In this document: piece after piece, positions 1 to 64,000 of the stretch
Numbering within the stretch: the stretch's first letter is position 1
How the letters are laid out: the number at the start of each line of letters is the position of its first letter
From: an uncultured Acidobacteriota bacterium
GTDB lineage: Bacteria > Acidobacteriota > Vicinamibacteria > Vicinamibacterales > CAVVIG01
Length of the DNA stretch: 64,000 nucleotides
Direction: 5' to 3'
Assembly (NCBI GenBank): GCA_963750035.1
Contig: CAVVPE010000021.1
Location: forward strand, 10,795-74,794
Made by a program: the position numbers and the translations under genes
Notes under the pieces: generated by a model
What the model was told of the DNA's origin: nothing
Database searches by the model: none
What the model saw: the letters and a program-made list of their open reading frames with translations, nothing else

Positions 1-142
1 AGCGCTGCACCACGACGACGGCGTCGGCGCCCGCCTCGAGGAGCGCCTCGCTCCAGCCGGTCAACGTCGAGTACCGCTCGAGCAGCTCGTCGGGATCGGC
101 CAGCGTCGGGGCGAAGTCGAAATTGACGTGCAGGACGGTCAC
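1..142 (-). CDS. glycosyltransferase, N-terminal fragment running off the window start
   Basis: Reverse-strand translation from GTG 142-140 gives VTVLHVNFDFAPTLADPDELLERYSTLTGWSEALLEAGADAVVVVQR, a typical GT-B/GT4-like N-terminus. It is absent from the ORF track because it is open at the window edge. Confidence 0.4.
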   Translation of the reverse strand, partial: MTVLHVNFDFAPTLADPDELLERYSTLTGWSEALLEAGADAVVVVQR

Positions 143-1276
143 GGCCCCCCGTTGAACAAGGTGTGGAAGAATGGCCCGCGCGTGCGAATCGCCCTCGTCG
201 TGACCGGCGGCGTCGATCAGAGCGGCCGCGAAAAGGTGATTCCCGCCGTGCTCTGGCTGATCGAGCGGCTCGCCCGGCAGCACGACGTGTTCGTGTACGC
301 GCTTCGCTACCACGAGCAGCCTTGTTCGTATCCGCTGCTCGGCGCCATCGTCCGCGACCTCGGGCGACCGGCCGGCGCGGTGCGCCATACACCGCGCTCC
401 TGGCGGCGCTCAAGCACGACGGCCCCTTCGATGTGGTCCACGGATACTGGGCGCTTCCAGCCGGTCTCGCCGCGGCGGCCGCGGCGCGGCGCCTCGGCGT
501 CCCGTCGATCGTGACCTGCGACAGCGGGGAGTTCTCGGCCATCCCCGAGATCGACTACGGCCTTCAGATCAGGTGGCGCCAGCGCACGGCTGTTTCAGCC
601 GCGCTGAAGCTGGCGTCACGCGTCACCGTGTGCACGGCCTACATGGAGCGGCTGGCTCGCGCGCACGGCACGATACCCGTCGTGATCCCGCTGGGTGTCG
701 ACGGAAATGTCTTCACACCGCCGGCGCAGCCACCGGCCGGACCACCCTGGCGCCTGCTGAACGTCGCGAGCCTGAACCCGGTGAAGGATCATCGCACACT
801 CATCGAAGCCCTTCGCATCGTCGTCGATCAAGTGGGCGACGTCCATCTCGATCTGGCGGGCGAGGACACGATGCGGCGGCACGTTGCGCGATGCGGTCGC
901 GCGACTGGCAATCGACAATCGCGTCACGTTCCACGGCCCTCTCCCGAGCGACGAGGTCGCAGCGCTCTACCGCCGTGCGCACCTGTTCGTCCTGTCGTCA
1001 CGGCATGAGGCGGCCGGGGTCGTGGCGCTCGAAGCCGCGGCGTCATGCGTGCCGGTCGTCGGCACCTCGGTCGGCTATGTCGCCGACTGGACGCCGCACT
1101 CCGCGCGTGCGGTGCCGCCGGCAGATCCCCGCGGACTGGCCGATGCGATCGTCGGCTTGTTGAACGATCCCGCTGCCCGCCGGCGGCTGGCGTCCTCAGC
1201 CCACGATTGGGCTGTCGCCCACGATGCCGACTGGAGCGCCGCCGAGTTCACCCGGCTTTATGCCAGCCTTGTGTAG
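128..1276 (+). CDS. GT4-family (GT-B) glycosyltransferase, two apparent frameshifts
   Basis: Track ORFs 128..514, 163..1008 and 884..1276 concatenate into one protein: RVRIALVVTGG / DVVHGYWALPAG...IPLGVDGNVF...LNVASLNPVKDH / NRVTFHGPLPSDEVAALYRRAHLFVLSSRHEAAGVVALEAAASCVPVVGT (E-x7-E). Frame switches lie near 385 and at 874 (an extra c after atg 871-873 restores MGGTLRDAVARL). Likely start is GTG 182. Confidence 0.8.
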
Positions 1277-2501
1277 GGGCCACCAGACCGCCGCCTCGCC
1301 CAGCGCGAGACCGGCTGCCGCGCCTGTCGCGCCGAACGACGGGATCAGGACTGCGCACGCCGCCGCCTGCAGCGCGAGCGCGACGGCACTCCACCTCACC
1401 GCCACTGCCTCGAAGCCGGACGCATAGAAGTACACCTTCCGCCCGCTGTTCACGAGCGTGGGCACCAGCCCGATGCCGGTCCAGACGAGCGGCACGACGG
1501 CACCCTCAAAGCCCTCGCCGTAGGTCCACGACACGAGCGGCGCTGCGAACACGATCACGATCGACGCTGAGGCCAGCGCGAACGCCAGCAGCGCTCGATC
1601 GAACCGTGCCCGCACGGCGTCCGACGCGGCGCGCCGGGCTTCGTGCGACAGCACCGGCAGCGCGCCCGCAAACGCCGCCTGTGGCAGCATCCGCACCAGG
1701 CCGCCAAAGCGCGAGGCCACACCGAAGACCGCCACCGCCGCCGGCGCGGCGAGGAAGCCCAGAAGGACCGGCGCGATCCGCTGCTGGGCGTTCGCAATCA
1801 GACCTGCCGCCGCGAACGGCCACGCATCGCGCAGGGTTCGAACGATCGTGACTGGCGATGGCCATTGAATCCGCATCCGCATGCCGGCGACCCGCAACCA
1901 GAGCGCCCACCGCCGCCGCGAATTGCAGCGCCTGCACGGCCGCCGCGAGCAGGAGGAGATCGACAATGCCCCGACCGGCCTGCAGCAGCCACCACGCCCC
2001 AGCCCATTGCGCCAGCGCCCCGGTGGTCTCGATGCCGAGCGTCATCACGAGCGAGCGGGGCCACGCCCGGAAGACCGACGCCAGGCAGCCGTACGCCACT
2101 CCCCCGATGGCAATCAACGGCGCGATGCGGAGGCCCGCGGCCGTGGCGGCATCCGGCGAGAGAAGCGACGGCGCGACGACGAAGAGGAGCGCAAGCGGCA
2201 GCAGCACACCGAGCCGGACCACGAACGCGACCGCCACCGCCTGGCCGGTCGCTGGATCGTCGCGGGCCGCATCGCGCGTGAGCAGCACGCCGAACCCGAA
2301 GTCGACCACCGTGGTCAGGACCGCGGCCCACGCGGTGCAGAGCGTCCAGCGCCCGAAGTCCTCGACGCCGAGCGCGCGGGCGATCACGAGCGACGTGGCG
2401 AACGAAATGGCCGTGCGCGAGAGGTTCGAGGTGGCGAACGCCGCAGACATGCCCACCAGCCGGCCGTACGGCGTCGTGCCGACAGGGTGAAGCGCAGCCA
2501 T
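1196..2501 (-). CDS. Wzx/MOP-type polysaccharide flippase, one apparent frameshift near 1900
   Basis: ORF 1506..2942 read from internal ATG 2501 (MAALHPVGTTPYGRLVGMSAAFATSNLSRTAISFATSLVIARALGVEDFGRW...) joins ORF 1196..1966 (...TIVRTLRDAWPFAAAGLIANAQQRIAPVLLGFL...). The product is multi-TM and hydrophobic. ATG 2501-2499 shares one base with the upstream stop (TGATG). Confidence 0.75.
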
Positions 2502-3737
2502 CAGGACAGGCACTCCACGCCCGGTTCGGCGATCGGACAGCGCGCGATGGCGTGCGCGAGACGGCACGACACCAATCGCTCCGTCTCGTCGATGCTGACC
2601 GGCTGCGCACGCGTCCGCCGGGCCACGAACACCGCGGACAGCGACGGGCAGCCCAGCACGGGCCGGCCGCCCATCGTGACGAGCGCCACATCGCGTCGCG
2701 CGGATCGGACGAGCGCGTCGGCCGGGGTGGGCGCCAGGGGCGGAAGCACGACGAGGTCGGCGGGGAGCCCCGGCGCAATCCTGCCGGCATCCGGCAGCCT
2801 CAGGATCCTCGCGGCCGCTTCCGTGACCATGCGAAGCAGCTCGGTTGCCGAAATGCCTCGGGCGGCCGCGATCCGCAGCTCGTCGAGCAGGTCGCGCGAG
2901 CCGGTGACGCGCGAGTCGCTGCCGAGGCAGATGTGCCGCCACGCATGCCCGTTCGCATCCAGGTGCGCGCGGACCGGCAGCGGTGCGTCCGAACAGAAAA
3001 TCGTTCGACGCCGGACACCAGACGAGGCTCGCGCCGCGTTCCAGGACGCGCTGCCAATCCTCGGTCGGTCATGGCGACGCCGTGGACGATCACGGTGTTC
3101 GGCCGCAGGCAGCCGAGCTCTTCGAGCCGGGCGAGCTCCTCGGCCGCGGCCTCGTCGATGCCTTCGGCCGCGTGGACGATGAACGGCACGTCTGCCGGCG
3201 TCGACGAGGCACCGCTCGCGGACGTCGCCGCCCGGTTCGCCGCGTGCGCCGACCGGCTGCCGTTCGAGCGCGAACGAATGCGCCCACCCGTAGCGGCGCA
3301 GGACGCGGACCGGGAAGCTCCGGCCGATCTCGCGATAGAGCGGGTTGTGATGCGCGACGGTCGTCACGCCCGGCAAGCAGGTTCTTCAGACGCGCCGATG
3401 AACAGGCGTGCCGCCAGCGGGTGGGCGCTGTCCGGCGCGAATCGCCGGATCGTCTGCGCAGCGCCGGCCGCAGGTCGTCGATCCAGGCGGTGGCGTTGTC
3501 GTAGCGATCGCGCCGCTTCAGCCGGCCGTAGTGATTCAGCTCGAGGTGATCGTGCGCGTTGATCAGCCCGGGCAGCACGAACGCGCCGTCGAGATCGACG
3601 ACCATGTCGCCGCGTCGCGGCGGCGTCGCCGACTGACAGGATCCGCGAACCGAACCGCAGCGACGCCGCGACGCCCGTCGGCCGTCAGCGACGCGCGCGT
3701 TGACGAACGCGACCGGCTGCGCCCACGGCAGCATCAC
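2501..3737 (-). CDS. amidohydrolase-superfamily protein, at least 3 frame switches
   Basis: Fragments: ORF 3090..3737 (VVDLDGAFVLPGLINAHDHLELNHYG, metal-binding HxH), ORF 2800..3189 (FIVHAAEGIDEAAAEELARLEELGCLRPNTVIVHGVAMT), ORF 2501..3376 (HICLGSDSRVTGSRDLLDELRIAAARGISATELLRMVTEAAARILRL...GLPADLVVL). Confidence 0.7.
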
Positions 3738-4476
3738 TCGGCCCCGCTCGACGACGTCGAACGTCGAACGACGACGGCGCGCTGACCGGCGCGATGCCGG
3801 GCTTCACCGCGTGAAAGACCACGACGACCGGCGCGGGCCGATCGCGGATCCGCGGCTCGCGGATCGCGCGCACGGCGAGCGGCGACGCCTCGAGCGCCGC
3901 CAGGTGCTCGTCGATCGTGTGCGGAAAGTACGCCAGCTCGACGCGGCGGCCCGTCGGCGTCCGCGGAACGTGCGGCGCCAGCCGCTGCGCCGCCCACGAC
4001 GGATGGAAGTCCGAGTAGACGAGGTGCCCGCCGGGCGCGAGCACGCGCGCCGCCTCGCGCGACCCAGGCGCGCAGATCGTCGACGTCGCCGACCATCAGC
4101 GACGAGCAGACCAGATCGAACGCGGCGTCGCGGAACGGCAGCCGGCAGGCATCGCCGCAGACGCGCGGCGCGTCGCAGGCGGTCCGCGCGTCAGCATCGC
4201 GCAGCGACAGGTCGAGGCCGACGACGACGCGCGCGCCGGCCGACTGCGAGCAGCGGCAGATACCGGCCCGTGCCCGTGCCGACGTCGAGCGCGCGCGCGG
4301 CTGCGCGGCGTCGCGATGAGCGGCGCGACGATCGCCTGCTCGGCCTCCATCAGCGGGTTGTGCGGCCGCGGCGGATAGGTGTCGGCCCAGAGCGCGTAGG
4401 CCTCGCGCGCCGGCAGTGACTCGTGGCGTCGCGAGCGACCCGCAACCACGCGCGAGCCAGCGAATCGCCAGTGCAT
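3734..4476 (-). CDS. class I SAM-dependent methyltransferase, frameshifted
   Basis: ORF 4096..4476 (ESLPAREAYALWADTYPPRPHNPLMEAEQAIVAPLIA), ORF 3734..4096 and ORF 3685..4044 (LAPGGHLVYSDFHPSWAA...VELAYFPHTIDEHLAALEA...VVVVFHAVKPG). Stop TGA 3736-3734 overlaps the next start (GTGATG). Start ATG 4476 lies 1 nt after the upstream stop. Confidence 0.65.
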
Positions 4477-4477
4477 G

Positions 4478-5986
4478 TCAGAACCCCGTCGTTTCCGGCC
4501 GCTGGTAGTGCATCAAGCCGCTGCAGCGCGCGCAGCTCGTAGGGCGCGCGTGTACACCTTGCAGGGCGTACCGCCAGGCGCTCGACCGCCTTGAGCAGCG
4601 CGCGCCGACGCGCGCGTGAGCCGCCGGTCGGTGACCGTCGGATAGAACGCGTTCAGCACCCGCTCGAAGTTGCGGACCCGGCGGCGGATCGCGACCGTCC
4701 AGCCACGGGATGCCGTCGCCGCGGCGCATCATCAGCTGCCGCCACTCGTCCGACGCCCACTCGTCGAGCGTCTGCGGAAACGCGAAACCCGAGCCGCGAC
4801 GCCTCGGCGTACAGCGCGCCGTCCATCGGCACCGGCGTGTAGGTGTAGAGGATGATCTCGGTCGCCGGGTTCACGCGCTTGATCGCGCGGATGAACTCGA
4901 AGGTCTGCGCCATGTCGCCCAGCGGATCGGGCGGCGAGCCGAGGACGAACGAGAACTCCGGCACGACGCCGTAGCTCGCGCATCCGCCGCGCCAGCTCCA
5001 GCGTCGAGGCGCCGCCGAGGCCTTGCCGCCCTTGTTCATCGCCGCCAGCGTGGCGTCGGACGCCGACTCGGCGCCGGAGAACACCATCTTCAGGCCCGAC
5101 CGCGCCATCGCCTGCCACGTCGCGTCGCGAGTACTGCATCAGCGTGTCGACGCGGCCGAGCGCCCACCACGTGATGCCGAGCGGCGCAATGCGCTCGGCG
5201 AACTCCGCGTCGCGCGCTTCGGAGATGAAGAAGTCCATGTCGTGCATCTGCACCGCGTCGACGCCGGTAGCGCTGCGACGAGGTGCCGCAGCGACGCGCT
5301 CCATGCGCGCCGGCGACTGCGCCAGCCAGCGCCGGTTCGTCATCGCGACGACCGCGCAGAAGCTGCACGCGAACGGACAGCCGAACGACGAGTTGTGCGC
5401 GACCGTCCGGCGTGCCGAGGTAGGTCGGATGGAGGTAGCGCTCCATGTCGACGCGGTCGTACGGCAGATCCGGCAGATCGTCGAGCGGCGTCATCGGGCC
5501 CGGCGGGTTGTGGACGATCGCGGCCGTCCGCGTCCTTCCACGACAGGCCGGCGACCGCGGTCGAGCGACGCCGCCCGCTCGCGAGCGCGTCGAGCAGCTG
5601 CGAGGAGCGGCCGCTCGCCCTGCGAGCGGATCGACGAAGTCGACGAACGGCGAGCGCGAGCACCGTGTCGGCGTGCTGCGTCGGAAAGTAGCCGCCCCAG
5701 ACGATCGGCACGTCGCGGCAGCGCGCGCGCGCACCGCGCGGCAGACGGCGACCGCCTGCGTCAGCTGCGGCCCGGGCATCACGGTGACGGCGAGCAGCGC
5801 CAGGTCGCCGGCCCGGCGTCGGATCGCAGACGCCGCGATGATCTCCGCGGCGGATCGCGCGTCGACGTTGCCGTCGACGAGCGTCCACGGCTCGCGTCCC
5901 TCGAGCACCGCGGCCAGCGACAGCAGCGACAGCGGCAGCGGCTGCTTCCCTGGCGTCGTCGACAGCGGGTTGAAGAGGACGATCAT
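4478..5986 (-). CDS. B12-binding-domain radical SAM enzyme, many frame switches
   Basis: N-terminus MIVLFNPLSTTPGKQPLPLSLLSLAAVLEG (ORF 5090..5986). DVPIVWGGYFPTQHADTVL is in another frame. AHNSSFGCPFACSFCAVVAM (CxxxCxxC) is read from 5400-5341. ORF 4653..5108 gives GLKMVFSGAESASDATLAAMNKGGK...VPEFSFVLGSPPDPLGDMAQTFEFIRAIKRVNPATEIILYTYTPVP. Confidence 0.75.
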
Positions 5987-6915
5987 CGGGCCACCCAGAC
6001 GCCGAACGCCGCCGGCGCGCGCCCAGACGCCGACGCGCGCGAGCTGCGCGGCGCAGCCGCCACGCCAGCGGTCCGCGCGATCGGGACGAACCGGCCGCGA
6101 AGCCCGAGCGTTCGGCGACGCGCGCTCGAGCCGCGCGAACGTCAGGAACCCGACGCCCGGCGCGGATCGGCGTCGGCGAGCCCGTGCTCGGCCGCGAAGC
6201 GGCGCTGCTGGTCGTCGACCATCGCCTGCGCCGTCGCGCGTCGCGGCGGAACATCGGCGAGTCCATCACCGCCAGCGCGCCGCCCGGCGCGAGCATGCGG
6301 CGCGCCTCGCGCGAGCGTCGCCGCCGGATCGGTCGAGTAGTGCAGCGAGCCGTCGAACACGACGAGGTCGAACTGCGCGCGGCTCGAACGGCAGCGCGTC
6401 GAAGTCGGCCTGCACCGCCGGAAACGGCACCGGGTAGTGGCGGCACGCGCCCAGCCCATCGGCCTCGTCGTCCAGGCGATCGACGGCGACGACGCGGTGG
6501 CCGAGCGCCGCGAGCCGGTGCGACAGCCAGCCGCAGCCGGCGCCGAGATCGAGGACGCGCATCGGGCCGCGCCAGACCGCCGGCAAGCGCGTGCCGCTGC
6601 AGGTGCGCGTAGCTCTCGCGCCGGATCCGCCACTCGGCCGCCTGCGGATCGTCGGCGGCACCGACGGCAGCATCCGGTAGTAGTCGCGGCGCGTCGGCGC
6701 GATAGCCGTCGCGCTCGCGCACGAGCGCGGTACTGCGTCGACGAACGGCGTCGGCCGCGGCCGCGCGCGCGTCGCGCGTCAGGAAACCGGCAGATGCCGT
6801 CGCGCCGGCTCGAAGCGCCGTGCCGCAGTCGGCAGCAGCGCAGCACGGTCCGCCGGCTCGTCGACTCGGCCGCCGGCCGCCGGCATTCCGGACAGGCGAA
6901 CGCGGCATGCCACAT
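5983..6915 (-). CDS. SAM-dependent methyltransferase with N-terminal Trm112-like zinc ribbon, frameshifted
   Basis: ORF 6142..6915 (MWHAAFACPECRRP; FDLVVFDGSLHYSTDPAATL), ORF 6266..6673 (MRVLDLGAGCGWLSHRLAALGHRVVAVD, motif I), and MLAPGGALAVMDSPMF in the 5340..7211 frame. The last frame ends GVWVAR, with TGA 5985-5983 overlapping the next ATG (ATGA). Confidence 0.65.
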
Positions 6916-6922
6916 GTCGGCA

Positions 6923-7787
6923 TCAGCGCTCCTTGCTCAGCACGATCGAGAAAGTGATCGCCCCAGCGTGCCGAACCCCGGCCACGCGCCGACCGCGTCG
7001 TCGAGGCGCTCGAGCGCGCGCGACGAGCGCCGGATGGCGGTCGGCAAACGCCTGCAGGTACGGCGGCGGCACGAACAGGCCGAGCGCTCGCAGCGACACG
7101 CGCGTGAACCCGGCGCGCTCGAACACGCCGCTCGAACTCCGCCGGGCGTGTAGTACCGCGTCCAGACCGTGCGGCCGTTCGAGCGGCACCGGCGACGCAC
7201 GCCGCGCGCAAAGCGGATCGCGGCCCGCGGCCAGTCGCCGCGCGACGCGTACAGCGCGATCTCCCACGGGCACACCCGGCCGATGACCGACGCGACCAGC
7301 ACGCCGCCCGGCCGCAGGCGTCGCGCGATCAGCCGCGCTGCGCGCTGCGAGATCGGCGACGCAGTTGAGCGGGCCGAAGTTCGAGCAGGCGCGCGTCGAA
7401 CGCGCGCCGGCGCCAGCGCGATCGAGCTCGTGGATGCCGAGGTGATGGACGTCGACGCGATCCGCGCACGCCGCCTGCGCACGCGGCGGCGCGCCTCGTC
7501 CACCATCGCCGGCGACCAGTCGATCGCCGGTGACCCGGTAGCCGTGCGCGCGCGAGCGCCTCGGCGTCGGTGCCCGGACCGCAGCCGAGGTCGAGGACGT
7601 GCGACGCCGCGCGGCACGTGCGCGCTGCACCGCCGCGAGCGCTCGCCGCCGCATGCCGCACAAGCGTCGCGGTTCTCGGCGTTCGAGCGGTCGTAGCTCG
7701 GCCGCGACGCCGTCGAAGGCGCGCTGCGTGTCTCGGCAGCGGCCACGCGCTCGACTGCCACGGCGCGTTCCTCCAGCCGGTCTTCAT
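6923..7787 (-). CDS. class I SAM-dependent methyltransferase, frameshifted
   Basis: HVLDLGCGPGTDAEALA (ORF 7329..7796), IDWSPAMVDEARRRV and RLRPGGVLVASVIGRVCPWEIALYASRGDW (6937..8091 frame), SNFGPLNCVADL and the end GAITFSIVLSKER (ORF 6923..7663). ATG 7787-7785 overlaps the upstream stop (ATGA). Confidence 0.65.
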
Positions 7788-8812
7788 CGAGCACACGCAG
7801 CGGCCGCAGACCGGGTTGCGTGCCGACGTCGAGCGTCTGCGCGGAACGCCGGCAGGTTCGTCGCGCGACGATCGTCGCCAGCGGCGCCTCGCGGATGTTG
7901 CCGATCGGCTCGTGAAAGAAGCAGGGCCGCACGACGCCGTCCGCCTCGATCACGACCGACATCCACGGCGCGTTGCAGGCGACCGGCGGAAACGGCGCCG
8001 TCGCCGGCGAGCGCGGCGTAGTACTGCGGCAGCCGCCGCAGCTTCGTCCGGCGACTCGGCGACGAAGCCCGGACTCGAAGTCGTCGCGCATGCGTCGACG
8101 ATCGTCTGCTCGACGATCGCCGCGAACTCGGCGATCTCGCCGGCGGTCGAGCGCCAGACCGCCGCCGGCGTCGGCGCGCCGCGTCGCGGCCGAACGCCGG
8201 CGACGACACGTCGGCGGCGAGAAACGAGATGCCGTCGAGCGCCATCGCCCTCGCGTGATCGATGAGCCGCGGCAGCTCGCGGAAATTCAGCCGGTGCAGC
8301 GTCGCGCGCGCGGTGACCGGCACGTCCGGCGCGAGCCGGCGCAGCCGCGCGACCCCTCGCTCGACCAGTCGCCAGCGCCGCGACGCCGCGGACGGCGTGA
8401 TAGAGCGCTTCGGTCGACGGCGTCGAGCGACACGATGACGCGGGAGAACTGCCGCGGCCACGTCGGCGGCGCACCGCTCGAGCAGCACGCCGCTCGTCAG
8501 CAGGTGCAGCGTCATGCCCGTGCGCGCGGAACAGCCGCGCCGCGTCGAACACCTCCGGCCGCAGCAGCGGCTCGCCGCCCGAGAACACCACGAGCGCGCG
8601 TGCCGAGCGCCGGCAGCGCGTCGGCGAGCCGCTCGATCTCGTCGAGCGTCAGGTCGTCGGCGCCGCTGCGACTTCCACCAGTCGCACGACACGCAGCGGC
8701 TGTTGCAGCGGCTGGTCGGAAAGAAGACCAGCAGCGGCAGGACGAACGTCGGTTCGTCGACCTCGCCGAGCCGCACGAGCAGTCGCCGTCGGCGAGCGCC
8801 TCGATGCGTCAC
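7784..8812 (-). CDS. radical SAM enzyme with SPASM/twitch-type C-terminus, frameshifted
   Basis: FFPTSRCNSRCVSCDWWKS (CxxxCxxC, ORF 7784..8812), MVFSGGEPLLRPEVFDAARLFRAHG (ORF 7950..8591), ACNAPWMSVVIEADGVVRPCFFHEPIGNIREAPLATIV (6937..8091 frame), and NPVCGRCVCS in a third frame. Confidence 0.75.
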   Translation of the reverse strand: MTHRGARRRRLLVRLGEVDEPTFVLPLLVFFPTSRCNSRCVSCDWWKSQRRRRPDARRDRAARRRAAGARHARSWCSRAASRCCGRRCSTRRGCSARTGMTLHLLTSGVLLERCAADVAAAVLPRHRVARRRRPKRSITPSAASRRWRLVERGVARLRRLAPDVPVTARATLHRLNFRELPRLIDHARAMALDGISFLAADVSSPAFGRDAARRRRRRSGARPPARSPSSRRSSSRRSSTHARRLRVRASSPSRRTKLRRLPQYYAALAGDGAVSAGRLQRAVDVGRDRGGRRRAALLLSRADRQHPRGAAGDDRRATNLPAFRADARRRHATRSAAAACAR

Positions 8813-10362
8813 CGCGCTGATCCGCTCGGACGCACGGCCTGCCGGCTGCTCGCGGGGTCGACGGCAGCGTGGCGGGTGAGCGACCGGCGGCGGCGCGAGC
8901 CGTGTCAGCGCGCCAGGCGCCTGACGCGTGCAGCTGGCGAGCGCACGACGCGCGCGACGCCGTGCGCAGACCGCGGCGCCGCGGTCGCGCGACGCGACGT
9001 GCGCACGCGCCGAGCGCTTCGCGCGCGCGGAACTCGGCGTGCACGAGCGCGTGCAGCGCGCGGTAGAACTCCGGCGCGTAGGTCGCGCGATACATCATCG
9101 CGAGGTCGTTCGAGTCGACCCAGTTCTGCTTCTCGCCGAGCTGCGCCTTGACGCGCTCGTAGAACGGCGTGCCCGGCAGCGGATACGACACCGACACGCC
9201 GATGTCGTCCGGCCGGCAGTCGCGCACCATCTGCAGCGTCAGCTCGATGTCCTCGCGCGTCTCGCCCGGATAGCCGAACTGCAGGAAGAACCCGACCTCG
9301 ATGCCCGCCTCGTGCAGCCGGCGCGGCGCCTCGGCGATCTGCTCGACGCGCGTGCCCTTCTCCATCGCGTCGAGGATGCGCTGCGATCCCGACTCGGCGC
9401 CGATCCAGGCCGTCCGGCAGCCGGCGGCGCGCGAGCGCCGCGACGACGGCGTCGGATCACGCCGTCGGCGCGCAGCAGGCACTTGAACGGCACGCGCGCG
9501 CCGCGCGACGATCGCGAGTCGCGCGAACCGCTCGATCCAGCCCGGCTTGAGGCCGAAGATGTCGTCGGCGATCCAGAGATGGTCGGGCTGGTAGGTGCGC
9601 CTTCAGCCACGCGATCTCGTCGACGACGTGCTCGGGCGATCGGGCGGTGTAGCGCTGGCCGTAGATCGGCTTCGCGCACCAGTTGCAGTGATACGGGCAG
9701 CCGCGCGTCGTCGACGATGTTCATCGAGAAGTAGCCGTGGCGCCGCTGCCAGATCGCGCGATACCGCTCGACGTCGACGAGATCCCAGGCCGGCCGCGGC
9801 AGCGCGTCGAGATCGCGGATGATCTCGCGCGGCCGGCGTCCGGATGATGCGCGCCGTCGCGCGCTCGCGCAGCACGAGTCCGCGGCACGTCTTCGCAGCG
9901 ATCTGATCGCGTCCGCCCGCTGCAGCACGTCGAGCAGCTCGACGAGCGTCACCTCGCCTTCGCCCGACGACGACCGCGTCGGCGCCCGCGTCGAGGTACA
10001 GCTCCGGGTGGTCGCTCGCGTCCGAGCCGGCGACGATGACGGCGATGCCCCGCGTCGCGCGCCGCGTCGATCATCGTCAGCGCCGCCTGGCGCATGCGGA
10101 GCAGGCACATCTTGCTCAGGTAGTTGAAGTTGTCTTCGTAGATGACCGCGAAGCGCGGGCGATGCGCGATCGAGCGCCGCCGCCCACTCGGCCTCCGACT
10201 CCGCGAGCATCGCGTCGAAGAGCGCGACGCAGTAGCCGTGCGCGCGCACGGCAGGCCGCCGCGTACAGCGCGCCGAGCGGCGGGTACGGCTGCCGCGGCG
10301 TCCCAGAGCTTCGGGTCGAAGCGCAGGAAGTACGCCTGGCCGAAGAGGACGTCGGCGGTCAC
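8809..10362 (-). CDS. B12-binding-domain radical SAM enzyme (second copy), frameshifted
   Basis: ORF 9949..10362 (MTADVLFGQAYFLRFDPKLWDA...RFAVIYEDNFNYLSKMCLLRMRQAALTMIDAARDAG). TTRGCPYHCNWCAKPIY (CxxxCxxC) is read around 9715-9665. ORF 8649..9482 gives AWIGAESGSQRILDAMEKGTRVEQIAEA...GFFLQFGYPGETREDIELTLQMVRDCRPDDIGVSVSYPLPGTPFY. TGA 8811-8809 overlaps the next GTG (GTGA). Confidence 0.75.
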
Positions 10363-10368
10363 GGACGC

Positions 10369-11615
10369 TCACGGTGCTCGAGGTTCACTGGGTGCTCGGC
10401 GCGCTCGGGGTTCTGCGGCGACATGGGGACGGCCGACAGGCCGTCTCGACGGCCGCGTCCGCATAGCGGCACGGGTGCCGTGCCGCGCCGCCCGAGCGAC
10501 GTCTGGCGGTAGACCTCGAGCGTCTCGCGCGCGGCGCGCTCCCACGAGAACGTCGCGCGATCGCTGCAGGCCGAGCGCCGACAGGTGCTCGCGCCGCTCG
10601 CGGCTGCGCGCCAGGCGCGACCAGCGCCTCGCCGAGCGACGTCGGCTCGAGCGCGATCGACGTGCTCGACCGCGCCGCCCGCCGACTTCCGCCAGCGCCG
10701 GACGTCGCCCGGTGATGACCGGCGTGCCGCAGGCCATCGCTTCGATGACCGGCAGGCCGAACCCTTCGTAGATCGACGGGAACACGAACATCTCCGCCAG
10801 GCTGTAGAGCGCCGGCAGATCCTCGAACGGCACGTACCCGGTGAACCGGATCGCGTCCTCGACCTGCAGCCGCTCGATCCGGTCCTCGATGTCGCGGCTC
10901 AGCCAGCCGTACGGGCCGGCGCAGACGAGCTGATGCGGCAGATCGCCGCGACTTCCGCCGCTTGCGCGAACGCCTCGATCAGCTTCGGCAGGTTCTTCCG
11001 CGGCTCGATCGTGCCGACGTAGAGGATGAACGCGGTCGGCCAGGCCGTACCGCCGCCGCACGCGCTCGAGCTCGATCGAGATCGTGCACGCGGCGGAACG
11101 ACGGCGCCGCCGCCTCGTGGACGACGTGCACGCGCTCGGGCGGAGGCCGTAGAGGCGGACGATGTCGCGCTTGGCGCTCTGCGAGACCGTGATGATGGCG
11201 TCGGCGCGCCGCGCCGCGAGATCGACCAGCGGCCGGTTGAGCAGCACGCGCCGCGGCGGATGGTAGCGCGGGTAGAGCGTCAGGCTCATGTCGTGGATCG
11301 TCACGACCGTCGGCACCGGCGACGCCAGCGGCACCATCCCGTTGGTGAAGTGCACGACGTCCGGCCTGCATCGTGCCGCAGCAGCCGCGGCGCCAGCGTC
11401 TGCATCCAGACCATCCGCGGCGATCCGCCACGACGAGCGTCGCGATCCGCACGCTGCGACGGCAGCGGGCGCGTCGTGTCGACCGGCCGGTTCGAGATGA
11501 CGACGACTCGTCGTCGCCGGCCCTGCGCCGCGAGGTGGTGCAGCAGGTGCTCGGTGTAGTAGCCGACGCCGGTGCGGCCCGGCCGCAGCGTCGTGCCGTC
11601 AAATGCGATGCGCAT
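10369..11615 (-). CDS. GT4-family glycosyltransferase, frameshifted
   Basis: From ATG 11615 in the 11301..11999 frame (MRIAFDGTTLRPGRTGVGYYTEHLLHHLA), then ORF 10369..11355 (VVTIHDMSLTLYPRYHP...AIITVSQSAKRDIV...FVFPSIYEGFGLPVIEAMACGTPVITG, E-x7-E). Confidence 0.8.
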
Positions 11616-13357
11616 GCGGCCAATGCCGCTGAAGCTGAGCAGGCCGAGAGTGACGGCAATCAGGATGTAGGTGGCGGTGAAGCTGAGGAACGAGTCGACG
11701 AGGCCGTGCAGCGCGATCGCGAGCGTCGCGGCGGCGATCGCTCCAACCGCTGGCTCCAGTGACGTGCCGCGCGATGCCCGCACGGCGGCGGCAAGTTGCC
11801 TGGCGGCGGCCCAGCACAACCACGCGAACGCGGCGCCCCCGATGATTCCTCCACCGACCAGCATCTCGATGTACATGTTGTTGCTGTGCACGCGGCGATC
11901 GAAGTTCGACAGGCCAGCATACTCGCCGTACAGCAGCCGGTAGTTGTCGGGTCCGACGCCGAGCGAGCGGCCGCGTCGCCAGCAGGCTGGCAGCGGCACG
12001 CCAGAGCACGAGCCGGCCGGGCCTCACGGGTACTGGTCGGCAGCGTCATGCGGTAGGCCCTCAGCGAGGGACCAATCGCCGGTCCTGAGACGGCGACACG
12101 CGTCACATAGAGAGGCGCCTCGGGTTCGGTGCTGAACCAGAGTCGGTCGCTCTGCTCCACATCCCACATGAGCCGGTATTCACCCGGTTCAGGAGGCGCC
12201 TCGACATGAGCGTCGAGCCTGATTGACGCCCCGGGCGGCACAGGTACTGGAAATGGCGTTCGAAGTCCTTCCCAGCTGACAACGATATCTTCGTCGGCAA
12301 GCAGCCAGTGGTAGGAGAGCTGAAATGGCTGCGGCGCCGACGAATTCCATGTCGCGCCACCGGTGTTGCGAAGGCGAACGGGCACCGCCGACTGGCTTCC
12401 CGTCCCCAGTTGGAGCCGAACCGGCGCCTGGATCTCGGCCCGGAACCACGCCTCCAGCGTCTCCGTCGTCAGCCTGAGACGCAGGTACTCGGCTGATCGC
12501 GACGACAGCAGTTGCACGGCGAAGACGGCTGCAACAACTCCCAGGACCGCTATGCCGCGATCGAACCCGGCACGCCGATAACGCAGCCACGCGACCACGG
12601 CCAGCGTCGAGGCGACGGTAATCAGGCCGGATCGAGTAAACGTGAAGATGATTCCCTGCGTGATGACCACGGCGAGGACGCCAAACATCACGACAGCGGC
12701 CCGGCGCCTGGAGTCGATTGCCAGCCCGATTGCGAACGCGAAGGCAATCTCCAGAAACATCGACGCGATCGTCGGATACTGAAGCGGGCCGCTCGCGCGG
12801 ATCTGGGATCCCGCGAGCGCAACCCAGGGCCGGAACAGGGCGAGAAACCGGAGGGCTGGTTCGAAGGCAAGATACTCGAGCACCGCGAGAACAGCGACCC
12901 CGGCGCCTGCGGCCGCCGTGGCGATGAGGATGGTCCGCAGCCGAGCCGCGGAGAGGACGCCGTTGACGGCAAGCAGGTACACTCCGAATGCCAATCCGAG
13001 GCGCCCGACCATATTGAGGGCGTTGTTCCGGTGCGCGGGCGCTGCCAACGCGGCGGCAAGCATCGCGCCGACGACGAGCAGCCAGGGTAACGTGAGTGAC
13101 GTCCGCCAGGCTGGAAGCGTGCGCGTCGCGAGAAGTGCGAGAACCCAGGCGCCAAGCGCGGCGATTAGCGCGGCTTCGACGGTGCTCAGCGATTGGCCGG
13201 GAAAGGTGACCAGCGGCCGCAGCGCCTCGAACGGCGCAACCAACACGAGCGCGCAGAGACTGACACACGCGACGGTTGCGACGGTCGCCTGGCTGTCGGC
13301 TTTCGAGCGGGCCAGCGCTGCGCGGGAGGATAAGCCCGGCGCCGCGACAAGAGACAT
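11616..13357 (-). CDS. O-antigen ligase/polymerase-like membrane protein with an inserted Ig/NBR1-like soluble domain; frame switches near 12030 and 11965
   Basis: ORF 11660..13573 read from ATG 13357 (MSLVAAPGLSS...). It has many TM segments (LPWLLVVGAMLAAALAAPAHRNNALNMVGRLGLAFGVYLLAVNG...IFTFTRSGLITVASTLAVVAWL). A soluble beta-rich block follows (VRLRNTGGATWNSSAPQPFQLSYHWLL...PGASIRLDAHVEAPPEPGEYRLMWDVEQSDRLWF). The C-terminal TM part is in ORF 11301..11999 (GPDNYRLLYGEYAGLSNFDRRVHSNNMYIEMLVGGGIIGGAAF). There is no in-frame stop before the GT4 ATG at 11615. Confidence 0.7.
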
Positions 13358-13386
13358 AGGATTGACCGGTACCGGTGTCCAAGAAT

Positions 13387-13411
13387 CTTGCCACGCCCGC
13401 CACGTGGCAAG
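13387..13411. promoter_or_regulatory. 9-bp inverted repeat CTTGCCACG-N7-CGTGGCAAG in a divergent promoter region (candidate operator)
   Basis: Read directly from the sequence. It lies in the 241-nt spacer between the divergent starts at 13357 (-) and 13599 (+). Confidence 0.3.
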
Positions 13412-13598
13412 GCACGGCCGGTGCATACCGGTCGCAGGCGCAAAACAGGTCGGATTCGAGCGTGACGCCAACGATCGCTCGAAATTCCACGTCGCGGAGG
13501 GCTGTCGGGGCTGGGCACGTTGCCGAGGCCCGCGCCGTCCGTCGTGTCGCCGTTTACGGCACTGGAAAGCCATTTCGACACGCGAAAAGGATCGCTGG

Positions 13599-15767
13599 AT
13601 GAGAACGGCTGCGCTCGTCGCTTACCGGGCAGCGTCCGACGTCGTCGGCAAGGCCGCGTTCTTCGTCGTGACGATCGTCGCGGCGCGCCGGCTCTCGTCC
13701 GAGGGGTTTGGCGTGTTCGCGCTCGGCACGACGATCGGATGGATGGCCGTCGTCGCCAGCGACTTCGGGTTGCAGATGCACCTGGCCCGCGCGGTCGCGC
13801 GCGCGCCTGACGCGGCCGGGTACGAATTGCGGAAGTGGCTGCGCGTGCGCGTCGTCCTCGCGGGCGCCGCGCTCGTCGTCGTGGCCATCTCCCTCGCCGC
13901 CTTCGACGGATCGCGGCACGCTCCGGCAATCATGCTCTTCGTCCTCGGGTATCTCGCGGCCGGCCTGGTCGAGTTCGTCCATTACTTTTATCGTGGCCTG
14001 TCGCGGACCGACATCGAGTCGACGCTGACGCTCTGGCAGCGGCTCGGGACGCTGGCCGCCGCGTGCATCGCGTTATGGGTGAGGCCCGACGCCGCAACGC
14101 TGGCCGCGGCCATGGTCGTGCCTCCCCTCGCGACCGCCGTGTACACGGTGCGGCTCGCTGCCGGCATGGGACGTGCTACTGCATCGCCTGGCCCCCCGGT
14201 CCAGTCACCGCTTTCGGAATTCGTCCGCGACGTGGCGCCGGTCGGCGCCGGCATCCTGCTCTCGGCGCTGTACTTCCGAATCGACGTGTTCCTGCTGGAG
14301 GCGTGGCAGGGCACGGAAACCGTCGGCCTCTACAATTCGGCGTTCCGAATCGTCGAGGCGCTCCGGCTCTTCCCGGCCGCGCTCCTCGCGGTGATGCTTC
14401 CACGCCTTGTCCGCGCGGCGAATCCCCGTCCACTCGTTCAAATGGCAGGCGCGCTGACGGCGTTCGGCATCGTGGCGGCGGTTGCACTCTGGCTCGCCGC
14501 GGACCGCCTGGTGCCGGCGCTGTACGGACCCTCATTTGCGGACGCCGTGCCCGCACTCCAGGTGCTCGCCGCGGCTTTTCCGCTGATGTCGCTGAACTAC
14601 GCGCTGACGTATCAGCTGATCGCGTGGAACGGGCACCGCGCGTACGCCGCGCTGTGCCTGGCGGCGCTCGTCTTCAACGTCGCGTTGAACGCGCGATGGA
14701 TCCCGGCCATGTCGTTGAACGGGGCGGCGTGGTCGACGCTCGCGACTGAAGCGCTGCTCACCGCCGGTTGCGCCGGCATCTTGAGCGCGGCGTCCCGCGC
14801 CGGCCGCGGCGATGGCGACGACATGAGGGCGGCCGCCAAGATCCTCCGGCATCCGGCGATTCCAACCGCCGGCCTGACGAGCGACGAGCTCGCCATCGCG
14901 CGCAGCGTCGTCTATGCCTCGCTGTTCGATTACCCGCTGACGCTGGCGCAACTGCGGCAGACGCTCATCGAATCGATCCAGACGCCGTCGCAGGTGCTCG
15001 CCACCTACAACGGGAGCGCGGCGCTGCAGGAGGCGATCGAGTTCCGCGATGGGTTCTTTTTCCCCAGGGGCCGCCCCGATCTCATCGAGGAGCGGCGGCG
15101 CCGCGAGTCGCGCAGCCGCACGTTCCTCCGCCGACATCGGCTCCTCCTGCAGCTCGCCTGCGCACTCCCCAGCGTGCGGATGGTGGCGCTGTCGGGCAGC
15201 ATCGCGCACCTGAATCTGGAAGGGACCGGCGACCTCGACCTGTTCATCGTCACGCGCGGCCGCCGCGTCTGGAGCACGACGGTCGCTGTCCTGATTCTCG
15301 CGAAGCTGATGCGGCGCCGTCGAATCGTCTGCGCCAACTTCGTCGTCGCCGACACCCGGCTCGTCCTCGAGCAGCAGGATCTGTTCGCCGCCAGCCAGGT
15401 GATCCACCTGAAACCGCTGATCGGACGAGATGTCTTCCTCCAGCTGCTCGACAAGAATCCGTTCGTGTTCCGTTTTTACCCCAACTTTCACGCGGCGGAC
15501 GCCGCATCGCTGCCGTTCCGGCCGAGCCGCGTGCTCGGCTGGATGAAGACCGTGCTGGAGACGGCGCTCGCGCCGGTCGCCCCGCTCGGCGAGCTGGTCT
15601 GCCGATCCGCGTACCGCGCGTACCTGCGCCGCCGGGCGGCGACCTGGCGGTCGCCCGACCAGGTCCGGCTGCAGGCCGACTGCCTGAAGCTCCATACGCA
15701 GAGCCACCGCCAGTCGGTCCTCGATCGACTGGAAGCGGGAATTTCAGATTTAAGATTTAAGATTTAA
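13599..15767 (+). CDS. Wzx/MOP-type flippase fused in frame to a Pol-beta-like nucleotidyltransferase-fold domain
   Basis: ORF 12918..15767 trimmed to ATG 13599 (MRTAALVAYRAASDVVGKAAFFVVTIVAARRLSSEGFGVFALG...), because the 5' extension is antisense to the ligase gene. About 400 aa are multi-TM. From the internal ATG 14823 comes a soluble domain with LSGSIAHLNLEGTGDLDLFIV (GS...DxD). The frame is intact. The last 10 codons (GISDLRFKI) lie inside the AT-rich repeat. Confidence 0.75.
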   Translation: MRTAALVAYRAASDVVGKAAFFVVTIVAARRLSSEGFGVFALGTTIGWMAVVASDFGLQMHLARAVARAPDAAGYELRKWLRVRVVLAGAALVVVAISLAAFDGSRHAPAIMLFVLGYLAAGLVEFVHYFYRGLSRTDIESTLTLWQRLGTLAAACIALWVRPDAATLAAAMVVPPLATAVYTVRLAAGMGRATASPGPPVQSPLSEFVRDVAPVGAGILLSALYFRIDVFLLEAWQGTETVGLYNSAFRIVEALRLFPAALLAVMLPRLVRAANPRPLVQMAGALTAFGIVAAVALWLAADRLVPALYGPSFADAVPALQVLAAAFPLMSLNYALTYQLIAWNGHRAYAALCLAALVFNVALNARWIPAMSLNGAAWSTLATEALLTAGCAGILSAASRAGRGDGDDMRAAAKILRHPAIPTAGLTSDELAIARSVVYASLFDYPLTLAQLRQTLIESIQTPSQVLATYNGSAALQEAIEFRDGFFFPRGRPDLIEERRRRESRSRTFLRRHRLLLQLACALPSVRMVALSGSIAHLNLEGTGDLDLFIVTRGRRVWSTTVAVLILAKLMRRRRIVCANFVVADTRLVLEQQDLFAASQVIHLKPLIGRDVFLQLLDKNPFVFRFYPNFHAADAASLPFRPSRVLGWMKTVLETALAPVAPLGELVCRSAYRAYLRRRAATWRSPDQVRLQADCLKLHTQSHRQSVLDRLEAGISDLRFKI

Positions 15768-15858
15768 GATTTCGATGACAAGATTTCGGCGACGTCCGAT
15801 CGAATGAAAATCTTGAAATCCTGAAATCTTAAATCTGAAATCTTAAATCTTAAATTCC
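15738..15858. repeat. 121-nt AT-rich imperfect palindrome built from inverted heptamer arrays (AGATTTA/C)
   Basis: Left arm GGAATTTC AGATTTA AGATTTA AGATTTA AGATTTC GATGACA AGATTTC. Right arm GAAATCT TAAATCT GAAATCT TAAATCT TAAATTCC. The outer ends GGAATTT/AAATTCC are complementary. The element contains the TAA stop at 15765-15767. Confidence 0.85.
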
Positions 15859-15882
15859 ATCGTCAGGTATACACTGTTCGTC

Positions 15883-16227
15883 GTGGGCGCTTCCGATCTC
15901 CTGAAAACCGCTTCGGCCGCGGCGCATGATGTCGTCACCAACACCGGGTCGGGCCGGGCATTCAGGAAGTTGGTGCGGGATTTCGTCGACGCGCTGGCAC
16001 GCGTGCCCGGCATTCCCGCGACGGAGTACTCGCCGTTGGAGATCGAGCAGCTGTCGTCGAAGGCCGAGCATGTCATCGCCGCGATCGAGCGGCATATCGA
16101 AGACCACGCCGACCAGGAGAGTGCCCGGCAGTCGCTGGGTGAGGAAATCGACGCGGTGCGGCACCAGATCAAGGAGCTCAACCGCTGGCGGCGGCATTAT
16201 CTTCAGTCGCCGACTAACTCACGCTGA
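15883..16227 (+). CDS. hypothetical protein, 114 aa, no family recognised
   Basis: Intact ORF with a GTG start. Its composition (MGASDLLKTASAAAHDVVTNTGSGRAFRKLVRDFVDALARV...EEIDAVRHQIKELNRWRRHYLQSPTNSR) is unlike the Arg/Ala/Pro-rich spurious frames. It is bracketed by AT-rich repeats. Confidence 0.5.
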   Translation: MGASDLLKTASAAAHDVVTNTGSGRAFRKLVRDFVDALARVPGIPATEYSPLEIEQLSSKAEHVIAAIERHIEDHADQESARQSLGEEIDAVRHQIKELNRWRRHYLQSPTNSR

Positions 16228-16231
16228 ACTC

Positions 16232-16274
16232 GTACACTTACACTCGAAATTTACAATTGAAATTCCAAAATTAC
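16232..16274. repeat. AT-rich short-period direct repeats (TACACT x2, then AATT-centred ~7-nt units)
   Basis: GTACACTTACACTCGAAATTTACAATTGAAATTCCAAAATTAC. It shares AATTTACAATT..GAAATT with the hairpin at 18184-18219. Confidence 0.55.
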
Positions 16275-16374
16275 TGCGTTCTTTTCACTCAGCCCTCAGC
16301 GCAACCGTCGGGTCGACGCGGACGGCCCGTCGCGCCGGCAGGCATGCGCGCCGAGAGGCGGTTCGAGGTGCCTC

Positions 16375-17268
16375 TCATACCAGGAGTTCCAGGGCGCCCG
16401 CCTCGACGTGCATCGACACCATTCGGTTCGGTGAACCCGGAAGAACCTCGTCGTCCACATGGATGTCAGTCGCGCCCTCGAGCGTTACCTGCTGCGCGCG
16501 CTGCGAGATCAGCGAAGGCGGTCGGTCGTCGCGCCCTTCGAGCAGGTCCCGTAAGTAGCGGTCGACCTCATCACGGTGTTCCTCGCCGGCCATGACCAGC
16601 CGGAACGAACCGTCAGACGGACTCGCGTCGTCCTCGAGGACGAGATTTGGACCGATTGAGCGGATATTGAGGACCTCGACGAGGAGAAACTCCCCGGTCG
16701 TCCGAACGCCGTCAGCGACGATGCTCCACTCCCGCGGCTGGAGCCGCACGAGCACTTTCCCGAACGTGCGAACGGCTTCTGCCAGCTTCGAACGCGCCGG
16801 GAGTTCATCTCCATCAGACCGCTTGTGCATATCGGCGATCGCGGCGGGAATCAGCCCGCTGCCGACGGCTTCCACGAAGTAGCGCCGGCCCCGGACGCCG
16901 TCCGCGACACCAAGGTCGAACGGCACGCGTCTGGCCGTCTCCCATCCTCTAATGACGTCGTCGATCGAGCCATGAGCCCCGACGCTTCTCGCAATGTTGT
17001 TGGCGGTACCCAGCGGCAGGATCGCGAGCGGAACCGCCTGGCGCGCCAGCATGCGCGCGGCAAAGGCGACCGTGCCGTCCCCTCCCGCCGCGATGACGAC
17101 GTCCGGGAGCGCTTCGAGCAGTCGCTCGAACTCGGTCTGCCGCTCGACGACGCAAACAAGGTCGTGGCCATGCTGCGCGACGACGTCGCGGATACGGTCG
17201 AGCGGCACCCCGTCGCCCGCGTTCCCGTTCCAGAAGAGCGATACTCTCACGCGTGCGCACCAATCCAA
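16375..17268 (-). CDS. diacylglycerol-kinase-family lipid kinase (YegS/BmrU-like)
   Basis: Intact ORF with [18 protein letters not shown] and [17 protein letters not shown] motifs. Start is TTG 17268 or GTG 17250. Confidence 0.85.
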
Positions 17269-17319
17269 GAATCACGCCGAAGCTGCAACTGGCCGCCGGT
17301 TTGCACTACGAGGTGACCG

Positions 17320-18161
17320 ATGCGAATTCTGGTGTCGAACGACGACGGGATCTACAGCCCGGGAATCTCGGTACTTGCCGAGGTCGCGTCAGAGTTCGGC
17401 ACCGTGCGCGTGGTCGCGCCGGACGTCGAGCAATCGTCGATGGGGCACGCGATCACGGCCACACGGCCGCTCTCGTATCGACCGACGCACATCGGCAATC
17501 TCACCGCCTGTCGCGTCAACGGAACACCAGCCGACTGCGTGGCGCTTGGCACGTATCACTGGGAGCAGGTGGACGTGGTGCTGTCCGGGCTCAACCTCGG
17601 ATTGAATCTCGGCAATTCGATCTGGCACTCAGGCACGCTTGCCGCGGCGAAGCAGGCGGCGCTGCTGGGTGTGCGCGGCGTGGCGCTGAGCGCTCCGGCA
17701 GGCATCGAACCGGACTTCGAACACTTGAAGCCGTGGATCCGGCGAGTGCTCGACGTACTGTTGACGGACTCGACATTACTGCTCGTCAACGTGAATTTTC
17801 CGCGCGAGCCCAGAGGCCTGGTGTGGACGCGCGCTTCCGTGCGTCGTTACGACGGCAAGATTGTGCCGACGAAAGATCCGCTCGGGCGCGAACTGTTCTG
17901 GTTCACGGTGAGCCCCTCGAAGGCGCCGAAGAAGGCACCGATCGATGGGCCGCCGAGCAGGGCTGGGTCTCCCTCACTCCGCTCAGGCTTGATCTGACCG
18001 ACGAAGCGCTGCTCCGTGCCGTCCGCGCGAGTCGGCCCCTTGACGAAGCGAGGGCGGCGGCGGTTTCACCACCGAAGTCGTCCGAGCAGGCGGCCGAATC
18101 GGTTCGCGAAGACGAGGCCGCCGCGTCGATCCCGGTGAACCACGGTGCTTCCCGCCGCTGA
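17320..18161 (+). CDS. surE: 5'/3'-nucleotidase SurE, one apparent frameshift near 17909
   Basis: [22 protein letters not shown]...[16 protein letters not shown]...[23 protein letters not shown] (ORF 17320..17997). The C-terminus [34 protein letters not shown] continues in the frame of ORF 17253..18161. Confidence 0.85.
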
Positions 18162-18183
18162 ATGCGCGCGGGGACGGCGGCGC

Positions 18184-18219
18184 GCAATTTACAATTTACA
18201 ATTTGAAATTGTAAATTGC
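18184..18219. terminator. AT-rich perfect hairpin (CAATTTA heptamers) between convergent genes; candidate bidirectional terminator
   Basis: GCAATTTACAATTTACAATTT G AAATTGTAAATTGC. Positions 18192-18204 pair with 18206-18218 (13 bp), and slipped registers are also possible. It lies between the surE stop (18161) and the VWA stop (18228). Confidence 0.7.
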
Positions 18220-18227
18220 AGATCTCT

Positions 18228-19259
18228 CTACGGCGTCGCCGCCGTGCGGGCCAGCACCGTGCCGCTGCGCCGCGTCAGCTTCACGGCCAGCTCCGCCCAT
18301 GTGAACGGGCCTTCGGGCGCTTCGACGAGCAGGACGTAATGGCCGGCCAGCGCGCCGGTCAGGCGTTGCACGGCCCGGTCTGGAAAATGGAACGAGCGCT
18401 CGTAGAACCCGCCGGTTTCCTCCGACACCGACTGGAGCCCGACTTCGAGCGAGTGATAGTCGGCCTGCGTGACGTCGATCGAGAAGACGGCGGCACGCGC
18501 GCGCTGGAGCGCGGCCAGCGCTTCGTCGTAGCCCTTCTCCATCATCACGCCCAGGGCGGTGTAGCGGCCAAAGCCGTGGCCGAACAGCACGATCGATTTC
18601 GAGCCGGGCAGCGGCTCGAGCGCCTCCCCCATCAGCAGCAGGGCTTTCTCGATCGGATACGCCTTCCGCCCTGCCGCCTGAGTCAGGCGGCGCGTCAACG
18701 AAATCTCGGCGGTCGCTTCGCCGAGCGCCTTCGGCCGCTCGAGCAGGAGACCACGCTCCAGGATCCGCCGGATCTCTTCACGATCGCCGGTGAAGTCGGC
18801 CCAGATCTTCAGGTGTGAATCGAACGAGACGACCGCAACCCGGTCGTCGGGGCCGAGCGTCTCGAGAAACGTCTTCGCCCTGAACAGCATCCGCATCAGG
18901 CCGACGATGCGGCTCGGCTCGAGATCCTTCTGGAAGAGAAACACGATCAGCCGGCCCCGCGGCAGGCTTCCTTCCGGAAAACCTGGCGCGATCACCGACG
19001 ACGAGGCATCGGCGCCGGCCCCGACCCACACCGCCGACTCGACGCGAACCGGCTTGCCGTGGATCTTGACGGCGAAGTCGTCGGCGGTCAGATCCTGAAT
19101 CGCGCGGCCCATGCCATCGAGCGCCCGCACGTCGACGACGATTCGCGCGACGTCGACCCGGTCGGTGAACTGCGGCTGCTGCGGCGCCTGCGCGAGCGTC
19201 ACTACGGATGGACCGCGCCCACCAGGAGGATGAGGCGCTATTCCACAAGATGCAACCAC
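18228..19259 (-). CDS. VWA-domain protein (acidobacterial VWFA-related type)
   Basis: Intact ORF: DVARIVVDVRALDGMGRAIQDLTADDFAVKIHGKPV...RLIVFLFQKDLEP...DRVAVVSFDSHLKIWADFTGDRE...SIVLFGHGFG...AAVFSIDV. The N-terminal signal peptide is unclear; RLILLVGAV is in another frame and is followed by VVTLAQA. Confidence 0.8.
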   Translation of the reverse strand: MVASCGIAPHPPGGRGPSVVTLAQAPQQPQFTDRVDVARIVVDVRALDGMGRAIQDLTADDFAVKIHGKPVRVESAVWVGAGADASSSVIAPGFPEGSLPRGRLIVFLFQKDLEPSRIVGLMRMLFRAKTFLETLGPDDRVAVVSFDSHLKIWADFTGDREEIRRILERGLLLERPKALGEATAEISLTRRLTQAAGRKAYPIEKALLLMGEALEPLPGSKSIVLFGHGFGRYTALGVMMEKGYDEALAALQRARAAVFSIDVTQADYHSLEVGLQSVSEETGGFYERSFHFPDRAVQRLTGALAGHYVLLVEAPEGPFTWAELAVKLTRRSGTVLARTAATP

Positions 19260-19336
19260 GAAGATCGCGAAGACTCGAAGAAATCCAGATCCGAAGATCA
19301 GGTTCTTCGCGTCTTCGTAGCCTTCGTGGCTTGCAT
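19250..19336. repeat. 87-nt imperfect hairpin built from CGAAGA / TCTTCG units (8-9 nt period)
   Basis: ATGCAACCACGAAGATCGCGAAGACTCGAAGAA...CCGAAGATCAGGTTCTTCGCGTCTTCGTAGCCTTCGTGGCTTGCAT. The outer 14 nt are near-perfectly complementary. A TTTTTT run follows on the plus strand. Confidence 0.7.
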
Positions 19337-19358
19337 TTTTTGCGACTCGTAGCGAGCC

Positions 19359-19998
19359 TTACTTGCCTGTCGACAGGCTGAATATGAATCCCGCACTCGA
19401 GCTTCTGGCCGCCCCACCGGCCCGAACGGGGGTTGAGCGGATCGAGCGGCACGGTCGTGCAGGGCTCGCAGCCGATGCTCGAGTAACCGGCGTCGTACAG
19501 CGGCAGCAGCGGGATGTCATGGGCCTTCGCGTAGCTCCACACATCCTTGGTCGTCCACATCGCCAGCGGACTGATTTTCATCAGGTGCTTCCCGCTGGGC
19601 AGCCGGAAGTCTTCCACCGGCTCGAGACTCGCGCGGCTGGGCGACTGCTCGCGCCGCAGGCCCGTGAACCAGGTGTCGTACGCCTCGAGCGCGCTGAACA
19701 GGGGGCCGACCTTGTGCCTGGCGCAGCAGTCCGTCGTGCTCGTCTGCCAGAGGCCCACGCTCGGCTCCGCCGCGCGCAGATTGACGATGTTCAGGCTCCA
19801 CCGCGCGGCCAGCTCGTCGCGGTAGGCCAGCGTTTCGGCAAAGTGATGGAACGTGTCGAGGAACAGGACCGGGATGTCGGGCCTGACCTGACGCAGCAGG
19901 TCGACGACCACGACGTCCTCTGCCTGAAAGCTGCACGTCAGGCAGGGGGCCGCCGACGACTGAAGGGCGTCCGCGACAACTTGAGTGACATCCGTCAC
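19359..19998 (-). CDS. cysH: assimilatory adenylyl-sulfate (APS)/PAPS reductase CysH, Fe-S type
   Basis: GTG 19998 overlaps the cysN stop (GTGA). Motifs: VLFLDTFHHFAETLAYRDEL, CCARHKV, SIGCEPCT and KLECGIH (ends at 19384). Track ORF 18778..19998 has no in-frame stop and would overlap the VWA gene by about 480 nt. A TAA in the neighbouring frame at 19361-19359 is the likely true end. Confidence 0.85.
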
Positions 19999-21320
19999 AG
20001 CAGCAGCTCCTCCAGCGCCTGGCGCACGGCGGCGATCGCTTCCGCCTCGCTGCCGGCGCCCCGCGCCGCCCGCGCAATGCGCTCAGCAACAGTGGGTCGC
20101 TGCGTGGCCGCGGGGGCGTCCTCGCTGACCACCGACGAGATCATCCCGGCGCCCGCCGTGAAGTTGGTCGTTGGATCGATCAGGATGAAGCTGCCGGTGC
20201 CGCGATTGTCGGCATACGTGTCGAAGAAGAGCGGGCGCGCCGCCGAGATCACCACCGATCCGATCTGATTCAGCACCAGTCCGCGATCGACCTGCGCCTT
20301 CACCGTACGCGTCGTGTGCTTCAACAGGTAGACGCGTGCCGGATCGAGCGGTCGCTCGTCCATCCAGACGACGTCGGCGCGGAAGCGTTGGCCGATGCTC
20401 GGACTCGCCCACGACTCAGCCCCCGACGCGCTCGCCAGCATGTCGCCGCGGCTGATGTCGATCTCGTCGTCCAGGGTGACCGTGACCGACATGCCGGCGT
20501 GCGCCACGTCGAGATCGCCGTCCCAGGTGACGATCCGGTTGACGCGCGTCGCACGGCCCGATGGCCACGCCATCACGACGTCGCCGGGGCGGACCGAACC
20601 CGAGGCAATCTGGCCGGCATAGCCGCGGAAATCCTGGCTGGGGCGGAGCACGAGCTGCACCGGGAACCGGAACGGCTTGCCAACCGCGCTGTGATCGACC
20701 TGCACGGTCTCGAGGAACTCGAGCAGCGCGATCCCGTCGAACCACGGGGTGCGCGGGCTGCGCGTGATGACGTTGTCGCCTTCGAGCGCGCTCATCGGGA
20801 TCGCGTGAATGTTGGCACCTGGCAGCAGCTTCTCGAACTCGTCGGTGATGTTCTCGAAGACATCCTGGTCGAAGTCGACCAGGTCCATCTTGTTCACGGC
20901 GAGCACGTAGTCGTTGATGCCGAGCAGGCGCGCGATCTGCGCGTGCCGCCGCGACTGCGCGCGCACGCCGTTGCGCGCGTCAACCAGCAGGATGGCGACG
21001 TCGGCGTTCGAGGCGCCGGTGGCCATGTTGCGCGTGTACTGCTCGTGGCCGGGCGTGTCGGCGAGGATGAACTTGCGGCGGGCGGTCGCGAAGTAGCGGT
21101 AGGCGACGTCGATCGTGATCCCCTGCTCGCGCTCGGCGCGCAGGCCGTCGGTGAACAGCGAGAAGTCGATCGGCCCCGCGGTCCGGTTCTTCGACGCCTT
21201 CTGGACCGAGTGGACCTGGTCCTCGTAGACCGATCGCGAGTCGTACAACAGCCGCCCGATCAGCGTGCTCTTGCCATCGTCGACGCTGCCGGCCGTGCAG
21301 ATCCGCAGCAGGCCCGACAT
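19995..21320 (-). CDS. cysN: sulfate adenylyltransferase subunit 1 (GTPase), no APS-kinase domain
   Basis: ORF 19995..21902 trimmed to ATG 21320, which overlaps the cysD stop (TGATG). Motifs GSVDDGKST, DTPGHEQY and NKMD. The frame is intact. Confidence 0.93.
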   Translation of the reverse strand: MSGLLRICTAGSVDDGKSTLIGRLLYDSRSVYEDQVHSVQKASKNRTAGPIDFSLFTDGLRAEREQGITIDVAYRYFATARRKFILADTPGHEQYTRNMATGASNADVAILLVDARNGVRAQSRRHAQIARLLGINDYVLAVNKMDLVDFDQDVFENITDEFEKLLPGANIHAIPMSALEGDNVITRSPRTPWFDGIALLEFLETVQVDHSAVGKPFRFPVQLVLRPSQDFRGYAGQIASGSVRPGDVVMAWPSGRATRVNRIVTWDGDLDVAHAGMSVTVTLDDEIDISRGDMLASASGAESWASPSIGQRFRADVVWMDERPLDPARVYLLKHTTRTVKAQVDRGLVLNQIGSVVISAARPLFFDTYADNRGTGSFILIDPTTNFTAGAGMISSVVSEDAPAATQRPTVAERIARAARGAGSEAEAIAAVRQALEELLL

Positions 21321-22270
21321 CAGAAGTAGCCCTCGCGCTTCTTCAGCTCCATCGACCCGTCCTGATCGTGGTCGATGATGCGGAGCTGACGCTCCGAGTT
21401 CTTGGTGACGATCAGCTCCTCGATGATCTTCGGCACGGTGTCGGCCTCCGACCGGATCGCGCCGGTGCACGGCGAGCAGCCGAGCGACCGCATGCGGCAC
21501 ATGATGCGCTGGGGCCGCTCGCCCGGCAGCAGCGGCACGAACGGCTGCTCGAGCGTGATCAGCGATTCGCCGCGGACGACGACCTCGCGCTCCCTGGCGA
21601 AGTAGAGCGGCACGACCGGAATGTTCTCGAGGTGGATGTAGCTCCAGACGTCGATCTCGGTCCAGTTGGACAGCGGGAAGACGCGGATGCTCTCGCCCGG
21701 GCGCACGCGGCTGTTGAGCAGCTGCCACAACTCCGGCCGCTGGTTCTTCGGATCCCACTGCCCGTTGGCGTCGCGCAGCGAGAAAATCCGCTCCTTGGCG
21801 CGCGATCGCTCCTCGTCGCGCCGTGCGCCGCCGAACGCGGCGTCGTAGCCGCCGGCCGTCAACGCATCGAGGAGCGACTTCGTCTTGAGCGCGCCGCAGC
21901 ACGCCTTGGTGCCGACGAGGAATGGCTGCGTGCCGTCGGCGATCGCCTCGGTGTTGGTGTGGACGATCAGCCGCGCGCCGATCTCCGCGGTGTACCGATC
22001 GCGGAACTCGATCATCTCGCGGAACTTGTAGGTGGTATCGATGTGAAGGAGCGGGAACGGAATGGAGCCCGGATAGAACGCTTTCTGCGCCAGGCGCAAC
22101 AGGACCGACGAGTCCTTGCCGATCGAATACAGCATCACCGGCCGCTCGAACTCGGCCACCACCTCGCGCATGATGTGGATCGCTTCGGCCTCGAGCGCGC
22201 GCAGATGGGTATCGTTCGAGGACACTACCCCGTCAATCACGCGGGTTTCCGGGAGCATCGCTACAGCCAT
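21320..22270 (-). CDS. cysD: sulfate adenylyltransferase subunit 2
   Basis: Intact 316-aa ORF: [16 protein letters not shown] (PP-loop), [20 protein letters not shown], ending [16 protein letters not shown]. Confidence 0.95.
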
Positions 22271-22285
22271 AAGTGAATCATCTCT

Positions 22286-22320
22286 GCCGTTCGTCGTTCG
22301 GGCGTTCGTCGTTCGTCGGC
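22286..22320. repeat. CGTTCGT heptamer array between the leader terminator and the cysD start
   Basis: GCCGTTCGTCGTTCGGGCGTTCGTCGTTCGTCGGC. The first 23 nt are identical to the reverse complement of 56116-56138. Confidence 0.65.
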
Positions 22321-22351
22321 CAAAAACAAAAAAGCCCGGGTTGCCCCGGGC
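22321..22351 (-). terminator. intrinsic terminator in the cysD leader
   Basis: The minus strand reads GCCCGGG GCAA CCCGGGC followed by TTTTTTGTTTTTG, ending about 50 nt upstream of the cysD ATG. Confidence 0.7.
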
Positions 22352-22476
22352 TTCAGGTCTCTTCTTTGTGTTGGGTGTCGCTTACTGGATATTCGTCAGC
22401 GAACCTGGACCTGTCGCACGGGGACCATCGGGGTCCTTGTACAACAACAGGCGCAGGTCGCGGCTCCGAACATCTG
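22325..22476 (-). ncRNA. candidate cis-regulatory leader RNA (attenuator/riboswitch-like) or small RNA upstream of cysDNH
   Basis: About 150 nt lie between a sigma70-like promoter and the terminator. The segment contains the hairpin GGACC-CCGAU-GGUCC (22422-22436). It also has two GACCUG copies (22454-22459 and 22354-22359, the latter abutting the terminator) that can each pair with a single CAGGUC (22408-22413). No known riboswitch class was recognised. Confidence 0.4.
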
Positions 22477-22482
22477 AACCCT

Positions 22483-22513
22483 ATATTAAGCGGGTCCGGG
22501 GGCAGGCTGTCAA
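22483..22513 (-). promoter_or_regulatory. sigma70-like promoter candidate (TTGACA, 18-19 nt spacer, TAATAT)
   Basis: The minus strand reads TTGACAGCCTGCCCCCGGACCCGCTTAATAT. The spacer is 1-2 nt longer than optimal. Confidence 0.4.
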
Positions 22514-22670
22514 ATCCCATTGATACTGTTACTTAAGGCCCCGCCGGAGGCGCCCTTGCCATCGGCACGCGAAATCGAGCCGGTCTTCGGCGGAAGAGTC
22601 TGCGTGTGAGGCCGCTTTCGTGTGCCGCAGGGGGCGAGAAAACCCGGGATTCCGCGTGAGCAGCGCTGGT

Positions 22671-23663
22671 TCAGCGGCTGGCGAGAGAGCGCCTCGCGGA
22701 ATGCACGGCAAGGACGACGAGCGCGATTGTCGCGGCGTACGCCGCACCGCTCAACGGACCCAATGTAAAGCCGGCCCAGCTGACCGACTGAGGCGCGTTC
22801 GTCACCAGCAACAGAATCGCAACCGCAATACCCATCGGCCTCGCGGGAACGTACCGAATCACCCAAGCTGCCAGCGGCGCGGCCACCACGCCGCCCGCAA
22901 GCATCGATAACAACACACGGCCGTCGACTCCCGCGACGCCAAGCGATCCGATCAGCGTAAACGCCGAAGCCGACGCCACCGCAACCTCCGCCGTATTGAC
23001 CGAACCAATCGCGAAGCGCGGACGCACGGCCCGGTTCAGAAGATACGGTGTCACCACCGGGCCCCATGCTCCGACCAGGCCGTTCGTGACGCCGCCCAGC
23101 AGTGCCGCGATCGGCGTCCCCCGCGGATGCGAGTGATCGATTCCGCGAGGCTGGCGAGCCAGACGGTTCCGGCGCCGGAAGTCCTTCTTGGCCAGGCCCT
23201 GGTTGCTCAGCAACACGGCGAGCGGCGGGCCGGAGATCGTCGTCACCGCGTAGAGGATGCCAACGCCGCCGCCGAAGACCGCGCCGACGCGCGCGCTCGG
23301 CCCGGATCGGCCGGCGGAAGCCCGCCGGCCTGCAGCAGGATCAGCGGCAGCAGGACGACGAAGGTGATGAACTTCAGCCAGGACGGATTCACCTGCGACA
23401 CGATCGCCGTGCCGATCGGCGACGCCGGGAAGCAGGCCAATCACGATCGGCAACACGCCGCCGCCAGACCGCCGGCAGCGACGCGCCGATTCACCCAGAG
23501 GACGTACGCGTTCAGGACGACCTCGATCGGCACGAGCGCGGGGTTCAGGACGCGATTCGACAGGAACAGCAGTGCGAGCGGGACGGTAATCGACAGAGAA
23601 GCCGTAGCCGAGGGCTCCGTTGACGATCGCCGCGAGGAAGGTGATCGACGAGAGGAATATCAC
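22671..23663 (-). CDS. TauE/SafE-family sulfite/anion exporter, frameshifted
   Basis: ORF 22671..23663 has the N-terminus MIFLSSITFLAAIVNGALGYGFS and the C-terminal half GVGILYAVTTISGPPLAVLLSNQGL...LLGGVTNGLVGAWGPVVTPYLLN...GVVAAPLAAWVIRYVPARPMGIAVAILLLV. The middle part (IGTAIVSQVNPSWLKFITFVVLLPLILLQAGG) is in ORF 23243..23440. Confidence 0.7.
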   Translation of the reverse strand: MIFLSSITFLAAIVNGALGYGFSVDYRPARTAVPVESRPEPRARADRGRPERVRPLGESARRCRRSGGGVLPIVIGLLPGVADRHGDRVAGESVLAEVHHLRRPAAADPAAGRRASAGRSGPSARVGAVFGGGVGILYAVTTISGPPLAVLLSNQGLAKKDFRRRNRLARQPRGIDHSHPRGTPIAALLGGVTNGLVGAWGPVVTPYLLNRAVRPRFAIGSVNTAEVAVASASAFTLIGSLGVAGVDGRVLLSMLAGGVVAAPLAAWVIRYVPARPMGIAVAILLLVTNAPQSVSWAGFTLGPLSGAAYAATIALVVLAVHSARRSLASR

Positions 23664-23759
23664 CGGCGCAGCCCTGCCAAGGTATTCATGGAGTTACCAG
23701 CCGCTCTCCCGAGCAAGCCGCTAAGGGTAACACCACGAGCAGCCACCTCGGTTCGCTTG

Positions 23760-24815
23760 TCACCGCGCCGCACGCAACCCCGCCCAGTCGATCTTGAGTT
23801 TTCGCATCCTGGCGCGGAGCGTATGTGGGTTGATCTCGAGCAGCCGTGCGGCACCGTGCGGCCCCTCCACGCGGCCCCGCGTCTCGCGGAGCGCTGCTTC
23901 AATATGGCGCCGCACCACGACATCGAGCGGCTCGATTCCCCCGGGGCGCGCCGCCTCTGAACCGGTCGGCGGCGGCGGCGACGTCCATGGACGTTGCCCC
24001 AGCGCGGCCGCGACATCCAACGTTCGCCCCTGCCCGACGAGGACAGCGCGGTCCATCACGGCCGCCATCTCTCGGACATTCCCCGGCCACCGGTACTCGG
24101 TCAGCAGCCGAACGTCATCATCTGAGACCGAAACCGGCCGCACGCCAAAGCGGTCAGCGGCGCGTGCGGCGAAGTACTCGGCGAACGCCCTGATGTCGCC
24201 GGGTCGGTCGCGGAGCGGAGGGATGACGATCGGAAACACCGCGAGCCGATAGTAGAGGTCCTCGCGAAAGACCTGCCCCTCGACCAGCGCCGGCAGATCG
24301 CGATGAGTGGCGGCGACGATCCGGACGTTGACATGCACGGCCCGGTCTCCGCCCACGCGAACCACCTCCCCGTCTTGCACGACACGCAGCAAGCGCACCT
24401 GGGCGGCCGGCGCCAGTTCTCCAACCTCGTCGAGAAAAAGGGTGCCGTTATCCGCCTGCTCGAACCAGCCCCGGCGCCGCGCAACCGCGCCGGTGAATGC
24501 GCCTGGCTCGTGCCCGAACAGCTCCGAGTCGATCAGCTCGGGCGAGATGGCGCCGCAATTGACCCGACGGAATGGCCCGTTCCGGAAATGGGAGTGCTCG
24601 TGGATGGCGCGAGCGATGATCTCCTTTCCAGTCCCGGTCTCACCAAACAGCAGGACCGGAGCGCTGCTCCTGGCAACCATCCTGGCGCGTGTCATGACGA
24701 CGGCGAGGCCGGTGTCGGCGCCGATCAGGCGGTCCTCCTCGGAGCGGGGGGCGCCATGGATCAGGTGTTCGGGCAGCGCCGCCGGGCGTGGCGCACCCTT
24801 TAGCTTCTGTGACAT
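23760..24815 (-). CDS. sigma54-dependent transcriptional activator (AAA+ plus Fis-type HTH) without an N-terminal sensory domain
   Basis: Intact ORF: LLFGETGTGKE (Walker A), GHEPGAFTGA (GAFTGA loop), GTLFLDEVGEL, YRWPGNVREM, and the C-terminal HGAARLLEINPHTLRARMRKL. Only about 40 aa precede the AAA+ core. Start is ATG 24815 (alternative 24863). Confidence 0.88.
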   Translation of the reverse strand: MSQKLKGAPRPAALPEHLIHGAPRSEEDRLIGADTGLAVVMTRARMVARSSAPVLLFGETGTGKEIIARAIHEHSHFRNGPFRRVNCGAISPELIDSELFGHEPGAFTGAVARRRGWFEQADNGTLFLDEVGELAPAAQVRLLRVVQDGEVVRVGGDRAVHVNVRIVAATHRDLPALVEGQVFREDLYYRLAVFPIVIPPLRDRPGDIRAFAEYFAARAADRFGVRPVSVSDDDVRLLTEYRWPGNVREMAAVMDRAVLVGQGRTLDVAAALGQRPWTSPPPPTGSEAARPGGIEPLDVVVRRHIEAALRETRGRVEGPHGAARLLEINPHTLRARMRKLKIDWAGLRAAR

Positions 24816-25091
24816 ATGCTTGAATTTTCCGTCTTTTTTAACGGATATTCCAGAACATATCACGGTTCTTCACGAAAGCCTCGCATCCACGCCCTGAGCG
24901 CGGCGGCCCGCGGGTTGCACATCCTCGCGCCAGTGTTCTCCCTCGCCATCCGCTGTCGCCGCCGATCGTGCGCCTGTCGGCCCACGTGTAGACGGCCGAC
25001 GACCGGCTGGTGAGCGTGGTCCCTCCAAAGCACCCTCGAGACCTTCCCTCCCCCGAGTCGATCGGCTGACGCGTTCACGCAGTCAGGGATC

Positions 25092-25106
25092 TGGCGCGTC
25101 CGTGCA
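25092..25106 (+). promoter_or_regulatory. weak sigma54 -24/-12 candidate TGGCGCG-N4-TGCA (GG to GC spacing one nt short)
   Basis: CTGGCGCGTCCGTGCATGG lies 35-50 nt upstream of the receptor ATG at 25140. Consensus is TGGCACG-N4-TTGCW. Confidence 0.2.
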
Positions 25107-25139
25107 TGGACAGCCGGTGCAGAGCGTCGAGGAGAGACG

Positions 25140-27734
25140 ATGAGATCGGATCAATCAGATCACAGGGAGTTTCGTCGCGTTCATCATCGCGGCGCTGCCG
25201 ATGCTGGCCGCCGGCCAGGACGCTCGCCCGGGCCCAGTACCTCGTCGTCCGGGATTCGTCGGGCGCGGCCATGCCCGGCGTCACCATCAAGATCATCAAT
25301 GAAGTCACCACGGCCGGCATCGAAGGCGTGAGCGATGCCGAAGGCCGCTATCAGGCGGGTCCGCTCATCGCCGGTCCGTACCGTGTCGAGGCCATGCTGG
25401 ACGGCTTCGAGCCGGTCCTGCGCAGGGTCGCGATCGACGACGCTCAAACGAGCGCGATTGAGCTGACCCTTCACCCGTCGCGGCTCTCGGAGTCGGTGGT
25501 GGTGACCGCGCGGCGCGTCGAAGAGGTCGCGCAGGAGGTGCCGATTCCGGTGTCGGTGGTCAGCGGCGCGCTCGCCGCCGCGACCGGCAGCTTCAACGTC
25601 AACCGCCTGAAGGAGCTGATCCCGACGGTTCAGTTCTACTCGTCCAACCCGCGCAACACGGCGATCAACATCCGCGGCCTCGGCGCGCCGTTCGGCCTCA
25701 CCAACGACGGCATCGATCCTGGCGTCGGTTTCTATATCGACGGCGTTTACTACGCGCGGCCGGCGGCGGCCACTCTGGATTTCATCGATCTGGAGCGGAC
25801 CGAAGTGCTGCGCGGTCCGCAGGGCACGCTCTACGGCAAGAACACGACTGCAGGCGCCATCAACATCACCACGCGCAAGCCGACGTTCGCGCCGGAGAGC
25901 CGGATCGAGCTCACGTTCGGCGGCCTGGATCTGGTGCAGGCGAAGGCCTCGGCCTCGGGACCTCTGTCGCAGACGGTGGCCGCACGACTCTCGTTTTCGG
26001 GCACGACGCGACGCGGGACGATCGGCCACGTCGGCACCGGCGAGGACCTGAACGGGCTGAACAATCTCGGCTTCCGCGGACAGGTCCTCTATACGCCCTC
26101 GTCGAAGACGGCGGTGACCCTCTCCGCCGACAACACGCGGCAGCGCCCGCGCGGCTATGCGCAGGTGGTCGCCGGTGTCGCGCCGACTGAGCGCGTCGCG
26201 AGTCGCCAGTACGCGCAAATCGCCGCCGACCTGCACTACAGCCCGCCGAGCTTCGACGCCTTCGATCGGCTGAGCGATGCCGACACCCCGCACCGCGCAG
26301 ATCAAACTCTCGGCGGCGCCTCGGTGGCGATCGAACGGGCGCTCGGCGCCGGTCGCCTGACGTCGATCACCGCCTGGCGCTATTGGGATTGGGACCCGTC
26401 GAACGATCGCGACTTCCTCGGCCTGCCGGTGACCACCATCTCGGCGAATCCCTCGACACAGCGGCAGTGGACGCAGGAGGTGCGCTACTCCGGCAGTGCT
26501 GGGCACGACATCGGCGTCGTCGCCGGCGCGTTCCTGTTTCACCAGACGATTGATTCGACCGGACGACAGGAGCAGGGTGCGGCGGCCGCGCGCTTTCTGC
26601 TCGCGCCGACCCCAGCAGCCGCGACACCCGGCCTGCTCGATGGCTACGGTCAGACCTCGGACATTCACTCGAGCAACCTCAGCGCGGCGCTGTTCGGCCA
26701 GCTCGAATGGCCGGTCACCGACCGCCTGCGCCTCCTGCCCGGTCTCCGCTTCAACTACGACGACAAAGCCGTCGACTACCGCGCCGAGGTCTATGGTGGA
26801 CTTGCCACGGATGATCCCGTGCTCGTCGCACTGCAGCGCTCGATCCTGGCGCCCCAGGCCTATCAGGCCGGCGCCGCAGACACCAACCTCTCCGGCCAGT
26901 TGACCGCCGCCTACCGGCTGAACCCCCGCATGAACGGCTACGCGACCTACGCGACGACTTACAAGCCAATCGGGTTGAATCTCTCCGGGGTGCCCACCGA
27001 CGCGTTGGGCCGCCCAGCCCTCGAAGTCGCCGCGGTGAAGCCCGAGCAGGAGCGGCATCTCGAGGCCGGACGTCAAGACCGAGCCGGCGCCCGGCATCAC
27101 CGCGAATGTCACCCTCTTCGACACAAACATCCGCGACTACCAGGCGAACGTCGTCAACGCGCAGGTCGGCGTGCTGCGCGGCTACCTCGCCAACGCCGAG
27201 GAAGTGCAGGTGCGGGGCGTCGAGGTTGACAGTAGCGTGCGCGTCAGCCGGAGGATGTCTGTCTACGCCGCGGTCGCCTACACCGAAGGCAAGTACGTCT
27301 CATTCCCCGATGCGCCGCCGCCGCTCGAGGAGACCGGCGGCCCGCAGGTGAAGGACATCTCCGGCTCGGACCTCCCCGGCATCTCCCCCTGGGCGCTCTC
27401 GATCGGGGGCGAGTACGCGCAGCCGGCGGCCCTATTCGGCACGCGAGGCGAGGTGTTCGCCGGACTCGACGGCAGCTATCGCTCGTCGTTCTCGTCGAGC
27501 GCCACCGCGTCGCGATTCCTCGTCATCGACGGCTACGGGCTGCTGAACGCCCGCCTCGGATATCGCTGGGGGGACGGCTGGTCGCTGTCATTCTGGTCGC
27601 GCAATCTGCTGGACCAGGACTATTTCGAACTGCTGTCGGCGGCGCCGGGCGGCTCCGGATTGTACGTCGGGCTGCCAGGCGATCCCCGCACGGTTGGCGT
27701 ATCGCTGCAGATAGCCATCCCATCGAACAAGTGA
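25140..27734 (+). CDS. TonB-dependent receptor with N-terminal carboxypeptidase-regulatory-like domain, frameshifted
   Basis: The signal peptide [17 protein letters not shown] is in a neighbouring frame. ORF 25106..27229 gives [23 protein letters not shown]...[22 protein letters not shown], then the plug [22 protein letters not shown]...[28 protein letters not shown] switch near 27070 leads to ORF 27171..27734 (barrel end ...[10 protein letters not shown]...DQDYFELLS...). Confidence 0.8.
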
Positions 27735-28772
27735 GGTTGAATGTGAAAGGCCGTCTCGCGTGGATCCCGGCGGCGGCCGTTGCGGTGGCGTGCGGCGGGT
27801 CGCCGAGCCGTGAGACGAGCGCTGGCGCGCCGGTCGAACTGCTGAACGTGTCGTACGACCCCACCCGCGAGCTCTACCAGGAGGTCGACGCGGCGTTTGC
27901 GGAGCGGTGGCGGGCCAGGACCGGCCAGACGGTTTCGATCCGGCAGTCGCACGGCGGCTCCGGCTCGCAGGCTCGGTCGGTCATCGACGGCCTCACGGCC
28001 GACGTCGTGACGCTCGCCCTCGCCTACGACATCGACGCCATGGCCAAGAGCGGACTCCTCGATGCCGCATGGCAGCAGCGGCTTCCGGACAACAGCGCGC
28101 CCTACACGTCGACGATCGTGTTTCTCGTGCGCAAGGGCAATCCGAAGGGCATCAGGGACTGGGCAGATCTCGATCCAGCCGGGCGTGTCGGTGATCACTC
28201 CCAATCCGAAAACCTCTGGCGGCGCGCGCTGGAATTACCTGGCGGCATGGGGATACGCGCTGCGGCAACCCGGCGGCAGCGAGCAGACGGCCCGCACCTT
28301 CCTCACGCAGCTCTTCGCCAACGTGCCGGTGCTCGATTCCGGCGCGCGCGGCGCCACCAATACGTTCGTCCAGCGCGGCATCGGCGACGTGCTCCTGGCG
28401 TGGGAGAACGAGGCGTACCTGGCCGTCGAAGAAGCCAAGGACCGAATCGAGATCGTGGTCCCTTCCGTCAGCATCCTTGCCGAGCCGCCGGTCGCCGTCG
28501 TCGACAAGGTCGTCGACAGGAAAGGGACTCGCGCCGTCGCCGAGGCGTATCTGCAGTTCCTCTACACGCCCGAGGGCCAGGCGATCGTGGCGAAGCACCA
28601 TTACCGGCCGCGAGACACGAAGGTCGCCGCCAGTGTCGCGGGCGCATTCGCCGACGTGGAGCTGTTCACGATCGACGACGTGTTCGGCGGCTGGCAGGCG
28701 GCGCAAGCGACGCACTTCGCCGACGGCGGCACGTTCGACCAGATCTACAAGCCGGCGGGGAGCTCGCGGTGA
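27731..28772 (+). CDS. sbp: sulfate/thiosulfate ABC transporter substrate-binding lipoprotein, frameshift near 28170
   Basis: GTG 27731 overlaps the receptor stop (GTGA). Lipobox [33 protein letters not shown]...[33 protein letters not shown] continues in ORF 28062..28772 ([29 protein letters not shown]...[15 protein letters not shown]). Confidence 0.85.
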
Positions 28773-28799
28773 TGGCAGACGCCGTCCGCTCGGTCGTTC

Positions 28800-29633
28800 A
28801 TGCGCGTGCACGCGACGCACACCGTGCTGCCCGGGTTCCGCGTCACGGTCGGGTTCACGCTGTTCTACCTGTGCCTGATCGTCCTGATTCCGCTCGCCGG
28901 GCTTGCCGATCCGCACCGCGTCGATGGGCTGGGAGTCCTTCTGGCAGACCATCGCGGATCCGCGCGTGTTGGCTTCCTACAAGGTGACGTTCACGACGTC
29001 GTTCTGGGCGGCGGCCGTGAACGGCGTCTTCGGCCTGATCATCGCCTGGGTGCTCGTGCGCTACGAGTTTCCAGGCCGCCGGCTCGTCGACGCCGTGGTC
29101 GACCTGCCGTTCGCGCTGCCGACCGCCGTCGCCGGCATCACGCTGACGACGCTGTATGCGCCGAACGGGTGGCTCGGCCGCCCGCTTGCGGCGTTCGGCA
29201 TTCCGGTGGCATTCACGCCGACCGGGCATAACCGTCGCGCTGATCTTCATCGGCCTGCCGTTCGTCATCCGCGCGCTGCAGCCGGTGATCCAGGAGCTGG
29301 ACCTCGAGCTCGAGGAGGCCGCGACGAGCCTGGGAGCGCGGCGCTGGCAGGTCATTCATCGCGTGATCCTGCCCTACTCTCCTGCCGGCCTGGCTGACCG
29401 GCGTTGCGCTCGCGTTTGCCAGGGCGATCGGCGAGTACGGGTCGGTGGTGTTCATCTCCGGCAACATGCCGATGCGCACCGAGATCGCGCCGCTGCTCAT
29501 CGTCACGAAGCTCGAACAGTACGACTATGCCGGCGCGACGGCCGTCGCCTTCGTCATGCTGCTCGTGTCCTTCGCGCTGCTGCTGGCGATCAACCTCCTG
29601 CAGGCAAAGACGGCACGGAGGGTGTCGGCATGA
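28800..29633 (+). CDS. cysT: sulfate ABC transporter permease CysT, at least 3 frame switches
   Basis: [28 protein letters not shown] (ORF 28800..), [70 protein letters not shown] (ORF 28903..), [34 protein letters not shown] (ORF 29156..), [39 protein letters not shown] (ORF 29445..29633). Confidence 0.8.
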
Positions 29634-30491
29634 TGCCGACCGCCGTGACGAACGCGGCCTGGCCGCGGCCCGTGCGCGGCAGCGCCAGCTGACCGAGCCG
29701 CTCGTGCGTCCGGTGGCTGCTCATCGGCCTGGCGCTCGCGTTCCTGACGCTGTTTCTGGCCATTCCGCTGACCGCGGTCTTCGTCGAGGCGCTCGCCGAA
29801 CGGCTTCGGGCCCTACTTCGCCGCCATCGCGGAGCCCGACGCGTTGGCGGCCCTGCGGCTCACCCTCCTGACCGCGGCCATCGCGGTCCCGGCAAACCTG
29901 GTGTTCGGACTGTGCGCCGGGTGGGCGATTGCCAAGTTCCGCTTCCGCGGCCGTTCGCTGCTGACCACGCTGATCGATCTGCCCTTCGCGGTCTCGCCGG
30001 TGATCTCCGGTCTGGTGTTCGTCCTGCTCGCCGGCCGGCAGGGCTTCTTCGGTCCCTGGCTGGCCGAGCACGACGTCCAGATCATCTTCGCCGTCCCGGG
30101 GATCGTGCTGGCGAGCGTCTTCGTCTCGGTTCCGTTCATCGCGCGCGAAGTCATCCCCATCATGGAGGCCAGCGGCACCCACGAAGAGGAGGCGGCGCGC
30201 GTGCTCGGCGCGAGCGGCTGGCAGACGTTCTTTCGCGTGACGTTGCCGAACATCAAGTGGGGCGTCGTCTACGGCGTCATTCTGTGCACGGCGCGCGTGC
30301 TGGGAGAGTTCGGCGCGGTGTCGGTCGTCTCGGGCCATATCCGCGGGCTGACCAACACGCTGCCGCTCCACGTCGAGATCCTCTACAACGAGTACCGCTT
30401 CCAGGCGGCGTTCGCCGTCGCGTCGGTCCTGACGTGCCTCGCGCTCGTGACCCTGGTGATCAAGACGGTGGCGGAGCGCCACGTCCGCTGA
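29630..30491 (+). CDS. cysW: sulfate ABC transporter permease CysW, N-terminal frame switches
   Basis: ATG 29630 overlaps the cysT stop (ATGA). [29 protein letters not shown] is in a neighbouring frame. ORF 29844..30491 gives [20 protein letters not shown]...[20 protein letters not shown]...[25 protein letters not shown]. Confidence 0.85.
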
Positions 30492-30509
30492 AACCGTTCT
30501 GGTGAGCTG

Positions 30510-31570
30510 ATGAGCATCGAAGTCCGGAACCTGTCGAAGATGTTCGGGCGCCACGCGGCGCTGCGCGACGTCAGCCTGACCGTCAACTCCGGCGAGCTGC
30601 TGGCCCTGCTCGGACCATCGGGCTCCGGAAAGACGACGCTGCTCCGCGTCATCGCCGGACTCGAGGCGCCGGACGCCGGCACGGTGCATTTCGACGGCGA
30701 CGACGCGACCGAGCCGCAGCGCGACCGATCGGCGCGTGGGCTTCGTGTTCCAGCATTACGCGCTCTTCCGCCACATGACCGTGTTCGAGAACGTCGCCTT
30801 CGGCCTGCGCGTGCGGCCGCGCCGGCATCGCCCGCTGGAAGCGGAGATTCGCCGGCGGGTCGAACGAACTGCTGGCGCTCGTGCAGCTCGACTATCTGGG
30901 CGATCGCTACCCTTCCCAGTTGTCCGGAGGGCAGCGCCAGCGCGTGGCGCTCGCCCGGGCGCTGGCCGTCGAACCGAAAGTGCTGCTGCTCGACGAACCG
31001 TTCGGCGCGCTCGATGCCAAGGTGCGCCAGGAGCTGCGTCGCTGGCTGCGGCGTCTTCACAGCCAGATCCACGTGACCAGCGTCTTCGTCACGCACGACC
31101 AGGAGGAGGCGCTCGAACTCGCCGACCGCGTCGTCGTGATGAACGACGGCCGGATCGAACAGGACGGCACGCCCGAGGCCGTCGTCGAGCAGCCTGCCAC
31201 GCCGTTCGTCATGACGTTCGTCGGAGAGGTGAACATCTTTCACGGGCGCGTCCAGGACGGGAAGGCCCATCTCGGCCCGTTGGCGGTGGACTATCCGGCC
31301 TACGCCGTCGGCGCAAGCGCGGCAGGCGGTCGGCTACGCGCGCCCGCACGAGCTGGAGCTGTCGCGCAGCCGGCGAGAGCGAGGCGTGGGCGACGACGGT
31401 ACGCGATGTGCGGCGTCTCTGGCGCGGTGGTGAAGGTGGAGGTCACCGACCGCAACGACGCGCCCATCCAGGTGGAGCTCGGGCGAGAGCAGTACGAGCG
31501 GCTGCAGCTCGCCCCTGGCGAGAAGGTCTACGTGAAGCCGCGGCGCATCCGCGTGTTCACCTCGGACTAG
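30510..31570 (+). CDS. cysA: sulfate ABC transporter ATP-binding protein CysA, frameshifted
   Basis: [20 protein letters not shown] (ORF 30510..), [24 protein letters not shown] (ORF 30736..), [32 protein letters not shown]...[25 protein letters not shown] (ORF 30881..31570). Confidence 0.85.
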
Positions 31571-31591
31571 CCGAGGGGCTTCGCCCCTCGG
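31571..31591 (+). terminator. GC hairpin immediately after the cysA stop (no U tract)
   Basis: CCGAGGGGC TTC GCCCCTCGG, flanked by the direct repeat CTCGGACT. Confidence 0.45.
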
Positions 31592-31687
31592 ACTCCCCCA
31601 CACGCTCTTCGCGCGCCGCTTCGCCGGCGCGCTCCGGTCGCGTGGCTCGCTCGCGCGCTCGCTCGCGACGGTAGTTGTCCAGGAACG

Positions 31688-32968
31688 TCAAAACGCGACT
31701 TGCGCCCGGAAGACGATGGCATCCTCCGGGTCGCGGTCGGGAACGAGACCCCCTTCGAAGGTCGTGTGCTCGTAGGTCGCGTAGTACTTGATGAAATACG
31801 CCGGATACCAGTTCACGCCGACGATGAACGAGTCCGCTTCGCGGCTCGAACCGACGCCGGCGAGCCCGGCGGTGAACGCTCGGTCGTCAATCGTGACGTG
31901 GCTGTAACGCGCGACGACCTGCAACGCGCCGTACGTCCCAGCGGTCGGATCGAAATTCGCGCGCGGCCGCACGCCGCGGTCCGCACCGGCCTCGCCAGTC
32001 AGCACGAACGATCCCGTGACCTGCCACCCGTGGTTGGCCACCGCGGTCGTCGTTCCAGCGTTCAGCACGTCCTGGGTTGACTGCATGTATTCCGCGAAGA
32101 TGCCGAGCGCGTTGTCGTAGTAGAACGCCGAGGGTGTAATCCGCGTCCGGTCGCCGCCGGGCGCGGCGGGCGTCACATAGCCGAAGTATCGTTGCCCGAC
32201 CGACGTCCGGAAGAGCGGCAGCACACCACCGCGCTGCGTTCCCTGTGAGGCGCCGAGCGCGAACCCGAGCCCGTTCAACCGTCCGGGGTTCTGGGCACGG
32301 CGGAACGGCTGGACGAGCACCCGTCCCGCGAGATCCTTGGAATCGCCCGAATCGAGGTCGAGCACCGAGCTCGTGCCGTCAGGGATGCCGTTGAATAGGC
32401 CGCCAGCGTAGGACACTCGGCCGCCGGCGAGATCGCCGAGCGCCTGGACGCCGACGTCGCGATTCGGCACGAGGCCCGACGCCAGCGAGCGCTCTGGAAA
32501 CAACAGGAACGGATCGCCAATGAGGATCTCGTAGCCGATCGGCGTCTTGCTCTTGCCCGCCCGCACCCGGAACGCGTTGCTGAACCGCAGATCAAGGTAA
32601 GCGTCCTGCAGCACCGAGAGGCCGCTGCCGAAGTCGGGCACCAGGGTGAAGTCGAAGTAGCGCGCGATGCGACCGTTGAGACCAGGCCTGGCTTTTCGGA
32701 TGGTGAAGGTATTGATCACCGCGTCGGTCTCATCGGAGACCACGAAGCGGCCATCGGCCTGGGCAACCAGCGTGAAGTTGAGACGGAAGTCGCCGTTAGC
32801 GGACTGAATGAAAAAGCCATCCTGCCAGCCCGTGGTGACCGGGTTGGCGGGCTGGGTCTGCGCGGCGGCCGGGACAGCGGCCAGCGCAACCAGGGCCGCC
32901 GCTGAGGCCCCCTGGAACCATCGATGTCGTGAACTCACAACGCTCCTTCGCGAAAAAGGCTCGTACAA
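31688..32968 (-). CDS. OprO/OprP-family anion-selective porin
   Basis: Intact 426-aa ORF with signal peptide ending AAVPAAAQ. FTIRKARPGLNGRIARYFDFTLVPDFGSG...LQDAYLDLRFSNAFRVRAGKSKTPIGYEIL and C-terminal aromatic end RAQVAF. Confidence 0.8.
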   Translation of the reverse strand: MYEPFSRRSVVSSRHRWFQGASAAALVALAAVPAAAQTQPANPVTTGWQDGFFIQSANGDFRLNFTLVAQADGRFVVSDETDAVINTFTIRKARPGLNGRIARYFDFTLVPDFGSGLSVLQDAYLDLRFSNAFRVRAGKSKTPIGYEILIGDPFLLFPERSLASGLVPNRDVGVQALGDLAGGRVSYAGGLFNGIPDGTSSVLDLDSGDSKDLAGRVLVQPFRRAQNPGRLNGLGFALGASQGTQRGGVLPLFRTSVGQRYFGYVTPAAPGGDRTRITPSAFYYDNALGIFAEYMQSTQDVLNAGTTTAVANHGWQVTGSFVLTGEAGADRGVRPRANFDPTAGTYGALQVVARYSHVTIDDRAFTAGLAGVGSSREADSFIVGVNWYPAYFIKYYATYEHTTFEGGLVPDRDPEDAIVFRAQVAF

Positions 32969-33126
32969 AGCAAAAGCCCGGAAGCGTAGGCGCCTCCGGG
33001 CCTTGGTACGTCTGAGTGAGAGTCGCCCTTCGAAGCTAGCCGATCAAGACGTTCATAAGGCGCTCTGCTTGTACCCGATCGGCCGAGCCAGTGTCAACGA
33101 AGGCCAGGCAGACTAGGCGGATCACG

Positions 33127-33144
33127 GCGGACCTAAAGGTCCGC
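33127..33144 (-). terminator. hairpin GCGGACC-TAAA-GGTCCGC, 1 nt after the HD-GYP gene stop
   Basis: Read directly from the sequence. No clear U tract. Confidence 0.45.
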
Positions 33145-33145
33145 A

Positions 33146-35080
33146 CTACGTGCGCCTGGCGTGGGCCACGAGCTTCAGGTCGCGGGCCGGAGCGGCCTGC
33201 AGCTGATGCGACCGGGTGCCTCTACGCGCCGCATCGAGCGCCGCCGCGACGTGCGGCGCCACCATCTGGACGAGGCGGCCGAAGTCTTCCGTGAACGCGT
33301 CGCGGCCCGGCGCGTACATCGTCAGCACGGCCACGAGCGAATGGCCGGCGACCAGCGGCACGCTCAGGCAGCTGACGAGCGGCGGCGTCGACTCTGCCGC
33401 GCGGGCGCCCAGGTCGAGCGATGCATCCGAATTCACGATGGCCTGACGGTTCGAGGCCACCCAGCCGGTGAGGTTCTCGCCGAGTCTCATCGCCAGATTG
33501 CGCAGCGCTGGCCCGGCAGGGCCGAATGCTTCTGCGACGGACAGATGCTCGCCGGTGTCACCCACCATGAACCATGCCCCTGACGCGCCGGGCGCAATGT
33601 TCCGGAGCAGGCTGGTCGACAGCGCGAGAACATCGGCGGTCGAGCCGTTGCCTTCCGTGAGACGGGCCAGGCTGACGAACGCGAGCACTTCGTCCGCCGC
33701 GCCGACGCCGGGACGCGGCGCCGGGGCGATTGGCTCGGGCGTCGGGTGACCCTGCATCGATCGGTTGATTTGCTGCAGGACTTCGGCGCGTCCGGGCTCG
33801 TCGTGTTCGGCGATCCGGACGTCCGCATGAATCCTGATAAAGGCATCGACGACGTCCGGGTCGTACATCTTCCCCTTGCGATCCAAAAGGATCGCGATCG
33901 CCGCCTCGTTGGTCATCGCCCGCCGGTACGGCCGGTCGGACGTGAGCGCGTCGAAGCAGTCGACCACCGACAGAATCCGCGCCCCGATCGGAATGTCGGT
34001 CCCCGACACGCCGGCGGGATAGCCCGACCCGTCCCAGTTTTCGTGATGACAGCGCACGATCGGGACGACGGGGTAGGGAAAGTCGACCAGCGAGAGGATG
34101 TTCGCGCCGATCTCGACGTGACGCTTCATCTGCTCGAACTCGGCAGGTGTCAGCCCTCCCGGCTTGTTGAGGATTCGCTCGGGTATGGCGAGCTTCCCGG
34201 TGTCGTGCAGCAACGCCGCCGCTTCGATCGCCTTGAGGGTCAGCTCGTCGCTGACCTTCAGCTCTTGCGCGAGCGCCGCGGCGTACGCCTGCACTCGGCG
34301 GACGTGGCTGTGCGTGACGTCGTCCTTGGCGTCGATCGCCATGGCCAGCGTCTCGACCGTCGAGTGGTACAGGCGATCGATCTGCGTGACGTGCCGGCGG
34401 GCGTCTTCCAGCCGTCCGAACGACGCCCGCAGCGTGTGGTGGAAGATGGCGACGACCGGCAGCATCATCGCGACCGCTGCCAGCCCGACTTGCCGCAGGA
34501 TGACGATCAGGCCCAGCCCGACCGAGGCTGCCGCGAGGTAGCCGATGGAGAGCCACAGGAAATGGTCGTACCAGATCTGGAACGGCGAACGCCGTGACTC
34601 CAGGCCGACCGCCACCGCTATCAGGCCCGAATTCAGCGCGAAATAGATCGTCGCCAGGAAGAACAGCGCCGGAATCAGCGGCCCGATGCGCGCGTCATTC
34701 GCCGCCAGAGGCGATGCGCCGGTGATCAGGAAGAAGACGTGGCCGGCGACCCACAGCGACAGGGCCGGCGCGACGGCGTTGAAGGCGACGCGGCGCCAGG
34801 GGTAGCCCTTGCGCCACGAGAGCACAAAGGTGTCGAGCGCCAGCGCCACGGTCGCGGGCGCCGGGCCGAACAGCAGCGTGGACGCAATGAGAAACGTGTC
34901 CGCGACCGAGATGCTCGCGTTGATCGCGGAGACGTTGAGCGTGAACGATCCCGTCAGGATGACGAGGGTCGTAAACAGGAACCACTCGAACGGGTGCGGT
35001 GCGCTGAACAGCCCGACCGCCGCGTGCGCGACCGCGGCCGTGCCCGCAACGACGATCAGCCGGACGTAGAGCGACAGCAT
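33146..35080 (-). CDS. membrane-anchored HD-GYP phosphodiesterase-family protein with C-terminal GAF-like domain
   Basis: Intact 644-aa ORF with about 7 N-terminal TM segments. AAALLHDTGKLAIPERILNKPGGLTPAEFEQMKRHV...VRCHHENWDGSGYPAG...DCFDALTSDRPYRRAM. It lies 10 nt downstream of the S8 gene. Confidence 0.9.
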   Translation of the reverse strand: MLSLYVRLIVVAGTAAVAHAAVGLFSAPHPFEWFLFTTLVILTGSFTLNVSAINASISVADTFLIASTLLFGPAPATVALALDTFVLSWRKGYPWRRVAFNAVAPALSLWVAGHVFFLITGASPLAANDARIGPLIPALFFLATIYFALNSGLIAVAVGLESRRSPFQIWYDHFLWLSIGYLAAASVGLGLIVILRQVGLAAVAMMLPVVAIFHHTLRASFGRLEDARRHVTQIDRLYHSTVETLAMAIDAKDDVTHSHVRRVQAYAAALAQELKVSDELTLKAIEAAALLHDTGKLAIPERILNKPGGLTPAEFEQMKRHVEIGANILSLVDFPYPVVPIVRCHHENWDGSGYPAGVSGTDIPIGARILSVVDCFDALTSDRPYRRAMTNEAAIAILLDRKGKMYDPDVVDAFIRIHADVRIAEHDEPGRAEVLQQINRSMQGHPTPEPIAPAPRPGVGAADEVLAFVSLARLTEGNGSTADVLALSTSLLRNIAPGASGAWFMVGDTGEHLSVAEAFGPAGPALRNLAMRLGENLTGWVASNRQAIVNSDASLDLGARAAESTPPLVSCLSVPLVAGHSLVAVLTMYAPGRDAFTEDFGRLVQMVAPHVAAALDAARRGTRSHQLQAAPARDLKLVAHARRT

Positions 35081-35090
35081 CGGCCGGCCG

Positions 35091-36923
35091 CTACGGCTCC
35101 GTCAGCACCTGGGTACCCCAGATGATCTCGTCGTCGCCGGACGTGCCCCAGATGATCTCGTCGCCGCTCGGATCGTGGATGGTCGTGCCCCAGATGATCT
35201 CGTCCTGATCGTTGGTGCCCCAGATGATTTCGTCGTTGGTGCCCCAGATGATCTCGTCGTTCGCGGCCCAGACGGCCACGTCGCCCCAGATCAGGTAATT
35301 CCGGGGCAGCGAGGCCAACGGGTTCAGCAGGCCGGCGAGGTTCAGATTGCCGAATCCGATGCCGCTCGGGTTCGACCACAGCCGCGACAGGTCGAGGAGC
35401 GACAGCAGCTTCAGGCCCTGGCCCGTGTAGACGCGGTGCGCAAGCGTCCCGGCGTCCCAGAAAAACGCGCCGCCGGTGTCACCCAGCAGACTGCCGAGCA
35501 GGCTGGTGAGCGAGTTCACGAGCGATGGCAGGCCCTTCGCGGCAATCTGCCGCGACGCCCAGATGTTGAGGCTGCCGGCGCCGGCGCCCATCAGGCCGCC
35601 GTCGTCGATCGGCGTCGCGCCGGATTGCAGCGCCATCTTCACGTGCGCGGTCGTCAGGCTCGGCGTCCCCTGCAAGAGCAGCGCGGCCGCCGCGGTGACG
35701 ACCGGCGCGGCCATGCTGGTGCCGCTCAAGTGCATGTAGGCGTTGTTGCCGACGCCGGCGCGATGCAGCAGCGGATAGGTCGCGGGCAGGTACGACCCGT
35801 TCGCTTCGAGCGACACGATTCGCGAGCCGGGTGCCACCAGGTCGGGCTTGACCGCGAAATCGAACTTCGTCGGTCCGCGCGAGCTGTAGGGGGCGACCGT
35901 GTCGTCGCTCCGCGAAGTCGTCCCCTTGGTATCAATCGCGCCGACGGTGATCGCATACGGCGAGTTGCCGGGCGACAGGACGCCGCCCATGATCCGCACG
36001 CCGCCATCAGTCTGACCGCTGTTGCCGGCCGCGGCGACGACCACGATGCCGGCGTTGACGGCTCGTCGAACGGCCTCGCACAGCGGGTCAGTCGCCGCCG
36101 GCTCCATCACCGGATGGCCGAGCGACAGGTTGATGACGCGAATGTTGTAGCGGCTCCGGTTGGCAACGGCCCAATTGATGCCGGCAATGACGTCGCTCGT
36201 GAATCCCGCGCCGTTGTCGCCGAGGACGCGAATGTTGATCAGTTGCACACCGGGGGCGATGCCGCTTGGGTACAGGCTGGTCGTCGAGGTCCGCGCGCCT
36301 GCGATGATGCCCGCGACGTGCGTCCCGTGGCCGTACTCGTCGGCGGTCGACGGGTCGTTGGCGAGCATGCTGACGTTCGCGACGACCTTGCCCTTGAGCG
36401 CGTTGTGCACCGTGATGCCGGAGTCGATCACGGCGACGCCGATGCCCTGTCCGGTCACTCCCTGGATGCCGCCGATGCCGAGCAGGCCGCCGGTGCCGGC
36501 CCAGGTGAGGTCCGCGCCGGTCGACTTGACTGCGACCGACATCGAGGGACGCACTTCAGGGTCCCCGGAGAGATGGTCGACGGCGCGATCGGCGGCGAGG
36601 CCGCTCACCTGCCGTCCGTCGGCGCGCAAGACAGCGCCGTCGTCGAGCCACCGGACCACCGACACGCCGTGTCGGCGGGCCAGCGCGCTGATCTCGTCGC
36701 GCGTCCCGTGGACGATGACGCGCGTGCGCTCCGCGGGACGCCGGCTTTCATGGAAGAGGAGATCGGTCGACAGGCGTGCGCGATGCTGTGCGCCAACGCC
36801 AACGCCGGAGCCGGCGGCGAGCGCGCCGGCAAGGGCTACCAGACTGAAGACGAAGCGCCGCCACGTGCGCGCTCCGCGAAGTCGTCGATCAGCAACGGCC
36901 ATGACTGGACACCATCCCCGCAA
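35091..36923 (-). CDS. S8-family (subtilisin-like) serine peptidase with C-terminal DEIIWGT tandem repeats
   Basis: Intact ORF with triad contexts AVIDSGITVHNAL, HGTHVAGIIAG and GTSMAAPVVTAAAALL. The C-terminus is NDEIIWGTNDEIIWGTNDQDEIIWGTTIHDPSGDEIIWGTSGDDEIIWGTQVLTEP. Confidence 0.9.
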   Translation of the reverse strand: MRGWCPVMAVADRRLRGARTWRRFVFSLVALAGALAAGSGVGVGAQHRARLSTDLLFHESRRPAERTRVIVHGTRDEISALARRHGVSVVRWLDDGAVLRADGRQVSGLAADRAVDHLSGDPEVRPSMSVAVKSTGADLTWAGTGGLLGIGGIQGVTGQGIGVAVIDSGITVHNALKGKVVANVSMLANDPSTADEYGHGTHVAGIIAGARTSTTSLYPSGIAPGVQLINIRVLGDNGAGFTSDVIAGINWAVANRSRYNIRVINLSLGHPVMEPAATDPLCEAVRRAVNAGIVVVAAAGNSGQTDGGVRIMGGVLSPGNSPYAITVGAIDTKGTTSRSDDTVAPYSSRGPTKFDFAVKPDLVAPGSRIVSLEANGSYLPATYPLLHRAGVGNNAYMHLSGTSMAAPVVTAAAALLLQGTPSLTTAHVKMALQSGATPIDDGGLMGAGAGSLNIWASRQIAAKGLPSLVNSLTSLLGSLLGDTGGAFFWDAGTLAHRVYTGQGLKLLSLLDLSRLWSNPSGIGFGNLNLAGLLNPLASLPRNYLIWGDVAVWAANDEIIWGTNDEIIWGTNDQDEIIWGTTIHDPSGDEIIWGTSGDDEIIWGTQVLTEP

Positions 36924-37194
36924 TAAGAAAGTGACGCTTCGCGAGGAGCAACTTCACGGCCAGGAGCTGAGCTTTTTCAGGAATCGTGTAGGACTTTAGC
37001 TGACAGTGAGTTACTGACACGTACAAAACTGTCATCAACGACGCGGTGGCTCGACATTGAACACGAGCCGACGGGTTTTGACCCGCGCCTGCGGCGAGAC
37101 AGGCGTGTTTCCTATACCTTTTGCAGTTGTTACGCTGGATGTGTTGTTTCAGACCACCATTTCAGAATCGAGACGACGTAATATCCGGGGGACT

Positions 37195-40029
37195 ATGCGA
37201 AAGCTCGCCGCGCTCGTGCTCAGCCTGTTGGCACTTCTGCTCGCCGTTTCTCCCAAGGCCCAGGCGCCGCAGCCTGCGCCCGCCACTTTCAATCCGCAGG
37301 ACGTCATCCCGTTCGATGCGGTCGTCCGCCGTGGCACGCTGCCGAACGGGCTCACGTATTTCATCCGCCGCAATGCCCGTCCTGAAAAGCGGGTCTCGCT
37401 GCGGCTCGCGGTGAAAGCCGGATCGCTGTACGAAGCGGACGATCAGCAGGGGCTCGCGCACCTCATCGAGCACATGGCGTTCAACGGCAGCGCGCACTTC
37501 AAGCCGGGCGAGCTCGTGTCGTACTTCGAGTCGACGGGCGCGCGGCTCGGGCCGCACGTCAACGCCTATACGAGCTTCGACGAGACCGTGTACATGCTCG
37601 AGCTGCCGACCGACAACGCCGAGATCGTGACGCGCGGGTTCGACCGCGCTGGCCGACTTCGCCGGCGGCCTGTCGCTCGATGCCGACCAGATCGACAAGG
37701 AGCGCGGCGTCGTCATCGAAGAATGGCGCGGGCGGCTCGGCGCCGGGCAGCGCATCCAGGACAAACAGCTGCCGCTGATGTTCTACGGCTCGCGGTACGC
37801 CGAGCGGCTGCCGATCGGCAAACCTGAAATCCTGAGGACGGCGCCGGCCGCACGTCTTCGTGCGTTCTACGACACGTGGTATCGCCCCGAACTCATGGCG
37901 ATCGTCGCGGTCGGCGATATCGACGCCGCACAGGCCGAACAGTCGATCCGATCGGCCTTCGGTCCGATCGCGGCGCGCGCACCGGCCGGACAGCCGCCGA
38001 ATGCGCAGGTGCCGCTGCATTCGGAGCTGCTCGTCAACGTCGCGACCGATCCCGAGCTGACGAGCTCGAGCGTGCGGCTGGTGACGAAGCAGCCGGCCGA
38101 GCGGCAGGACCGGGTCGGCGACTACCGCCGCAACCTGGTCGAGCGCCTGTTCGCCGACATGTTGAACGATCGGTTCGGCGAACTGGCCCGCAAGCCCGAT
38201 GCGAAGTTCCTCGGCGCCGGCGGCGGCGGCGGACCGCTGACGCCGACGGTGCAGACGTTCTCGCTGCAGGCGCGCGTGCCGGACGGCAGCCTGCTCGACG
38301 GCCTCAACGTGCTCGAGATCGAAGCCCGCCGCGTGCGCGAGCATGGCTTCAACCAGTCGGAGCTCGATCGCAACAAGCGCGAGATGGCCGCGTACTACGA
38401 ACAGGCCTACAACGAGCGCGACAAGAGCGAGAGCGGCGGGTACGCCGACGAGTACATCCGGCACTTCCTCGAGGGCGAGCCCGCTCCCGGCATCGCGTAC
38501 GAGTATCGCCTCGTACAGAGCGTCCTGCCCGGCATCACGCTCCAGGAAGTGACGACCTTCGCACGCTCGCGCCTGTCGGGCCAGAGCCGCGTGGTCCTGG
38601 CGGTGCAGCCGGAGAAGCCGGGCCTGACCCCGCCCTCGGAAGGCGATCTCCGCTCGGCGATCACCGCGGCCGACAAAGTGGCGGTCACGCCGTGGAGCGA
38701 TACGACCACGACGCGCGCGCTCGTCGAAAAGATCCCGGAACCCGCCCGCGTCGAATCGCGCCGCGAGCTCGCCAACGTCGGCGTCACCGTCGTTCGGTTC
38801 GCGAACGGCGTGGAGGCGTGGCTGAAACCCACCGACTTCAAGAACGACCAGGTCCTGTTCACGATGTATTCGATGGGCGGCGCGTCGCTCGCCGCGCGGA
38901 CGGACTTCGTCGATGCGTCGCTGGCCTCGAGCTACGTTGGGGCATCCGGTGCCGGGGGCCTGAAAGCGCTCGACCTTCAGCGCGTGCTCGCCGGCAAGCT
39001 GGCCGCCGCGTCCCCCTTCATCTCTGGCTCGACACACGGCATCAACGGTTCGGCGGCCCCGGCGGAGCTCGAAACGGCGTTGCAGCTCCTCTATCAATTC
39101 GTCGTCGCGCCTGGCGACGACCCCGAGGCGTTCGCGCTCATGAAACGCCAGCTCGAGGCCTCGATCGCCAACCGCGGCCGCAGCCCCGGCCAGGTCTTCG
39201 GCGAGCGCATCGAGCAGATCAACTCCTCGAACCACTACACGGCAGACCCGCTCACCGCCGAGGACATCGCGGCGCTCGACAGGGCGAAGATGCTGTCTTT
39301 CTACCGCGCGCGCTTTGCCAACGCGGCCGATTTCACGTTCTTCATGGTCGGGACCTTCGAGATCGACTCGGCCATCCCGCTGCTCGCGCGGTACGTGGGG
39401 ACACTGCCCTCCACCGGCAAGAAGACCGCGGAGTTCAAGGATATCGGCGTGCGGTTCCCGGCCAAGGTCATCACCGAACGCGTCGAGAAGGGGCGGGAGC
39501 CGCAGAGCCGGACCGTGATCAGCTTCTTCGCCGATCCGTCTCCGGATCCGGTGGACCAGGAGCGCGTCGGCGCCGCCACCACCGTGCTGGAAATCGCGCT
39601 GCGCGACACGCTGCGCGAGGAGCTCGGGCAAACGTATACGGTCTCGGTCGGCCTCGCCCAGTCGCTGCCGCAGCGAGGCGATGGCCACACACAGGTGAGC
39701 TTCGGCGCGGCGCCCGAGAACATCAACACCATGACCGAACGGGTCATCCAGGAAGTGCGGCGGCTGCAGGAAAAGGGGCCATCGGAGGATCTGACGTCAC
39801 GCGCCAAGGAATCGGCGCGCCGCACCTATGAAACGGCGCTACGGCAGAATTCGTACTGGATGCAGCGAATGCGGACGGTCCACATGCTTGGCCGCGATCC
39901 GGGCGAGATCCTCACCCGCGTCGAACGCATCAACGCGGTGACACCGGCCATCGTTCAGGAAGCGTTCAGGAAATACTTCCCGCTGGATCGGTACACGGTC
40001 GTCACGCTCCTGCCCGAGCCGGCAAGTAG
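37195..40029 (+). CDS. M16-family (pitrilysin/insulinase-like) zinc peptidase, double module, frameshift near 37645
   Basis: ATG 37195: MRKLAALVLSLLALLLAVSPKAQA. HLIEHMAFNGS (HxxEH). It continues in ORF 37778..40114 (ALADFAGGLSLDADQIDKERGVVIEEWRGR...). The track ORF reads through two terminator hairpins to 40114. A TAG in the neighbouring frame at 40027-40029, just before the hairpins, is the likely true stop. Confidence 0.85.
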
Positions 40030-40077
40030 GCCGACCCTGTTAGGGTCGGCTTCGGAATGTCCGGCTGAACGCCGGAC
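40030..40077. terminator. two GC hairpins between convergent genes (candidate bidirectional terminators / REP-like)
   Basis: GCCGACCC TGTTA GGGTCGGC (40030-40050) and GTCCGGC TGAAC GCCGGAC (40059-40077). They lie between the probable M16 stop and the EEP stop at 40079. Confidence 0.6.
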
Positions 40078-40078
40078 G

Positions 40079-41089
40079 CTACGGAATGGTCGTCATCAAC
40101 GGCCAATGGTCTGAACCAAACCGGCGATCGAGCCTGACGACCGTGAGTGCGGGCTCGATGCCTTTCGCAAAGACGTAATCGAGCCGGTTGCCCGTACCGA
40201 GCGGCCCGCGCCACGTCTCGCGCGACCTGACGGGTTTTGCGTCGGGAAACGCCCGCAGCAGTTCCTTCACCGCGGGCTCGTCGTCTCCCCACCAGGTATT
40301 GAAGTCGCCGCCGATCAGCAACGGCGGTGGCAAGCCCGCCACGGCTTGTATCAACGCGCGCGCCTGCCGGCGCCTGACGGCGCCTGGACCGCCGCGAAAA
40401 ATCCCGACGCTCGTGTCGACATGAACGTTGATGAGCCCGAGCGATTCGAGACGCGCACCCACCGTCACACGACGCTGCTTCTCGAATGGAAGCTCGACGA
40501 CGATGATGTCATCGAGCGGTGATGTCGAAAGGATCGCGCCGCCGCGATCGTCCGAGTCACCGTCTCGCCGACGGGCCGGCGCATACACCACATGCAGCCC
40601 TCGTTCGCGCGCGAACTCGAGAATTGAAGTCCGATAGACCTCCTGCAGGAGCAGCGCGAAGCGGCGGACGGACGATCCACTCGTGAATTCCCCGCGCTGG
40701 AGTCTCGAGACGAGCTCGGCGAGATTTCCGCGCCCGAGATAGGTGTTCCAGGAGAGCACGATCAACGGATCGGCGGAGCCGTCTGGTGACGGGCCGCTTC
40801 CGGCCTGGACGACGACCGGCCCAACCCCGGCGCAGGCCAGGTCGAGCTTGCCGCGGCGATCCGGGTCCTCAGGCAGAACCCAGGTGACGTGCACAGCCGA
40901 AGCGCTCACCACCGAGCGGCACGTTTCGGTTCGATTGACGTTTGGAACAGGGACCATGCGCGGCTGGACCACGCATGCCGCGACGCCGGTCAGGATGGCA
41001 AAAAGGGCGAGCAGGCGCCGACTGGCGTCAGCGCTTCCGCTTGCGCTTGGCCGGTTGCGGGTAATCGTGGGTCTGGTGCCGGCGGACAT
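40079..41089 (-). CDS. endonuclease/exonuclease/phosphatase (EEP) family protein, probable exported lipoprotein
   Basis: C-terminal part of ORF 40079..41512: SRRLLALFAILTGVAAC (twin-Arg-like signal plus lipobox), LIVLSWNTYLGRG, LLLQEV, LLIGGDFNTWW, GSDHWPL. Start is tentatively ATG 41089. The upstream part of the track ORF overlaps addA out of frame. Confidence 0.7.
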   Translation of the reverse strand: MSAGTRPTITRNRPSASGSADASRRLLALFAILTGVAACVVQPRMVPVPNVNRTETCRSVVSASAVHVTWVLPEDPDRRGKLDLACAGVGPVVVQAGSGPSPDGSADPLIVLSWNTYLGRGNLAELVSRLQRGEFTSGSSVRRFALLLQEVYRTSILEFARERGLHVVYAPARRRDGDSDDRGGAILSTSPLDDIIVVELPFEKQRRVTVGARLESLGLINVHVDTSVGIFRGGPGAVRRRQARALIQAVAGLPPPLLIGGDFNTWWGDDEPAVKELLRAFPDAKPVRSRETWRGPLGTGNRLDYVFAKGIEPALTVVRLDRRFGSDHWPLMTTIP

Positions 41090-41234
41090 TGTCGTGCGCG
41101 CTGTGAAGCCGATCGCGGTCGCGCGCGATATGTTCCGAGTTCTCCACGACGCGATTGTGAACCTGCGACAAGCGCTCGTTGAGGCGCCGCATACGCTCCA
41201 GCTGTTCCTCGAGAAATGATCCGTCAAAATCCGC
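41028..41234 (-). CDS. small hypothetical coiled-coil protein (68 aa) with basic tail
   Basis: MADFDGSFLEEQLERMRRLNERLSQVHNRVVENSEHIARDRDRLHSAHDNVRRHQTHDYPQPAKRKRKR. It is in frame with the addA track ORF but lies beyond addA's expected end, and its composition is protein-like. Confidence 0.4.
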   Translation of the reverse strand, partial: ADFDGSFLEEQLERMRRLNERLSQVHNRVVENSEHIARDRDRLHSAHDNVRRHQTHDYPQPAKRKRKR

Positions 41235-41325
41235 CATAGCCAGGGTCCCGCTTTTCCTGACTTTCGATCCAGCGAATCCCGTGCCAGCGGCCGAATGACT
41301 GCCGTAGTGGAGCGGGTCTGCTGAG

Positions 41326-44300
41326 CTACACGCGACGACGAGCACGCCTGACGCGGGCAACCCCGTCGCCTGCCGGATCGCGGACACGTAAAAGCCGATC
41401 TGCCGCCGATAGCGCTCCTCGCCGTCCGCAGCCAGCACGCGATCGCTCTTGTAGTCGACGACGACCCACGCGCCGCCTTCCTCGAACGCAAGGTCGACGA
41501 TTCCTTCGACAACGGTGCCGTCGGGCATGCGGCAGGTCACCGGTGTTTCGCGCCGGCACGCCCCGCGGCGCTCGGCGGCTTGCGCGCGCGCGATGATGTC
41601 GTGGCCCAGCACCTTCGCGGCCGCGCGAGCGGCCGCCGCGGCATCGGCGTCGCTCAGGCCGAGCACCCGAGCTTCGACGTCGGCGAGCGCCTCGAGCTGG
41701 GCAGGCGGCGCATCGAACGGCGCCTGCGACAACACGACGTGGACGAGGGCCCCAAAAGCCGCTCCCCCGCCGCGCTCCGCGTCGCCTGGCGCGGCGATGT
41801 TCACGACGGCGACTTCGATATCGAGCGGCTCGGCGACCGCTTGCTCGTCGGCCCACTCCTTCGCCGTTCGGACCGCCACGCTTGGTTCAGAGCCGGCCGC
41901 GCGCGCCTCCGCGCGGGCCAGGCACCAACGGTCGTAGCGGCCACGGCCGCTGGCGATGACGTCACGCGGCACGTCCTTGACGATCAAGTCGTCGCGCCGA
42001 ACGCCGAACAGCGTCTTGGCGCCGAGATTCAGTCCGCCGCCGGGACCAGGATCCCACCAGACGACCGAATATCCGCCGTCGACGAAGAGATGCGCGCCGG
42101 GCGCGACGGTCGAGGGCGCCGCCGTCTCCTCGTTCGGGCGCTGCAGCACGGTGTCTTTCGATCGAAACGCCGGACACCTGGCGCCCCGCTCCGGGCTGCG
42201 CCGCAGGTCGAGCGGCGGATACACCGCGCGATTGAGCGGCGAGAACCAACCGCCCTCCCAGGGTTCGTCCCCGAGCGCTGGAACGACGAGGAGATCGCGC
42301 GCCCGCGTCGCCGCGACGTACGCCAGGCGGACGCCTTCCGCCTGGTCGCGCGCCACCTCCTCGACTTCGTGATCGTGCAGTTCGTGCGGCGACCAGCCGC
42401 CGAGCTTCATCGCGCACAGGCCCGCTTCGGCATCGAGATAGCGGCTCGCGTCGCCCCGGTTGAGCCGGCACGTCAGGTCGGCCAGGATGACCACGGGAAA
42501 TTCGAGGCCCTTCGCCTTGTGGACCGTCATCAACCGCACGCCGTCGCTGCTTTCTTCGAGGATCGGCGCCTCGGCCGCCTCACGCTCGGACGCGGTCCGC
42601 AGCTCGTCGATGAACCCCCGGAACGAAATACCGCCGGCCGCTTCGTACTGGCGTGCCAGCTCCGCGACGTGGAGGACGTTCGCCAGCGCCTGCTCGCCGG
42701 CCGGCCGGAGGATGAAGCCCACGTGAGCGCGCGTTTCGGCGAGCAGGCGTCCGATGGTGTCGGCAACAGGCCGATAGTTGCGCCGCCGATGAAGCTGCTG
42801 CAGCAGGCGCAGAGCGTCGGCAATCGGCGTCAGCTGCGTCGTGGGCTCGCCCGTGAGCGCCAGGTCCTGGCCCGAGTTGCCGCCGAGCTCTCGCGGCACG
42901 CGGAACGGGTGCAGCGAGCCGAAGCGGTGGCGGAACTCGAGCAGCAGCTGATCGTCGACGGCAAAGAGCGACCCCCGCAGCGTCGCAAACACCGACAGCT
43001 CGTCGTCCGGCCACTCAATCGCCGCCAGCGCCGCGCGAATCGTTTCCACTTCTTCCCTGTCGTGAAACGCCTTGCCGCCGACGAGCAGGTGCGGGATGCC
43101 GCGCGCCTCGATCGCGTCGACGTATCTCCGGGTGACGTCTTCGCCGAAGCTCACGAACCGCCGAAAGAGGACGGCGATGTGCCGCGCCGCCAGGGGGACG
43201 CGGCGTTCAGCGCCGCCCGCCTCGCGCTCCACGACCTGCCAGCCGTTCTGTTCGTCGGTCAGCCACGCGATGAAGGCGCCGACGGCGTCGGGAAGCGACG
43301 CCTCGATCGCCTTCGCCGACGCCTTCAGCGGTCCCCGGGCCGAATACGGCCTGGGCACCGGCAGCGCGACGATCGCGGGTTGCGAGGGATCGTCGGCTCG
43401 ATGTGGCGCCAGGGGAACGTAGTCAGCCTGCAGCGTGCGCTCGTCGCCGGTCATGTCCGCGGCAAACGCGGCATTGACGAATCGCTGGATCGCCGGCACG
43501 CTCCGGTAGCTCGTTCTGAGCTGCAACACGCGCCCGCCCGACGAGCCCAGCTGACGTGCAACGCGCCAGTACGTCGCCACGTCGGTGCCGCGGAACCGGT
43601 AGATCGCCTGCTTCGGGTCGCCGACGATGAACAGCTTGCCCGGGACGGTCGTCGCCGCGGTCCACTCGGTCGCCGCCGGATCGTCGGCGGCCAGGAGGAG
43701 CAGGATTTCAGCCTGGATCGGATCCGTGTCCTGGAACTCGTCGACGAAGATGCGCGTGAACTTGCGCTGGAGATGTCCGCGGACCTCGGCGTCGCTCCTG
43801 ATGAGATCGCGCGCGCGCACCAGCAGATCGGCGAAGTCGAGCGACCCCGCCGCGGTCTTCAGCGCCTGGTATCGGGCGGTGGCACCCGCGAACTCCTGCT
43901 GCAGGCACGCGGCCAGGTCGGCATCCGCCTCCTTCCTGAACTGTTGCAAGTCGGCAAACAGCGCGTCGCGGCCCGCGAGCACCTCGGTTCGCGTGACGTC
44001 CTTGCCGAACTTGTAACCGCTCCCTTTCCGCGTACGAGAAAAGCCGCGGTCGCGCACGAGGTCGACCAGGCGCGCTTCCCAGCCGTCGTAATCGCGCCGC
44101 CCGAACGATGCCTCGAGGCTGATCTGCCGGCTGAGGCGGCGGACGCCGTCGGTATCGATGAAGAGGTTGTCGCGGCGCGACGACGCACGTGCCGTGAGCT
44201 CTGCGAGACGATGCAGATCGGCCACGAGGCGATCGATCTCGCTCTCGCGGGCGAATGCGGGCCGGCGCCACGGCGCTGGAAAGTCGCGCCACTCGGCGAG

Positions 44301-44865
44301 GGCGCGGCCGGCATTGCGCAGCCGATCGATCGGGCCGCCCGCGTCGCCGCCCCCGAACGAGGGCGCGGCCGTCCGCCGCAGCGCGCGGCGAAGGCCTTCT
44401 GGCGGTTCGCGCAGCGCGTCCTGCAGCCAGGCACGAAAGGCGCGATCGTAGAGGCGGTTCGCCTGCGGCTCGGTGAGGACGGCGAACAGGGGATCGACGT
44501 GCGCTTCGACGGGGCGTTCGCGCAGCAAATCGGCGCAGAAGCCGTGGATCGTGTTGACGTGCGCTTCCTCGAGCTTCTCGAGCGCCGCGTCGAGCCGCTG
44601 GCGGACGACCGGCCTCGTCCGCCTTCGCACGCTCGTCCTCGAGCTGCTCGCGCAGCCGCAGCTTCAGCTCACCGGCGGCCTTCTCGGTGAACGTCACCGC
44701 GACGATCTCGATCATCGTCGCGCGCCCGCTCGCCAGCACGGCCAGGATGCGGTTGACGAGCTCGGTCGTCTTGCCAGTGCCGGCGGCAGCCTCGACGACA
44801 AGCGTGTCGTCGAGGTCTTCAGCGATCGCGCGGCGGGCGTCGGCGTCGGTGATCACAGTGGGCAT
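41326..44865 (-). CDS. addA: AddA-type UvrD-family helicase with C-terminal PD-(D/E)XK nuclease, frameshift near 44605
   Basis: ORF 43708..44898 N-terminus ([37 protein letters not shown], from ATG 44865) joins ORF 41028..44630 ([77 protein letters not shown]). The likely true stop is TAG 41328-41326 in a neighbouring frame, after ...ASGVLVV. Confidence 0.85.
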
Positions 44866-44925
44866 GTCGAACGTGCCAGTGAAGGTCAAGACACGCACGG
44901 AAACGCGAAAACACGAAACCGAAAA

Positions 44926-45150
44926 GCATTAACACGGACACGAACGGCTGCGACCAGCGCGGCCGGCGCAGCCGGCCGCTGCTCGGATGAGAGGCGCCGG
45001 ATTCCACAAACCATCTCATCTCACGCGGTTTGTGAATCCGGCGTCTCTCCATCCGAGGCGCTTCGCGGCGCTGGTCGCAGACGGACACGTACGGATTCTG
45101 AACGCCGTAGCCGTACGTGATCCGTCCGTGTCCGTCGTGTCCGTGTTAGC
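44926..45150. repeat. 225-nt nested inverted-repeat element in the addB-addA spacer
   Basis: Three concentric arm pairs: GCATTAACACGGACACGAACGG / CCGTCCGTGTCCGTCGTGTCCGTGTTAGC; CTGCGACCAGCGC / GCGCTGGTCGCAG (perfect 13 bp); GGATGAGAGGCGCCGGATTCCACAAACC / GGTTTGTGAATCCGGCGTCTCTCCATCC. Local hairpins are GGCCGGC-GCA-GCCGGCC and ACGTACGG...CCGTACGT. It is preceded by CGAAA-type repeats (44893-44925). Confidence 0.75.
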
Positions 45151-45165
45151 TTTTCACGCACAGGC

Positions 45166-48100
45166 TCATCGGATCGCCCTGAGCGCGTGCAGGTCCGCGA
45201 GGCGGTCAACGGCCTTGCGCGCGACGCGCTCTTCTTCGCGCGGGCCGCACACGGGGCGGAAATCGCACCATGTGCACGCACGCTCGTCGGGAGCAGCGGG
45301 CAGGAACCCCTGCTCCACCGCGCGGTCGACGATCGTGAGGACCTCGAGGCCCTGGCCGCGCGTGTAGTCGTTGATCGGGATCCTGTGATCGGCGAATCCG
45401 CCGACCGTCGTGCAATAGAACAACCGGCCCTCGATCACCTTCTTGCCGAGCCCCTGCTCGAGCGCCATGCTGTACAGCACCGGCTGCAGCACGGCGCCGC
45501 CACCCACGATCAGGTCGGGGTTCGAGCGGTTCCTGCCGGTCTTGTGATCGGTGATCCGAAGCACGTCGAACTGCCGGTGGTGTTCGACGAGATCGACCGA
45601 TCCGCGAAGGACGAAGCGCCCGTCGACGATAATCGGATCTGGCAGGCTCCGCGGGTCGCGGCCTTCGTCGCTCAGCCCGAAGCTGAACTCGAAGAACGCG
45701 GGCTGCCAGTCTTCTTCGTCGGCGAGCTTCTGCACCCAGATGCCGAGATCCCGGCGCAGGTCGTCGATTTCGTCCCGCCAGACGCGATCGATGGCCGGCG
45801 CCAGATCTTCGGCGTACGCGCCGGCCACCCGGTCGAGCACCGCGTTGATGGCGAGCACTGCCTCCGGCAGCGTGGCACGCGTGACGGGCAGCGCGTTCCG
45901 TGCCTCCAGTTGACGGTAGAACTCGGCCTGGGTGCGATGAAAGAGGCTGCCCCGCGTCAGCGGATCCATGCGGACGATCGGCTGCGGCTCGTCCCACGGC
46001 TCGAGCCGGTGAATCGTCGCGAGCAGGAACTGGTACGGACAGCTCGCATAGCGCTGGAGCGCAGACAGCGAATACGGCCGCTGCCCCAGCCGGTGCGCCT
46101 GCAACGCCCGTCGCACGCCGTCGGTCGACGCCATGCAGGCCGTCGCTCGACGACCATGCCGGGCGTCCCCTGGCCCAGCGGCTGATCACCGACCGGCGCA
46201 GCGCCTCATTCAGGCCGAGCAGGTAATGCGCGTGACCCTTGACTGACGCCGGATCTCTGGAGTCGAGCAGCGGCTTGAGCGACGACAGATCGTGTTCGAG
46301 GTCGTCGATGGCGCGATCGGGATCGGCCGGCGCCGGCCACGCCAGGCTCGCGCCGGCTTCCTGCGCCGCGTCGGCCGCCAGCACGCGGTGGTCCGGGATC
46401 GCCCCGGTGATCGCCCGCATGACGTCGAGCGCATAGAAGGACGGGACCCGCGCGCGCGTTTCCGCCACGTCGAGGCGCGGGTACGAGAGGTACAGGCGCT
46501 CCGACGCGGCGCCAATCGCAATCTTGAGGAGAAGGCGTTCGGCCGCCGCGCGATCGTCCTGGCGCGCGAGCCGGGCGTCCGGAAGCCCGTCGCGCGCCGC
46601 GTCGAGGAGCAGCGGATCCTCGCGCGGCCGCTGCGGAACGACCCGCTCGGCGAGGCCGGGCACGAAGACCACCCGGAACGTTCGGCCCCGCGCCTGGAGC
46701 GGCGTCCCCACGAACAACCGTCCGTAGCGGCGAAGAGGCGGCTCCCAGTCGAGCGTGACGAGACGATCGTGCAGGACATCGCGCGCTTCCTCGATCGTCA
46801 CCGGCCCGACGCCGGCCATCGGCCGCAGCTCCGCCAGTGTCTGCAGCACCCGCGCGGGACGGCGCAGCACGCGTCCGGCCAGTTCTCCGAAGCGATCGAT
46901 CCACTCGCCCCACATCGCCTCATCGGGCCAGTCGGCAAGCGCGTCGATGATCGGCAGCGCGAACTGGCGCAGGTGCGCGAGGTTCCGCAAGTCGCGCTCG
47001 AAGCGCGCAATGCGTGCCGACTCGGGCTCCTCGCGTTTCAGCTCGGCGATCCGATATCGGAAGTCGGCCGCCAGCCCATCGAGCCTGCGCCGCCACCGCC
47101 CCTTGCCGTCCGCGCGGCTGCGTCCCCCGACGACCGCCGATTCGACGATCAGTTCCTCCCATTTCCATGGCGATCGCAGCGTGCCGGCCACCACCGCTTC
47201 GTCGTCTGAATCGGGTGGGTCCGGTTCGACTTCGGCGTGCCGTCTCTGCGGCTTCGCCGTCGTCGGGATGCTGCCCGCGTCTGCATCGACGCCCGGCCAC
47301 GGAAACACTTCGTCGCGGGGCCAGGTCTCGGGGCTCGGTGCTCGGTGTTCGGTGCTCGGCGCTTCCCCACCTGCCCCACCTGCCCCACCTGCCCCACGCC
47401 TGCCCTTCCCGCCCCGGCAATCTGCGGCACTTGTCCAAGCGACAGGTACTCGTCGAAACGCCTCGCGGAGAGGCCTTCGCACGCGCACGCCAGCAGCGCG
47501 ACGAAGGCGCGGCCCGCGGGATCGGGTCGACGGGTGCCGCGATCGAAGTACGCGGGCACGCCGCCTCGCGCGCACGCATGCTCCAGCAGGCCGAGGTACT
47601 GCCGCGGTGTCCGAAGAAAGACAGCCATCTCATCGAACGGAACGCCACGAGCGGCTTCGTCGAGCGCGCGCCTGACAATCTCCACGGCCTCGCGTCCCTC
47701 GCCCGGCGCCGAGAACAGGCGGACATCACCCGCGCGCGACCGCGCTGCCGGGCGATCCGGCGTGAAGACGAAACGACGGAGGTTGGCAAGATCGGTGTGC
47801 GGTGCGGCAGGATCCTGCGCGATGTCGACCACGGCGGTGGGCGAAAGGCTGCGCAGCGCCTCGAGCGCCGACTCGTCACCGTCCGGGACCGTCGCCAGCA
47901 CCGCTGGCGAGCGTCGGACGAGCGCGCCAACGAACGCGCGTTCGGCGCTCGAATCGAGCGTGACGTCGAGCAGCACCAGCGGCAGCGCCGCCCACCGGAC
48001 GTGCCCGTCGCCGCACGCCCGCGCGGCAAGCCTGAACAGCTCGGCGCGATCGGTGATCGACGTCTGCCGCAGCTGTCCTTCGATTCGCGCCAGGAGGCGG

Positions 48101-48543
48101 CCTACGTCGCGCACCGCGCGGTTACGGTCTTCCAGATCGGCCGCGGCCACGCCGGCCAGGCGAAGCTCGTGAACCGTTCGCGCCAGCGCTTTTGGAAAAC
48201 CCGGCATCCTGGCGACCGGCTCGAAATACTCCATCTCGCCCGCGGCGGCCGCATCGAAGACCGCGCGGGCCGCCGCCGCTTCCGCGCCCGCCTGCGTACC
48301 GGGCATGCGCCGGGCGCCGGCGAGCTGGACGGCGGCCGACCGTGCGGCCAGCTCGGTGAGCGAGACGCGGGTAATCCCGAACGTGGCGCCGTGGTCCACG
48401 GCGAGGCGCCGCGCGAGATCGTCTGCCGCGCCGCGCGACGCGCCGATGATCACGACTTCGGCCGGCGATGGATGCGACTGGAGAAAATGGCGCGCCTGGT
48501 CGAGCCGCGCCGCTGCGGAGGTCGACGTGATGATGCGCAACAT
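45166..48543 (-). CDS. addB: AddB-type PD-(D/E)XK nuclease subunit with Fe-S cysteine cluster, frameshifts near 47350 and 46140
   Basis: ORF 47149..48543 (MLRIITSTSAAARLDQARHFLQSHP...), the middle part in the 45206..47575 frame (WKWEELIVESAVVGG...FVPGLAERVVPQRPREDPLLLD...SFYALDVMRAITG), and ORF 45166..46134 (YSLSALQRYASCPYQFLL...SVDLVEHHRQFDVLRITDHKTG...ERACTWCDFRPVCG). Confidence 0.8.
47333..47402. repeat. tandem repeats inside addB: GCTCGGT x4 (7 nt) followed by CCCCACCTG x4 (9 nt)
   Basis: Read directly from the sequence. On the coding strand they encode a low-complexity linker (GVGQVGQVGQVG... or GAGGAGGAGG, depending on frame). One addB frame switch falls here. Confidence 0.7.
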
Positions 48544-48553
48544 GAGGAGCCTC

Positions 48554-48573
48554 GTCCGGACGCCTTGCCGGAC
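48554..48573. repeat. GTCCGG...CCGGAC hairpin just upstream of the addB start (possible third copy of the REP-like hairpin)
   Basis: GTCCGG ACGCCTTG CCGGAC. A second hairpin, GGCAGC GCTT GCTGCC, lies at 48584-48599. Confidence 0.4.
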
Positions 48574-48605
48574 ACCGCGCGACGGCAGCGCTTGCTGCCG
48601 AAACT

Positions 48606-48650
48606 GGAATTGGGGAATCGGGAAATCAGGATCGGTCAGGAACTTGAGGA
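48606..48650. repeat. GGAAT-centred 7-8 nt direct repeats in the addB/GT4 divergent spacer
   Basis: GGAATTG GGGAATC GGGAAATC AGGATCG GTCAGGAAC TTGAGGATTGAG. Confidence 0.4.
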
Positions 48651-48999
48651 TTGAGCTGACTCAGATTTCAACCGCCGCGTTCCGCGCCTCCAGTTACCTA
48701 GATCGCTCGATTACCCGCTCATCAGATTCCAGGATGGGATGGTAGCACGCGAGCGTGACAGGGCAGGTCACTGTGCTAGTGTTCCGGCGGCGTGATTTGC
48801 AGCGTGAATCCCGAAGCGCCGCGCCCGACTGGCAAGGCGCGAAGAACGAGCTTATTGGGCATAGTGAGCGATGAGCAAGCAGCCACGGGATGCCCCTCCA
48901 GGAATTATGTTGCGAATCATGCGACCGGGAGCGAGGCGCGACGAGCCAGCGAGTGCGAGTAGCGCGCGCGAGCGGCGGCGAGAGCCTCGGGAGACTACG

Positions 49000-50248
49000 A
49001 TGCCGCACGCATTGGTGACGGCGTTGATCGATCTCACGATGCTGTCGACGCCGAGCCGGCAGAGAGGCATCGGCCGATACGCGGCAGACCTCGCCTGCGC
49101 ACTGGACGACACCAGCGTCGACGCCGCCCGCGCCCCCGACGGCGGACCTGAGAGGTCCGCCCTACGAGGCTGGCCGGATGTCCAGGTTCGTGCCATCGAG
49201 CGGTTCGACTGGATCGGTCCAGCGACGATTACCGGCCCGCGCAGCGCTGTGCGCCGGATTGCGGAGGATGCCCGCCGCTTTTCACACGCGCAGTGGGCCT
49301 ACCGCGTGCGCCTGCGGCTCGCGTCCATCGTCCGCAGGAGCCGCGCCGACGTCTTGCACTAACACCTATCTCGACGCGACGCCGCTCGGACCGCTGGGGT
49401 GCCCGCGCGTCGTGACCTGTCACGATCTGATTGCGATGAAAGCGCCCGACCATTACGGCGGCTGGCGGGACGGGTGGCGCTGGGGGCGCCGGCGTCTCGA
49501 CGCGAGGCGTTATCACTCTGCCGATCACATCATCGCGGTCAGCGCCGCGACCGCGTCCGATCTCGTCGCGCTCCTCCGCATCCCGGCTCGCAAGATCACG
49601 GTCGTCCACCACGGCGTCGACACGGTTCGCTTCTCCGCCGCGCCGGCCGGCGACGACGAAGACCGTGCGGCGACGGCACGGGTTCGGGGACCGCAGGTAT
49701 CTGCTGTTCGTCGGCGCCGCAGACTGGCGCAAGAACGCCGAGGGGATGCTGCGCGCGCTCGCGATCGTTCGCCGGCGTCCGGGCACCTCGGACATCGTGC
49801 TCGCATGGGCGGGGAGGATCGACTCGCAGGATCTCGCCGCCGTTCGTGCGCACGCGCGGGCGGCCGCGGTGGCTGACGCGGTCATGATGCTCGGCTACGT
49901 GCCGGATGGCCATCTGGCGGCCCTGATGCGCGGAGCGCTCGCGCTGCTGTTCGTGTCGCGCATCGAGGGTTTCGGGTATCCGCTCGTCGAGGCGATGGCG
50001 TGCGGCTGTCCGGTGATTGGCAGCAACCGGCCGGCGATTGTCGAGATGGCCGGCAATGCCGCCTCGCTGGTCGATCCCGAGCGTCCGGAAGCGATCGCCG
50101 AGGCGATTGGGGCGCTCGCCGGCGACGTCCCTCAACGGCGCCTGCTGTCCGAGCGCGGCGTCGCGCGGAGTCAACACTTCAGCCTTGCGCAGGATGGCTC
50201 AACAGACGGCGGACGTGTACCGGCAGATTGCCGCGGGCCCGTCGCTGA
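49000..50248 (+). CDS. GT4-family glycosyltransferase, at least 3 frame switches
   Basis: ATG 49000: MPHALVTALIDLTMLSTPSRQRGIGRYAADLACAL (ORF 48871..), VVTCHDLIAMKAPDHY...ADHIIAVSAATASDLVALLRIPARKITVVHHGVD (ORF 49178..), YLLFVGAADWRKNAEGMLRAL...LLFVSRIEGFGYPLVEAMACGCPVIGS (ORF 49665..), and the tail MAQQTADVYRQIAAGP (ORF 50017..). Confidence 0.75.
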
Positions 50249-50249
50249 C

Positions 50250-51187
50250 GTGCGGCTCTCCATCGTCATCGTCAACTGGAATTCGCGCGACGACCTGCGG
50301 GCGTGCCTCGAGTCGCTGGCCGCGCAGACGTATCGCAACATCGAGGTCCTTGTCGTCGACAACGGGTCGACGGACGGCTCGCCAGAGATGGTCGGAACTG
50401 ACTTTCCGGCCTGCCGGCTCCTTGCGCAGTCCGGCAACGTCGGCTTCGCCGAAGGCTGCAACCGCGGCATCGAGGCCTCGACCGGCGAGTGGGTCGCGAC
50501 GCTGAACAACGACTGCGTCAGCGAACCGGGCTGGGCGCAAGCGCTCGTCGACGCGGCGGAGGGCGTGCCCGCATCGTGCGGCATGCTGCAGTCGACGATG
50601 GTCTTCCTCGACCGGCCGGGAACGATCAACTCCACTGGCATCGAACTGACGGCGCTCGGCGGCGGGCGCGATCGCCATCGCGATCGGACCTGGCCCAACG
50701 ACGAATCGCGGCGGCAGTCCGCGATCTTCTGCCCCACTGCCGGCGCGGCGGCCTATCGCCGGGCGATGCTGGACGCCGTCCGCCTTTCGACGGGCTATTT
50801 CGATCGCACCCACTTCATGTACTTCGAGGACATCGATCTCGGCTGGCGCGCGCGGCTTGCAGGCTGGGACGCGTTATTCGTTCCCGACTCGATGGTGCGC
50901 CACAAGTGGCACGGCAGCACCGACCGTCACGGGGCTGGCGTGGCTCGCCGTCCTGTCCGGCATCAACCGGGTGCGCACCCAAATCAAGAACGCGTCGCCG
51001 TCCCTCATCGCGCGCACGAGCCCGGTCACGATGGTCGAAGACGCTCGAGATCGCCCGGCACGCGGGCATCGACGGTCTGCGGCAGCTGAAAGCGGCCGTT
51101 CAAGAAAGCCTGGCGCTGCGTAAGGAAGTGGCGAAAATAGCGCGCGTCAGCCGGCGCGCGGTCGAGCGCACATGGACGACGTGGTAG
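50250..51187 (+). CDS. GT2-family glycosyltransferase, C-terminal frame switches
   Basis: GTG 50250: VRLSIVIVNWNSRDDLRACLESLAAQTYRNIEVLVVDNGSTDGS...NVGFAEGCNRGIEASTGEWVATLNNDCV...FMYFEDIDLGWRARLAGW. The tail is in ORFs 50857..51123 and 50489..51187. Confidence 0.75.
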
Positions 51188-51264
51188 TCCGGTGACACGC
51201 CCTGCTTGGCGCGGTCCCGCCAATCGATGCAGGCGAGTGAGAGCGGGTGGCGGGCGGGGGTGAA

Positions 51265-53625
51265 TCAGGAACCGTCCTGGGGCGTAAAAGGTCGTGAAAC
51301 CGGTTGGCCGGGCTCGAGTGTTACTTCTTCCTCCAGATGACCGACGGTGAGCCCAGTCCCCTCGCGAAGGAGGTAAGTCACCAGACCCTTCCTCCCCTCG
51401 ATGTCCACCGTCAAGAGCTGTCCCCGGATGGTGAGATGGAAGCGGAGGCCGTCAACCCGGCGCCCAAGGCGAGGATGGAACGTGATTCGGCCGTTGTAGT
51501 CGCGCAGGCCGGCGACGCCGTAGATGGCCGCCATCCACGTCCCACCCATGGACGCAATGTGGCAGCCCTGCTCGACGTTGGCGTGGACATCCGCCAGGTC
51601 CATCCATAACGCATACCTGAGGTAATCGATCGCCTTCTCCCGGTAACCGAGCTCCATCGCCAGGATGCTCTGAATAGACACCGAAAGCGATGAGTCGCCG
51701 GTGGTCAAGGGATCGTAGTAGTCAAAATTCCGGCGTTTCTGTTCGAGCGAGAATTCGTTCCCTAGCAGGAACATCGCCAGGACGATGTCAACCTGCTTAA
51801 TGACGTTATGGCGGTAGATGACCAGCGGATGGAAATGCAGCAGCAGCGGGTAACTCTCTGGAGAGGTGTTCGCGAAGTCCCACGGCTCCCTGTTCAGGAA
51901 ATCGTCATCCTGGAGATGGATTCCCGCCGTCTCGTCGTACAGGACGTACATGCGGTCGGCGGCGGTCTGCCAATCGGTGACTTCTGACTCGCTGAGCGAG
52001 GTCGCATGGGCCAACTCGTCGAACCGCTCCGGCTTGGTCACGCGGATTCCCTCCAGCGTCTTTGCGGCCGCCCGGAGGTTGGCCCTCGCCATCAGGTTGG
52101 TAAACGCGTTGTTGTTGACAACGGTGTTGTACTCATCCGGCCCAGTGACGCCGTTGATACAGAACCGTCCGTTGTTGCGGCTCGAGTAGAAGCCCAGGCT
52201 TCGCCACATCCGCGCGGTCTCGATCAGCATTTCCGCGCCTTCTCGATACAGGAACTCTGTGTCGCCCGTGACGTCCACATACTTCATCAGGGCATAGGCA
52301 ATGTCCGCGTTGATGTGGTACTGGGCCGTCCCCGCCGCGTAGTTGGCCGAGGCTTCGTCCCCGTTAATGGTCCGCCAGGGGAAGAGGGCTCCCTGCTGGT
52401 TGACGTCACGTGCGCGTCTGCGAGCGGCGTCCAGCATGCGATACCGGAACCGCAGCAGGTTCCGCGCGACTTGCGGGCTGGTGTAAATCAGGAACGGAAG
52501 AACGTAGATCTCAGTGTCCCAGAAATAGTGGCCCTCGTATCCGTGCCCGGTCAGGCCTTTGGCTGGTACGCCCATTCCATCTGCGCGTGCGCTGGCCTGG
52601 CAAATGTGGAAAAGGTTGAAGCGCGTGACCTGCTGTAGCTCGACATCCCCCCGCACTTCAACGTCTGCCCGATCCCAGAACCTGCCCAGGTACACCTGCT
52701 GTCCGTCGGCGAGCCCGTCGAATCTCACGCTGCCTGCCCGATCGAGTGCCCTCTCGGCGCGCTCCGCGAGCTCTTCGGCGGGGTCGTGCGATGAAGTGTG
52801 GTAGGTCAGGAGCTTTGTCAGACGCACCGTGTGACCGGCGCGACCGTGGACGGAGATGACCACCCGGCCTCGTTCGTCCGATGACAAGTTTTTCAGGTCG
52901 TACGAGCCGTCCGTCTCGATCTGATGGTCCATTCCGCAGGCCAGCGTCATTCTGCTGGTCCGCGTCATCGCCATCAGAATCGCCATCCCGCCGGAAGCCC
53001 GCGAGCCCTGCGGAAGCAGGACTCGCCCCGCAAAGGCACGGCTTCCCCGTGGGTCACCCTCGAGCGGGCGTGTCTCTTCTTCGTACCGGAGCTCTGACGA
53101 AATCACGATGGGCGCCGCGGCGTTGAGCAGCGTGACCTCGTACGAGACGGCGGCGACGTGCCTGTGCTCGAAGGAAACGAGCCGTCGCGAGCGAACTCGA
53201 ATCCGCTTGCCCGAGCCCGTTTCCCAGGTCACGTCGCGTTCGAGGAGGCCGGTCCGCATGTCGAGGGCACGCTCGTAGTCGACCAGCGTGGCGCGAGCGA
53301 GATCGAACGGTTCGTCGTCCACGTAGAGCCGAATCAGTGTGGCGTCCGGTGCGTTGACGATGGTCTGTCCGCTGCTCGCGTACCCATAGGCGGGCTCGGG
53401 ATAGACGATCGGCCACGTTTCATGGAACGCGTTGAGCAGCGTTCCTTTCTGAAAAACGGGTGTCCCTTCGTCGAACATACCGCGGATGCCGAGGTAGCCG
53501 TTGGCGAGCGCAAACAGCGTCTCCATTTGCGCCATCCGAGGAGGATGGTATTTCTTCTCCACAAGCCGCCACGGGTGGTGCGGATAGATGAAGGTGGGGA
53601 AGGTCTGGATGTCGCGCCGGAGCAT
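51265..53625 (-). CDS. glycoside hydrolase family 65 disaccharide phosphorylase (trehalose/maltose/kojibiose-type)
   Basis: Intact 786-aa ORF: ETLFALANGYLGIRGMFDEG, KGLTGHGYEGHYFWDTEIYVLPF, GCHIASMGGTWMA. Confidence 0.92.
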   Translation of the reverse strand: MLRRDIQTFPTFIYPHHPWRLVEKKYHPPRMAQMETLFALANGYLGIRGMFDEGTPVFQKGTLLNAFHETWPIVYPEPAYGYASSGQTIVNAPDATLIRLYVDDEPFDLARATLVDYERALDMRTGLLERDVTWETGSGKRIRVRSRRLVSFEHRHVAAVSYEVTLLNAAAPIVISSELRYEEETRPLEGDPRGSRAFAGRVLLPQGSRASGGMAILMAMTRTSRMTLACGMDHQIETDGSYDLKNLSSDERGRVVISVHGRAGHTVRLTKLLTYHTSSHDPAEELAERAERALDRAGSVRFDGLADGQQVYLGRFWDRADVEVRGDVELQQVTRFNLFHICQASARADGMGVPAKGLTGHGYEGHYFWDTEIYVLPFLIYTSPQVARNLLRFRYRMLDAARRRARDVNQQGALFPWRTINGDEASANYAAGTAQYHINADIAYALMKYVDVTGDTEFLYREGAEMLIETARMWRSLGFYSSRNNGRFCINGVTGPDEYNTVVNNNAFTNLMARANLRAAAKTLEGIRVTKPERFDELAHATSLSESEVTDWQTAADRMYVLYDETAGIHLQDDDFLNREPWDFANTSPESYPLLLHFHPLVIYRHNVIKQVDIVLAMFLLGNEFSLEQKRRNFDYYDPLTTGDSSLSVSIQSILAMELGYREKAIDYLRYALWMDLADVHANVEQGCHIASMGGTWMAAIYGVAGLRDYNGRITFHPRLGRRVDGLRFHLTIRGQLLTVDIEGRKGLVTYLLREGTGLTVGHLEEEVTLEPGQPVSRPFTPQDGS

Positions 53626-53638
53626 GACCGTCAGCGTC

Positions 53639-54403
53639 TCAGGACCGTGGTGACAGCAATTCCTCGAGGTCTGCGACCACGAAGTCGGCTCCTTCGTGTC
53701 TCAACGCGTCGGCGTTGCCGGTTCGAGCGATTCCAATCACCAGTCCGAAGCCGCCCTTCTTCCCGGCTTGCACACCGGCAATGGCGTCCTCGACCACGAT
53801 GGCGCGCGCGGGCTCGACCCCGAGTTGTCGGGCGGCCGCCAGGAACATGTCCGGCTCCGGCTTCCCGGCAAGACCCAGATCTGAAGCGGTCCGACCGTCA
53901 ACACGGACATCGAAACGGGACTCGATCCGTGCCGCGGCGAGAATGGCGGCACAGTTTTCGCTCGAGGAAACCACCCCCATCTTGTATCCCTGCTTTCGCA
54001 GAAAGTCCACCGCCCTGACCGACCCCGGATATGCTTCGACGCCTTCCCTCGCCATGATCTCGTTGACCAACGCATTTTTGTGGTTGCCGAGTCCGCAGAC
54101 GGTTTCAGCGGTTGGCGGATCGGTCGGTGCTCCGTACGGCAGACCGATTTGTCGGGATGCCAGGAAGCTGCTGACCCCATCGAAGCGCGGCCTGCCGTCG
54201 ACGTATCGTCGGTAGTCTTCACCGCTGTCGAAGGGGATGAAATGTCGATCCTGCGCTCCGGTCTGGCGCTGCAGGAAGATGTCGAACATCTGCTTCCACG
54301 CGGCTGCATGGAGCGTGGCGGTCGCCGTCAACACACCGTCCAGGTCGAACAGAATCGCGTCGAAGCGTTCTCGTGTGATCTCGGGGAACGAAATCATGCA
54401 CAT
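53639..54403 (-). CDS. pgmB: beta-phosphoglucomutase-family HAD hydrolase
   Basis: Intact ORF: FDAILFDLDGVLTATATLHAAAW, SSSENCAAIL, GKPEPDMFLAAARQLGVEPARAIVVEDAIAGVQAG. It lies 13 nt upstream of the GH65 start. Confidence 0.9.
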   Translation of the reverse strand: MCMISFPEITRERFDAILFDLDGVLTATATLHAAAWKQMFDIFLQRQTGAQDRHFIPFDSGEDYRRYVDGRPRFDGVSSFLASRQIGLPYGAPTDPPTAETVCGLGNHKNALVNEIMAREGVEAYPGSVRAVDFLRKQGYKMGVVSSSENCAAILAAARIESRFDVRVDGRTASDLGLAGKPEPDMFLAAARQLGVEPARAIVVEDAIAGVQAGKKGGFGLVIGIARTGNADALRHEGADFVVADLEELLSPRS

Positions 54404-54549
54404 CTCCCTTTAACAGCGTGGCCCGAACGTGTCCGCTGCCGGAGTCATAGCCCGAGCACAACTCTCATGCCGTCGAGGGCCCCGCATCGCAAGGGCATGT
54501 TCTGGCCCGACTGGTCGATGCGTCGGTGTCCCTCTCGTCACTCTCGAAT

Positions 54550-56052
54550 CTAGCCCGACTGCAGAATCGCGGTCCTTGAATCGGACGTCCGGCTAAAGCC
54601 GGACGCTGCGTCAGGCACGAGCGATCTCGCTTCCAGGAGCGCGCGGCGATCGACCAGCCAGACGACGGCTGCATAGACGCTCAGTGAAACAACCGCGGCC
54701 GCCGCGAACGAGAGTGGACCGTCCACTCTCGACGCAAGCACGAACCGTCCGGTGGCTGCGGTCAAGCAGGCGGCCGCCCATGGAACTCGGAGCCGCCTCC
54801 AGAACCGCGCCTCTGGCAGCATCCTCCGCAGCACCTCGGCGATCACGATGTTGCCAATGACGACGTGCGACGCGTATCCGATGGCGAAGCCGAGCGTGCC
54901 GCCGAGTGCCGTGCCGATTGGGACCGCGATCCAGGTAATGACCGTCCACAGCAGCGCCACGCGCGCGAACACACCTGGACGGCCGATCGCATCGAGCGCG
55001 GACGCGACCAGCGGCGACAGGAAGCCAATCGAAATCGCCACGGAAAAGACAACCAGCAGCGGGACCGCCGGTAACCACTGCTCCGAGAACACGTAACGCG
55101 TAAGTGGCTCGCCGAGGCCGATGAACAGCCCGACACAGCCGCAGGTGACGAACGCGCACAGGTGAATCGCGCGGCCGAGCGACTCGCCGACGAGCGCGCG
55201 GTCGTGCTGCAGCCGGGCGAACAGCGGAAAGCCGACGGTCCGCAGCGTGTCCACCATCTTCAGCGGAAAGTAAGCGGTCTGCCGCGCCCAGTTCAGGTAG
55301 CCGACCGCGGTGACGCCGAGCTCGCGTCCGCCCCAGAACGGCGTCACCGCGTCGTTGACGAGGCTGATGACGTTGCGCGACTGCTGCGCCAGGCCGAAGC
55401 GCATCAGCGGCCGGACCTCCGCCCAGGCGAACGTGGCCCGCGGGCGCCAGCCGGAAACGGCATAGGCGATCACGGTCACCAGGCTTGCGCGTCCGATCAC
55501 GGCCGCAGCCAGCGACCACACGCCCCAACCCAGGAGTGCGAGGACGACAGCCACGCCGTAGAAGGCCGCGCCGCCGGCGACGTCGATCAGCGAGAGTGCC
55601 CCGAAGCGCAACCGCCGCTCGAGCAGCAGCATTGGCGCGATGCGCAAGCTGACGAGCACGAAATCCACGGCCATGACCTGCATCAGCAGCGCCGAATCAG
55701 GCGGCAAATCGGGCCAGACGACCGGGATCGCTCCAGCCGCGGCGGCGACCGCCGCCATCAGGACAAAAGATGCCGCGAGCTGGAGATAGAAGACGCTGGA
55801 AAGCTGTCGATCCGTCGGCGGCGTCGCCTGTCGCACCAGCGCGCCGCCGACGCCCGTGTCCCCGAAGAACGCGACAATCGCGAGCACCGACTGGACGATG
55901 GCGAAGACGCCGAATTCGTGCGGCGTCAGCAGCCGCATCAGTGCGATGCTGCCCCCGAACACGACCACTTGCATGACGACCGTGCGCGACACCAGCGCGA
56001 GAATGCCCCGCGTCGCCAATCCGTTCAGAGTGGAGAGATCGATATCATTCAC
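54550..56052 (-). CDS. Wzx/MOP-type oligosaccharide flippase
   Basis: Intact 500-aa multi-TM ORF with GTG start (VSRTVVMQVVVFGGSIALMRLLTPHEFGVFAIVQSVLAIVAFFGDTGVGGALV...). The last ~20 codons run through a REP-like hairpin. A TGA in a neighbouring frame at 54613-54611 may be the true stop. Confidence 0.85.
   Translation of the reverse strand: MNDIDLSTLNGLATRGILALVSRTVVMQVVVFGGSIALMRLLTPHEFGVFAIVQSVLAIVAFFGDTGVGGALVRQATPPTDRQLSSVFYLQLAASFVLMAAVAAAAGAIPVVWPDLPPDSALLMQVMAVDFVLVSLRIAPMLLLERRLRFGALSLIDVAGGAAFYGVAVVLALLGWGVWSLAAAVIGRASLVTVIAYAVSGWRPRATFAWAEVRPLMRFGLAQQSRNVISLVNDAVTPFWGGRELGVTAVGYLNWARQTAYFPLKMVDTLRTVGFPLFARLQHDRALVGESLGRAIHLCAFVTCGCVGLFIGLGEPLTRYVFSEQWLPAVPLLVVFSVAISIGFLSPLVASALDAIGRPGVFARVALLWTVITWIAVPIGTALGGTLGFAIGYASHVVIGNIVIAEVLRRMLPEARFWRRLRVPWAAACLTAATGRFVLASRVDGPLSFAAAAVVSLSVYAAVVWLVDRRALLEARSLVPDAASGFSRTSDSRTAILQSG
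54587..54604. repeat. REP-like hairpin GTCCGGC-TAAA-GCCGGAC
   Basis: It has the same arms as the hairpin at 40059-40077 (GTCCGGC-TGAAC-GCCGGAC). Both are followed by GCT. Confidence 0.55.
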
Positions 56053-56073
56053 CGCAGGCTCATCCTAGCATCC

Positions 56074-56138
56074 TGTCGTTCGACGTTCGTCGTTCGTCGG
56101 GATCTCGTCGAACGTCGAACGCCCGAACGACGAACGGC
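56074..56138. repeat. inverted arrays of CGTTCG(T/A) heptamers filling an 87-nt intergenic spacer
   Basis: TGTCGTTCGACGTTCGTCGTTCGTCGGG ATC TCGTCGAACGTCGAACGCCCGAACGACGAACGGC. Positions 56077-56089 pair perfectly with 56109-56121 (13 bp), and alternative slipped registers exist. Confidence 0.75.
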
Positions 56139-56139
56139 T

Positions 56140-56928
56140 CTATCTCAGTAATGCAACCAGCAGCACGTTTCCCACCGTGAGAAACGCGACGAGCGCGAGT
56201 GTGAGCGCGTCAGACCAGAACGCGGACACAGCGAGTGCCAGATACAGCACGGCGAGGTGCGAGCCGAGGCCGAGTGCCGTCCAAGTACGCATGCGCTCCG
56301 TTGTCAGCGCGGATGGCGCAAACCCCGGCAGCGCCTCAGCGACCGCGCGGAGAGTCCCAACGTACTGGCGAAAGAACCAGAGGAGAAACGACCCGGCAAT
56401 CTCAATCTGCGCCAATTCTTCCTGCGTGGGGAGCGGCCGCGCTCCGATGCGCGACAAGTAGGTCCGCTTCGCGAAGTCGAACAACGAGCACTGGAGACCG
56501 TAGCTGCCCATGGCGACCAGGCCGAGCCCCCACAACATTTCCTCCCCCGACTGCCGCACCAACGTGTAGGTGATGCCGCTGAGAACGGCGAGGTTGACGG
56601 CGAGGTCGGCAAGCCCGTCGAACATGTCGCCCGTGCGCGAGGCCGTGCCCCGAATACGCGCCAGCTGACCGTCGACGCAATCCAGGATCACCGCCGTAAA
56701 GAGGAGCGCCGCCGCCGCGAGCCGCAGCGCCGGAGACTCGACGGCGAAAAACACCAGGATGCCGGCGGCGACACCAGTTGCGCCCGCCAGAGCGGTCACC
56801 TGGTTGGGTGTGATGGAGGTTGCGGCCAGCGGCCGGACGAGGATCGCGGCCAGCGGGCGATGGAGGCGTCGGTCAATCCATTCTTCGGCAACACCGGAAG
56901 GGGCGACCACGGGCCCCGAGCGGCTCAT
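56140..56928 (-). CDS. CDP-alcohol phosphatidyltransferase-family membrane protein
   Basis: ORF 56140..57171 trimmed to ATG 56928, which overlaps the upstream stop (ATGA). Complete signature DCVDGQLARIRGTASRTGDMFDGLAD (D-x2-D-G-x2-A-R-x8-G-x3-D-x3-D). Multi-TM. Confidence 0.88.
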   Translation of the reverse strand: MSRSGPVVAPSGVAEEWIDRRLHRPLAAILVRPLAATSITPNQVTALAGATGVAAGILVFFAVESPALRLAAAALLFTAVILDCVDGQLARIRGTASRTGDMFDGLADLAVNLAVLSGITYTLVRQSGEEMLWGLGLVAMGSYGLQCSLFDFAKRTYLSRIGARPLPTQEELAQIEIAGSFLLWFFRQYVGTLRAVAEALPGFAPSALTTERMRTWTALGLGSHLAVLYLALAVSAFWSDALTLALVAFLTVGNVLLVALLR

Positions 56929-57980
56929 TGCGCCGGCGCAGGGTCGAGCCGGCGAATCGCGTCGAGGACGCGCGCGCACTGCGAGAGCGTGCCAACCGTC
57001 ACGCGAACGAAGCCGCCCAGCTGCGGCAGCTCGCTGCGATCCCTGACCAGAAGGCCTTCGCCGCGCATCCGCTCGCAGAAGCCGGGCGGATCGGCGAGGC
57101 GCAAGAGGATGAAGTTCACGGGACTGGGAACAACCGTGTGGCCGAGGGCGCGAAGCGCCTCGACGAGCCATGCGCGCGCCGCAGATACCTCTTCGACGTA
57201 GCGTTGCATGTACGGCAGATCGTCGAGGGCGGCCACCGCCGCCACCTGGGCGGCGGCATTGACGTCACGGCCGCTCCAGAAGCGGCGCAGGCGTGCGGCG
57301 AGCGCCTCAGTCGACACCGTGTACCCGCACCGAAGCCCGGCGAGGCCGAACGCTTTCGAAAACGAGCGCATGACCAGGAGGTTCTCGAAACGATCAATCA
57401 ACGGAACCGCGGTCACCCCTGCAAACTCGAAGTAGGTCTCGTCGACGATCAGCACGCCGCCGGCAAGCCGCGCCAGCAAGGCAGAGAGTTCGTCCAGCGA
57501 GAAGGTCCGCCCGGTGGGATTGTCCGGGTTCGACAAGTAGACGATTCGCGTGTCGGAGTCGATGGCCCTGAGGAGCAGCGCCACATCCGGCGTGAACGGG
57601 TCGGCGGCATGGACCAGCTCGACCGTCAGGCCGGCGGCTTCGGCTGATCGGCGGAACCGATCGTAGGTGGGCGCGGCGACACAGACTCGATCGCCCCGCG
57701 ACGCGAACGTCCGCACCGCGCACTCGATCGCGGCATCACAGCCGTTGAATGGAAGCACTTCCGCGTCGCTGCGCGAGGTGTACTCGGCGAGGCGCGTGCG
57801 GACTATCGACGCCTCACTGTCGGGATACCACGAGGCGCGGCCTTCTTCCAGGAACTCCCGAAGGCGAGCTGCCACGAGGGGCGTCGGCGCAATCGTCGAC
57901 TCGTTGGCGTCGAGCTTCAGCACGGCAGCGCCCGGCGCGGCAGGAGTCGCCGGCCGCGATCCAGTGGCGCTGGTCAGCAC
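56925..57980 (-). CDS. class I/II PLP-dependent aminotransferase-fold enzyme (HisC/CobD-like)
   Basis: Intact ORF: LKLDANESTIAPTP, IVYLSNPDNPTG, MRSFSKAFGLAGLRCGY (PLP lysine). Start is probably GTG 57980; the longer track ORF would cross the divergent GT4 start. Confidence 0.85.
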   Translation of the reverse strand: MLTSATGSRPATPAAPGAAVLKLDANESTIAPTPLVAARLREFLEEGRASWYPDSEASIVRTRLAEYTSRSDAEVLPFNGCDAAIECAVRTFASRGDRVCVAAPTYDRFRRSAEAAGLTVELVHAADPFTPDVALLLRAIDSDTRIVYLSNPDNPTGRTFSLDELSALLARLAGGVLIVDETYFEFAGVTAVPLIDRFENLLVMRSFSKAFGLAGLRCGYTVSTEALAARLRRFWSGRDVNAAAQVAAVAALDDLPYMQRYVEEVSAARAWLVEALRALGHTVVPSPVNFILLRLADPPGFCERMRGEGLLVRDRSELPQLGGFVRVTVGTLSQCARVLDAIRRLDPAPAQ

Positions 57981-57998
57981 GAAGCAGACTCTAGCACA

Positions 57999-59112
57999 AT
58001 GCTTTCGATGCCGAGGATCGGCCTCGATGCGCGAATGATCGGTCCCACGCCGACGGGTCTCGGCACATACGCGCGCGGCCTCGTCCGCGCGCTCACGACG
58101 ATCGATCACGCAAACACGTACGTCGTCATCCGCGGACTACGCGCGGGTGGACCCATCGTGTCAGGACCGAATGTCGAGGACGCGATCCTTCCGGGCGAGC
58201 TCGACACCCCGCGGAATCTCCTGCACGGCGCCGCGATTTCGCGCCTGGGCCTCGACCTCTATCACAGCCTGCATCACTTCCTCCCACTCGGCCTGCGGGT
58301 ACCGCGCGTGGTGCTGACGCTTCACGATCTCATCTGGCTCGAGCACGCACACCTCATCATCGATGGCCGGTTCGGCGCCATTCATCGGGCGGCCACCCGC
58401 GTCTTCGCACGCGTCACGATGCGCCTTGCCGTTCGCCGGGCGGATCGCGTCATCTCCGTCTCGGGCCACTCGGCGCAGCGGGCCCTGGCCTATTACCAGC
58501 TCAATCCGCGGCGCCTGACCGTCGTGCACCACGGTCTCGACCACCAGGCGTTCGCCTTTCAGTTTCCGTCGGCGAGGAGCGATCGATACTTCATCGCGGT
58601 CGGCAACACACGTCCGTACAAGAACATCGCGACGGCGATCAAGGCCTTTGCGATGTGCGCGCAAGCGGATGCCGACGTCCGTCTCGTGATCGCCGGCCGC
58701 GGTGATGCCATCGCGACGCTTCGGCCGCTGGCCGCCCGCCTGGGCGTCGCGGATCGCGTCCGGTTCGCTGGCCCGCTGGCCCAGGATGAGCTGCTCGCGC
58801 TGCTGCACGGGGCGACCGCGCTCGTCTTCCCGTCACTGATCGAGGGATTCGGACTGCCGGTGCTGGAAGCGATGGCCGCCGGCTGCCCCGTGATTGGATC
58901 GCGAATCCCGACGGTGCAGGAGATTGCCGACGACGCCGCGCTCTTCGCGGAGCCGTCGAGTCCGGATGAGTTTGCCGCCGCGATGAGCCGGCTGCTGGTA
59001 GACGAAGGCACTGCGCAGCGACCTGGTCATGCGCGGGTGCCAGCGCGCGTCGCGGTTCTCCTGGGAGCGCTGCGCCGCTGAAACGCTCGCGGTCTACCAG
59101 GAATTGCTGTGA
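57999..59112 (+). CDS. GT4-family glycosyltransferase, C-terminal frameshift near 59000
   Basis: MLSMPRIGLDARMIGPTPTGLGTYARGL, LTLHDLIWLEH, ALVFPSLIEGFGLPVLEAMAAGCPVIGS. The tail ALRSDLVMRGCQRASRFSWERCAAETLAVYQELL is in the neighbouring frame and ends with TGA 59110-59112. Confidence 0.85.
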
Positions 59113-59128
59113 TAGTATCGCCGCCTCA

Positions 59129-59815
59129 ATGCGGCCGCTCGACGCGATCCTCTTCGATCTCGGCGGTACGCTCGACGGCCGTCACGGATGGCGCGACCGG
59201 TTTCATCGCCTCCTCCCCGGCGCCGGCATCGCCTGCTCGCGAGACCAGCGGGCGGCGGCCTTCGACTACGCGGAATCCCGATCACACGCCGAACCGGGGA
59301 TGGCAACCTCCGAATTGCGCCACATGGTGACGTGCCACGTCGGCTGGCAGCTCGAGTTCCTCGGCCGCCGCCCAGCCGGCGCCGTTGCGCAGATCGTCAA
59401 TTCGTTCATCGGCGACATCTATCAGGCAGCGGCGGTCAACCGGCTGGTGCTCGCCGAACTGGCCCGTTGCGGATTCAAGCTCGGCGTCGTCTCGAACGGC
59501 TGCGGCAACACCGCTGGTCTCTGCGAAGAGTACGGATACGCGAACACGCTGGCCGTCATGGTCGATTCACGCGAGTTCGGCGCGGCCAAACCCGACCCGT
59601 CGATCTTCCGCCATGCGCTGTCCCTCATCGGCAGCCTGCCGGAGCGGACGGCATTCGTCGGCGACTCGCTCGATCGGGATATCGATCCGGCAAAGTCGTT
59701 GGGCATGCACACGTTCTGGATCGCCGGCCGTGACGCGCGGCTTGCGCGGCGGGCTGACGCAATCCTCGACAGCGTTGCCGAGCTTCCCGCCGCGCTGGAT
59801 CGATGGTCCGCCTGA
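59129..59815 (+). CDS. HAD-superfamily hydrolase (phosphatase-like)
   Basis: Intact ORF: LDAILFDLGGTLDG, LGVVSNGCGN, AAKPDPSIFRHAL, AFVGDSLDRDIDPAKSLGMHTFWI. Confidence 0.85.
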   Translation: MRPLDAILFDLGGTLDGRHGWRDRFHRLLPGAGIACSRDQRAAAFDYAESRSHAEPGMATSELRHMVTCHVGWQLEFLGRRPAGAVAQIVNSFIGDIYQAAAVNRLVLAELARCGFKLGVVSNGCGNTAGLCEEYGYANTLAVMVDSREFGAAKPDPSIFRHALSLIGSLPERTAFVGDSLDRDIDPAKSLGMHTFWIAGRDARLARRADAILDSVAELPAALDRWSA

Positions 59816-60534
59816 TGCGCGCCGGAATTTTCGCCGCCGGATTCGGTGCGCGGCTGCGTCCGGATGCCGACCCCACCGGAACCCCCAAGGCACTGACGCG
59901 CGTGGCCGGACGTCCTCTGATCGACTGGGTCCTGTCGGATCTCGAGCGGGCCGCCGTCGAGCAGGTCGTCGTGATCGTCAACGAAGGTTCGACATCGATA
60001 CGGGATCACGTGGAGAAGAGCGGCAGGGCCAGCGTCACCTGGCTGGTCGAGACGACCGCGTCGTCGATGCACAGTTTTCTCCGTGTGCTGGAGGAGCTTG
60101 CCCGCGACGGAGACGACGGGCCGTTTCTCATCACGGCCGTCGACACGATCGCGCCAGCCGGGACGTTTCGACAATTCGCCGAGATTGCGGCCGCGGCGCC
60201 ATCGGCTGACATCGTCTTCGGCCTGACGACGTTCGTAGACGACGAGAATCCGTTGCGAATTGATCTGGCCGACCATTCGACCGCTGTGGCTGAGGTCACC
60301 TCCGTCGGTGACGGTCCGTACGCAACCGCCGGCTACTTTCTGGTCAGGCCCAGTGTGCTTCGCGAAGCCGGCGTGGCGCGCGCCAGCAGCTTCGGCGCGC
60401 TGCGTGTCTACCTGCGCCACCTCTTTGACCGCGGATACCGCATGTCAGGGGTCAGGATGGCGGATTCGATCGACGTCGACCGTCCGTCGGACGTCGCGAC
60501 GGCCGAGCGACTGCTCCGAGCGTCACTCTCATGA
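59815..60534 (+). CDS. sugar/alcohol-phosphate nucleotidyltransferase (NTP_transferase fold)
   Basis: ATG 59815 shares one base with the HAD stop (TGATG). MRAGIFAAGFGARLRP...PKALTRVAGRPLIDWVL...VVVIVNEG. Intact. Confidence 0.8.
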   Translation: MRAGIFAAGFGARLRPDADPTGTPKALTRVAGRPLIDWVLSDLERAAVEQVVVIVNEGSTSIRDHVEKSGRASVTWLVETTASSMHSFLRVLEELARDGDDGPFLITAVDTIAPAGTFRQFAEIAAAAPSADIVFGLTTFVDDENPLRIDLADHSTAVAEVTSVGDGPYATAGYFLVRPSVLREAGVARASSFGALRVYLRHLFDRGYRMSGVRMADSIDVDRPSDVATAERLLRASLS

Positions 60535-61385
60535 GCGAGTTTCTCGGCATCTACCGCGAATCGATCTGCTCGCCGGGGCGCCATCGCGAGAACGATACGG
60601 TCATCCTCGAGCTCGTCGCCGCCGAGCTCCAGCGCCGCGGGCACGTCGTCCATCTCGCCTCGCCGGACGAGGTCGGGCGGTTCGCCATCTCGAGGTTCAC
60701 GATTTTTTCGATGTCGCGCTCGCCGCGCGTCCTCAAGCTGCTGGCGCGATGGGCTGCCGAGGGACGGACGGTCGTCAACCGGCCCGATCGCGTCCTCGGC
60801 ACGGCACGCAGCCAGTTGGTCGATCGCGCCCTCGGCAGTGTGTCGTTGCCCTCGTGCCATGTCGTTCCCACGGCCCGCGCCGCGAGATCGAGCGTCCAGG
60901 CCGTCGACGGCGATTGGTGGGTCAAGGGCGGCGATCTGTACGCGAGCCGCCGCGAAGACGTGCAGCGGTTGGGCACGATGGAAGAGCTCGGTCGAGTCTT
61001 GAACGACTTCGAGCGACGCGGCATCCGGACCGCGGTGCTGCAGGAACACGTCCCGGGCCGCGAAATCAAGTTCTACGCCGTCCGCGGCGACTTCTTTTAC
61101 TGGTTGGAAACAGACAATCCCGCGGTACATGGAACCCTCGGCGAGCCATTTCAGGCGTGCGCGCAGGAGTCGGGAGCGGCGCTATCGCTCGACATCTTCG
61201 GCGGCGATCTCGTGATCGGCGAAGACGGCCGGACGACGCTGATCGATCTCAACGACTGGCCGTCATTTGCCCCGTGTCGCGACGCGGCAGCGCGGGCGAT
61301 CGCGCGGCACCTCGAGCTCCGATCCTTCGACGCCTACGCGGCTTCCTCCCCAGCCGGATCGGTGACGCCGTCCGCGTCTGCCTGA
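60531..61385 (+). CDS. ATP-grasp-fold protein
   Basis: ATG 60531 overlaps the upstream stop (ATGA). WWVKGGDLYASRREDVQRL, VLQEHVPGREIKFYAVRGDFFYW, LDIFGGDLVIGEDGRTTLIDLNDWPSF (the ID-x-N-x-x-P signature of ATP-grasp enzymes). Intact. Confidence 0.65.
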   Translation: MSEFLGIYRESICSPGRHRENDTVILELVAAELQRRGHVVHLASPDEVGRFAISRFTIFSMSRSPRVLKLLARWAAEGRTVVNRPDRVLGTARSQLVDRALGSVSLPSCHVVPTARAARSSVQAVDGDWWVKGGDLYASRREDVQRLGTMEELGRVLNDFERRGIRTAVLQEHVPGREIKFYAVRGDFFYWLETDNPAVHGTLGEPFQACAQESGAALSLDIFGGDLVIGEDGRTTLIDLNDWPSFAPCRDAAARAIARHLELRSFDAYAASSPAGSVTPSASA

Positions 61386-62548
61386 TACTCGGGGCCGTTC
61401 CACGCGATCCACTGGACTGTCGACACGACGGCCGAAGAGACCGTGATCATCGCGTGCCACAGGAAGGCCACCACCGGGACACCGGCGAGCGCCGTCACGA
61501 CGTAAAGCAGCGAATAGAAGTCGCGTCGCGTCACGTCACCCAGGAGGCGCTGCCTCGTCTCGGTCTCGGTGCCGCCTCCGATCCACCATCTCAAACTCGC
61601 GACGCTCCCCCGGCCGCCCGCCTTGACGATGAGGCCGGCGTACAGACCGGCAACGTGGATTAACTGCGCGACCAGCGCGATCCAGGCGACTGGCCACGCC
61701 CAGGGATGGGACGTCGACAATCCGATACCCACGGCCACGAGGAACGCGATGTTCAAGACATCGTCCACCACCTGGTCGAGCCACTCTCCGGCCTTCGACC
61801 GGAGGTACTTGAGCCGGGCGATCTCGCCGTCGCAGCCATCGAGCACGTTCTGCGCCTCGAACAACATCGCACCGACGACGAGGTTCCAGTACCCGCCGTC
61901 CAGGGCCACGACGACGCCAGCCGCGCCAACCGCCGCGGCGACGAGCGTCATCTGATTGGGAGTGACGGCGGTTGACAGCACCCGCTTCGTCACGAGCCTC
62001 GACAGCCGCCGGTGCAGGTGCCGCGAGACGAGGCCATCGGCCTGTTTGTCGAGCGACCGCAGCAGCAGGGCCGTCGCGCGACGGCGCTCGTCGTCGCTCC
62101 CGGCGATGACGACGAAGTCCGCGTCGGCCATCCACTGCACGTCCGGAACGGCATCCGAGATCGCCAGGGCCCGGATGACGTCGGAAGCAACCGCATCACC
62201 GCACAGGTAGACAGCGGCCGCTTCCGAACCGACGGCGACACTGCGATCTGGAGCGACCGCCTGGCGCGCGAGGCGGCGGACGACGTTCGGATGCCAGATG
62301 CATCCGGCGCGGGCCACGAGGATGGACGATTCGATCTCGCGCGGCGATCTCAGCTCGGAGACGTCGAGCCGCACGCGAGGGTCCGATCGGACGGCATCAA
62401 CGGACACCCCGACGAGATTGACGGACCGAATGCCGGCATCCTGCAGCGAAAGCACCTGGCGGAGGATGTTCGGCAGTCCGCCGACGACATTGAAGCTGAC
62501 GTCGGCAATTCCGGGCGGCGGCCCGACCAGGCAGGCACGCCGTGTCAC
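61334..62548 (-). CDS. CDP-alcohol phosphotransferase with ~200-aa N-terminal soluble domain (degenerate nucleotidyltransferase-like); IPCT/DIPPS-like architecture
   Basis: C-terminal part of ORF 61334..63292, read from in-frame GTG 62548. The soluble part is NVVGGLPNILRQVLSLQDAGIRSVNLVGV...ADFVVIAGSDDERR. Then ADGLVSRHLHRRLSRLVT...TPNQMTLV and the complete signature DGCDGEIARLKYLRSKAGEWLDQVVDD, followed by TM helices. Confidence 0.8.
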   Translation of the reverse strand: MTRRACLVGPPPGIADVSFNVVGGLPNILRQVLSLQDAGIRSVNLVGVSVDAVRSDPRVRLDVSELRSPREIESSILVARAGCIWHPNVVRRLARQAVAPDRSVAVGSEAAAVYLCGDAVASDVIRALAISDAVPDVQWMADADFVVIAGSDDERRRATALLLRSLDKQADGLVSRHLHRRLSRLVTKRVLSTAVTPNQMTLVAAAVGAAGVVVALDGGYWNLVVGAMLFEAQNVLDGCDGEIARLKYLRSKAGEWLDQVVDDVLNIAFLVAVGIGLSTSHPWAWPVAWIALVAQLIHVAGLYAGLIVKAGGRGSVASLRWWIGGGTETETRQRLLGDVTRRDFYSLLYVVTALAGVPVVAFLWHAMITVSSAVVSTVQWIAWNGPEYQADADGVTDPAGEEAA

Positions 62549-63292
62549 GTGCCGAACCGTTCGCGGGCAGCGGCAAGATCGCCCGCGTCGTCGATTTCCA
62601 TCCAGCTGAAGGCCGGCACGGGCGAGATGCCGAATCGGTACGCCGCCGTCGATCATCTGCTGGAACGCATCCTCGTAATAGGCCGTCGCGGCGCGGGTGC
62701 TCGCCAACGACTCGAGCGCCGTCCACATCAGCGGTGCGGCTGCCCTGCCGATCTTCTGGACACCGATTGATTCGCCCGCGCTCTCGGCCGCGTCGAGCGC
62801 CTTGGAAATTCTCTGCACAGAACGATCTGCGCGCAGCTGCACCTTCATCGCCTCGGCGTCCCATCGAATATTCGTGTCCACGGCTAACGCGCAGTCCGCC
62901 GGATGGGCAATCAAGGCAGGCAGCGGATCGGCCAAAAAGATCACATCAGCATCACACACGACGATCCCGTCAGTGCCCACCGCCTCGCGGGCCATCGCCA
63001 GGCTCGCCGCGTTGTTGGTGGTCGCGTACCGCGTGTTCCGAACGAGCGCGATGCCGAGCGAGCCTCGACGCGCGCGCACGCGTGCCTCGACCAACTCGAA
63101 ATGATGTCCGCCGACGATGACCGCACGGTCCAGCCCGGCCGCTTCAATGCTGTCGAGAAGCCGATCGATCAGCGGACGTCCCGCGACGTCGATCAGACAT
63201 TTCGGCGCAGCATCCGTCAGCGGACGGAGACGGCTGCCCGATCCGGCGGCGAGCACCACGGCAATCACGGCGCCCAGTGTAAGATAGAACAT
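62545..63292 (-). CDS. LicC/IPCT-like nucleotidyltransferase, frameshift near 62635
   Basis: MFYLTLGAVIAVVLAAGSGSRLRPLTDAAPKCLIDVAGRPLIDRLL...VVCDADVIF. The canonical C-terminus ISPVPAFSWMEIDDAGDLAAARERFGT is in the neighbouring frame. It ends with TGA 62547-62545, overlapping GTG 62548 of the next gene (GTGA). Confidence 0.8.
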
Positions 63293-63367
63293 TGCGTTCT
63301 CAGGCCTTCGACGTTGCTCAGGCCGACCCGAGCGAGTCGAAGGGTCGTCGGGCGTGCCGGAGGAGTT

Positions 63368-64000
63368 TTGACCCGCCGCGTCGCCGTCCTCTCCCTACTC
63401 ATCACACTGACGCTTCCGGTGCTTGCCGGAGCGGCGCAGTCCGTCTCGACCGGCGCGATCGAAGGATCGGTGTCGACGCCGAAGCCGGCAGTGCGGCTCG
63501 CGGGAGCGCTGCTCGCCGTGACCGATCGGCGAGGCGCGGAGGTCGCGCGGACGGCGTCGGACGGCGAGGGTCGATTCACGATCGGCGATCTTCCCGTCGG
63601 CCAGTATCGCGTCGTCGTCTCGCTCGAGGGATTCCAGGCGGCAGACATGCCGGTCGTCGTGGCGGCCGGCAAGACGACCATTCTCGACTTCGAGTTGCCG
63701 ATCAGCGTGCTCGCCGAGCGGGTGGAGGTCGTCGCGCCGGCCTTGCCAGGAGCGCCCGACACGTTCGGCGCCGCGGAGACCCTCGACGTCACCGCCCAGG
63801 AGGCGTATTCGACCGGCGGCGGCTTTCAGGCGGCGCTGCGGCTGCTGGCCAGTGTCATTCAGTCGCCGGGCGGGCTCAGCATCAAGGGCGGCCGGCCGAC
63901 GCAGGCGACGACCCAACTTGGCGCCGGCACGATGATGGATCCGTCGACGGGGCTCGTTCCGTTGACGCTGCCGCCCGATGCGATCGATTCGGTCGAGGTG
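63368..64000 (+). CDS. TonB-dependent receptor, N-terminal part (runs off the window end)
   Basis: My translation from TTG 63368, preceded by GGAGGAG: TRRVAVLSLLITLTLPVLAGAAQS (signal), GAIEGSVS...GRFTIGDLPVGQYRVVVSLEGF (carboxypeptidase-regulatory-like), then GGFQAALRLLASVIQSPGGLSIKGGRP (plug). It is open to position 64000 and is not in the ORF track. Confidence 0.75.
   Translation, partial: MTRRVAVLSLLITLTLPVLAGAAQSVSTGAIEGSVSTPKPAVRLAGALLAVTDRRGAEVARTASDGEGRFTIGDLPVGQYRVVVSLEGFQAADMPVVVAAGKTTILDFELPISVLAERVEVVAPALPGAPDTFGAAETLDVTAQEAYSTGGGFQAALRLLASVIQSPGGLSIKGGRPTQATTQLGAGTMMDPSTGLVPLTLPPDAIDSVEV

Follow-up and report, generated by a model that had tools for sequence, protein, structure and literature searches.

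Ten genes lie on the minus strand at positions 1196-13357 of the window (the 64,000-nucleotide stretch of DNA from an uncultured Acidobacteriota bacterium analysed here), in the order Wzy_C/WaaL-like protein, GT4 glycosyltransferase, B12-domain radical SAM enzyme (B12-rSAM), twitch/SPASM rSAM, methyltransferase (MT), zinc-ribbon MT, B12-rSAM, MT, amidohydrolase and Wzx. They occupy the coordinates given in the first-pass annotation, whose gene identities agree with Pfam matches on window fragments and with intact collinear orthologues in the congener G001 and the ENA contig L095.

141..1276, plus strand: convergent GT4 glycosyltransferase; frameshifted in the window, same position kept in L095
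1196..2503, minus strand: gene 10, Wzx/MOP-family flippase (Polysacc_synt by Pfam), ~435-451 aa; one frameshift only
2501..3737, minus strand: gene 9, metal-dependent amidohydrolase, predicted COG0402 deaminase type, ~407 aa (PF01979)
3734..4476, minus strand: gene 8, MT3, class I methyltransferase, ~237 aa (from orthologues)
4478..5986, minus strand: gene 7, rSAM3, second B12-binding-domain radical SAM enzyme (CPFACSFC), ~498 aa (from orthologues)
5983..6925, minus strand: gene 6, MT2, class I methyltransferase with N-terminal CPEC...CASC zinc ribbon, ~300 aa (from orthologues)
6923..7787, minus strand: gene 5, MT1, class I SAM methyltransferase, ~270 aa (Methyltransf_11/25 in orthologues)
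7784..8812, minus strand: gene 4, rSAM2, twitch/partial-SPASM radical SAM enzyme (CNSRCVSC), ~345 aa (PF04055 and PF13186)
8809..10362, minus strand: gene 3, rSAM1, B12-binding-domain radical SAM enzyme (CPYHCNWC), ~504 aa (PF02310 and PF04055 in orthologues)
10369..11615, minus strand: gene 2, GT4 glycosyltransferase, ~409 aa (Pfam Glycos_transf_1 and Glyco_transf_4)
11600..13357, minus strand: gene 1, Wzy_C/WaaL-like polytopic membrane protein, ~590 aa, with an inserted NBR1/CARDB-like beta-sandwich
13599..15767, plus strand: second flippase (Polysacc_synt match) in one frame with a conserved NTase-fold protein (~320 aa, G-S...D-x-D)

The extent first proposed for the operon covers its ten genes correctly, but the functional unit is bigger and takes in the divergent flippase/NTase-fold gene at 13599-15767.

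Translational coupling

The 3' end of gene 1 overlaps the GT4 start (ATG 11613-11615). The following minus-strand junctions consist of TGA 10369-10371 and GTG 10360-10362 (genes 2/3), GTGA 8809-8812 (3/4), ATGA 7784-7787 (4/5), TGA 6923-6925 and ATG 6913-6915 (5/6), ATGA 5983-5986 (6/7), TGA 4478-4480 and ATG 4474-4476 (7/8), GTGATG (8/9) and TGATG 2499-2503 (9/10), and the Wzx stop lies at 1196-1198. All motifs were found where the first-pass annotation had put them, except that GTGATG, although present, spans 3732-3737 and not 3734-3737. A TGATG overlap at 6921-6925 may be the true start of MT2, and the start of the L095 orthologue of gene 1 aligns to ATG 13357. The intact operon of L095 shows the same overlap types (ATGA, TGATG, TGAnATG and a 17-nt overlap). 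Therefore, the coupling that had been claimed is conserved, not a chance outcome of frame repair.

Frame breaks in the window copy

The window copy carries ~125-132 frameshifting indels between 1908 and 12485, including ~18 in the GT4 gene. The earlier annotation had noticed that the frames needed repair, but it understated the scale and did not recognise an assembly artefact that runs through the whole genome. In a three-way comparison, the window showed 116 insertions and 9 deletions, whereas two intact relatives at equal distance had 2+6 and 2+5; the indels are window-specific, and the same genes carry GC-biased substitutions. Relative to G001, there are 95 one-base insertions and 8 one-base deletions, and the inserted base is C or G in 81 of the 95, mostly flanked as in C[G]C or G[C]G.

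These indels stand in the deposited sequence, and taken at face value they would mean that the operon has decayed here into a row of pseudogenes. We consider this very improbable. The ~12:1 excess of insertions and its C/G context are unlike natural indel spectra, and no internal nonsense codons accompany the frame breaks in 3958 projected codons, where the only 2 stop codons both lie at alignment edges. Moreover, substitution rates at third codon positions are ~2x those at positions 1 and 2, which points to purifying selection. Similarly dense patches occur in 124 of 700 genome bins (18%) with a density that climbs with GC, rpoB of the same assembly (completeness 59%, 25 contigs) is split between two frames, and the lower-GC Wzy and Wzx neighbour genes are nearly clean of indels. 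This indirect evidence indicates that the frame breaks are sequencing or assembly errors and not gene decay, and that the operon is intact in the organism. The window GT4 DNA shares 89% mean column identity with the G001 gene (81% over aligned sites in a second comparison), and the projected frame of MT1 is 69% identical to L095.

Conservation and gene fusions

The operon belongs to soil Acidobacteria. G001 and L095 have it intact and in the same gene order, and it is collinear in ~18 Vicinamibacterales/Acidobacteriota MAGs from independent studies. A variant in another family (G013) keeps the GT4, MT, B12-rSAM, amidohydrolase and SPASM rSAM genes, and MT2 is missing from L018, L019, L022 and L025. 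Rearranged versions occur in Chloroflexota beside Wzy_C, GT4 and PMT-type GT-C genes. In many short-read assemblies, GT4 is fused in frame to rSAM1: fusions of 888-890 aa come from contigs in which the remaining genes are unbroken, ten related loci also have the fusion, and high-quality genomes contain open frames of 880-1000 aa. The collinear loci, the Chloroflexota associations and the fusions together strongly support the link to glycan assembly drawn in the first-pass annotation. We identified no cultured carrier of the operon, and our literature search found no paper on this cluster.

In relatives, including L095, the flippase and the NTase-fold protein of the divergent frame are separate ATGA-coupled genes, and the ATGA is still present at their junction in the fused window frame. 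A homologue of the NTase-like protein is present in 70 loci. Its gene adjoins rSAM1 in Acidobacteriota and Chloroflexota (directly upstream of it in the latter), and it is fused to GT4 in L026. G125, D137 and D139 are invariant. A Pfam search assigned no family (best E 0.21), and structure comparison matched a ~120-residue core to MntA/AadA and found no whole-chain match.

Radical SAM enzymes, methyltransferases and amidohydrolase

The reported cysteine motifs of the three rSAM enzymes, the Cys-rich tail of rSAM2 and the MT2 zinc ribbon are all found in intact orthologues. No enzyme of the operon reaches any NCBIfam cut-off, and none of the radical SAM enzymes could be placed in a characterised family. 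rSAM1, which has at least 8000 metagenomic homologues, matches HpnJ and BchE best (tied, ~132 bits against cut-offs of 481-578); rSAM3 matches BchE (114 bits against 481) and MT3 the DVU_1556 family (65 bits against 155). The PDB relatives of rSAM1 are MgmA (9CCB, best), AprD4 (second) and CysS. The first-pass annotation proposed a C-/O-methylated, possibly cross-linked product, but that the B12-domain enzymes methylate is an assumption drawn from the behaviour of their class. Ring contractions, cyclisations and dehydrations are further reactions of class B radical SAM enzymes, and AprD4, HpnJ, BchE and OxsB are non-methylase relatives.

Pfam scores the C-terminal domain of rSAM2 as SPASM, in agreement with the earlier description. 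However, apart from the core C35, C39 and C42, its only invariant cysteines are C273, C291, C328, C331 and C333, and its best PDB profile matches are BlsE (7.6e-18 for the core), MoaA, PqqE and the twitch domain of BtrN; its nearest relatives, BlsE, BtrN and MoaA, are not peptide maturases but act on a sugar, cyclitol or nucleotide. The pattern C-x17-C...C-x2-C aligns with BtrN, whereas C333 is an extra cysteine relative to these enzymes.

RiPP pathways, those of the proteusin type among them, are a typical setting for B12-rSAM C-methylases and SPASM enzymes, MgmA methylates a protein, and protein O-glycosylation enzymes include Wzy_C domains; the operon might thus mature a ribosomal peptide or glycopeptide, with the Wzy_C protein as a PglL-like O-oligosaccharyltransferase. 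This is barely plausible for the present locus: the twitch-like rSAM2 points elsewhere, all junctions are <=16 nt or overlapping once the MT2 start is corrected, and across 16 loci no small ORF is conserved in the only sizeable gap, the divergent region of 50-290 nt. Peptidase, RRE and peptide-exporter genes are absent as well. The judgement that a RiPP role is not supported is thus borne out, as the operon leaves no space where a precursor peptide could be encoded.

The amidohydrolase is assigned, from its sequence, to the purine/pyrimidine deaminase type (COG0402). The HxH, H-x-x-E, His and Asp residues of this group (MTA/SAH, DadD, guanine, 8-oxoguanine and aminofutalosine deaminases) are invariant as H60, H62, H185, E188, H215 and D270, and its best PDB matches all come from this group (8-oxoguanine, MTA, MTA/SAH, guanine and aminofutalosine deaminases), although its best score against the named families is ~60 bits against cut-offs of 300-540. 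A role as sugar deacetylase was rejected, with no NagA-type deacetylase among the PDB matches listed. To our knowledge, no glycan locus has been described in which a COG0402 deaminase shares an operon with six SAM-consuming enzymes.

A glycosyltransferase, a twitch rSAM, methylases, a deaminase and an NTase-type enzyme could also build a diffusible nucleoside- or aminoglycoside-like secondary metabolite, as for blasticidin, gentamicin and fosfomycin, with the membrane proteins serving export or self-resistance. The nearest solved relatives (BlsE of blasticidin, AprD4 of apramycin, CysS and TokK), the nucleobase-deaminase affinity of the amidohydrolase and the resemblance of the NTase-like core to aminoglycoside adenylyltransferases would fit, as would Fom1/Fom3, where a class B rSAM needs a substrate tagged with a nucleotide (PMC8158854). 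We nevertheless regard it as distinctly improbable. These similarities are remote (E 1e-9 to 1e-19 for sugar-/nucleoside-acting relatives, TokK weaker), the locus lacks genes for sugar-nucleotide or aminocyclitol core biosynthesis, and the WaaL-like ligase and Wzx flippases keep strict synteny and translational coupling with the enzymes; the Chloroflexota loci likewise have GT-C and Wzy_C partners.

Membrane proteins and GT4

Wzy_C scored 42 bits in the G001 orthologue of gene 1 and 51 bits in that of L030. The AF2 model of gene 1 (pLDDT 84) superposes best on WaaL (7TPG, TM 0.62 on target), followed by NBR1 (4OLE) and CARDB (2KL6), suggesting a WaaL-like fold; D491, R493 and H495 are invariant. 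The operon resembles Wzx/Wzy O-antigen, EPS and capsule loci with WaaL-type ligation in its Wzx/MOP flippases (PF01943), its GT4 and its predicted ligase. Unlike those systems, its Wzy_C protein contains the inserted NBR1/CARDB-like domain, and half of the operon consists of radical SAM, methyltransferase and deaminase-type enzymes that are not standard there. Moreover, no initiating phosphoglycosyltransferase, chain-length regulator (PCP) or outer-membrane (OPX) exporter lies within the locus, so the classical Wzx/Wzy polymer pathway is incomplete at this site.

This absence would also suit a tailored head group on a membrane lipid (hopanoid, membrane-spanning lipid or diacylglycerol) in place of a polymer or ligated glycan, paralleling HpnI/HpnK/HpnJ (cyclitol ether), a glycosyltransferase with calditol synthase, or the Gms/Gmm/Grs lipid tailoring pairs. 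In the HpnI/HpnK/HpnJ and Cds systems, a glycosyltransferase and a radical SAM enzyme remodel a lipid-linked sugar (PMC13459092), and the operon likewise combines both enzyme types. Archaeal lipid tailoring pairs a SPASM/twitch rSAM with B12-rSAMs (PMC11214058; PMC13459092), and rSAM2 weakly matches GDGT-MAS (7TOL). GT4 enzymes frequently make glycolipids, and MshA, N-acetylglucosaminyl-PG synthase and MGlcDAG synthase are among the NCBIfam matches of this one. HpnJ, tied with BchE, is also the best NCBIfam match of rSAM1. However, at 132 bits against 578 rSAM1 is no HpnJ, and the matches to other lipid families likewise fall well short of their cut-offs; the amidohydrolase is not an HpnK-type deacetylase, and hopanoid or tetraether genes are absent nearby. 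The two Wzx-type flippases and the WaaL-like ligase, which the hopanoid side-chain pathway does not have, are conserved in the Acidobacteriota loci and suggest that a lipid-linked glycan is exported and transferred. A lipid head group is thus unlikely, although it deserves some weight.

Proposed function

We propose, with a probability of roughly two in three (0.68), that the window carries a copy of a conserved Vicinamibacterales operon whose products tailor an envelope glycoconjugate. Since sugar-chain assembly genes are joined to three radical enzymes and three methylases, the product is probably an unusually modified cell-surface sugar. In this model, GT4 would place a sugar on a membrane-anchored acceptor at the cytoplasmic face, probably a polyprenyl-phosphate-linked sugar or oligosaccharide. 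The two B12-rSAMs, the first often fused to GT4, would act on that sugar, and the twitch-type rSAM and three class I methyltransferases would modify it as well. Possible reactions include C-, O- or N-methylation, or radical rearrangement (deoxygenation, decarboxylation or ring contraction). The deaminase-type amidohydrolase may edit a nucleobase or amidine group, or clear the inhibitory by-products SAH and 5'-deoxyadenosine. Finally, the Wzx flippase would export the product, and the WaaL-like Wzy_C protein would pass it to its final acceptor.

The nearest solved relatives AprD4, BlsE, BtrN and MoaA work on sugars, nucleosides or small molecules. The B12-rSAMs share with the sugar-tailoring GenK, GenD1, Fms7 and MoeK5 and with the dehydratase AprD4 an N-terminal B12-binding domain ahead of a CX3CX2C radical SAM core, as well as a carbohydrate context. 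In contrast to those enzymes, to which their kinship is remote (E ~1e-15), they sit in an envelope-glycan assembly operon. The NTase-fold partner, which has an intact G-S...D-x-D motif and, of all neighbours of rSAM1, recurs most constantly in the two phyla, may nucleotidylylate the substrate. Fom1/Fom3 offers a precedent, as the class B methylase Fom3 of fosfomycin biosynthesis acts on the nucleotide-tagged HEP-CMP (PMC8158854); the likeness is a functional analogy only.

Like Wzx/Wzy loci, the operon is patchily distributed: it is present in 25 of the 301 genomes of the order, and the locus is therefore accessory.

Organization of the operon and its conservation in relatives

The region 1196-13357 is coding on the minus strand throughout. 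Pfam searches on its open fragments gave GT4, Radical_SAM, SPASM, amidohydrolase and MurJ/Polysacc_synt pieces at the positions that the first-pass annotation, made from the sequence alone, had assigned to the corresponding genes. The features considered here are listed below (rSAM, radical SAM enzyme; MT, methyltransferase).

1196-13357, minus strand: operon, in the order Wzy_C/WaaL-like protein, GT4, rSAM1, rSAM2, MT1, MT2, rSAM3, MT3, amidohydrolase, Wzx
11616-13357, minus strand (L095:2525-4303 in the intact ENA metagenome contig L095): WaaL-like protein with an inserted beta-sandwich, from a structure model and 15 orthologues
13599-15767, plus strand: divergent flippase and NTase-like protein in one 722-codon frame
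141-1276, plus strand: convergent GT4 downstream of the operon, also frameshifted (pieces 163-1008 and 884-1276)
27058-31567, plus strand: second dense patch, with ~17 same-strand frame switches; the remainder of the window is clean

The stop/start junctions that had led to the proposal of translational coupling were all recovered in place on the minus strand, with one coordinate amended (GTGATG, 3732-3737). The same overlap types recur in the intact operon of L095, where the junctions are ATGA, TGATG, TGAnATG or 10-17 nt overlaps. Coupling is therefore conserved and did not arise artificially from repairing the frames. A promoter and terminator scan returned fewer sites than shuffled controls, which speaks neither for nor against a single transcript. 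The cysteine motifs CPYHCNWC, CPFACSFC and CNSRCVSC, together with the N-terminal CPEC...CASC zinc ribbon of MT2, the second methyltransferase, are likewise seen in intact orthologues.

Conservation of the neighbourhood, which the first-pass annotation had named as a check, is extensive. A scan of species-representative genomes with rSAM1 gave at least 540 relatives, and 80 loci were kept for comparison; among these, the operon is collinear in ~18 Acidobacteriota/Vicinamibacterales MAGs from independent studies, the second methyltransferase being sometimes absent. A genome of the same genus (G001; 93% complete, 6 contigs) carries the same genes in the same order, intact. L095 matches the whole locus gene by gene: a divergent Polysacc_synt flippase and a 320-aa protein lie on one side, followed by Wzy_C, GT4, B12-rSAM, rSAM/SPASM, MT, MT, B12-rSAM, MT, amidohydrolase and Polysacc_synt, and then a convergent GT4. 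In L095 this convergent position is followed by another GT and then a Mur ligase gene. The G001 assembly presents its Wzy_C gene as two overlapping ORFs and its divergent flippase in two pieces (L014:2237-4137, L014:4285-5548), and thus also contains some indel errors.

Beyond this core, the block is rearranged. Chloroflexota loci encode an rSAM1 orthologue at 56-64% identity, with extra B12-rSAM paralogues, methyltransferases, rSAM3 and the SPASM enzyme; in the two Chloroflexota loci examined, Wzy_C, GT4 and a PMT-type GT-C glycosyltransferase flank it. G013, a genome of 100% estimated completeness from another family of the order, encodes GT4, MT, four B12-rSAMs, MT, amidohydrolase and rSAM/SPASM. 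Within the order, an rSAM1 orthologue occurs in 25 of 301 genomes and 19 of 120 genera; several complete genomes of the order are among the carriers. The distribution is that of a patchy, accessory locus, which is usual for surface glycans. In public metagenomes, rSAM1 has at least 8000 homologues (E <= 1e-30), all under generic automatic names, and a literature search found no paper on this gene cluster.

Frameshifts in the window copy

A Viterbi path on GC3 periodicity switches frame ~40 times between 1253 and 11973. With tblastn of intact proteins, frame boundaries in the window came out blurred, since high-GC DNA lacks out-of-frame stops; DNA alignments were used instead. Gene by gene against the intact G001 genes, the window has 95 one-base insertions, 8 one-base deletions and 16 two-base insertions, with 132 frame-breaking indels in total between 1908 and 12485. 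The inserted base is C (44) or G (37), mainly in the context C[G]C or G[C]G, and has an identical neighbour in only 17 of 95 cases. In a three-way comparison of the roughly equidistant window, G001 and L095, the frame-breaking indels were specific to the window (116 insertions and 9 deletions, versus 2 and 6, and 2 and 5, in the relatives).

Substitutions follow the same bias. From GT4 to MT3, window-specific changes number 272 to G/C and 244 to A/T, compared with 166:536 and 168:465 in the relatives, while Wzy and Wzx, which are lower in GC, show almost no indels or GC-biased substitutions. GC content reaches 72-76% in the error-dense genes (2500-11600), against 66-69% for intact orthologous operons and for the average of this genome. 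We rejected a GC island acquired by horizontal transfer, because the intact operons have the GC of their flanks (0.66-0.69) and the GC-biased changes are confined to the error-dense genes, and regard the elevated GC as part of the anomaly. The consensus errors seem to include substitutions besides C/G insertions, inflating local GC; failed polishing, low coverage or basecaller bias may lie behind them.

The first-pass annotation had also considered that the frameshifts might be real and the operon dead. Projecting the L095 frame onto the window gave 3958 codons at 67-85% amino-acid identity with only two stop codons, both at alignment edges, and third codon positions show about twice the substitution frequency of the others (0.37 versus 0.18 and 0.18). 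The problem extends over the source assembly (59% complete, 0.29% contamination, 25 contigs): of 700 five-kb bins, 124 hold eight or more frame switches on the same strand, counts that include some ordinary gene boundaries (baseline, a median of 3 per bin). Switch density climbs with GC, from 0.7 per bin at 0.60-0.63 to 11.7 at 0.70-0.72 (Spearman 0.49). Moreover, the single-copy, essential rpoB (contig C2 of the assembly, G000:C2:14126-18334, minus strand) is divided over two frames, one matching profile positions 3-331 and 961-1238 and the other 326-939. Assembly-wide indel errors thus strike essential genes, which explains the completeness estimate.

The window-specific C/G insertions, the lack of internal nonsense codons and the broken rpoB speak against a dead operon and make a strong, albeit indirect, sequence-based case that the frameshifts are assembly artefacts. 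The patch at 27058-31567 is presumably the same artefact. The window copy is a poor, error-laden representative of the operon, and the practical lesson is that patchy, GC-biased insertion errors mimic pseudogenisation, depress estimated completeness and raise local GC.

Three radical SAM enzymes outside characterised families

rSAM1 (PF02310, 36.4 bits; PF04055, 64.6 bits; CPYHCNWC) and rSAM3 (PF02310, 43.9 bits; PF04055, 42.1 bits; CPFACSFC) both combine an N-terminal B12-binding domain with a CX3CX2C radical SAM core. We assign them to the putative class B (cobalamin-dependent) type by domain content, AprD4 illustrating that a B12-binding domain alone is no proof of B12 use. The first-pass annotation had allowed that the radical SAM enzymes might belong to well-characterised families; all of them scored below every NCBIfam cut-off, and no radical SAM enzyme, methyltransferase or amidohydrolase of the operon came near a curated one. 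The best scores of rSAM1 were for HpnJ (132 bits, cut-off 578) and BchE (132 bits, cut-off 481), with all other families lower; rSAM3 reached 114 bits for BchE, and rSAM2 66 bits for NirJ (cut-off 515). Neither rSAM1 nor rSAM3 is a member of the characterised equivalogs HpnJ, BchE, HpnR, PhpK, GenK-like, MgmA and others. The closest solved relatives of rSAM1 are MgmA (9CCB), AprD4, CysS, OxsB and TokK.

rSAM2 (CNSRCVSC) had been described as a SPASM-type enzyme with a Cys-rich C-terminus. Pfam does match SPASM (34 bits versus 21.5), but the C-terminus has only five invariant cysteines across 27 orthologues (C273, C291, C328, C331 and C333; C-x17-C...C-x2-C-x-C), in twitch-like spacing. The seven-cysteine SPASM motif for two auxiliary clusters was not found in these orthologues. 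By profile, BlsE is the nearest relative of rSAM2, ahead of MoaA and PqqE, and the C-terminal domain of rSAM2 can be aligned with the BtrN twitch domain at similar cysteine spacing. The substrates of these relatives are sugars, cyclitols and nucleotides rather than peptides.

A peptide substrate was examined as well. Once the MT2 start is corrected, all junctions of the intact operon are <=16 nt or overlapping, and no small ORF is conserved in the 50-290 nt divergent intergenic region of 16 loci, in agreement with the earlier failure to see a precursor-like ORF. No peptidase, RRE or peptide exporter was found in L095 or in three further relatives' loci (L096, L097 and a JGI contig). The tight junctions, the missing small ORF and the twitch-like cysteine pattern with its BlsE/MoaA/BtrN likeness led us to reject a RiPP role.

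Ligase-like protein, flippase and amidohydrolase

The product of gene 1 resembles the O-antigen ligase WaaL. Pfam Wzy_C (PF04932) is matched above its gathering score by the orthologues of G001 (42.2 bits versus 31.7) and L030 (51.4 bits), and L095 has a precomputed match; the window fragment alone scores 19.6 bits because of its frameshifts. A model built from 15 orthologues (pLDDT 84, pTM 0.81) has the WaaL ligase 7TPG as its top Foldseek match (TM 0.62 on target). D491, R493 and H495 are invariant in these orthologues within R-x-H-S-N-N-x-Y-L-E, a conserved periplasmic His/Arg motif. All 15 also keep a ~130-aa NBR1/CARDB-like beta-sandwich inserted in a periplasmic loop.

A Wzx flippase is present, with PF01943 matches to both gene 10 and the divergent gene, whereas no initiating phosphoglycosyltransferase, PCP (Wzz/Wzc) or OPX (Wza) was found among the Pfam-labelled genes of the L095, L096, L097 and JGI loci. 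This is therefore not a standard Wzx/Wzy polymer locus. The same absences keep alive the alternative that the product is a glycolipid head group.

In the amidohydrolase, H60, H62, H185-x-x-E188, H215 and D270 are invariant in 12 orthologues and constitute the COG0402 metal and catalytic set (HxH, H-x-x-E, beta-6 His, beta-8 Asp). The best matches are COG0402 deaminases and chlorohydrolases (8-oxoguanine, MTA, MTA/SAH, guanine and aminofutalosine deaminases), with PDB profile E-values of 1e-12 to 1e-16, aligned mainly over the C-terminal half. The protein falls outside the named MTA/SAH, guanine, 8-oxoguanine and aminofutalosine deaminase equivalogs, its best NCBIfam score being 60 bits (TRZ/ATZ hydrolase) versus 540. 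A sugar deacetylase role of the NagA or HpnK type was rejected, as no NagA-type deacetylase is among the matches listed.

An NTase-like partner and a network of fusions

A homologue of the ~320-aa NTase-like protein occurs in 70 of the loci collected, directly upstream of rSAM1 in Chloroflexota and beside the divergent flippase in Acidobacteriota. In 26 sequences drawn from both phyla, G125, D137 and D139 never vary and give the G-S...D-x-D form of hG[GS]...D-x-[DE], the motif of Pol-beta-type nucleotidyltransferases; several further residues are constant as well. The protein has no Pfam family (Polbeta at E 0.21). In its model (pLDDT 90), only a core of ~120 residues superposes on MntA and the aminoglycoside adenylyltransferase AadA (TM 0.5-0.56 on target, E >= 0.05), and a Foldseek search gave no whole-chain match.

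Fusions connect GT4 with rSAM1 and the NTase-like protein with GT4. GT4::rSAM1 fusions form about a dozen clusters among the rSAM1 database homologues. Two fusion proteins (888 and 890 aa) come from short-read contigs whose remaining operon genes are intact; moreover, ten related loci have no stop between GT4 and rSAM1, and open frames of 880-1000 aa occur in high-quality genomes of the order. The L096 fusion was set aside as a possible artefact, its long-read contig being visibly frameshifted. These fusions constitute Rosetta-stone evidence that GT4 and rSAM1 share a substrate or pathway. In an Anaerolineae MAG, a 712-aa NTase-like::GT4 fusion lies directly upstream of rSAM1 (L026:7857-9995); with the Acidobacteriota GT4::rSAM1 proteins, it joins NTase, GT4 and rSAM1 into a network of fusions.

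In L095 and G001, the flippase and the NTase-like protein that share one frame in the window are encoded by two genes coupled through ATGA. The window retains this ATGA, and the two run on in a single frame because the poorly conserved tail of the flippase differs in length by ~20 nt; this fusion may be real or an artefact.

Discussion

The best-supported reading is that this operon tailors an envelope glycoconjugate. GT4 would attach a sugar to an acceptor anchored in the membrane. Modification of that sugar by the radical SAM enzymes and methyltransferases would take place in the cytoplasm, to be followed by flipping of the product through Wzx and its transfer by the WaaL-like protein. The amidohydrolase might edit a nucleobase or amidine group or, amid six SAM-consuming enzymes, remove SAH and 5'-deoxyadenosine in the manner of DadD and MtaD.

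Methylation is a plausible modification, since the operon encodes three class I methyltransferases and two class B-type enzymes. By analogy, ring contraction, dehydration or rearrangement is equally open, HpnJ, Cds, AprD4 and OxsB providing examples of such alternatives (PMC13459092). Additionally, Fom1 and Fom3 set a precedent for a class B radical SAM enzyme acting on a nucleotide-tagged substrate (PMC8158854), which suggests that the NTase-like partner may generate a nucleotide-tagged intermediate here.

Taken together, these elements could describe the Acidobacteriota version of a so far unrecognised pathway of at least two phyla, wherein a new family of NTase-fold enzymes nucleotidylylates a lipid-linked sugar as a handle for class B enzymes tethered through GT4, much as Fom1 serves Fom3. 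Along with the twitch rSAM and the methyltransferases, the class B enzymes would produce a sugar that is C-methylated, deoxygenated or carbocyclic. The nucleobase would be edited, or its disposal assisted, by the COG0402 deaminase, and flipping and ligation would bring the product into the envelope. As a whole, we consider this scheme unlikely, at a probability of roughly 15%. If true, two phyla that rank among the most abundant in soil would have a new class of glycoconjugate in their envelopes.

We regard this as a glycan assembly locus that carries an undescribed tailoring block of radical SAM, NTase and deaminase enzymes. Vicinamibacterales and Chloroflexota rank with the most abundant bacteria of soils; to our knowledge, their envelope chemistry is almost unknown. 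Radical SAM tailoring of carbohydrates is so far known to us chiefly in antibiotic pathways and on a small number of lipid head groups; if the enzymes of this operon act on a lipid-linked sugar, such chemistry would enter primary envelope biogenesis. The natural GT4::rSAM1 fusion would then offer a tractable starting point for biochemistry.

Follow-up and report, generated by a model that had tools for sequence, protein, structure and literature searches.

Repeat-armed intergenic hairpins of a Vicinamibacterales genome resemble gene-less versions of a phylum-wide element whose full-length copies enclose a small uncharacterised gene

What are the short tandem repeats at the gene boundaries of this DNA, and are they local curiosities or members of a larger class? 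The 64,000-nucleotide stretch analysed here, called the window, stems from a 59% complete MAG of the Vicinamibacterales (Acidobacteriota), termed G000. A preliminary description listed nine loci as mostly hairpin-forming arrays with a different unit at each site. Arrays were called with TRF, RNA folds were compared with 200 dinucleotide shuffles each, giving a z score, and syntenic sites were inspected in the congeners G002 (~94% identity) and G003 (~92%) and at some sites in G001. By TRF and folding, five of the nine loci are hairpins with tandem-repeat arms, and the others are two solo arrays, one coding repeat and one stretch of noise. No rRNA was found in the window by Rfam.

The first hairpin, a 121-nt member of an AGATTTA/C family (15738..15858), possesses a 36-nt inverted repeat of 94% complementarity with period-7 arrays at 15741-15772 and 15808-15855, and positions 15735-15861 fold with -50.8 kcal/mol (z -8.6). 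The flippase-like ORF upstream runs into the left arm and reaches its stop at 15765-15767. This site is longer in G002, collapsed to 47 nt in G003 and absent in G001. A CAATTTA-family hairpin (18168..18242; array CAATTTA x2.9 at 18185-18204) is located between the convergent stops at 18161 and 18228 and contains a 14-nt perfect inverted repeat within a 37-nt repeat (fold of 18166-18244: -35.5 kcal/mol, z -4.9). Upstream of the minus-strand gene 18228-19259, a hairpin with CGAAGA(C/T)N octamers as arms was assigned by fold and family (19256..19329; period-8 array at 19259-19281; fold of 19255-19332: -40.2 kcal/mol, z -6.7). A single 270-nt palindrome (44885-45165; -160.4 kcal/mol, z -11) has the arrays at 44893 and 45122 as its outer arms. 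This compound element (44893..45160; TRF arrays at 44896-44918 and 45111-45144) combines outer arms of the CACGAAAA and GTCCGTGT types with nested inner hairpins, lies between the stop of an addB-like gene (45166) and the start of an addA-like gene, and is matched in G002 and G003 by only ~42 nt, which marks an insertion/deletion difference. The fifth hairpin, of CGTTCGT/CGAACG type (56075..56136; arrays at 56075-56099 and 56106-56136), shows a 16-nt inverted repeat of 94% complementarity and a fold of -35.1 kcal/mol at 56070-56140 (z -2.7). It follows directly on the stop of a CDP-alcohol phosphatidyltransferase gene (56140) and precedes a flippase start (56052); the two genes share the minus strand, which places the hairpin inside an operon. 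G002 carries a longer, different version at this site.

The two solo arrays do not fold. At the convergent junction 16227/16375, a degenerate array of CAATTTA type (16238..16275; TRF period 13, score 40) yields a z of +1.2 for 16232-16280 against the 200 dinucleotide shuffles; its site holds fuller AATTTACAATTG arrays in G002 and G001 and none in G003. The array CGTTCGT x4.3 in the cysD leader (22288..22318; TRF score 46; z -0.5 for 22284-22322) adjoins a canonical GC-rich hairpin at ~22335-22352; it is retained in G002, and in G003 the same site has turned over to CGTTCTG/CGTTCTA x5. The direct repeats GCTCGGT x5.3 and CCCCACCTG x3.7 on the minus strand (47316..47400; TRF arrays at 47327-47363 and 47365-47397) belong to an addB-like reading frame; the sole domain recognised nearby is the C-terminal PDDEXK_1. 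As a hairpin element this locus was rejected (z -1.6; coding repeat); in G002 and G003 the region is reduced in length and altered, and GCTCGGT occurs at 39 loci in G000 versus 18 in shuffled sequence. The GGGAATC-like stretch at 48606..48640 gives no TRF row at a score of at least 30 and resembles chance (z -0.3 for 48596-48665), and GGGAATC is not enriched in G000 (11 loci versus 8 in shuffled sequence).

On the scale of the genome, the proposal of a class of structured intergenic elements was borne out in G000, and the class is also found in relatives. At TRF scores of at least 40, 158 period-7 and 93 period-8 arrays were counted versus ~2.7 and ~5 in shuffled sequence, so that arrays of these periods are 20 to 60 times commoner than in shuffles. 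About 77% of them lie outside called genes (200/251 at this score), which cover 76% of the genome and leave 24% as non-genic remainder. An inverted two-unit copy is located at most 150 nt away for 133 of the 251 arrays, while a reversed-only control gave 1/251, and 170 loci carry strong inverted repeats (score of at least 36). The element is an inverted pair of tandem arrays with a word of 7-8 nt, extended to 9 nt in some cassettes described below.

The supposed difference of units from site to site does not hold on this scale, as five units of the window belong to dispersed families: AGATTTA, CAATTTA, CGTTCGT, CACGAAAA and CGAAGACG are each found at 23 to 92 loci, and several such word families coexist per genome. 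CAATTTA occurs at 24 loci versus 0 in shuffled sequence, CGTTCGT at 92 versus 6 and CGAAGACG at 23 versus 1. Within the hairpin families the ends are conserved and the interiors partly so; the AGATTTA/C element is one dispersed repeat of ~100-125 nt at ~45-54 loci, whose copies share the ends TGRAAATTT...AAATTYCA. The 270-nt compound element has three partial homologous copies at other genomic sites (C22:95285, C25:57533 and C25:19756).

The elements turn over rapidly: between congeners, unit numbers have changed, often in both arms together, units are swapped, or the whole element is gained or lost, in agreement with the earlier suggestion of slippage-prone arrays. At C21:126263 both arms were altered together in the syntenic comparison, in G003 a REP occupies a hairpin slot, and at C21:168723 G003 has a 5-nt spacer with neither hairpin nor replacement. 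These observations bear on a reading in which the arrays are a mutational by-product, with replication slippage enlarging small palindromes behind stop codons on the spot and template switching within a strand copying units between the arms, in the absence of mobility, protein partner or function. Such a process would account for the concerted arm change, for orthologous sites that keep an array although its unit number or sequence has changed (CGTTCGT to CGTTCTG at 22288), and for TGAAATTTCA, a short palindrome (seed or remnant) that G002 carries where G000 has a full element. In five comparisons of G000, G002 and G003 neither a clean duplication of the target site nor a precise empty site came to light, and one 'empty' G002 site retains a 16-nt arm remnant. 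Movement of the elements therefore stays a candidate, and growth or decay in place fits the same data. We nevertheless regard the by-product reading as improbable, since each family shows the same word and the same outer and inner boundaries at 23-92 loci, since the compound element has three homologous copies, and since the arrays are linked to particular genes.

This link, which the preliminary description had not seen, concerns two families of small genes, the PF05635/TIGR02436 four-helix-bundle family and the PF13366/TIGR04256 GxxExxY family. All five PF05635 genes of G000 and two of its three GxxExxY genes lie between inverted repeat arms. These full-length forms carry the gene in the loop and thereby match ORF-bearing intervening sequences of 23S rRNA in layout. 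In G000, AGATTTA and CAATTTA (the latter at C5:158701), both units of the window, are among the arm words of PF05635 cassettes, and at C3:56713 a decayed GxxExxY gene lies within CACGAAAA arms; in the congener G003, a PF05635 gene (L132) is flanked by arms of GTCGTTC. Further decayed GxxExxY cassettes are likewise positioned between arms, as is a decayed four-helix-bundle-like ORF, whose likeness was judged by eye at the N-terminus and which has no NCBIfam hit. Of the PF05635 cassettes sampled, 23 of 33 from the order and 16 of 26 from the phylum, together 39 of 59 usable loci, are enclosed by inverted arms with scores of at least 36 (99th percentile of the null: 32), and several more have visible arms; all cassette loci are between protein-coding genes.

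Arrays and PF05635 also co-occur at the level of genomes. Away from known cassettes, 82 arrays were found in 1.48 Mb of PF05635-positive genomes (19/24 genomes) versus 1 in 0.71 Mb of PF05635-negative genomes (1/16; Fisher p = 1e-5, with kinship ignored and 30-200 kb per genome). Three positive genomes (G009, G019 and G028) showed no arrays in the 60-100 kb sampled. Furthermore, the repeat period tracks the PF05635 protein tree, in which all five period-9 cassettes fall into a single clade (support 100/99); none of 500 label shuffles was as good, and sister proteins from different genera carry similar words. The near absence of arrays from sister genomes of similar GC without PF05635 and the agreement of word and period with the phylogeny of the cargo protein both speak against a mere by-product of mutation. 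A further reading takes the arrays for artefacts of assembly or binning. A 59% complete MAG and tandem repeats prone to mis-assembly would invite such errors; the arrays, however, are just 25-130 nt long and internal to contigs, the same elements recur at syntenic sites of independently assembled congeners, inverted period-7/8 arrays are also present in unrelated MAG loci from other studies, and the gene-in-loop architecture was confirmed in sampled GTDB genomes. An artefact is hence very hard to credit.

We favour, with a probability of roughly 0.6, that the hairpins of the window are gene-less members of a lineage-wide class of repeat-armed foldback elements with gene-carrying full-length forms. 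The short hairpins may descend from the gene-bearing cassettes or rely on them, in the way that MITEs relate to IS elements and REPs to RAYT. Where co-transcribed, they would form RNA stems of 25-60 bp that might be processed by RNase III like intervening sequences, and the elements would represent tolerated selfish or near-neutral DNA rather than terminators of the host. If this holds, 7-base repeats, whose excess in bacteria is unexplained, gain a candidate protein partner.

The position of the gene-less forms raises the further possibility that the host has selected them as 3'-end elements, i.e., bidirectional terminators or barriers against 3'-exonucleases that stabilise the upstream mRNA. 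Gene-less forms accumulate a few nucleotides behind stop codons: strong hairpins have a median distance of 11 nt to 3'-facing gene ends and of 57 nt to 5'-facing ends. As noted earlier, the intergenic loci occupy convergent (83), tandem (224) and divergent (41) spacers; convergent spacers are over-represented (24% of intergenic loci versus 13% of intergenic length) and divergent ones under-represented (12% versus 22.5%). Closeness to stops, convergent enrichment, very stable stems, the filling of the same slot by repeat-armed hairpins or REPs in different species, and the transcription of most such repeats in Xanthomonas (PMC4692102) would suit a role at 3' ends. The terminator reading of the preliminary description was nevertheless not supported. 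No U-tract follows the stems (mean T in the 10 nt downstream 2.4 sense versus 2.6 antisense; at least 5 T in only 9/90 loci) and many stems are AT-rich, unlike intrinsic (Rho-independent) terminators. A sense-strand G·U bias is weak at best, with 161 versus 124 in orphan hairpins (p = 0.03) and 48 versus 62 in cassettes, so that selection on the RNA stem is unsupported; together with the missing U-tract this indicates that the hairpins are not canonical terminators. Those inside operons (the addB-addA and 56140/56052 junctions) make plain intrinsic terminators unlikely, and others reside in divergent spacers. In addition, many orthologous junctions of congeners lack a hairpin or replacement, such as the 5-nt spacer of G003, and canonical terminators exist separately, as at ~22335-22352. 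Host selection for 3'-end function is accordingly a doubtful explanation compared with the foldback class.

The preliminary description knew of no equivalent in a GC-rich genome; inverted GGGAATC pairs had, however, been published for Xanthomonas. These, the cyanobacterial STRR, REP/RAYT and the ORF-bearing 23S rRNA intervening sequences are the closest published relatives. Heptanucleotide STRR repeats of cyanobacteria were reportedly described by Mazel et al. in 1990. They resemble the present arrays as tandem heptamers in non-coding, intergenic positions with several unit families per genome, and differ in that they occur in other taxa (heterocystous cyanobacteria), with other units, and were described mainly as direct arrays. 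Repeats of Calothrix are cited by Rehm et al., who found just a few inverted pairs in Nostoc (PMC4692102).

In X. campestris and X. axonopodis, 70-75 inverted (convergent) pairs of GGGAATC heptamer arrays, capable of forming stem-loops, were reported, mostly within 50 bp of stop codons and rarely between divergent genes (Rehm et al. 2015, PMC4692102). Tandem heptamers in a GC-rich genome, inverted pairing (133/251 here), proximity to stop codons and rarity in divergent spacers are shared. The Xanthomonas repeat is, however, a single G-rich unit read as a G-quadruplex former, whereas dozens of unrelated words per genome with periods of 7, 8 and 9, many of them AT-rich, are found here; GGGAATC is not shared, the dominant units being AGATTTA, CAATTTA, CGTTCGT and CACGAAAA. 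The Xanthomonas study drew no link to gene cassettes, which are found here, and X. campestris encodes an S23p four-helix-bundle pentamer (PMC4990558).

In the 23S rRNA intervening sequences of Coxiella, Leptospira and Brucella, a long terminal stem closes a loop that contains an S23p/PF05635 ORF; a 28-bp stem is cut by RNase III, and the sequences are suspected to be selfish or mobile by a mechanism that was not identified (PMC4990558). The ORF-in-loop layout is shared by the PF05635 cassettes and not by the gene-less hairpins of the window. Intervening sequences sit in helix 25 or 45, whereas the present elements are between or behind protein genes, have stems made of tandem words and mostly lack an ORF.

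REP/REPIN-RAYT systems likewise comprise short intergenic palindromes by the hundreds in each genome, together with a small gene that has these repeats on its flanks. G000 possesses its own REP system, in which GTAG-headed REPs (96-135 copies) flank a Y1_Tnp gene at C19:48233; the repeat-armed hairpins differ in lacking the GTAG head, in arms of tandem words and in flanking PF05635/PF13366 genes instead of Y1 transposases. In a comparison with MITEs, the arms would serve as the long terminal inverted repeats, with no target-site duplication seen in the five congener comparisons; the longer same-armed elements encode PF05635 or PF13366 proteins and no known transposase. The gene of the GIY-YIG single-strand nuclease Ssn is associated with the dispersed NTS repeat that the enzyme recognises, of which hundreds of copies are located around genes (PMC11893778); a small gene with a dispersed repeat is common to both, protein fold and repeat architecture differ, and the cargo proteins here are putative partners. 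The TAACTGA repeats of Beggiatoaceae, direct and unstructured by prediction, immediately precede start codons, with only one inverted case (PMC4679880). Abundant intergenic heptamer arrays are common to several phyla, those of Beggiatoaceae being direct, start-side and probably unstructured, in contrast to the inverted arrays behind stop codons described here.

Repeat-armed hairpins built from tandem units of 7-9 nt form a class that spans genome and phylum, falls into dispersed word families (a word being the repeated unit), lies just behind stop codons and turns over fast. This class is physically and phyletically associated with cassettes, i.e., small genes of the PF05635/TIGR02436 four-helix-bundle or PF13366/TIGR04256 GxxExxY type situated in the loop between inverted repeat arms. 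The source genome, G000, is a 67% GC assembly of 3.5 Mb in 25 contigs and is 59% complete. The best relatives of CysD from the window are Vicinamibacterales (Acidobacteriota) MAGs with 80-89% identity, and Burkholderia-type SSRs, suggested by the GC content, were therefore rejected. Genes were called with a codon plus dicodon model covering 76% of the genome (42% for a GC3-only caller); these calls are crude and allow coarse classification only. Window positions 1-12000 have a GC content of 72-75% vs. approximately 67% elsewhere, and the codon-model caller performs poorly there, which points to unusual codon usage or to frames that overlap.

Using dinucleotide shuffles of the genome in 150-nt blocks as null and a TRF score of at least 40 as cut-off, 158 period-7 arrays were found in G000 vs. 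about 2.7 in shuffles, and 93 period-8 arrays vs. about 5. The preliminary description had expected such arrays to exceed shuffled controls genome-wide, and they do. Outside the gene calls, i.e., in 24% of the genome given the crude calls with 76% coverage, lie 200 of the 251 arrays; 133/251 possess an inverted two-unit copy at most 150 nt away, compared to 1/251 in a reversed-only control, and at 170 loci the inverted repeat exceeds the 95th percentile of random genomic sites. The median distance of the hairpins to gene 3' ends is 11 nt, compared to 57 nt for 5' ends, and among the spacers holding loci the convergent type is over-represented and the divergent type under-represented. Due to the excess over shuffles, the inverted partners and the skewed gene-end positions, the hairpin class is regarded as real and non-random.

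The 251 arrays reduce to 73 canonical units. It had been claimed that each unit is locus-specific; this did not hold, as the window units AGATTTA (54 loci), CAATTTA (24), CGAAGACG (23), CGTTCGT (92) and CACGAAAA (29) all recur across the genome (0 to 6 loci when shuffled). Families were defined by unit, and single-linkage BLAST clustering, which fused 274 loci into one cluster, was dropped. The AGATTTA/C loci represent copies of a single element. Its outer ends are TGRAAATTT and AAATTYCA, its arms have about four units with two mismatches fixed by a conserved A/C pattern, TTGGCG and CGCCAA bound the arms on the inside, and its variable centre of 30-50 nt is often palindromic about TTGGCAG. The same design is found in the families GGAACTGA, GGAGAGTT, GGAATTA, CACGAAAA and AATCGGGT.

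Within the window, arrays were called with TRF and an inverted-repeat finder and the loci sorted by RNA fold energy relative to dinucleotide shuffles. Most of the arrays listed earlier were confirmed by these programs and five hairpins are real, while the others are solo, coding or chance. Repeat-armed hairpins lie at 15738-15858 (fold z -8.6), 18168-18242 (z -4.9), 19256-19329 (z -6.7) and 56075-56136 (z -2.7), and the arrays at 44893 and 45122 form the outer pair of arms in a compound palindrome of 270 nt between addB and addA (-160 kcal/mol, z -11), of which three partial homologues exist at other G000 sites. The solo arrays are a non-folding CAATTTA-type array at 16238-16275 and the CGTTCGT array at 22288-22318 in the cysD leader; 47316-47400 is a direct repeat within the addB-like frame, and 48606-48640 is indistinguishable from chance. 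A search of the whole window against Rfam at the gathering threshold gave no matches.

Adjoining the CGTTCGT array in the cysD leader is a canonical GC-rich hairpin at 22335-22352 (AAAGCCCGGGTTGCCCCGGGCTT), which is conserved in the congeners G002 and G003, with the neighboring array varying. The addB-like gene (45166-48543) is recognized in part only, and the addA-like gene at 41028-44898 seems split over two overlapping frames, with positions 5-74 of a UvrD-helicase profile in ORF 43708-44898 and positions 62-267 in ORF 41028-44630, possibly by a frameshift or sequencing error. ORF 35091-36923, which is large and on the minus strand, contains strong tandem repeats of 24-30 nt at 35116-35272 (consensus CCCCAGATGATCTCGTCG..., TRF scores of about 100) that probably encode a repeated peptide motif.

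It had further been suggested that the hairpins might act as terminators. Plain intrinsic terminators are unlikely, as no U-tract was present downstream of the stems, several hairpins lie inside operons and canonical terminators exist separately from them. Sense-strand G·U pairs are weakly favored in gene-less (orphan) hairpins (161 vs. 124, p = 0.03) and not favored at cassettes (48 vs. 62), and fold energies of sense vs. antisense strands do not differ significantly (p = 0.25). G000 also has a classical REP/RAYT system, which is separate and consists of about 96-135 copies of GTAG-headed hairpins (GCGGACCT..AGGTCCGC..CTAC), two of which flank the Y1_Tnp gene at C19:48233-48559; the window contains such REPs at 33127-33149 and 49142-49165.

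The window spans positions 10795-74794 of contig C21, which was compared with syntenic contigs of G002 (about 94% identity) and G003 (about 92%). Elements stay at their site while the unit number shifts, sometimes in both arms at once, as for C21:126263, where G000 has arms of 4+4 units and G002 of about 3+3. Units can be swapped in place, CGTTCGT at window position 22288 being CGTTCTG/CGTTCTA in G003, and elements can collapse, the element at 15738 comprising just 47 nt in G003. The element at 44893 is present in G000 and missing from G002 and G003, and the site C21:76627 is a 16-nt remnant in G002 and holds a GTAG-headed REP instead in G003. Neither target-site duplications nor clean empty sites were seen in this comparison. 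A 2-kb segment with two genes (16208-18237) is missing in G003, and its edges carry CAATTTA-type repeats, i.e., the solo array 16238-16275 and the hairpin 18168-18242. Its genes encode a DAGK/YegS-like lipid kinase (16375-17268, minus strand) and a 302-aa ORF without assignment; G002 has an additional 3.4-kb insertion at about 16340-16355, and a second DAGK_cat paralogue at C3:338828-339736 has AATTAGG hairpins on both sides.

The association with small genes emerged from listing the AGATTTA loci, in which one arm pair (C3:41197-41819) encloses a 140-aa ORF at C3:41347-41769. Its product is a four-helix-bundle protein of TIGR02436/PF05635, with PDB 2rld as a relative. PF05635 is the '23S rRNA IVS protein' family and has Avd relatives. 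G000 has five PF05635 genes, all enclosed by inverted tandem arrays whose word differs from gene to gene (AGATTTA, CAATTTA, GGGGCTG, GGTTCGC and CTGAGGAA-like); the gene with CAATTTA arms is at C5:158701. In an order-wide sample of 30 loci from about 20 genomes plus the G000 loci, 23/33 PF05635 loci reach an inverted-repeat score of at least 36, the null having a 99th percentile of 32 and a maximum of 38 in 400 trials; phylum-wide, 16/26 do so, and arms are visible at about five others. Of the three GxxExxY loci of G000, two are likewise framed by inverted arms, one with CACGAAAA arms; the GxxExxY protein encoded at C14:4576 is intact. Cassette arms have a period of 7, 8 or 9 and an inner distance of about 420-560 nt. 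As the ORFs read through the arrays, arms were placed relative to stop codons; in the best-scoring cassettes the downstream arm begins a few nt from the stop codon, with offsets reaching about 150 nt. Of 39 cassettes, 27-29 have the purine-rich or G-rich strand as their upstream arm. A further ORF between inverted arrays, C3:354179-354606, has an N-terminus that is four-helix-bundle-like by eye (MNPRAEDLQERTLTFALR...), gave no NCBIfam match and looks frameshifted beyond the N-terminus; we read it as a putative decayed cassette, which could be an intermediate toward a gene-less hairpin.

Co-occurrence was assessed in 30-200 kb per genome, excluding known cassettes. PF05635-positive genomes contain 82 arrays per 1.48 Mb sampled (19/24 genomes), and PF05635-negative genomes, which are spread over many families, one marginal array per 0.71 Mb (1/16 genomes). 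The association is significant (Fisher p = 1e-5; within the order Spearman rho 0.61, p = 0.004; both uncorrected for phylogeny), and in the sampled Acidobacteriota the arrays are thus almost confined to genomes with PF05635 genes. When the cassette proteins were placed in a maximum-likelihood tree, those of the five period-9 cassettes grouped in a single clade (support 100/99), a clustering matched by 0/500 label shuffles, and sister proteins from different genera have similar words. Given the array turnover between congeners, such retained words and periods point either to a protein-linked constraint or to cassettes being inherited whole.

The gene-less hairpins may have arisen from the cassettes or may rely on them, and their mobility is putative. 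As hypervariable markers, the elements can tell close strains apart; they also cause assembly breaks and mis-called stop codons.

STRR repeats have been described in cyanobacteria. To our knowledge, PF05635 and GxxExxY are very large families without known function. The over-representation of heptamer repeats in many bacterial genomes was found in 2007, without detailed literature or explanation, and in Xanthomonas inverted GGGAATC heptamer pairs lie near stop codons (Rehm et al., 2015, PMC4692102); Beggiatoaceae have TAACTGA repeats, which are direct and located upstream of genes (PMC4679880). Our literature search found no paper linking PF05635 or GxxExxY genes with arrays of heptamers. As arrays co-occur with PF05635, the genes sit in the loops of array hairpins, and period and word track the protein tree, two puzzles, the heptamer excess and the role of these families, become one question, namely whether a given four-helix-bundle or GxxExxY protein binds or cuts the array of its own word. 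23S rRNA intervening sequences carrying S23p ORFs are known, and by analogy the hairpins, as putative RNA, would form long double-stranded stems processed like these (PMC4990558). We tentatively propose, with a probability of about 0.3, that PF05635 pentamers and, in parallel, GxxExxY proteins of PD-(D/E)XK fold would read the word arrays sequence-specifically, each paralogue its own 7-, 8- or 9-nt word, with the hundreds of gene-less hairpins as targets in trans. If so, one system would unite the bacterial heptamer excess, the intervening sequences of 23S rRNA and both of these very large families. REP/RAYT and NTS/Ssn (PMC11893778) are precedents for such a pairing of one small gene and a dispersed repeat.

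What the first reader, a model, noticed from the sequence alone, without database searches (positions are those of the whole stretch)
22321..22513. Structured leader with promoter, competing helices and intrinsic terminator upstream of cysD-cysN-cysH: candidate sulfur-responsive attenuator or riboswitch
Seen on the minus strand. There is a TTGACA / TAATAT promoter-like pair (22513-22483) followed by about 150 nt of RNA. The RNA contains a GGACC-CCGAU-GGUCC hairpin and a long-range pairing option between GAUGUUCGG..GCGACCUG and CAGGUUCGC..UGACGAAUAUC. It also has two GACCUG copies (22454-22459 and 22354-22359) competing for one CAGGUC (22408-22413). The second GACCUG abuts a strong terminator (GCCCGGG-GCAA-CCCGGGC plus a U run) that ends about 50 nt before the cysD ATG. 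Established. Terminator/antiterminator competition in a 5' leader is the hallmark of riboswitches and attenuators. To my knowledge no ligand-sensing RNA has been established for the sulfate-activation genes in this kind of lineage, and the sequence does not match the SAM-I, SAM-II or T-box cores I can recall. Inference. It is either a new cis-regulatory RNA sensing a sulfur metabolite or a stand-alone small RNA.
Basis: partly seen in the sequence, partly recalled or inferred. Interest (0 to 1): 0.65.

Follow-up and report, generated by a model that had tools for sequence, protein, structure and literature searches.

The report
Cysteine-sensing leader-peptide attenuator of cysDNH
The structured RNA in front of the sulfate-assimilation genes cysD-cysN-cysH contains a 25-codon mini-gene with four cysteine codons. 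It most likely lets a translating ribosome, not a ligand-binding RNA, sense cysteine supply and decide whether transcription stops at the terminator; this is a classical kind of switch that I found no report of for this soil phylum.

Summary
The fold is far more stable than shuffles (z -5.8).

A covariance model finds the element in 71 of 118 genomes of the family (Vicinamibacterales, Acidobacteriota). I examined 69 of these hits. All carry an in-frame ORF with 3-9 Cys codons. All lie directly before cysD (43) or a sirC-cobA-sulfite reductase operon (26).

The hairpin that holds the Cys codons, the terminator, and an antiterminator that sequesters six of the seven core bases of the terminator's 5' arm all show compensatory changes. 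No Rfam family matches.

My verdict is a classical ribosome-mediated transcription attenuator tuned to cysteine, probably on a near-leaderless transcript. It is neither a riboswitch nor primarily an sRNA. It is a new member of a known kind; the closest known are the mycobacterial polycysteine short ORFs and the Rhodobacterales cysS uORF. All evidence is computational, and no RNA data could be obtained. Interest is moderate.

The parts
22508..22513 (-). -35 box TTGACA
   Evidence: Read. Conservation in the genus begins exactly here. A TTGAY box lies 37-44 nt (mode 40) upstream of the leader start codon in 53 of 68 homologues.
22483..22488 (-). -10 box TAATAT (19-nt spacer; alternatively TTAATA 22484-22489 with an 18-nt spacer)
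   Evidence: Read and conserved in the genus. It was not flagged because that scan only allows spacers of 16-18 nt. It puts the transcription start about 22474-22478, that is 0-5 nt before the ATG. This is an inference; no RNA data were available.
22396..22473 (-). Leader ORF, 25 codons plus TGA: MFGAATCACCCTRTPMVPVRQVQVR
   Evidence: An in-frame homologous ORF is present in 69 of 69 elements examined. An ATG lies in the Cys frame in 55 of 68, against 3 and 5 of 68 in the other two frames. The stop codon is conserved in position but varies in identity (TGA, TAA, TAG).
22441..22455 (-). Regulatory codons TGC GCC TGT TGT TGT (Cys-Ala-Cys-Cys-Cys)
   Evidence: Relatives show in-frame TGY insertions (CACCC, CACCCC, CCCCCC) and synonymous TGT/TGC changes. 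A strict scan of the whole 3.5-Mb assembly for a Cys run plus a terminator returns only this site.
22388..22474 (-). Region 1:2, the long anti-antiterminator hairpin. Its 5' arm holds the start codon and the Cys codons, and its 3' arm holds the antiterminator 5' arm.
   Evidence: The hairpin alone folds at -43.7 kcal/mol. On 30 homologues the terminated-state structure is 84.5% paired, with 133 compensatory cells and 0 of 500 shuffles as good. RNAalifold on an independent MAFFT alignment recovers the UGCGCx/GYGC helix and the apical hairpin.
22422..22436 (-). Apical hairpin GGACC-CCGAU-GGUCC immediately after the Cys codons
   Evidence: 98.7% of cells paired across 30 homologues. The paralogous sirC-type leaders replace it with GGGCUC..GAGCCC, so the hairpin is kept while the peptide is not.
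22408..22423 (-). Antiterminator 5' arm CCCCGUGCGACAGGUC (region 2)
   Evidence: It pairs with 22344-22359. The duplex energy is -23.6 kcal/mol against -20.2 for the terminator. On an alignment not fitted to this pairing, 86.5% of cells are paired against at most 55.6% when the partner is slid, with 17 compensatory cells and 0 of 500 shuffles as good.
22344..22359 (-). Antiterminator 3' arm GACCUGAAGCCCGGGG (region 3), overlapping the terminator 5' arm
   Evidence: It sequesters 6 of the 7 core bases of the terminator 5' arm (G22351, C22350, C22348, G22347-G22345).
22322..22354 (-). Intrinsic terminator (regions 3:4): stem GAAGCCCGGG / CCCGGGCUUU, loop GCAA, tail UUUUUUGUUUUU
   Evidence: 10 pairs, 7 of them G-C; -20.2 kcal/mol. 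99.7% of cells are paired across 30 homologues.
21320..22270 (-). cysD (sulfate adenylyltransferase small subunit), the first regulated gene
   Evidence: NCBIfam NF009214, 464 bits against a cutoff of 413.
19995..21320 (-). cysN (large subunit); its ATG overlaps the cysD stop (TGATG)
18778..19998 (-). cysH-like PAPS/APS reductase. The open frame runs on past the conserved domain.
   Evidence: NF002537 and Pfam PF01507 cover only residues 6-207 of 406.
22671..23663 (-). Upstream TauE/SafE-family anion permease gene. Any read-through from it would also meet the terminator.
   Evidence: Pfam PF01925, E 5.6e-11. No terminator-like site lies between its stop and the leader.

Best explanation
This is a classical ribosome-mediated (leader-peptide) transcription attenuator whose regulatory codons are cysteine codons. 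A promoter at 22513-22483 starts a transcript that begins at, or a few bases before, the ATG of a 25-codon ORF. The proposed mechanism has three states. (1) When Cys-tRNA(Cys) is plentiful, the ribosome runs through UGC-GCC-UGU-UGU-UGU to the UGA at 22398-22396. Behind it, the Cys-codon strand re-pairs with the CCCCGUGCGACAGGUC strand (hairpin 1:2). The terminator at 22354-22322 then forms and transcription stops 51 nt before cysD. (2) When charged tRNA-Cys is scarce, the ribosome stalls on the Cys codons and covers the 5' strand of hairpin 1:2. The freed CCCCGUGCGACAGGUC pairs with GACCUGAAGCCCGGGG as soon as that is transcribed. This takes away the terminator's 5' arm, and RNA polymerase reads into cysD-cysN-cysH. 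(3) When no ribosome loads, hairpin 1:2 and the terminator both form, so the default state is off. What is shown: the ORF, its conservation, the three helices and their covariation, and the exclusive association with sulfate-assimilation operons. What is inferred: the transcription start, translation of the ORF, stalling, and the in vivo response.
For: The ORF with four Cys codons in five is in the window. The element occurs in 71 of 118 family genomes and 30 of 43 genera. All 69 elements examined have an in-frame short ORF of 20-59 codons (median 29) with 3-9 Cys, about 20% of residues, against about 1.1% in long ORFs of the genome. An ATG lies in the Cys frame in 55 of 68, against 3 and 5 of 68 in the other frames. 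The length of the Cys run changes by whole TGY triplets, and TGT/TGC changes are synonymous. The stop codon keeps its position but changes identity. The downstream gene is cysD in 43 elements and sirC-cobA(-sulfite reductase) in 26. In other families of the order and class, similar leaders precede cysH, sirC, tauE and cysD. The same genome carries a second Cys leader before sirC-cobA-sir on contig C3. Structure support is as follows. The terminated state is 84.5% paired with 133 compensatory cells. The antiterminator is 86.5% paired against at most 55.6% when slid, with 17 compensatory cells. The energies are ordered as in the trp leader: 1:2 -43.7, antiterminator arms -23.6, terminator -20.2 kcal/mol. 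There is no Rfam hit at gathering threshold; the best weak hits are driven by the terminator and include Trp_leader.
Against: The start site rests on a promoter with an unusual 19-nt spacer. In this genus an AGGG/AAGGA lies 5 nt before the ATG, so a short Shine-Dalgarno-led start cannot be excluded. Equilibrium folding of the full RNA keeps the terminator under every ribosome mask, so the switch must be kinetic, as in known attenuators. A count of terminator-arm bases paired upstream did not beat shuffled controls in this GC-rich sequence. The other two frames are also often free of stops across the same span (46 and 54 of 68), so openness alone proves nothing. The stop codon lies 10 nt past the CAGGUC arm, so a terminating ribosome masks only part of region 2.
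Confidence: 0.85

Rival explanations
1. A metabolite-binding riboswitch: SAM, cysteine, APS/PAPS, sulfite or O-acetylserine binds the folded leader and selects the terminator or the antiterminator.
For: There is a strong, conserved fold with mutually exclusive helices. The element sits in the 5' leader of sulfur genes. No known riboswitch class occupies these genes in this lineage.
Against: Almost all conserved bases are accounted for by Cys codons, start and stop codons, or helix strands. There is no conserved multi-helix junction or conserved unpaired pocket. The only conserved unpaired stretch is (UGY)n, and it varies by whole triplets in frame with an ATG. Paralogous leaders keep the Cys run and the switch but replace the hairpin sequences.
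Confidence: 0.03
2. Primarily a stand-alone, trans-acting small RNA of about 150 nt, with its own promoter, a 5' stem-loop, a CA-rich single-stranded linker and a Rho-independent terminator. Its position next to cysD would be incidental or secondary.
For: It has its own promoter-like boxes and a strong terminator. The linker CACCCAACACAAAGAAGAG is unpaired, and there is a weak AgvB-like hit (E 0.012, 25 bits against a threshold of 56).
Against: The linker is the least conserved part of the element across genera, which is the opposite of an sRNA seed. The element always lies on the same strand directly upstream of a sulfate-assimilation operon. The antiterminator covaries, which a pure sRNA would not need. 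A secondary trans role for the terminated transcript is not excluded.
Confidence: 0.04
3. Protein-mediated attenuation: a cysteine-responsive RNA-binding protein binds the UGY triplet repeat, as TRAP binds GAG/UAG repeats, and shifts the helix competition without translation.
For: Tandem triplet repeats in the 5' strand of an anti-antiterminator resemble the TRAP site. Sequence alone cannot exclude such a protein.
Against: Some elements have as few as three triplets. The repeats have no spacers. The start codon lies in frame in 55 of 68 and the stop codon is conserved in position. There is a promoter-to-ATG spacing that leaves the ATG at the 5' end. No candidate binding-protein gene is linked to the element.
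Confidence: 0.04
4. The terminator merely ends the upstream tauE-family gene, and the ORF and alternative helices are fortuitous.
For: No other terminator-like site lies between the tauE stop at 22671 and the leader.
Against: In relatives the element is present whatever gene lies upstream, always before cysD or sirC. Conservation begins at the -35 box rather than at the tauE stop. Covariation supports the alternative helices. The two roles are compatible with each other.
Confidence: 0.02

Closest known systems
Classical leader-peptide transcription attenuators of enterobacterial amino-acid operons (trpL, hisL, leuL, thrL, pheL, ilvL)
   Same: It has a short leader ORF with tandem codons for the end-product amino acid. 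It has four RNA regions forming 1:2, 2:3 (antiterminator) and 3:4 (intrinsic terminator). The regulatory codons lie in region 1, the energy ordering matches, and the default state without translation is off.
   Different: The amino acid is cysteine and the regulated genes are for sulfate activation and reduction, not an amino-acid operon proper. The start codon is at or within a few bases of the 5' end rather than Shine-Dalgarno-led. There is no sequence homology: Rfam Trp_leader scores 23.8 bits against a gathering score of 41. The phylum is Acidobacteriota.
Mycobacterial polycysteine leaderless short ORFs (Ms5788A, Rv2334A and others; the 'Cys ribulon'; Canestrari et al. 2020, bioRxiv 10.1101/834739)
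   Same: These are unannotated short ORFs with consecutive Cys codons at the 5' end of leaderless transcripts. Several cysteine and sulfur operons each carry their own copy. A ribosome stalled on the Cys codons remodels downstream RNA structure.
   Different: [quoted passage not shown] Here a strong intrinsic terminator and a covarying antiterminator are the output. The two are unrelated in sequence and come from different phyla.
uORFC-8-2 motif upstream of cysS in Rhodobacterales (Brewer et al. 2021, PMC8632094)
   Same: It is a predicted ribosome-mediated transcription attenuator with a conserved AUG, tandem Cys codons inside the first stem, and a terminator with a U run.
   Different: It controls the tRNA synthetase gene cysS rather than sulfate assimilation. 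It has only two Cys codons, at positions 14-15. It occurs in Alphaproteobacteria. No Rfam family matched this locus, and I did not check whether uORFC-8-2 is itself an Rfam family.
Cys leader peptides upstream of cys/cbs operons in Actinobacteria (Seliverstov et al. 2005, PMC1262725)
   Same: These are short ORFs with runs of Cys codons upstream of cysteine biosynthesis operons, predicted by comparative genomics.
   Different: Those lack any conserved terminator hairpin, and their mode of action was left open, with Rho-dependent termination suggested. Here all attenuator components are present.

Membership tests
Classical ribosome-mediated (leader-peptide) transcription attenuator | A short ORF in the 5' leader with clustered codons for the regulating amino acid | tested here: met
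   The window ORF has four Cys codons in five. 69 of 69 homologous elements have 3-9 Cys codons. The frame is supported by the start codon in 55 of 68, against 3 and 5 of 68 in the other frames.
Classical ribosome-mediated (leader-peptide) transcription attenuator | An intrinsic terminator between the leader ORF and the first structural gene | tested here: met
   Terminator at 22354-22322, 10 pairs plus a U run, -20.2 kcal/mol, 99.7% paired in 30 homologues.
Classical ribosome-mediated (leader-peptide) transcription attenuator | An antiterminator helix mutually exclusive with the terminator | tested here: met
   22423-22408 pairs with 22359-22344, at -23.6 kcal/mol. 86.5% of cells are paired against at most 55.6% when slid, with 17 compensatory cells.
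Classical ribosome-mediated (leader-peptide) transcription attenuator | An anti-antiterminator (1:2) whose 5' strand contains the regulatory codons, so that a stalled ribosome frees region 2 | tested here: met
   The minimum-free-energy hairpin pairs the Cys-codon strand with the CCCCGUGCGACAGGUC strand. The UGCGCx/GYGC helix is recovered de novo with covariation.
Classical ribosome-mediated (leader-peptide) transcription attenuator | Stop codon placed so that a non-stalled ribosome prevents antiterminator formation | tested here: inconclusive
   The UGA lies 10 nt past the CAGGUC arm, and the stop follows the Cys run by 11-22 codons in all homologues. A footprint would cover only part of region 2, so re-formation of hairpin 1:2 behind the ribosome has to be assumed.
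Classical ribosome-mediated (leader-peptide) transcription attenuator | Read-through increases when the cognate charged tRNA is limiting | not testable with these tools
Mycobacterial-type polycysteine leaderless sORF attenuator | The transcript begins with the start codon (leaderless) | tested here: inconclusive
   The -35 box lies 37-44 nt upstream of the start codon in 53 of 68, which implies a 5' UTR of about 0-7 nt. No start-site data are available, and an AGGG lies 5 nt upstream of the ATG in this genus.
Mycobacterial-type polycysteine leaderless sORF attenuator | The output is unmasking of the downstream ribosome-binding site (translational attenuation, no terminator) | tested here: not met
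   A strong intrinsic terminator with a covarying antiterminator is the output here. The cysD start lies 51 nt beyond it in a repeat-rich, weakly structured spacer.
Known riboswitch or RNA leader families in Rfam 15 (SAM-I to SAM-VI, T-box, Trp/His/Leu/Thr leaders and others) | A score at or above the family's gathering threshold | tested here: not met
   There were no matches in the whole window at gathering threshold. The best sub-threshold hits were AgvB at 25.3 against 56 and Trp_leader at 23.8 against 41, both aligned mainly to the terminator.
Hfq-type trans-acting sRNA | A conserved single-stranded seed region | tested here: not met
   The linker between hairpin and terminator is the most variable segment across genera.

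The most novel reading that the evidence does not exclude
In Vicinamibacterales the ribosome itself may be the main sensor for the whole assimilatory sulfate-reduction pathway. Under this reading, a set of paralogous, near-leaderless Cys-codon attenuators independently gates cysDNH, sirC-cobA-sulfite reductase, cysH and tauE-type genes, as a transcription-termination 'Cys ribulon'. A 70S ribosome would load on a 5'-terminal AUG or GUG in a race with formation of a hairpin that buries that codon. The abundant terminated RNA of about 150 nt, or its Cys-rich 25-residue peptide, could in addition have a function of its own.
Probability: 0.25. Interest if true: 0.55.

Novelty: new member of a known kind. 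Interest (0 to 1): 0.4.

Why it matters
Acidobacteriota of the Vicinamibacterales are abundant, mostly uncultured soil bacteria whose gene regulation is almost unknown. [quoted passage not shown] This element gives a concrete, testable regulatory logic for their sulfate assimilation. It extends cysteine-codon attenuation from Actinobacteria and Alphaproteobacteria to a third phylum and to the sulfate-activation genes. It supplies about 70 aligned examples with covariation, from which an RNA family could be defined. It also marks unannotated small ORFs that gene callers miss. It does not overturn any principle.

Tried and rejected
(1) Rfam at gathering threshold and at E up to 10 gave only sub-threshold, terminator-driven hits.

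(2) The consensus promoter scan found nothing because the spacer is 19 nt. The boxes were confirmed by reading the sequence and by conservation.

(3) I folded the complete leader at equilibrium with the ribosome-covered stretch masked, at the first Cys, the last Cys and the stop. The terminator stayed in every case. This is uninformative, because attenuation is decided co-transcriptionally.

(4) I folded transcripts truncated before the terminator's 3' arm. The number of terminator-arm bases paired upstream was not better than with a shuffled middle segment (6.7 against 5.7). I dropped this metric in favour of covariation of the specific antiterminator.

(5) Stop-codon content of the alternative frames is weak evidence in 67% GC DNA: only 22 and 14 of 68 have stops. 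I replaced it with the start-codon frame test.

(6) My first alignment used the wrong strand of the loci and was redone.

(7) Some weak covariance-model hits were false positives with no Cys ORF: L041, L042 and L045, and the hits outside the class, L048, L051, L054, L057 and L058.

(9) Literature searches for this element in Acidobacteria or Vicinamibacterales found nothing. The library lacks many subscription journals, for example Lopatovskaya et al. 2010 in Mol Biol, so prior description cannot be fully excluded.

Full report
THE OBSERVATION. TTGACA lies at 22513-22508 and TAATAT at 22488-22483. The spacer is 19 nt, which is why the consensus scan, limited to 16-18 nt, reported no promoter. 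The apical hairpin is GGACC-CCGAU-GGUCC at 22436-22422. A long hairpin closes with GAUGUUCGG pairing to CGAAUAUC. GACCUG occurs at 22459-22454 and at 22359-22354, and CAGGUC at 22413-22408. A terminator with ten pairs plus UUUUUUGUUUUU lies at 22354-22322, 51 nt before the cysD ATG. The 158-nt RNA folds at -67.5 kcal/mol, against -45.3 +/- 3.8 for dinucleotide shuffles (z -5.84; 0 of 200 shuffles as stable).

Read as codons from the ATG at 22473, the RNA encodes MFGAATCACCCTRTPMVPVRQVQVR and stops at the TGA at 22398-22396. The conserved 'loop' UGC GCC UGU UGU UGU (22455-22441) is Cys-Ala-Cys-Cys-Cys. This is the signature of a leader-peptide attenuator for cysteine, placed in front of genes whose pathway ends in cysteine.

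IS IT A KNOWN RNA FAMILY? Rfam 15 has no match in the window at gathering threshold. With permissive settings, only terminator-driven sub-threshold hits appear: AgvB at 25 bits against 56, and Trp_leader at 24 bits against 41.

CONSERVATION. BLAST finds the element in all four genomes of the genus and in one other genus. A covariance model built from those five sequences finds it in 71 of 118 genomes of the family and in 30 of 43 genera. With lower sensitivity it finds hits in at least five other families of the order and one other family of the class. An exact degenerate pattern search of 185,579 species genomes returned 21 loci. Twenty are titled Acidobacteriota, Vicinamibacteria or Vicinamibacterales MAGs, and one is titled only 'uncultured bacterium'; none is assigned to another phylum. 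That names the lineage.

I examined 69 hits in detail, and every one has an in-frame short ORF with 3-9 Cys codons. The ORFs run from 20 to 59 codons, with a median of 29 codons and 6 Cys. In long ORFs of this genome Cys is about 1.1% of residues. The Cys run grows and shrinks by whole TGY triplets (CACCC, CACCCC, CCCCCC, CCCCCCC), and TGT/TGC differences are synonymous. An ATG lies in the Cys frame within 60 nt upstream of the run in 55 of 68 sequences, against 3 and 5 of 68 for the other two frames. This rules out the alternative Val (GUU) or Leu (UUG) readings of the repeat. In an independent MAFFT alignment the stop codon occupies one column but varies between TGA, TAA and TAG. TGT makes up 55% of Cys codons in the leaders and about 23% in long ORFs of the genome.

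The apparent peptide conservation after the run (T-R-T-x-x-V-P-A) is most simply a by-product of RNA constraints. The codons are invariant at all three positions (AGG ACC ... GUC CCC), use rare codons for a 67% GC genome, and are exactly the hairpin and antiterminator strands. The paralogous class replaces both the hairpin sequence (GGGCUC..GAGCCC) and the peptide (G-L-..-S-P) while keeping a hairpin. This point is an inference.

GENOMIC CONTEXT. Among the 30 best loci, 29 have cysD immediately downstream, and the thirtieth has sirC-cobA. Among 39 further hits, 14 precede cysD and 25 precede sirC-cobA. Where sequence extends further, that operon continues into a sulfite reductase (Pfam NIR_SIR). 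Outside the family, Cys-run leaders with terminators precede cysH-like reductases, sirC, a TauE-family gene and cysD. A strict scan of the window's own assembly (3.5 Mb, 59% complete) for a Cys run followed by a terminator returns only this locus. A more diverged second leader lies before sirC-cobA-sir on contig C3 of the same genome. Its peptide is VIRGACVCRCCRMGICGE..., its GTG is at C3:18309, and its terminator is near 18449-18480. The element is therefore one copy of a small regulon of sulfate-assimilation operons.

STRUCTURE AND SWITCH. On 30 homologues the terminated-state structure (long hairpin plus terminator) is 84.5% paired. It has 133 compensatory cells in 33 pairs, and no shuffle or slid control comes near. 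That alignment was fitted to this structure, so I also ran RNAalifold on a plain MAFFT alignment. It recovers the terminator, the apical hairpin and the helix between the first Cys-Ala codons (UGCGCx) and GYGC.

The antiterminator pairs CCCCG.GC..CAGGUC (22423-22408) with GACCUG..GC.CGGGG (22359-22344). The alignment was not fitted to this pairing. It is 86.5% paired against at most 55.6% when the partner is slid, with 17 compensatory cells (UA/CG, CG/AU, GC/AU) and 0 of 500 shuffles as good. It sequesters six of the seven core bases of the terminator's 5' arm. The energies are -43.7 kcal/mol for hairpin 1:2, -23.6 for the antiterminator arms and -20.2 for the terminator. This ordering matches the classical design.

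Equilibrium folding never removes the terminator. This is expected, because the decision is made before the terminator's 3' arm is transcribed. When the RNA is truncated at the terminator loop and the ribosome-covered stretch is masked, the minimum-free-energy structure is the antiterminator described above.

MECHANISM. The helices, the codons and the context are shown; the dynamics are inferred.
- A ribosome that stalls on the Cys codons covers the 5' strand of hairpin 1:2, including GGACC. This releases GGUCCCCGUGCGACAGGUC, which captures the nascent GACCUGAAGCCCGGGG. The terminator cannot form, and cysDNH is transcribed.
- With ample Cys-tRNA the ribosome moves on to the UGA. The Cys-codon strand re-pairs with region 2, and the terminator forms.
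- Without translation the same terminated fold forms.

Read-through from the upstream tauE-family gene would also be stopped here, since no other terminator-like site intervenes.

NEAR-LEADERLESS START. A TTGAY box lies 37-44 nt (mode 40) upstream of the start codon in 53 of 68 leaders. With normal promoter geometry this leaves a 5' UTR of about 0-7 nt and usually no Shine-Dalgarno sequence. The sirC-type leaders mostly start with GTG at 38-39 nt. In the window's genus an AGGG/AAGGA lies 5 nt before the ATG, right after the -10 box, so a short Shine-Dalgarno-led start cannot be excluded.

COMPARISON WITH WHAT IS KNOWN. The architecture is that of the enterobacterial trp, his, leu, thr and phe leaders, which I cite from established knowledge. 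Cysteine-codon versions are known in three settings. Actinobacterial cys/cbs leaders lack terminators (PMC1262725). Mycobacterial polycysteine leaderless short ORFs act by unmasking a ribosome-binding site and form a 'Cys ribulon' (bioRxiv 10.1101/834739). The uORFC-8-2 attenuator precedes cysS in Rhodobacterales (PMC8632094). I found no description for Acidobacteriota or for cysDN, and Rfam has no model that matches. Earlier notes of this scan reached the same reading for related genomes. They are not independent evidence, and I formed my reading before seeing them.

VERDICT. The sensor, however, is a ribosome on a cysteine-codon leader ORF, not a ligand-binding RNA or an sRNA. It is a new member of a known kind. 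My confidence in the mechanism is about 0.85, on purely computational evidence, and the interest is moderate.

Noticed in passing
window 22274-22320 (-), between the terminator and the cysD ATG: The spacer consists of CGAACGA/ACGAA-type short repeats (GACGAACGACGAACGCCCGAACGACGAACGG). Relatives have different but similarly repetitive ACGAA/CGAAG/CACGAA units at the same place (G002, G003, G023). The function is unknown. It could be an unstructured translation-enhancing spacer, a protein-binding site or a genus-specific repeat. Another reader noted a 23-nt reverse-complement copy at 56116-56138.
   Followed up: partly
same genome, contig C3 about 18270-18489 (outside the window): A second, diverged Cys leader lies directly before sirC-cobA-sulfite reductase. 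It has TTGACG 39 nt upstream of a GTG, the peptide VIRGACVCRCCRMGICGEALPSF..., a terminator GGCCCGGAAGC..GCUUGCCGGGC plus a U run, and an antiterminator that pairs CUUCCG with CGGAAG. The covariance model did not detect it.
   Followed up: partly
window 22671-28772: There is a sulfur-gene neighbourhood. A TauE/SafE-family permease lies at 22671-23663 (-) and a sensor-less sigma-54 activator at 23760-24863 (-). Divergent from these is a TonB-dependent receptor (25106-27229, +). No Cys leader was found upstream of the receptor operon (the model has a single hit in the genome).
   Followed up: no
window 18778-19998 (-): The cysH-like ORF is 406 codons long, but the PAPS/APS-reductase domain covers only residues 6-207. 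The frame runs on into the next gene (VWA-domain protein, 18228-19259). This suggests a missing stop or an assembly error in the MAG.
   Followed up: no
loci L008, L010, L011, L018, L022, L031 (cysD of related MAGs): tblastn splits cysD into two adjacent pieces in different frames in several relatives. These are probably single-base indel errors in long-read MAG assemblies rather than real pseudogenes.
   Followed up: no
alignment A5, columns about 108-145 (for example L013, L014, L017, L025): Most genera other than the window's have an extra small hairpin CCGC...GCGG between the leader stop codon and the antiterminator 3' arm. The window's genus has instead an unpaired CA-rich linker.
   Followed up: no
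leaders of genus g16 (L087, L094, L095, L097, L102, L109, L110): A third leader subtype (..ACCCACCCMGS..PALYGRAASR) precedes a cysD that is only about 54% identical to the window's CysD. This suggests a second cysD lineage that carries its own Cys attenuator.
   Followed up: no
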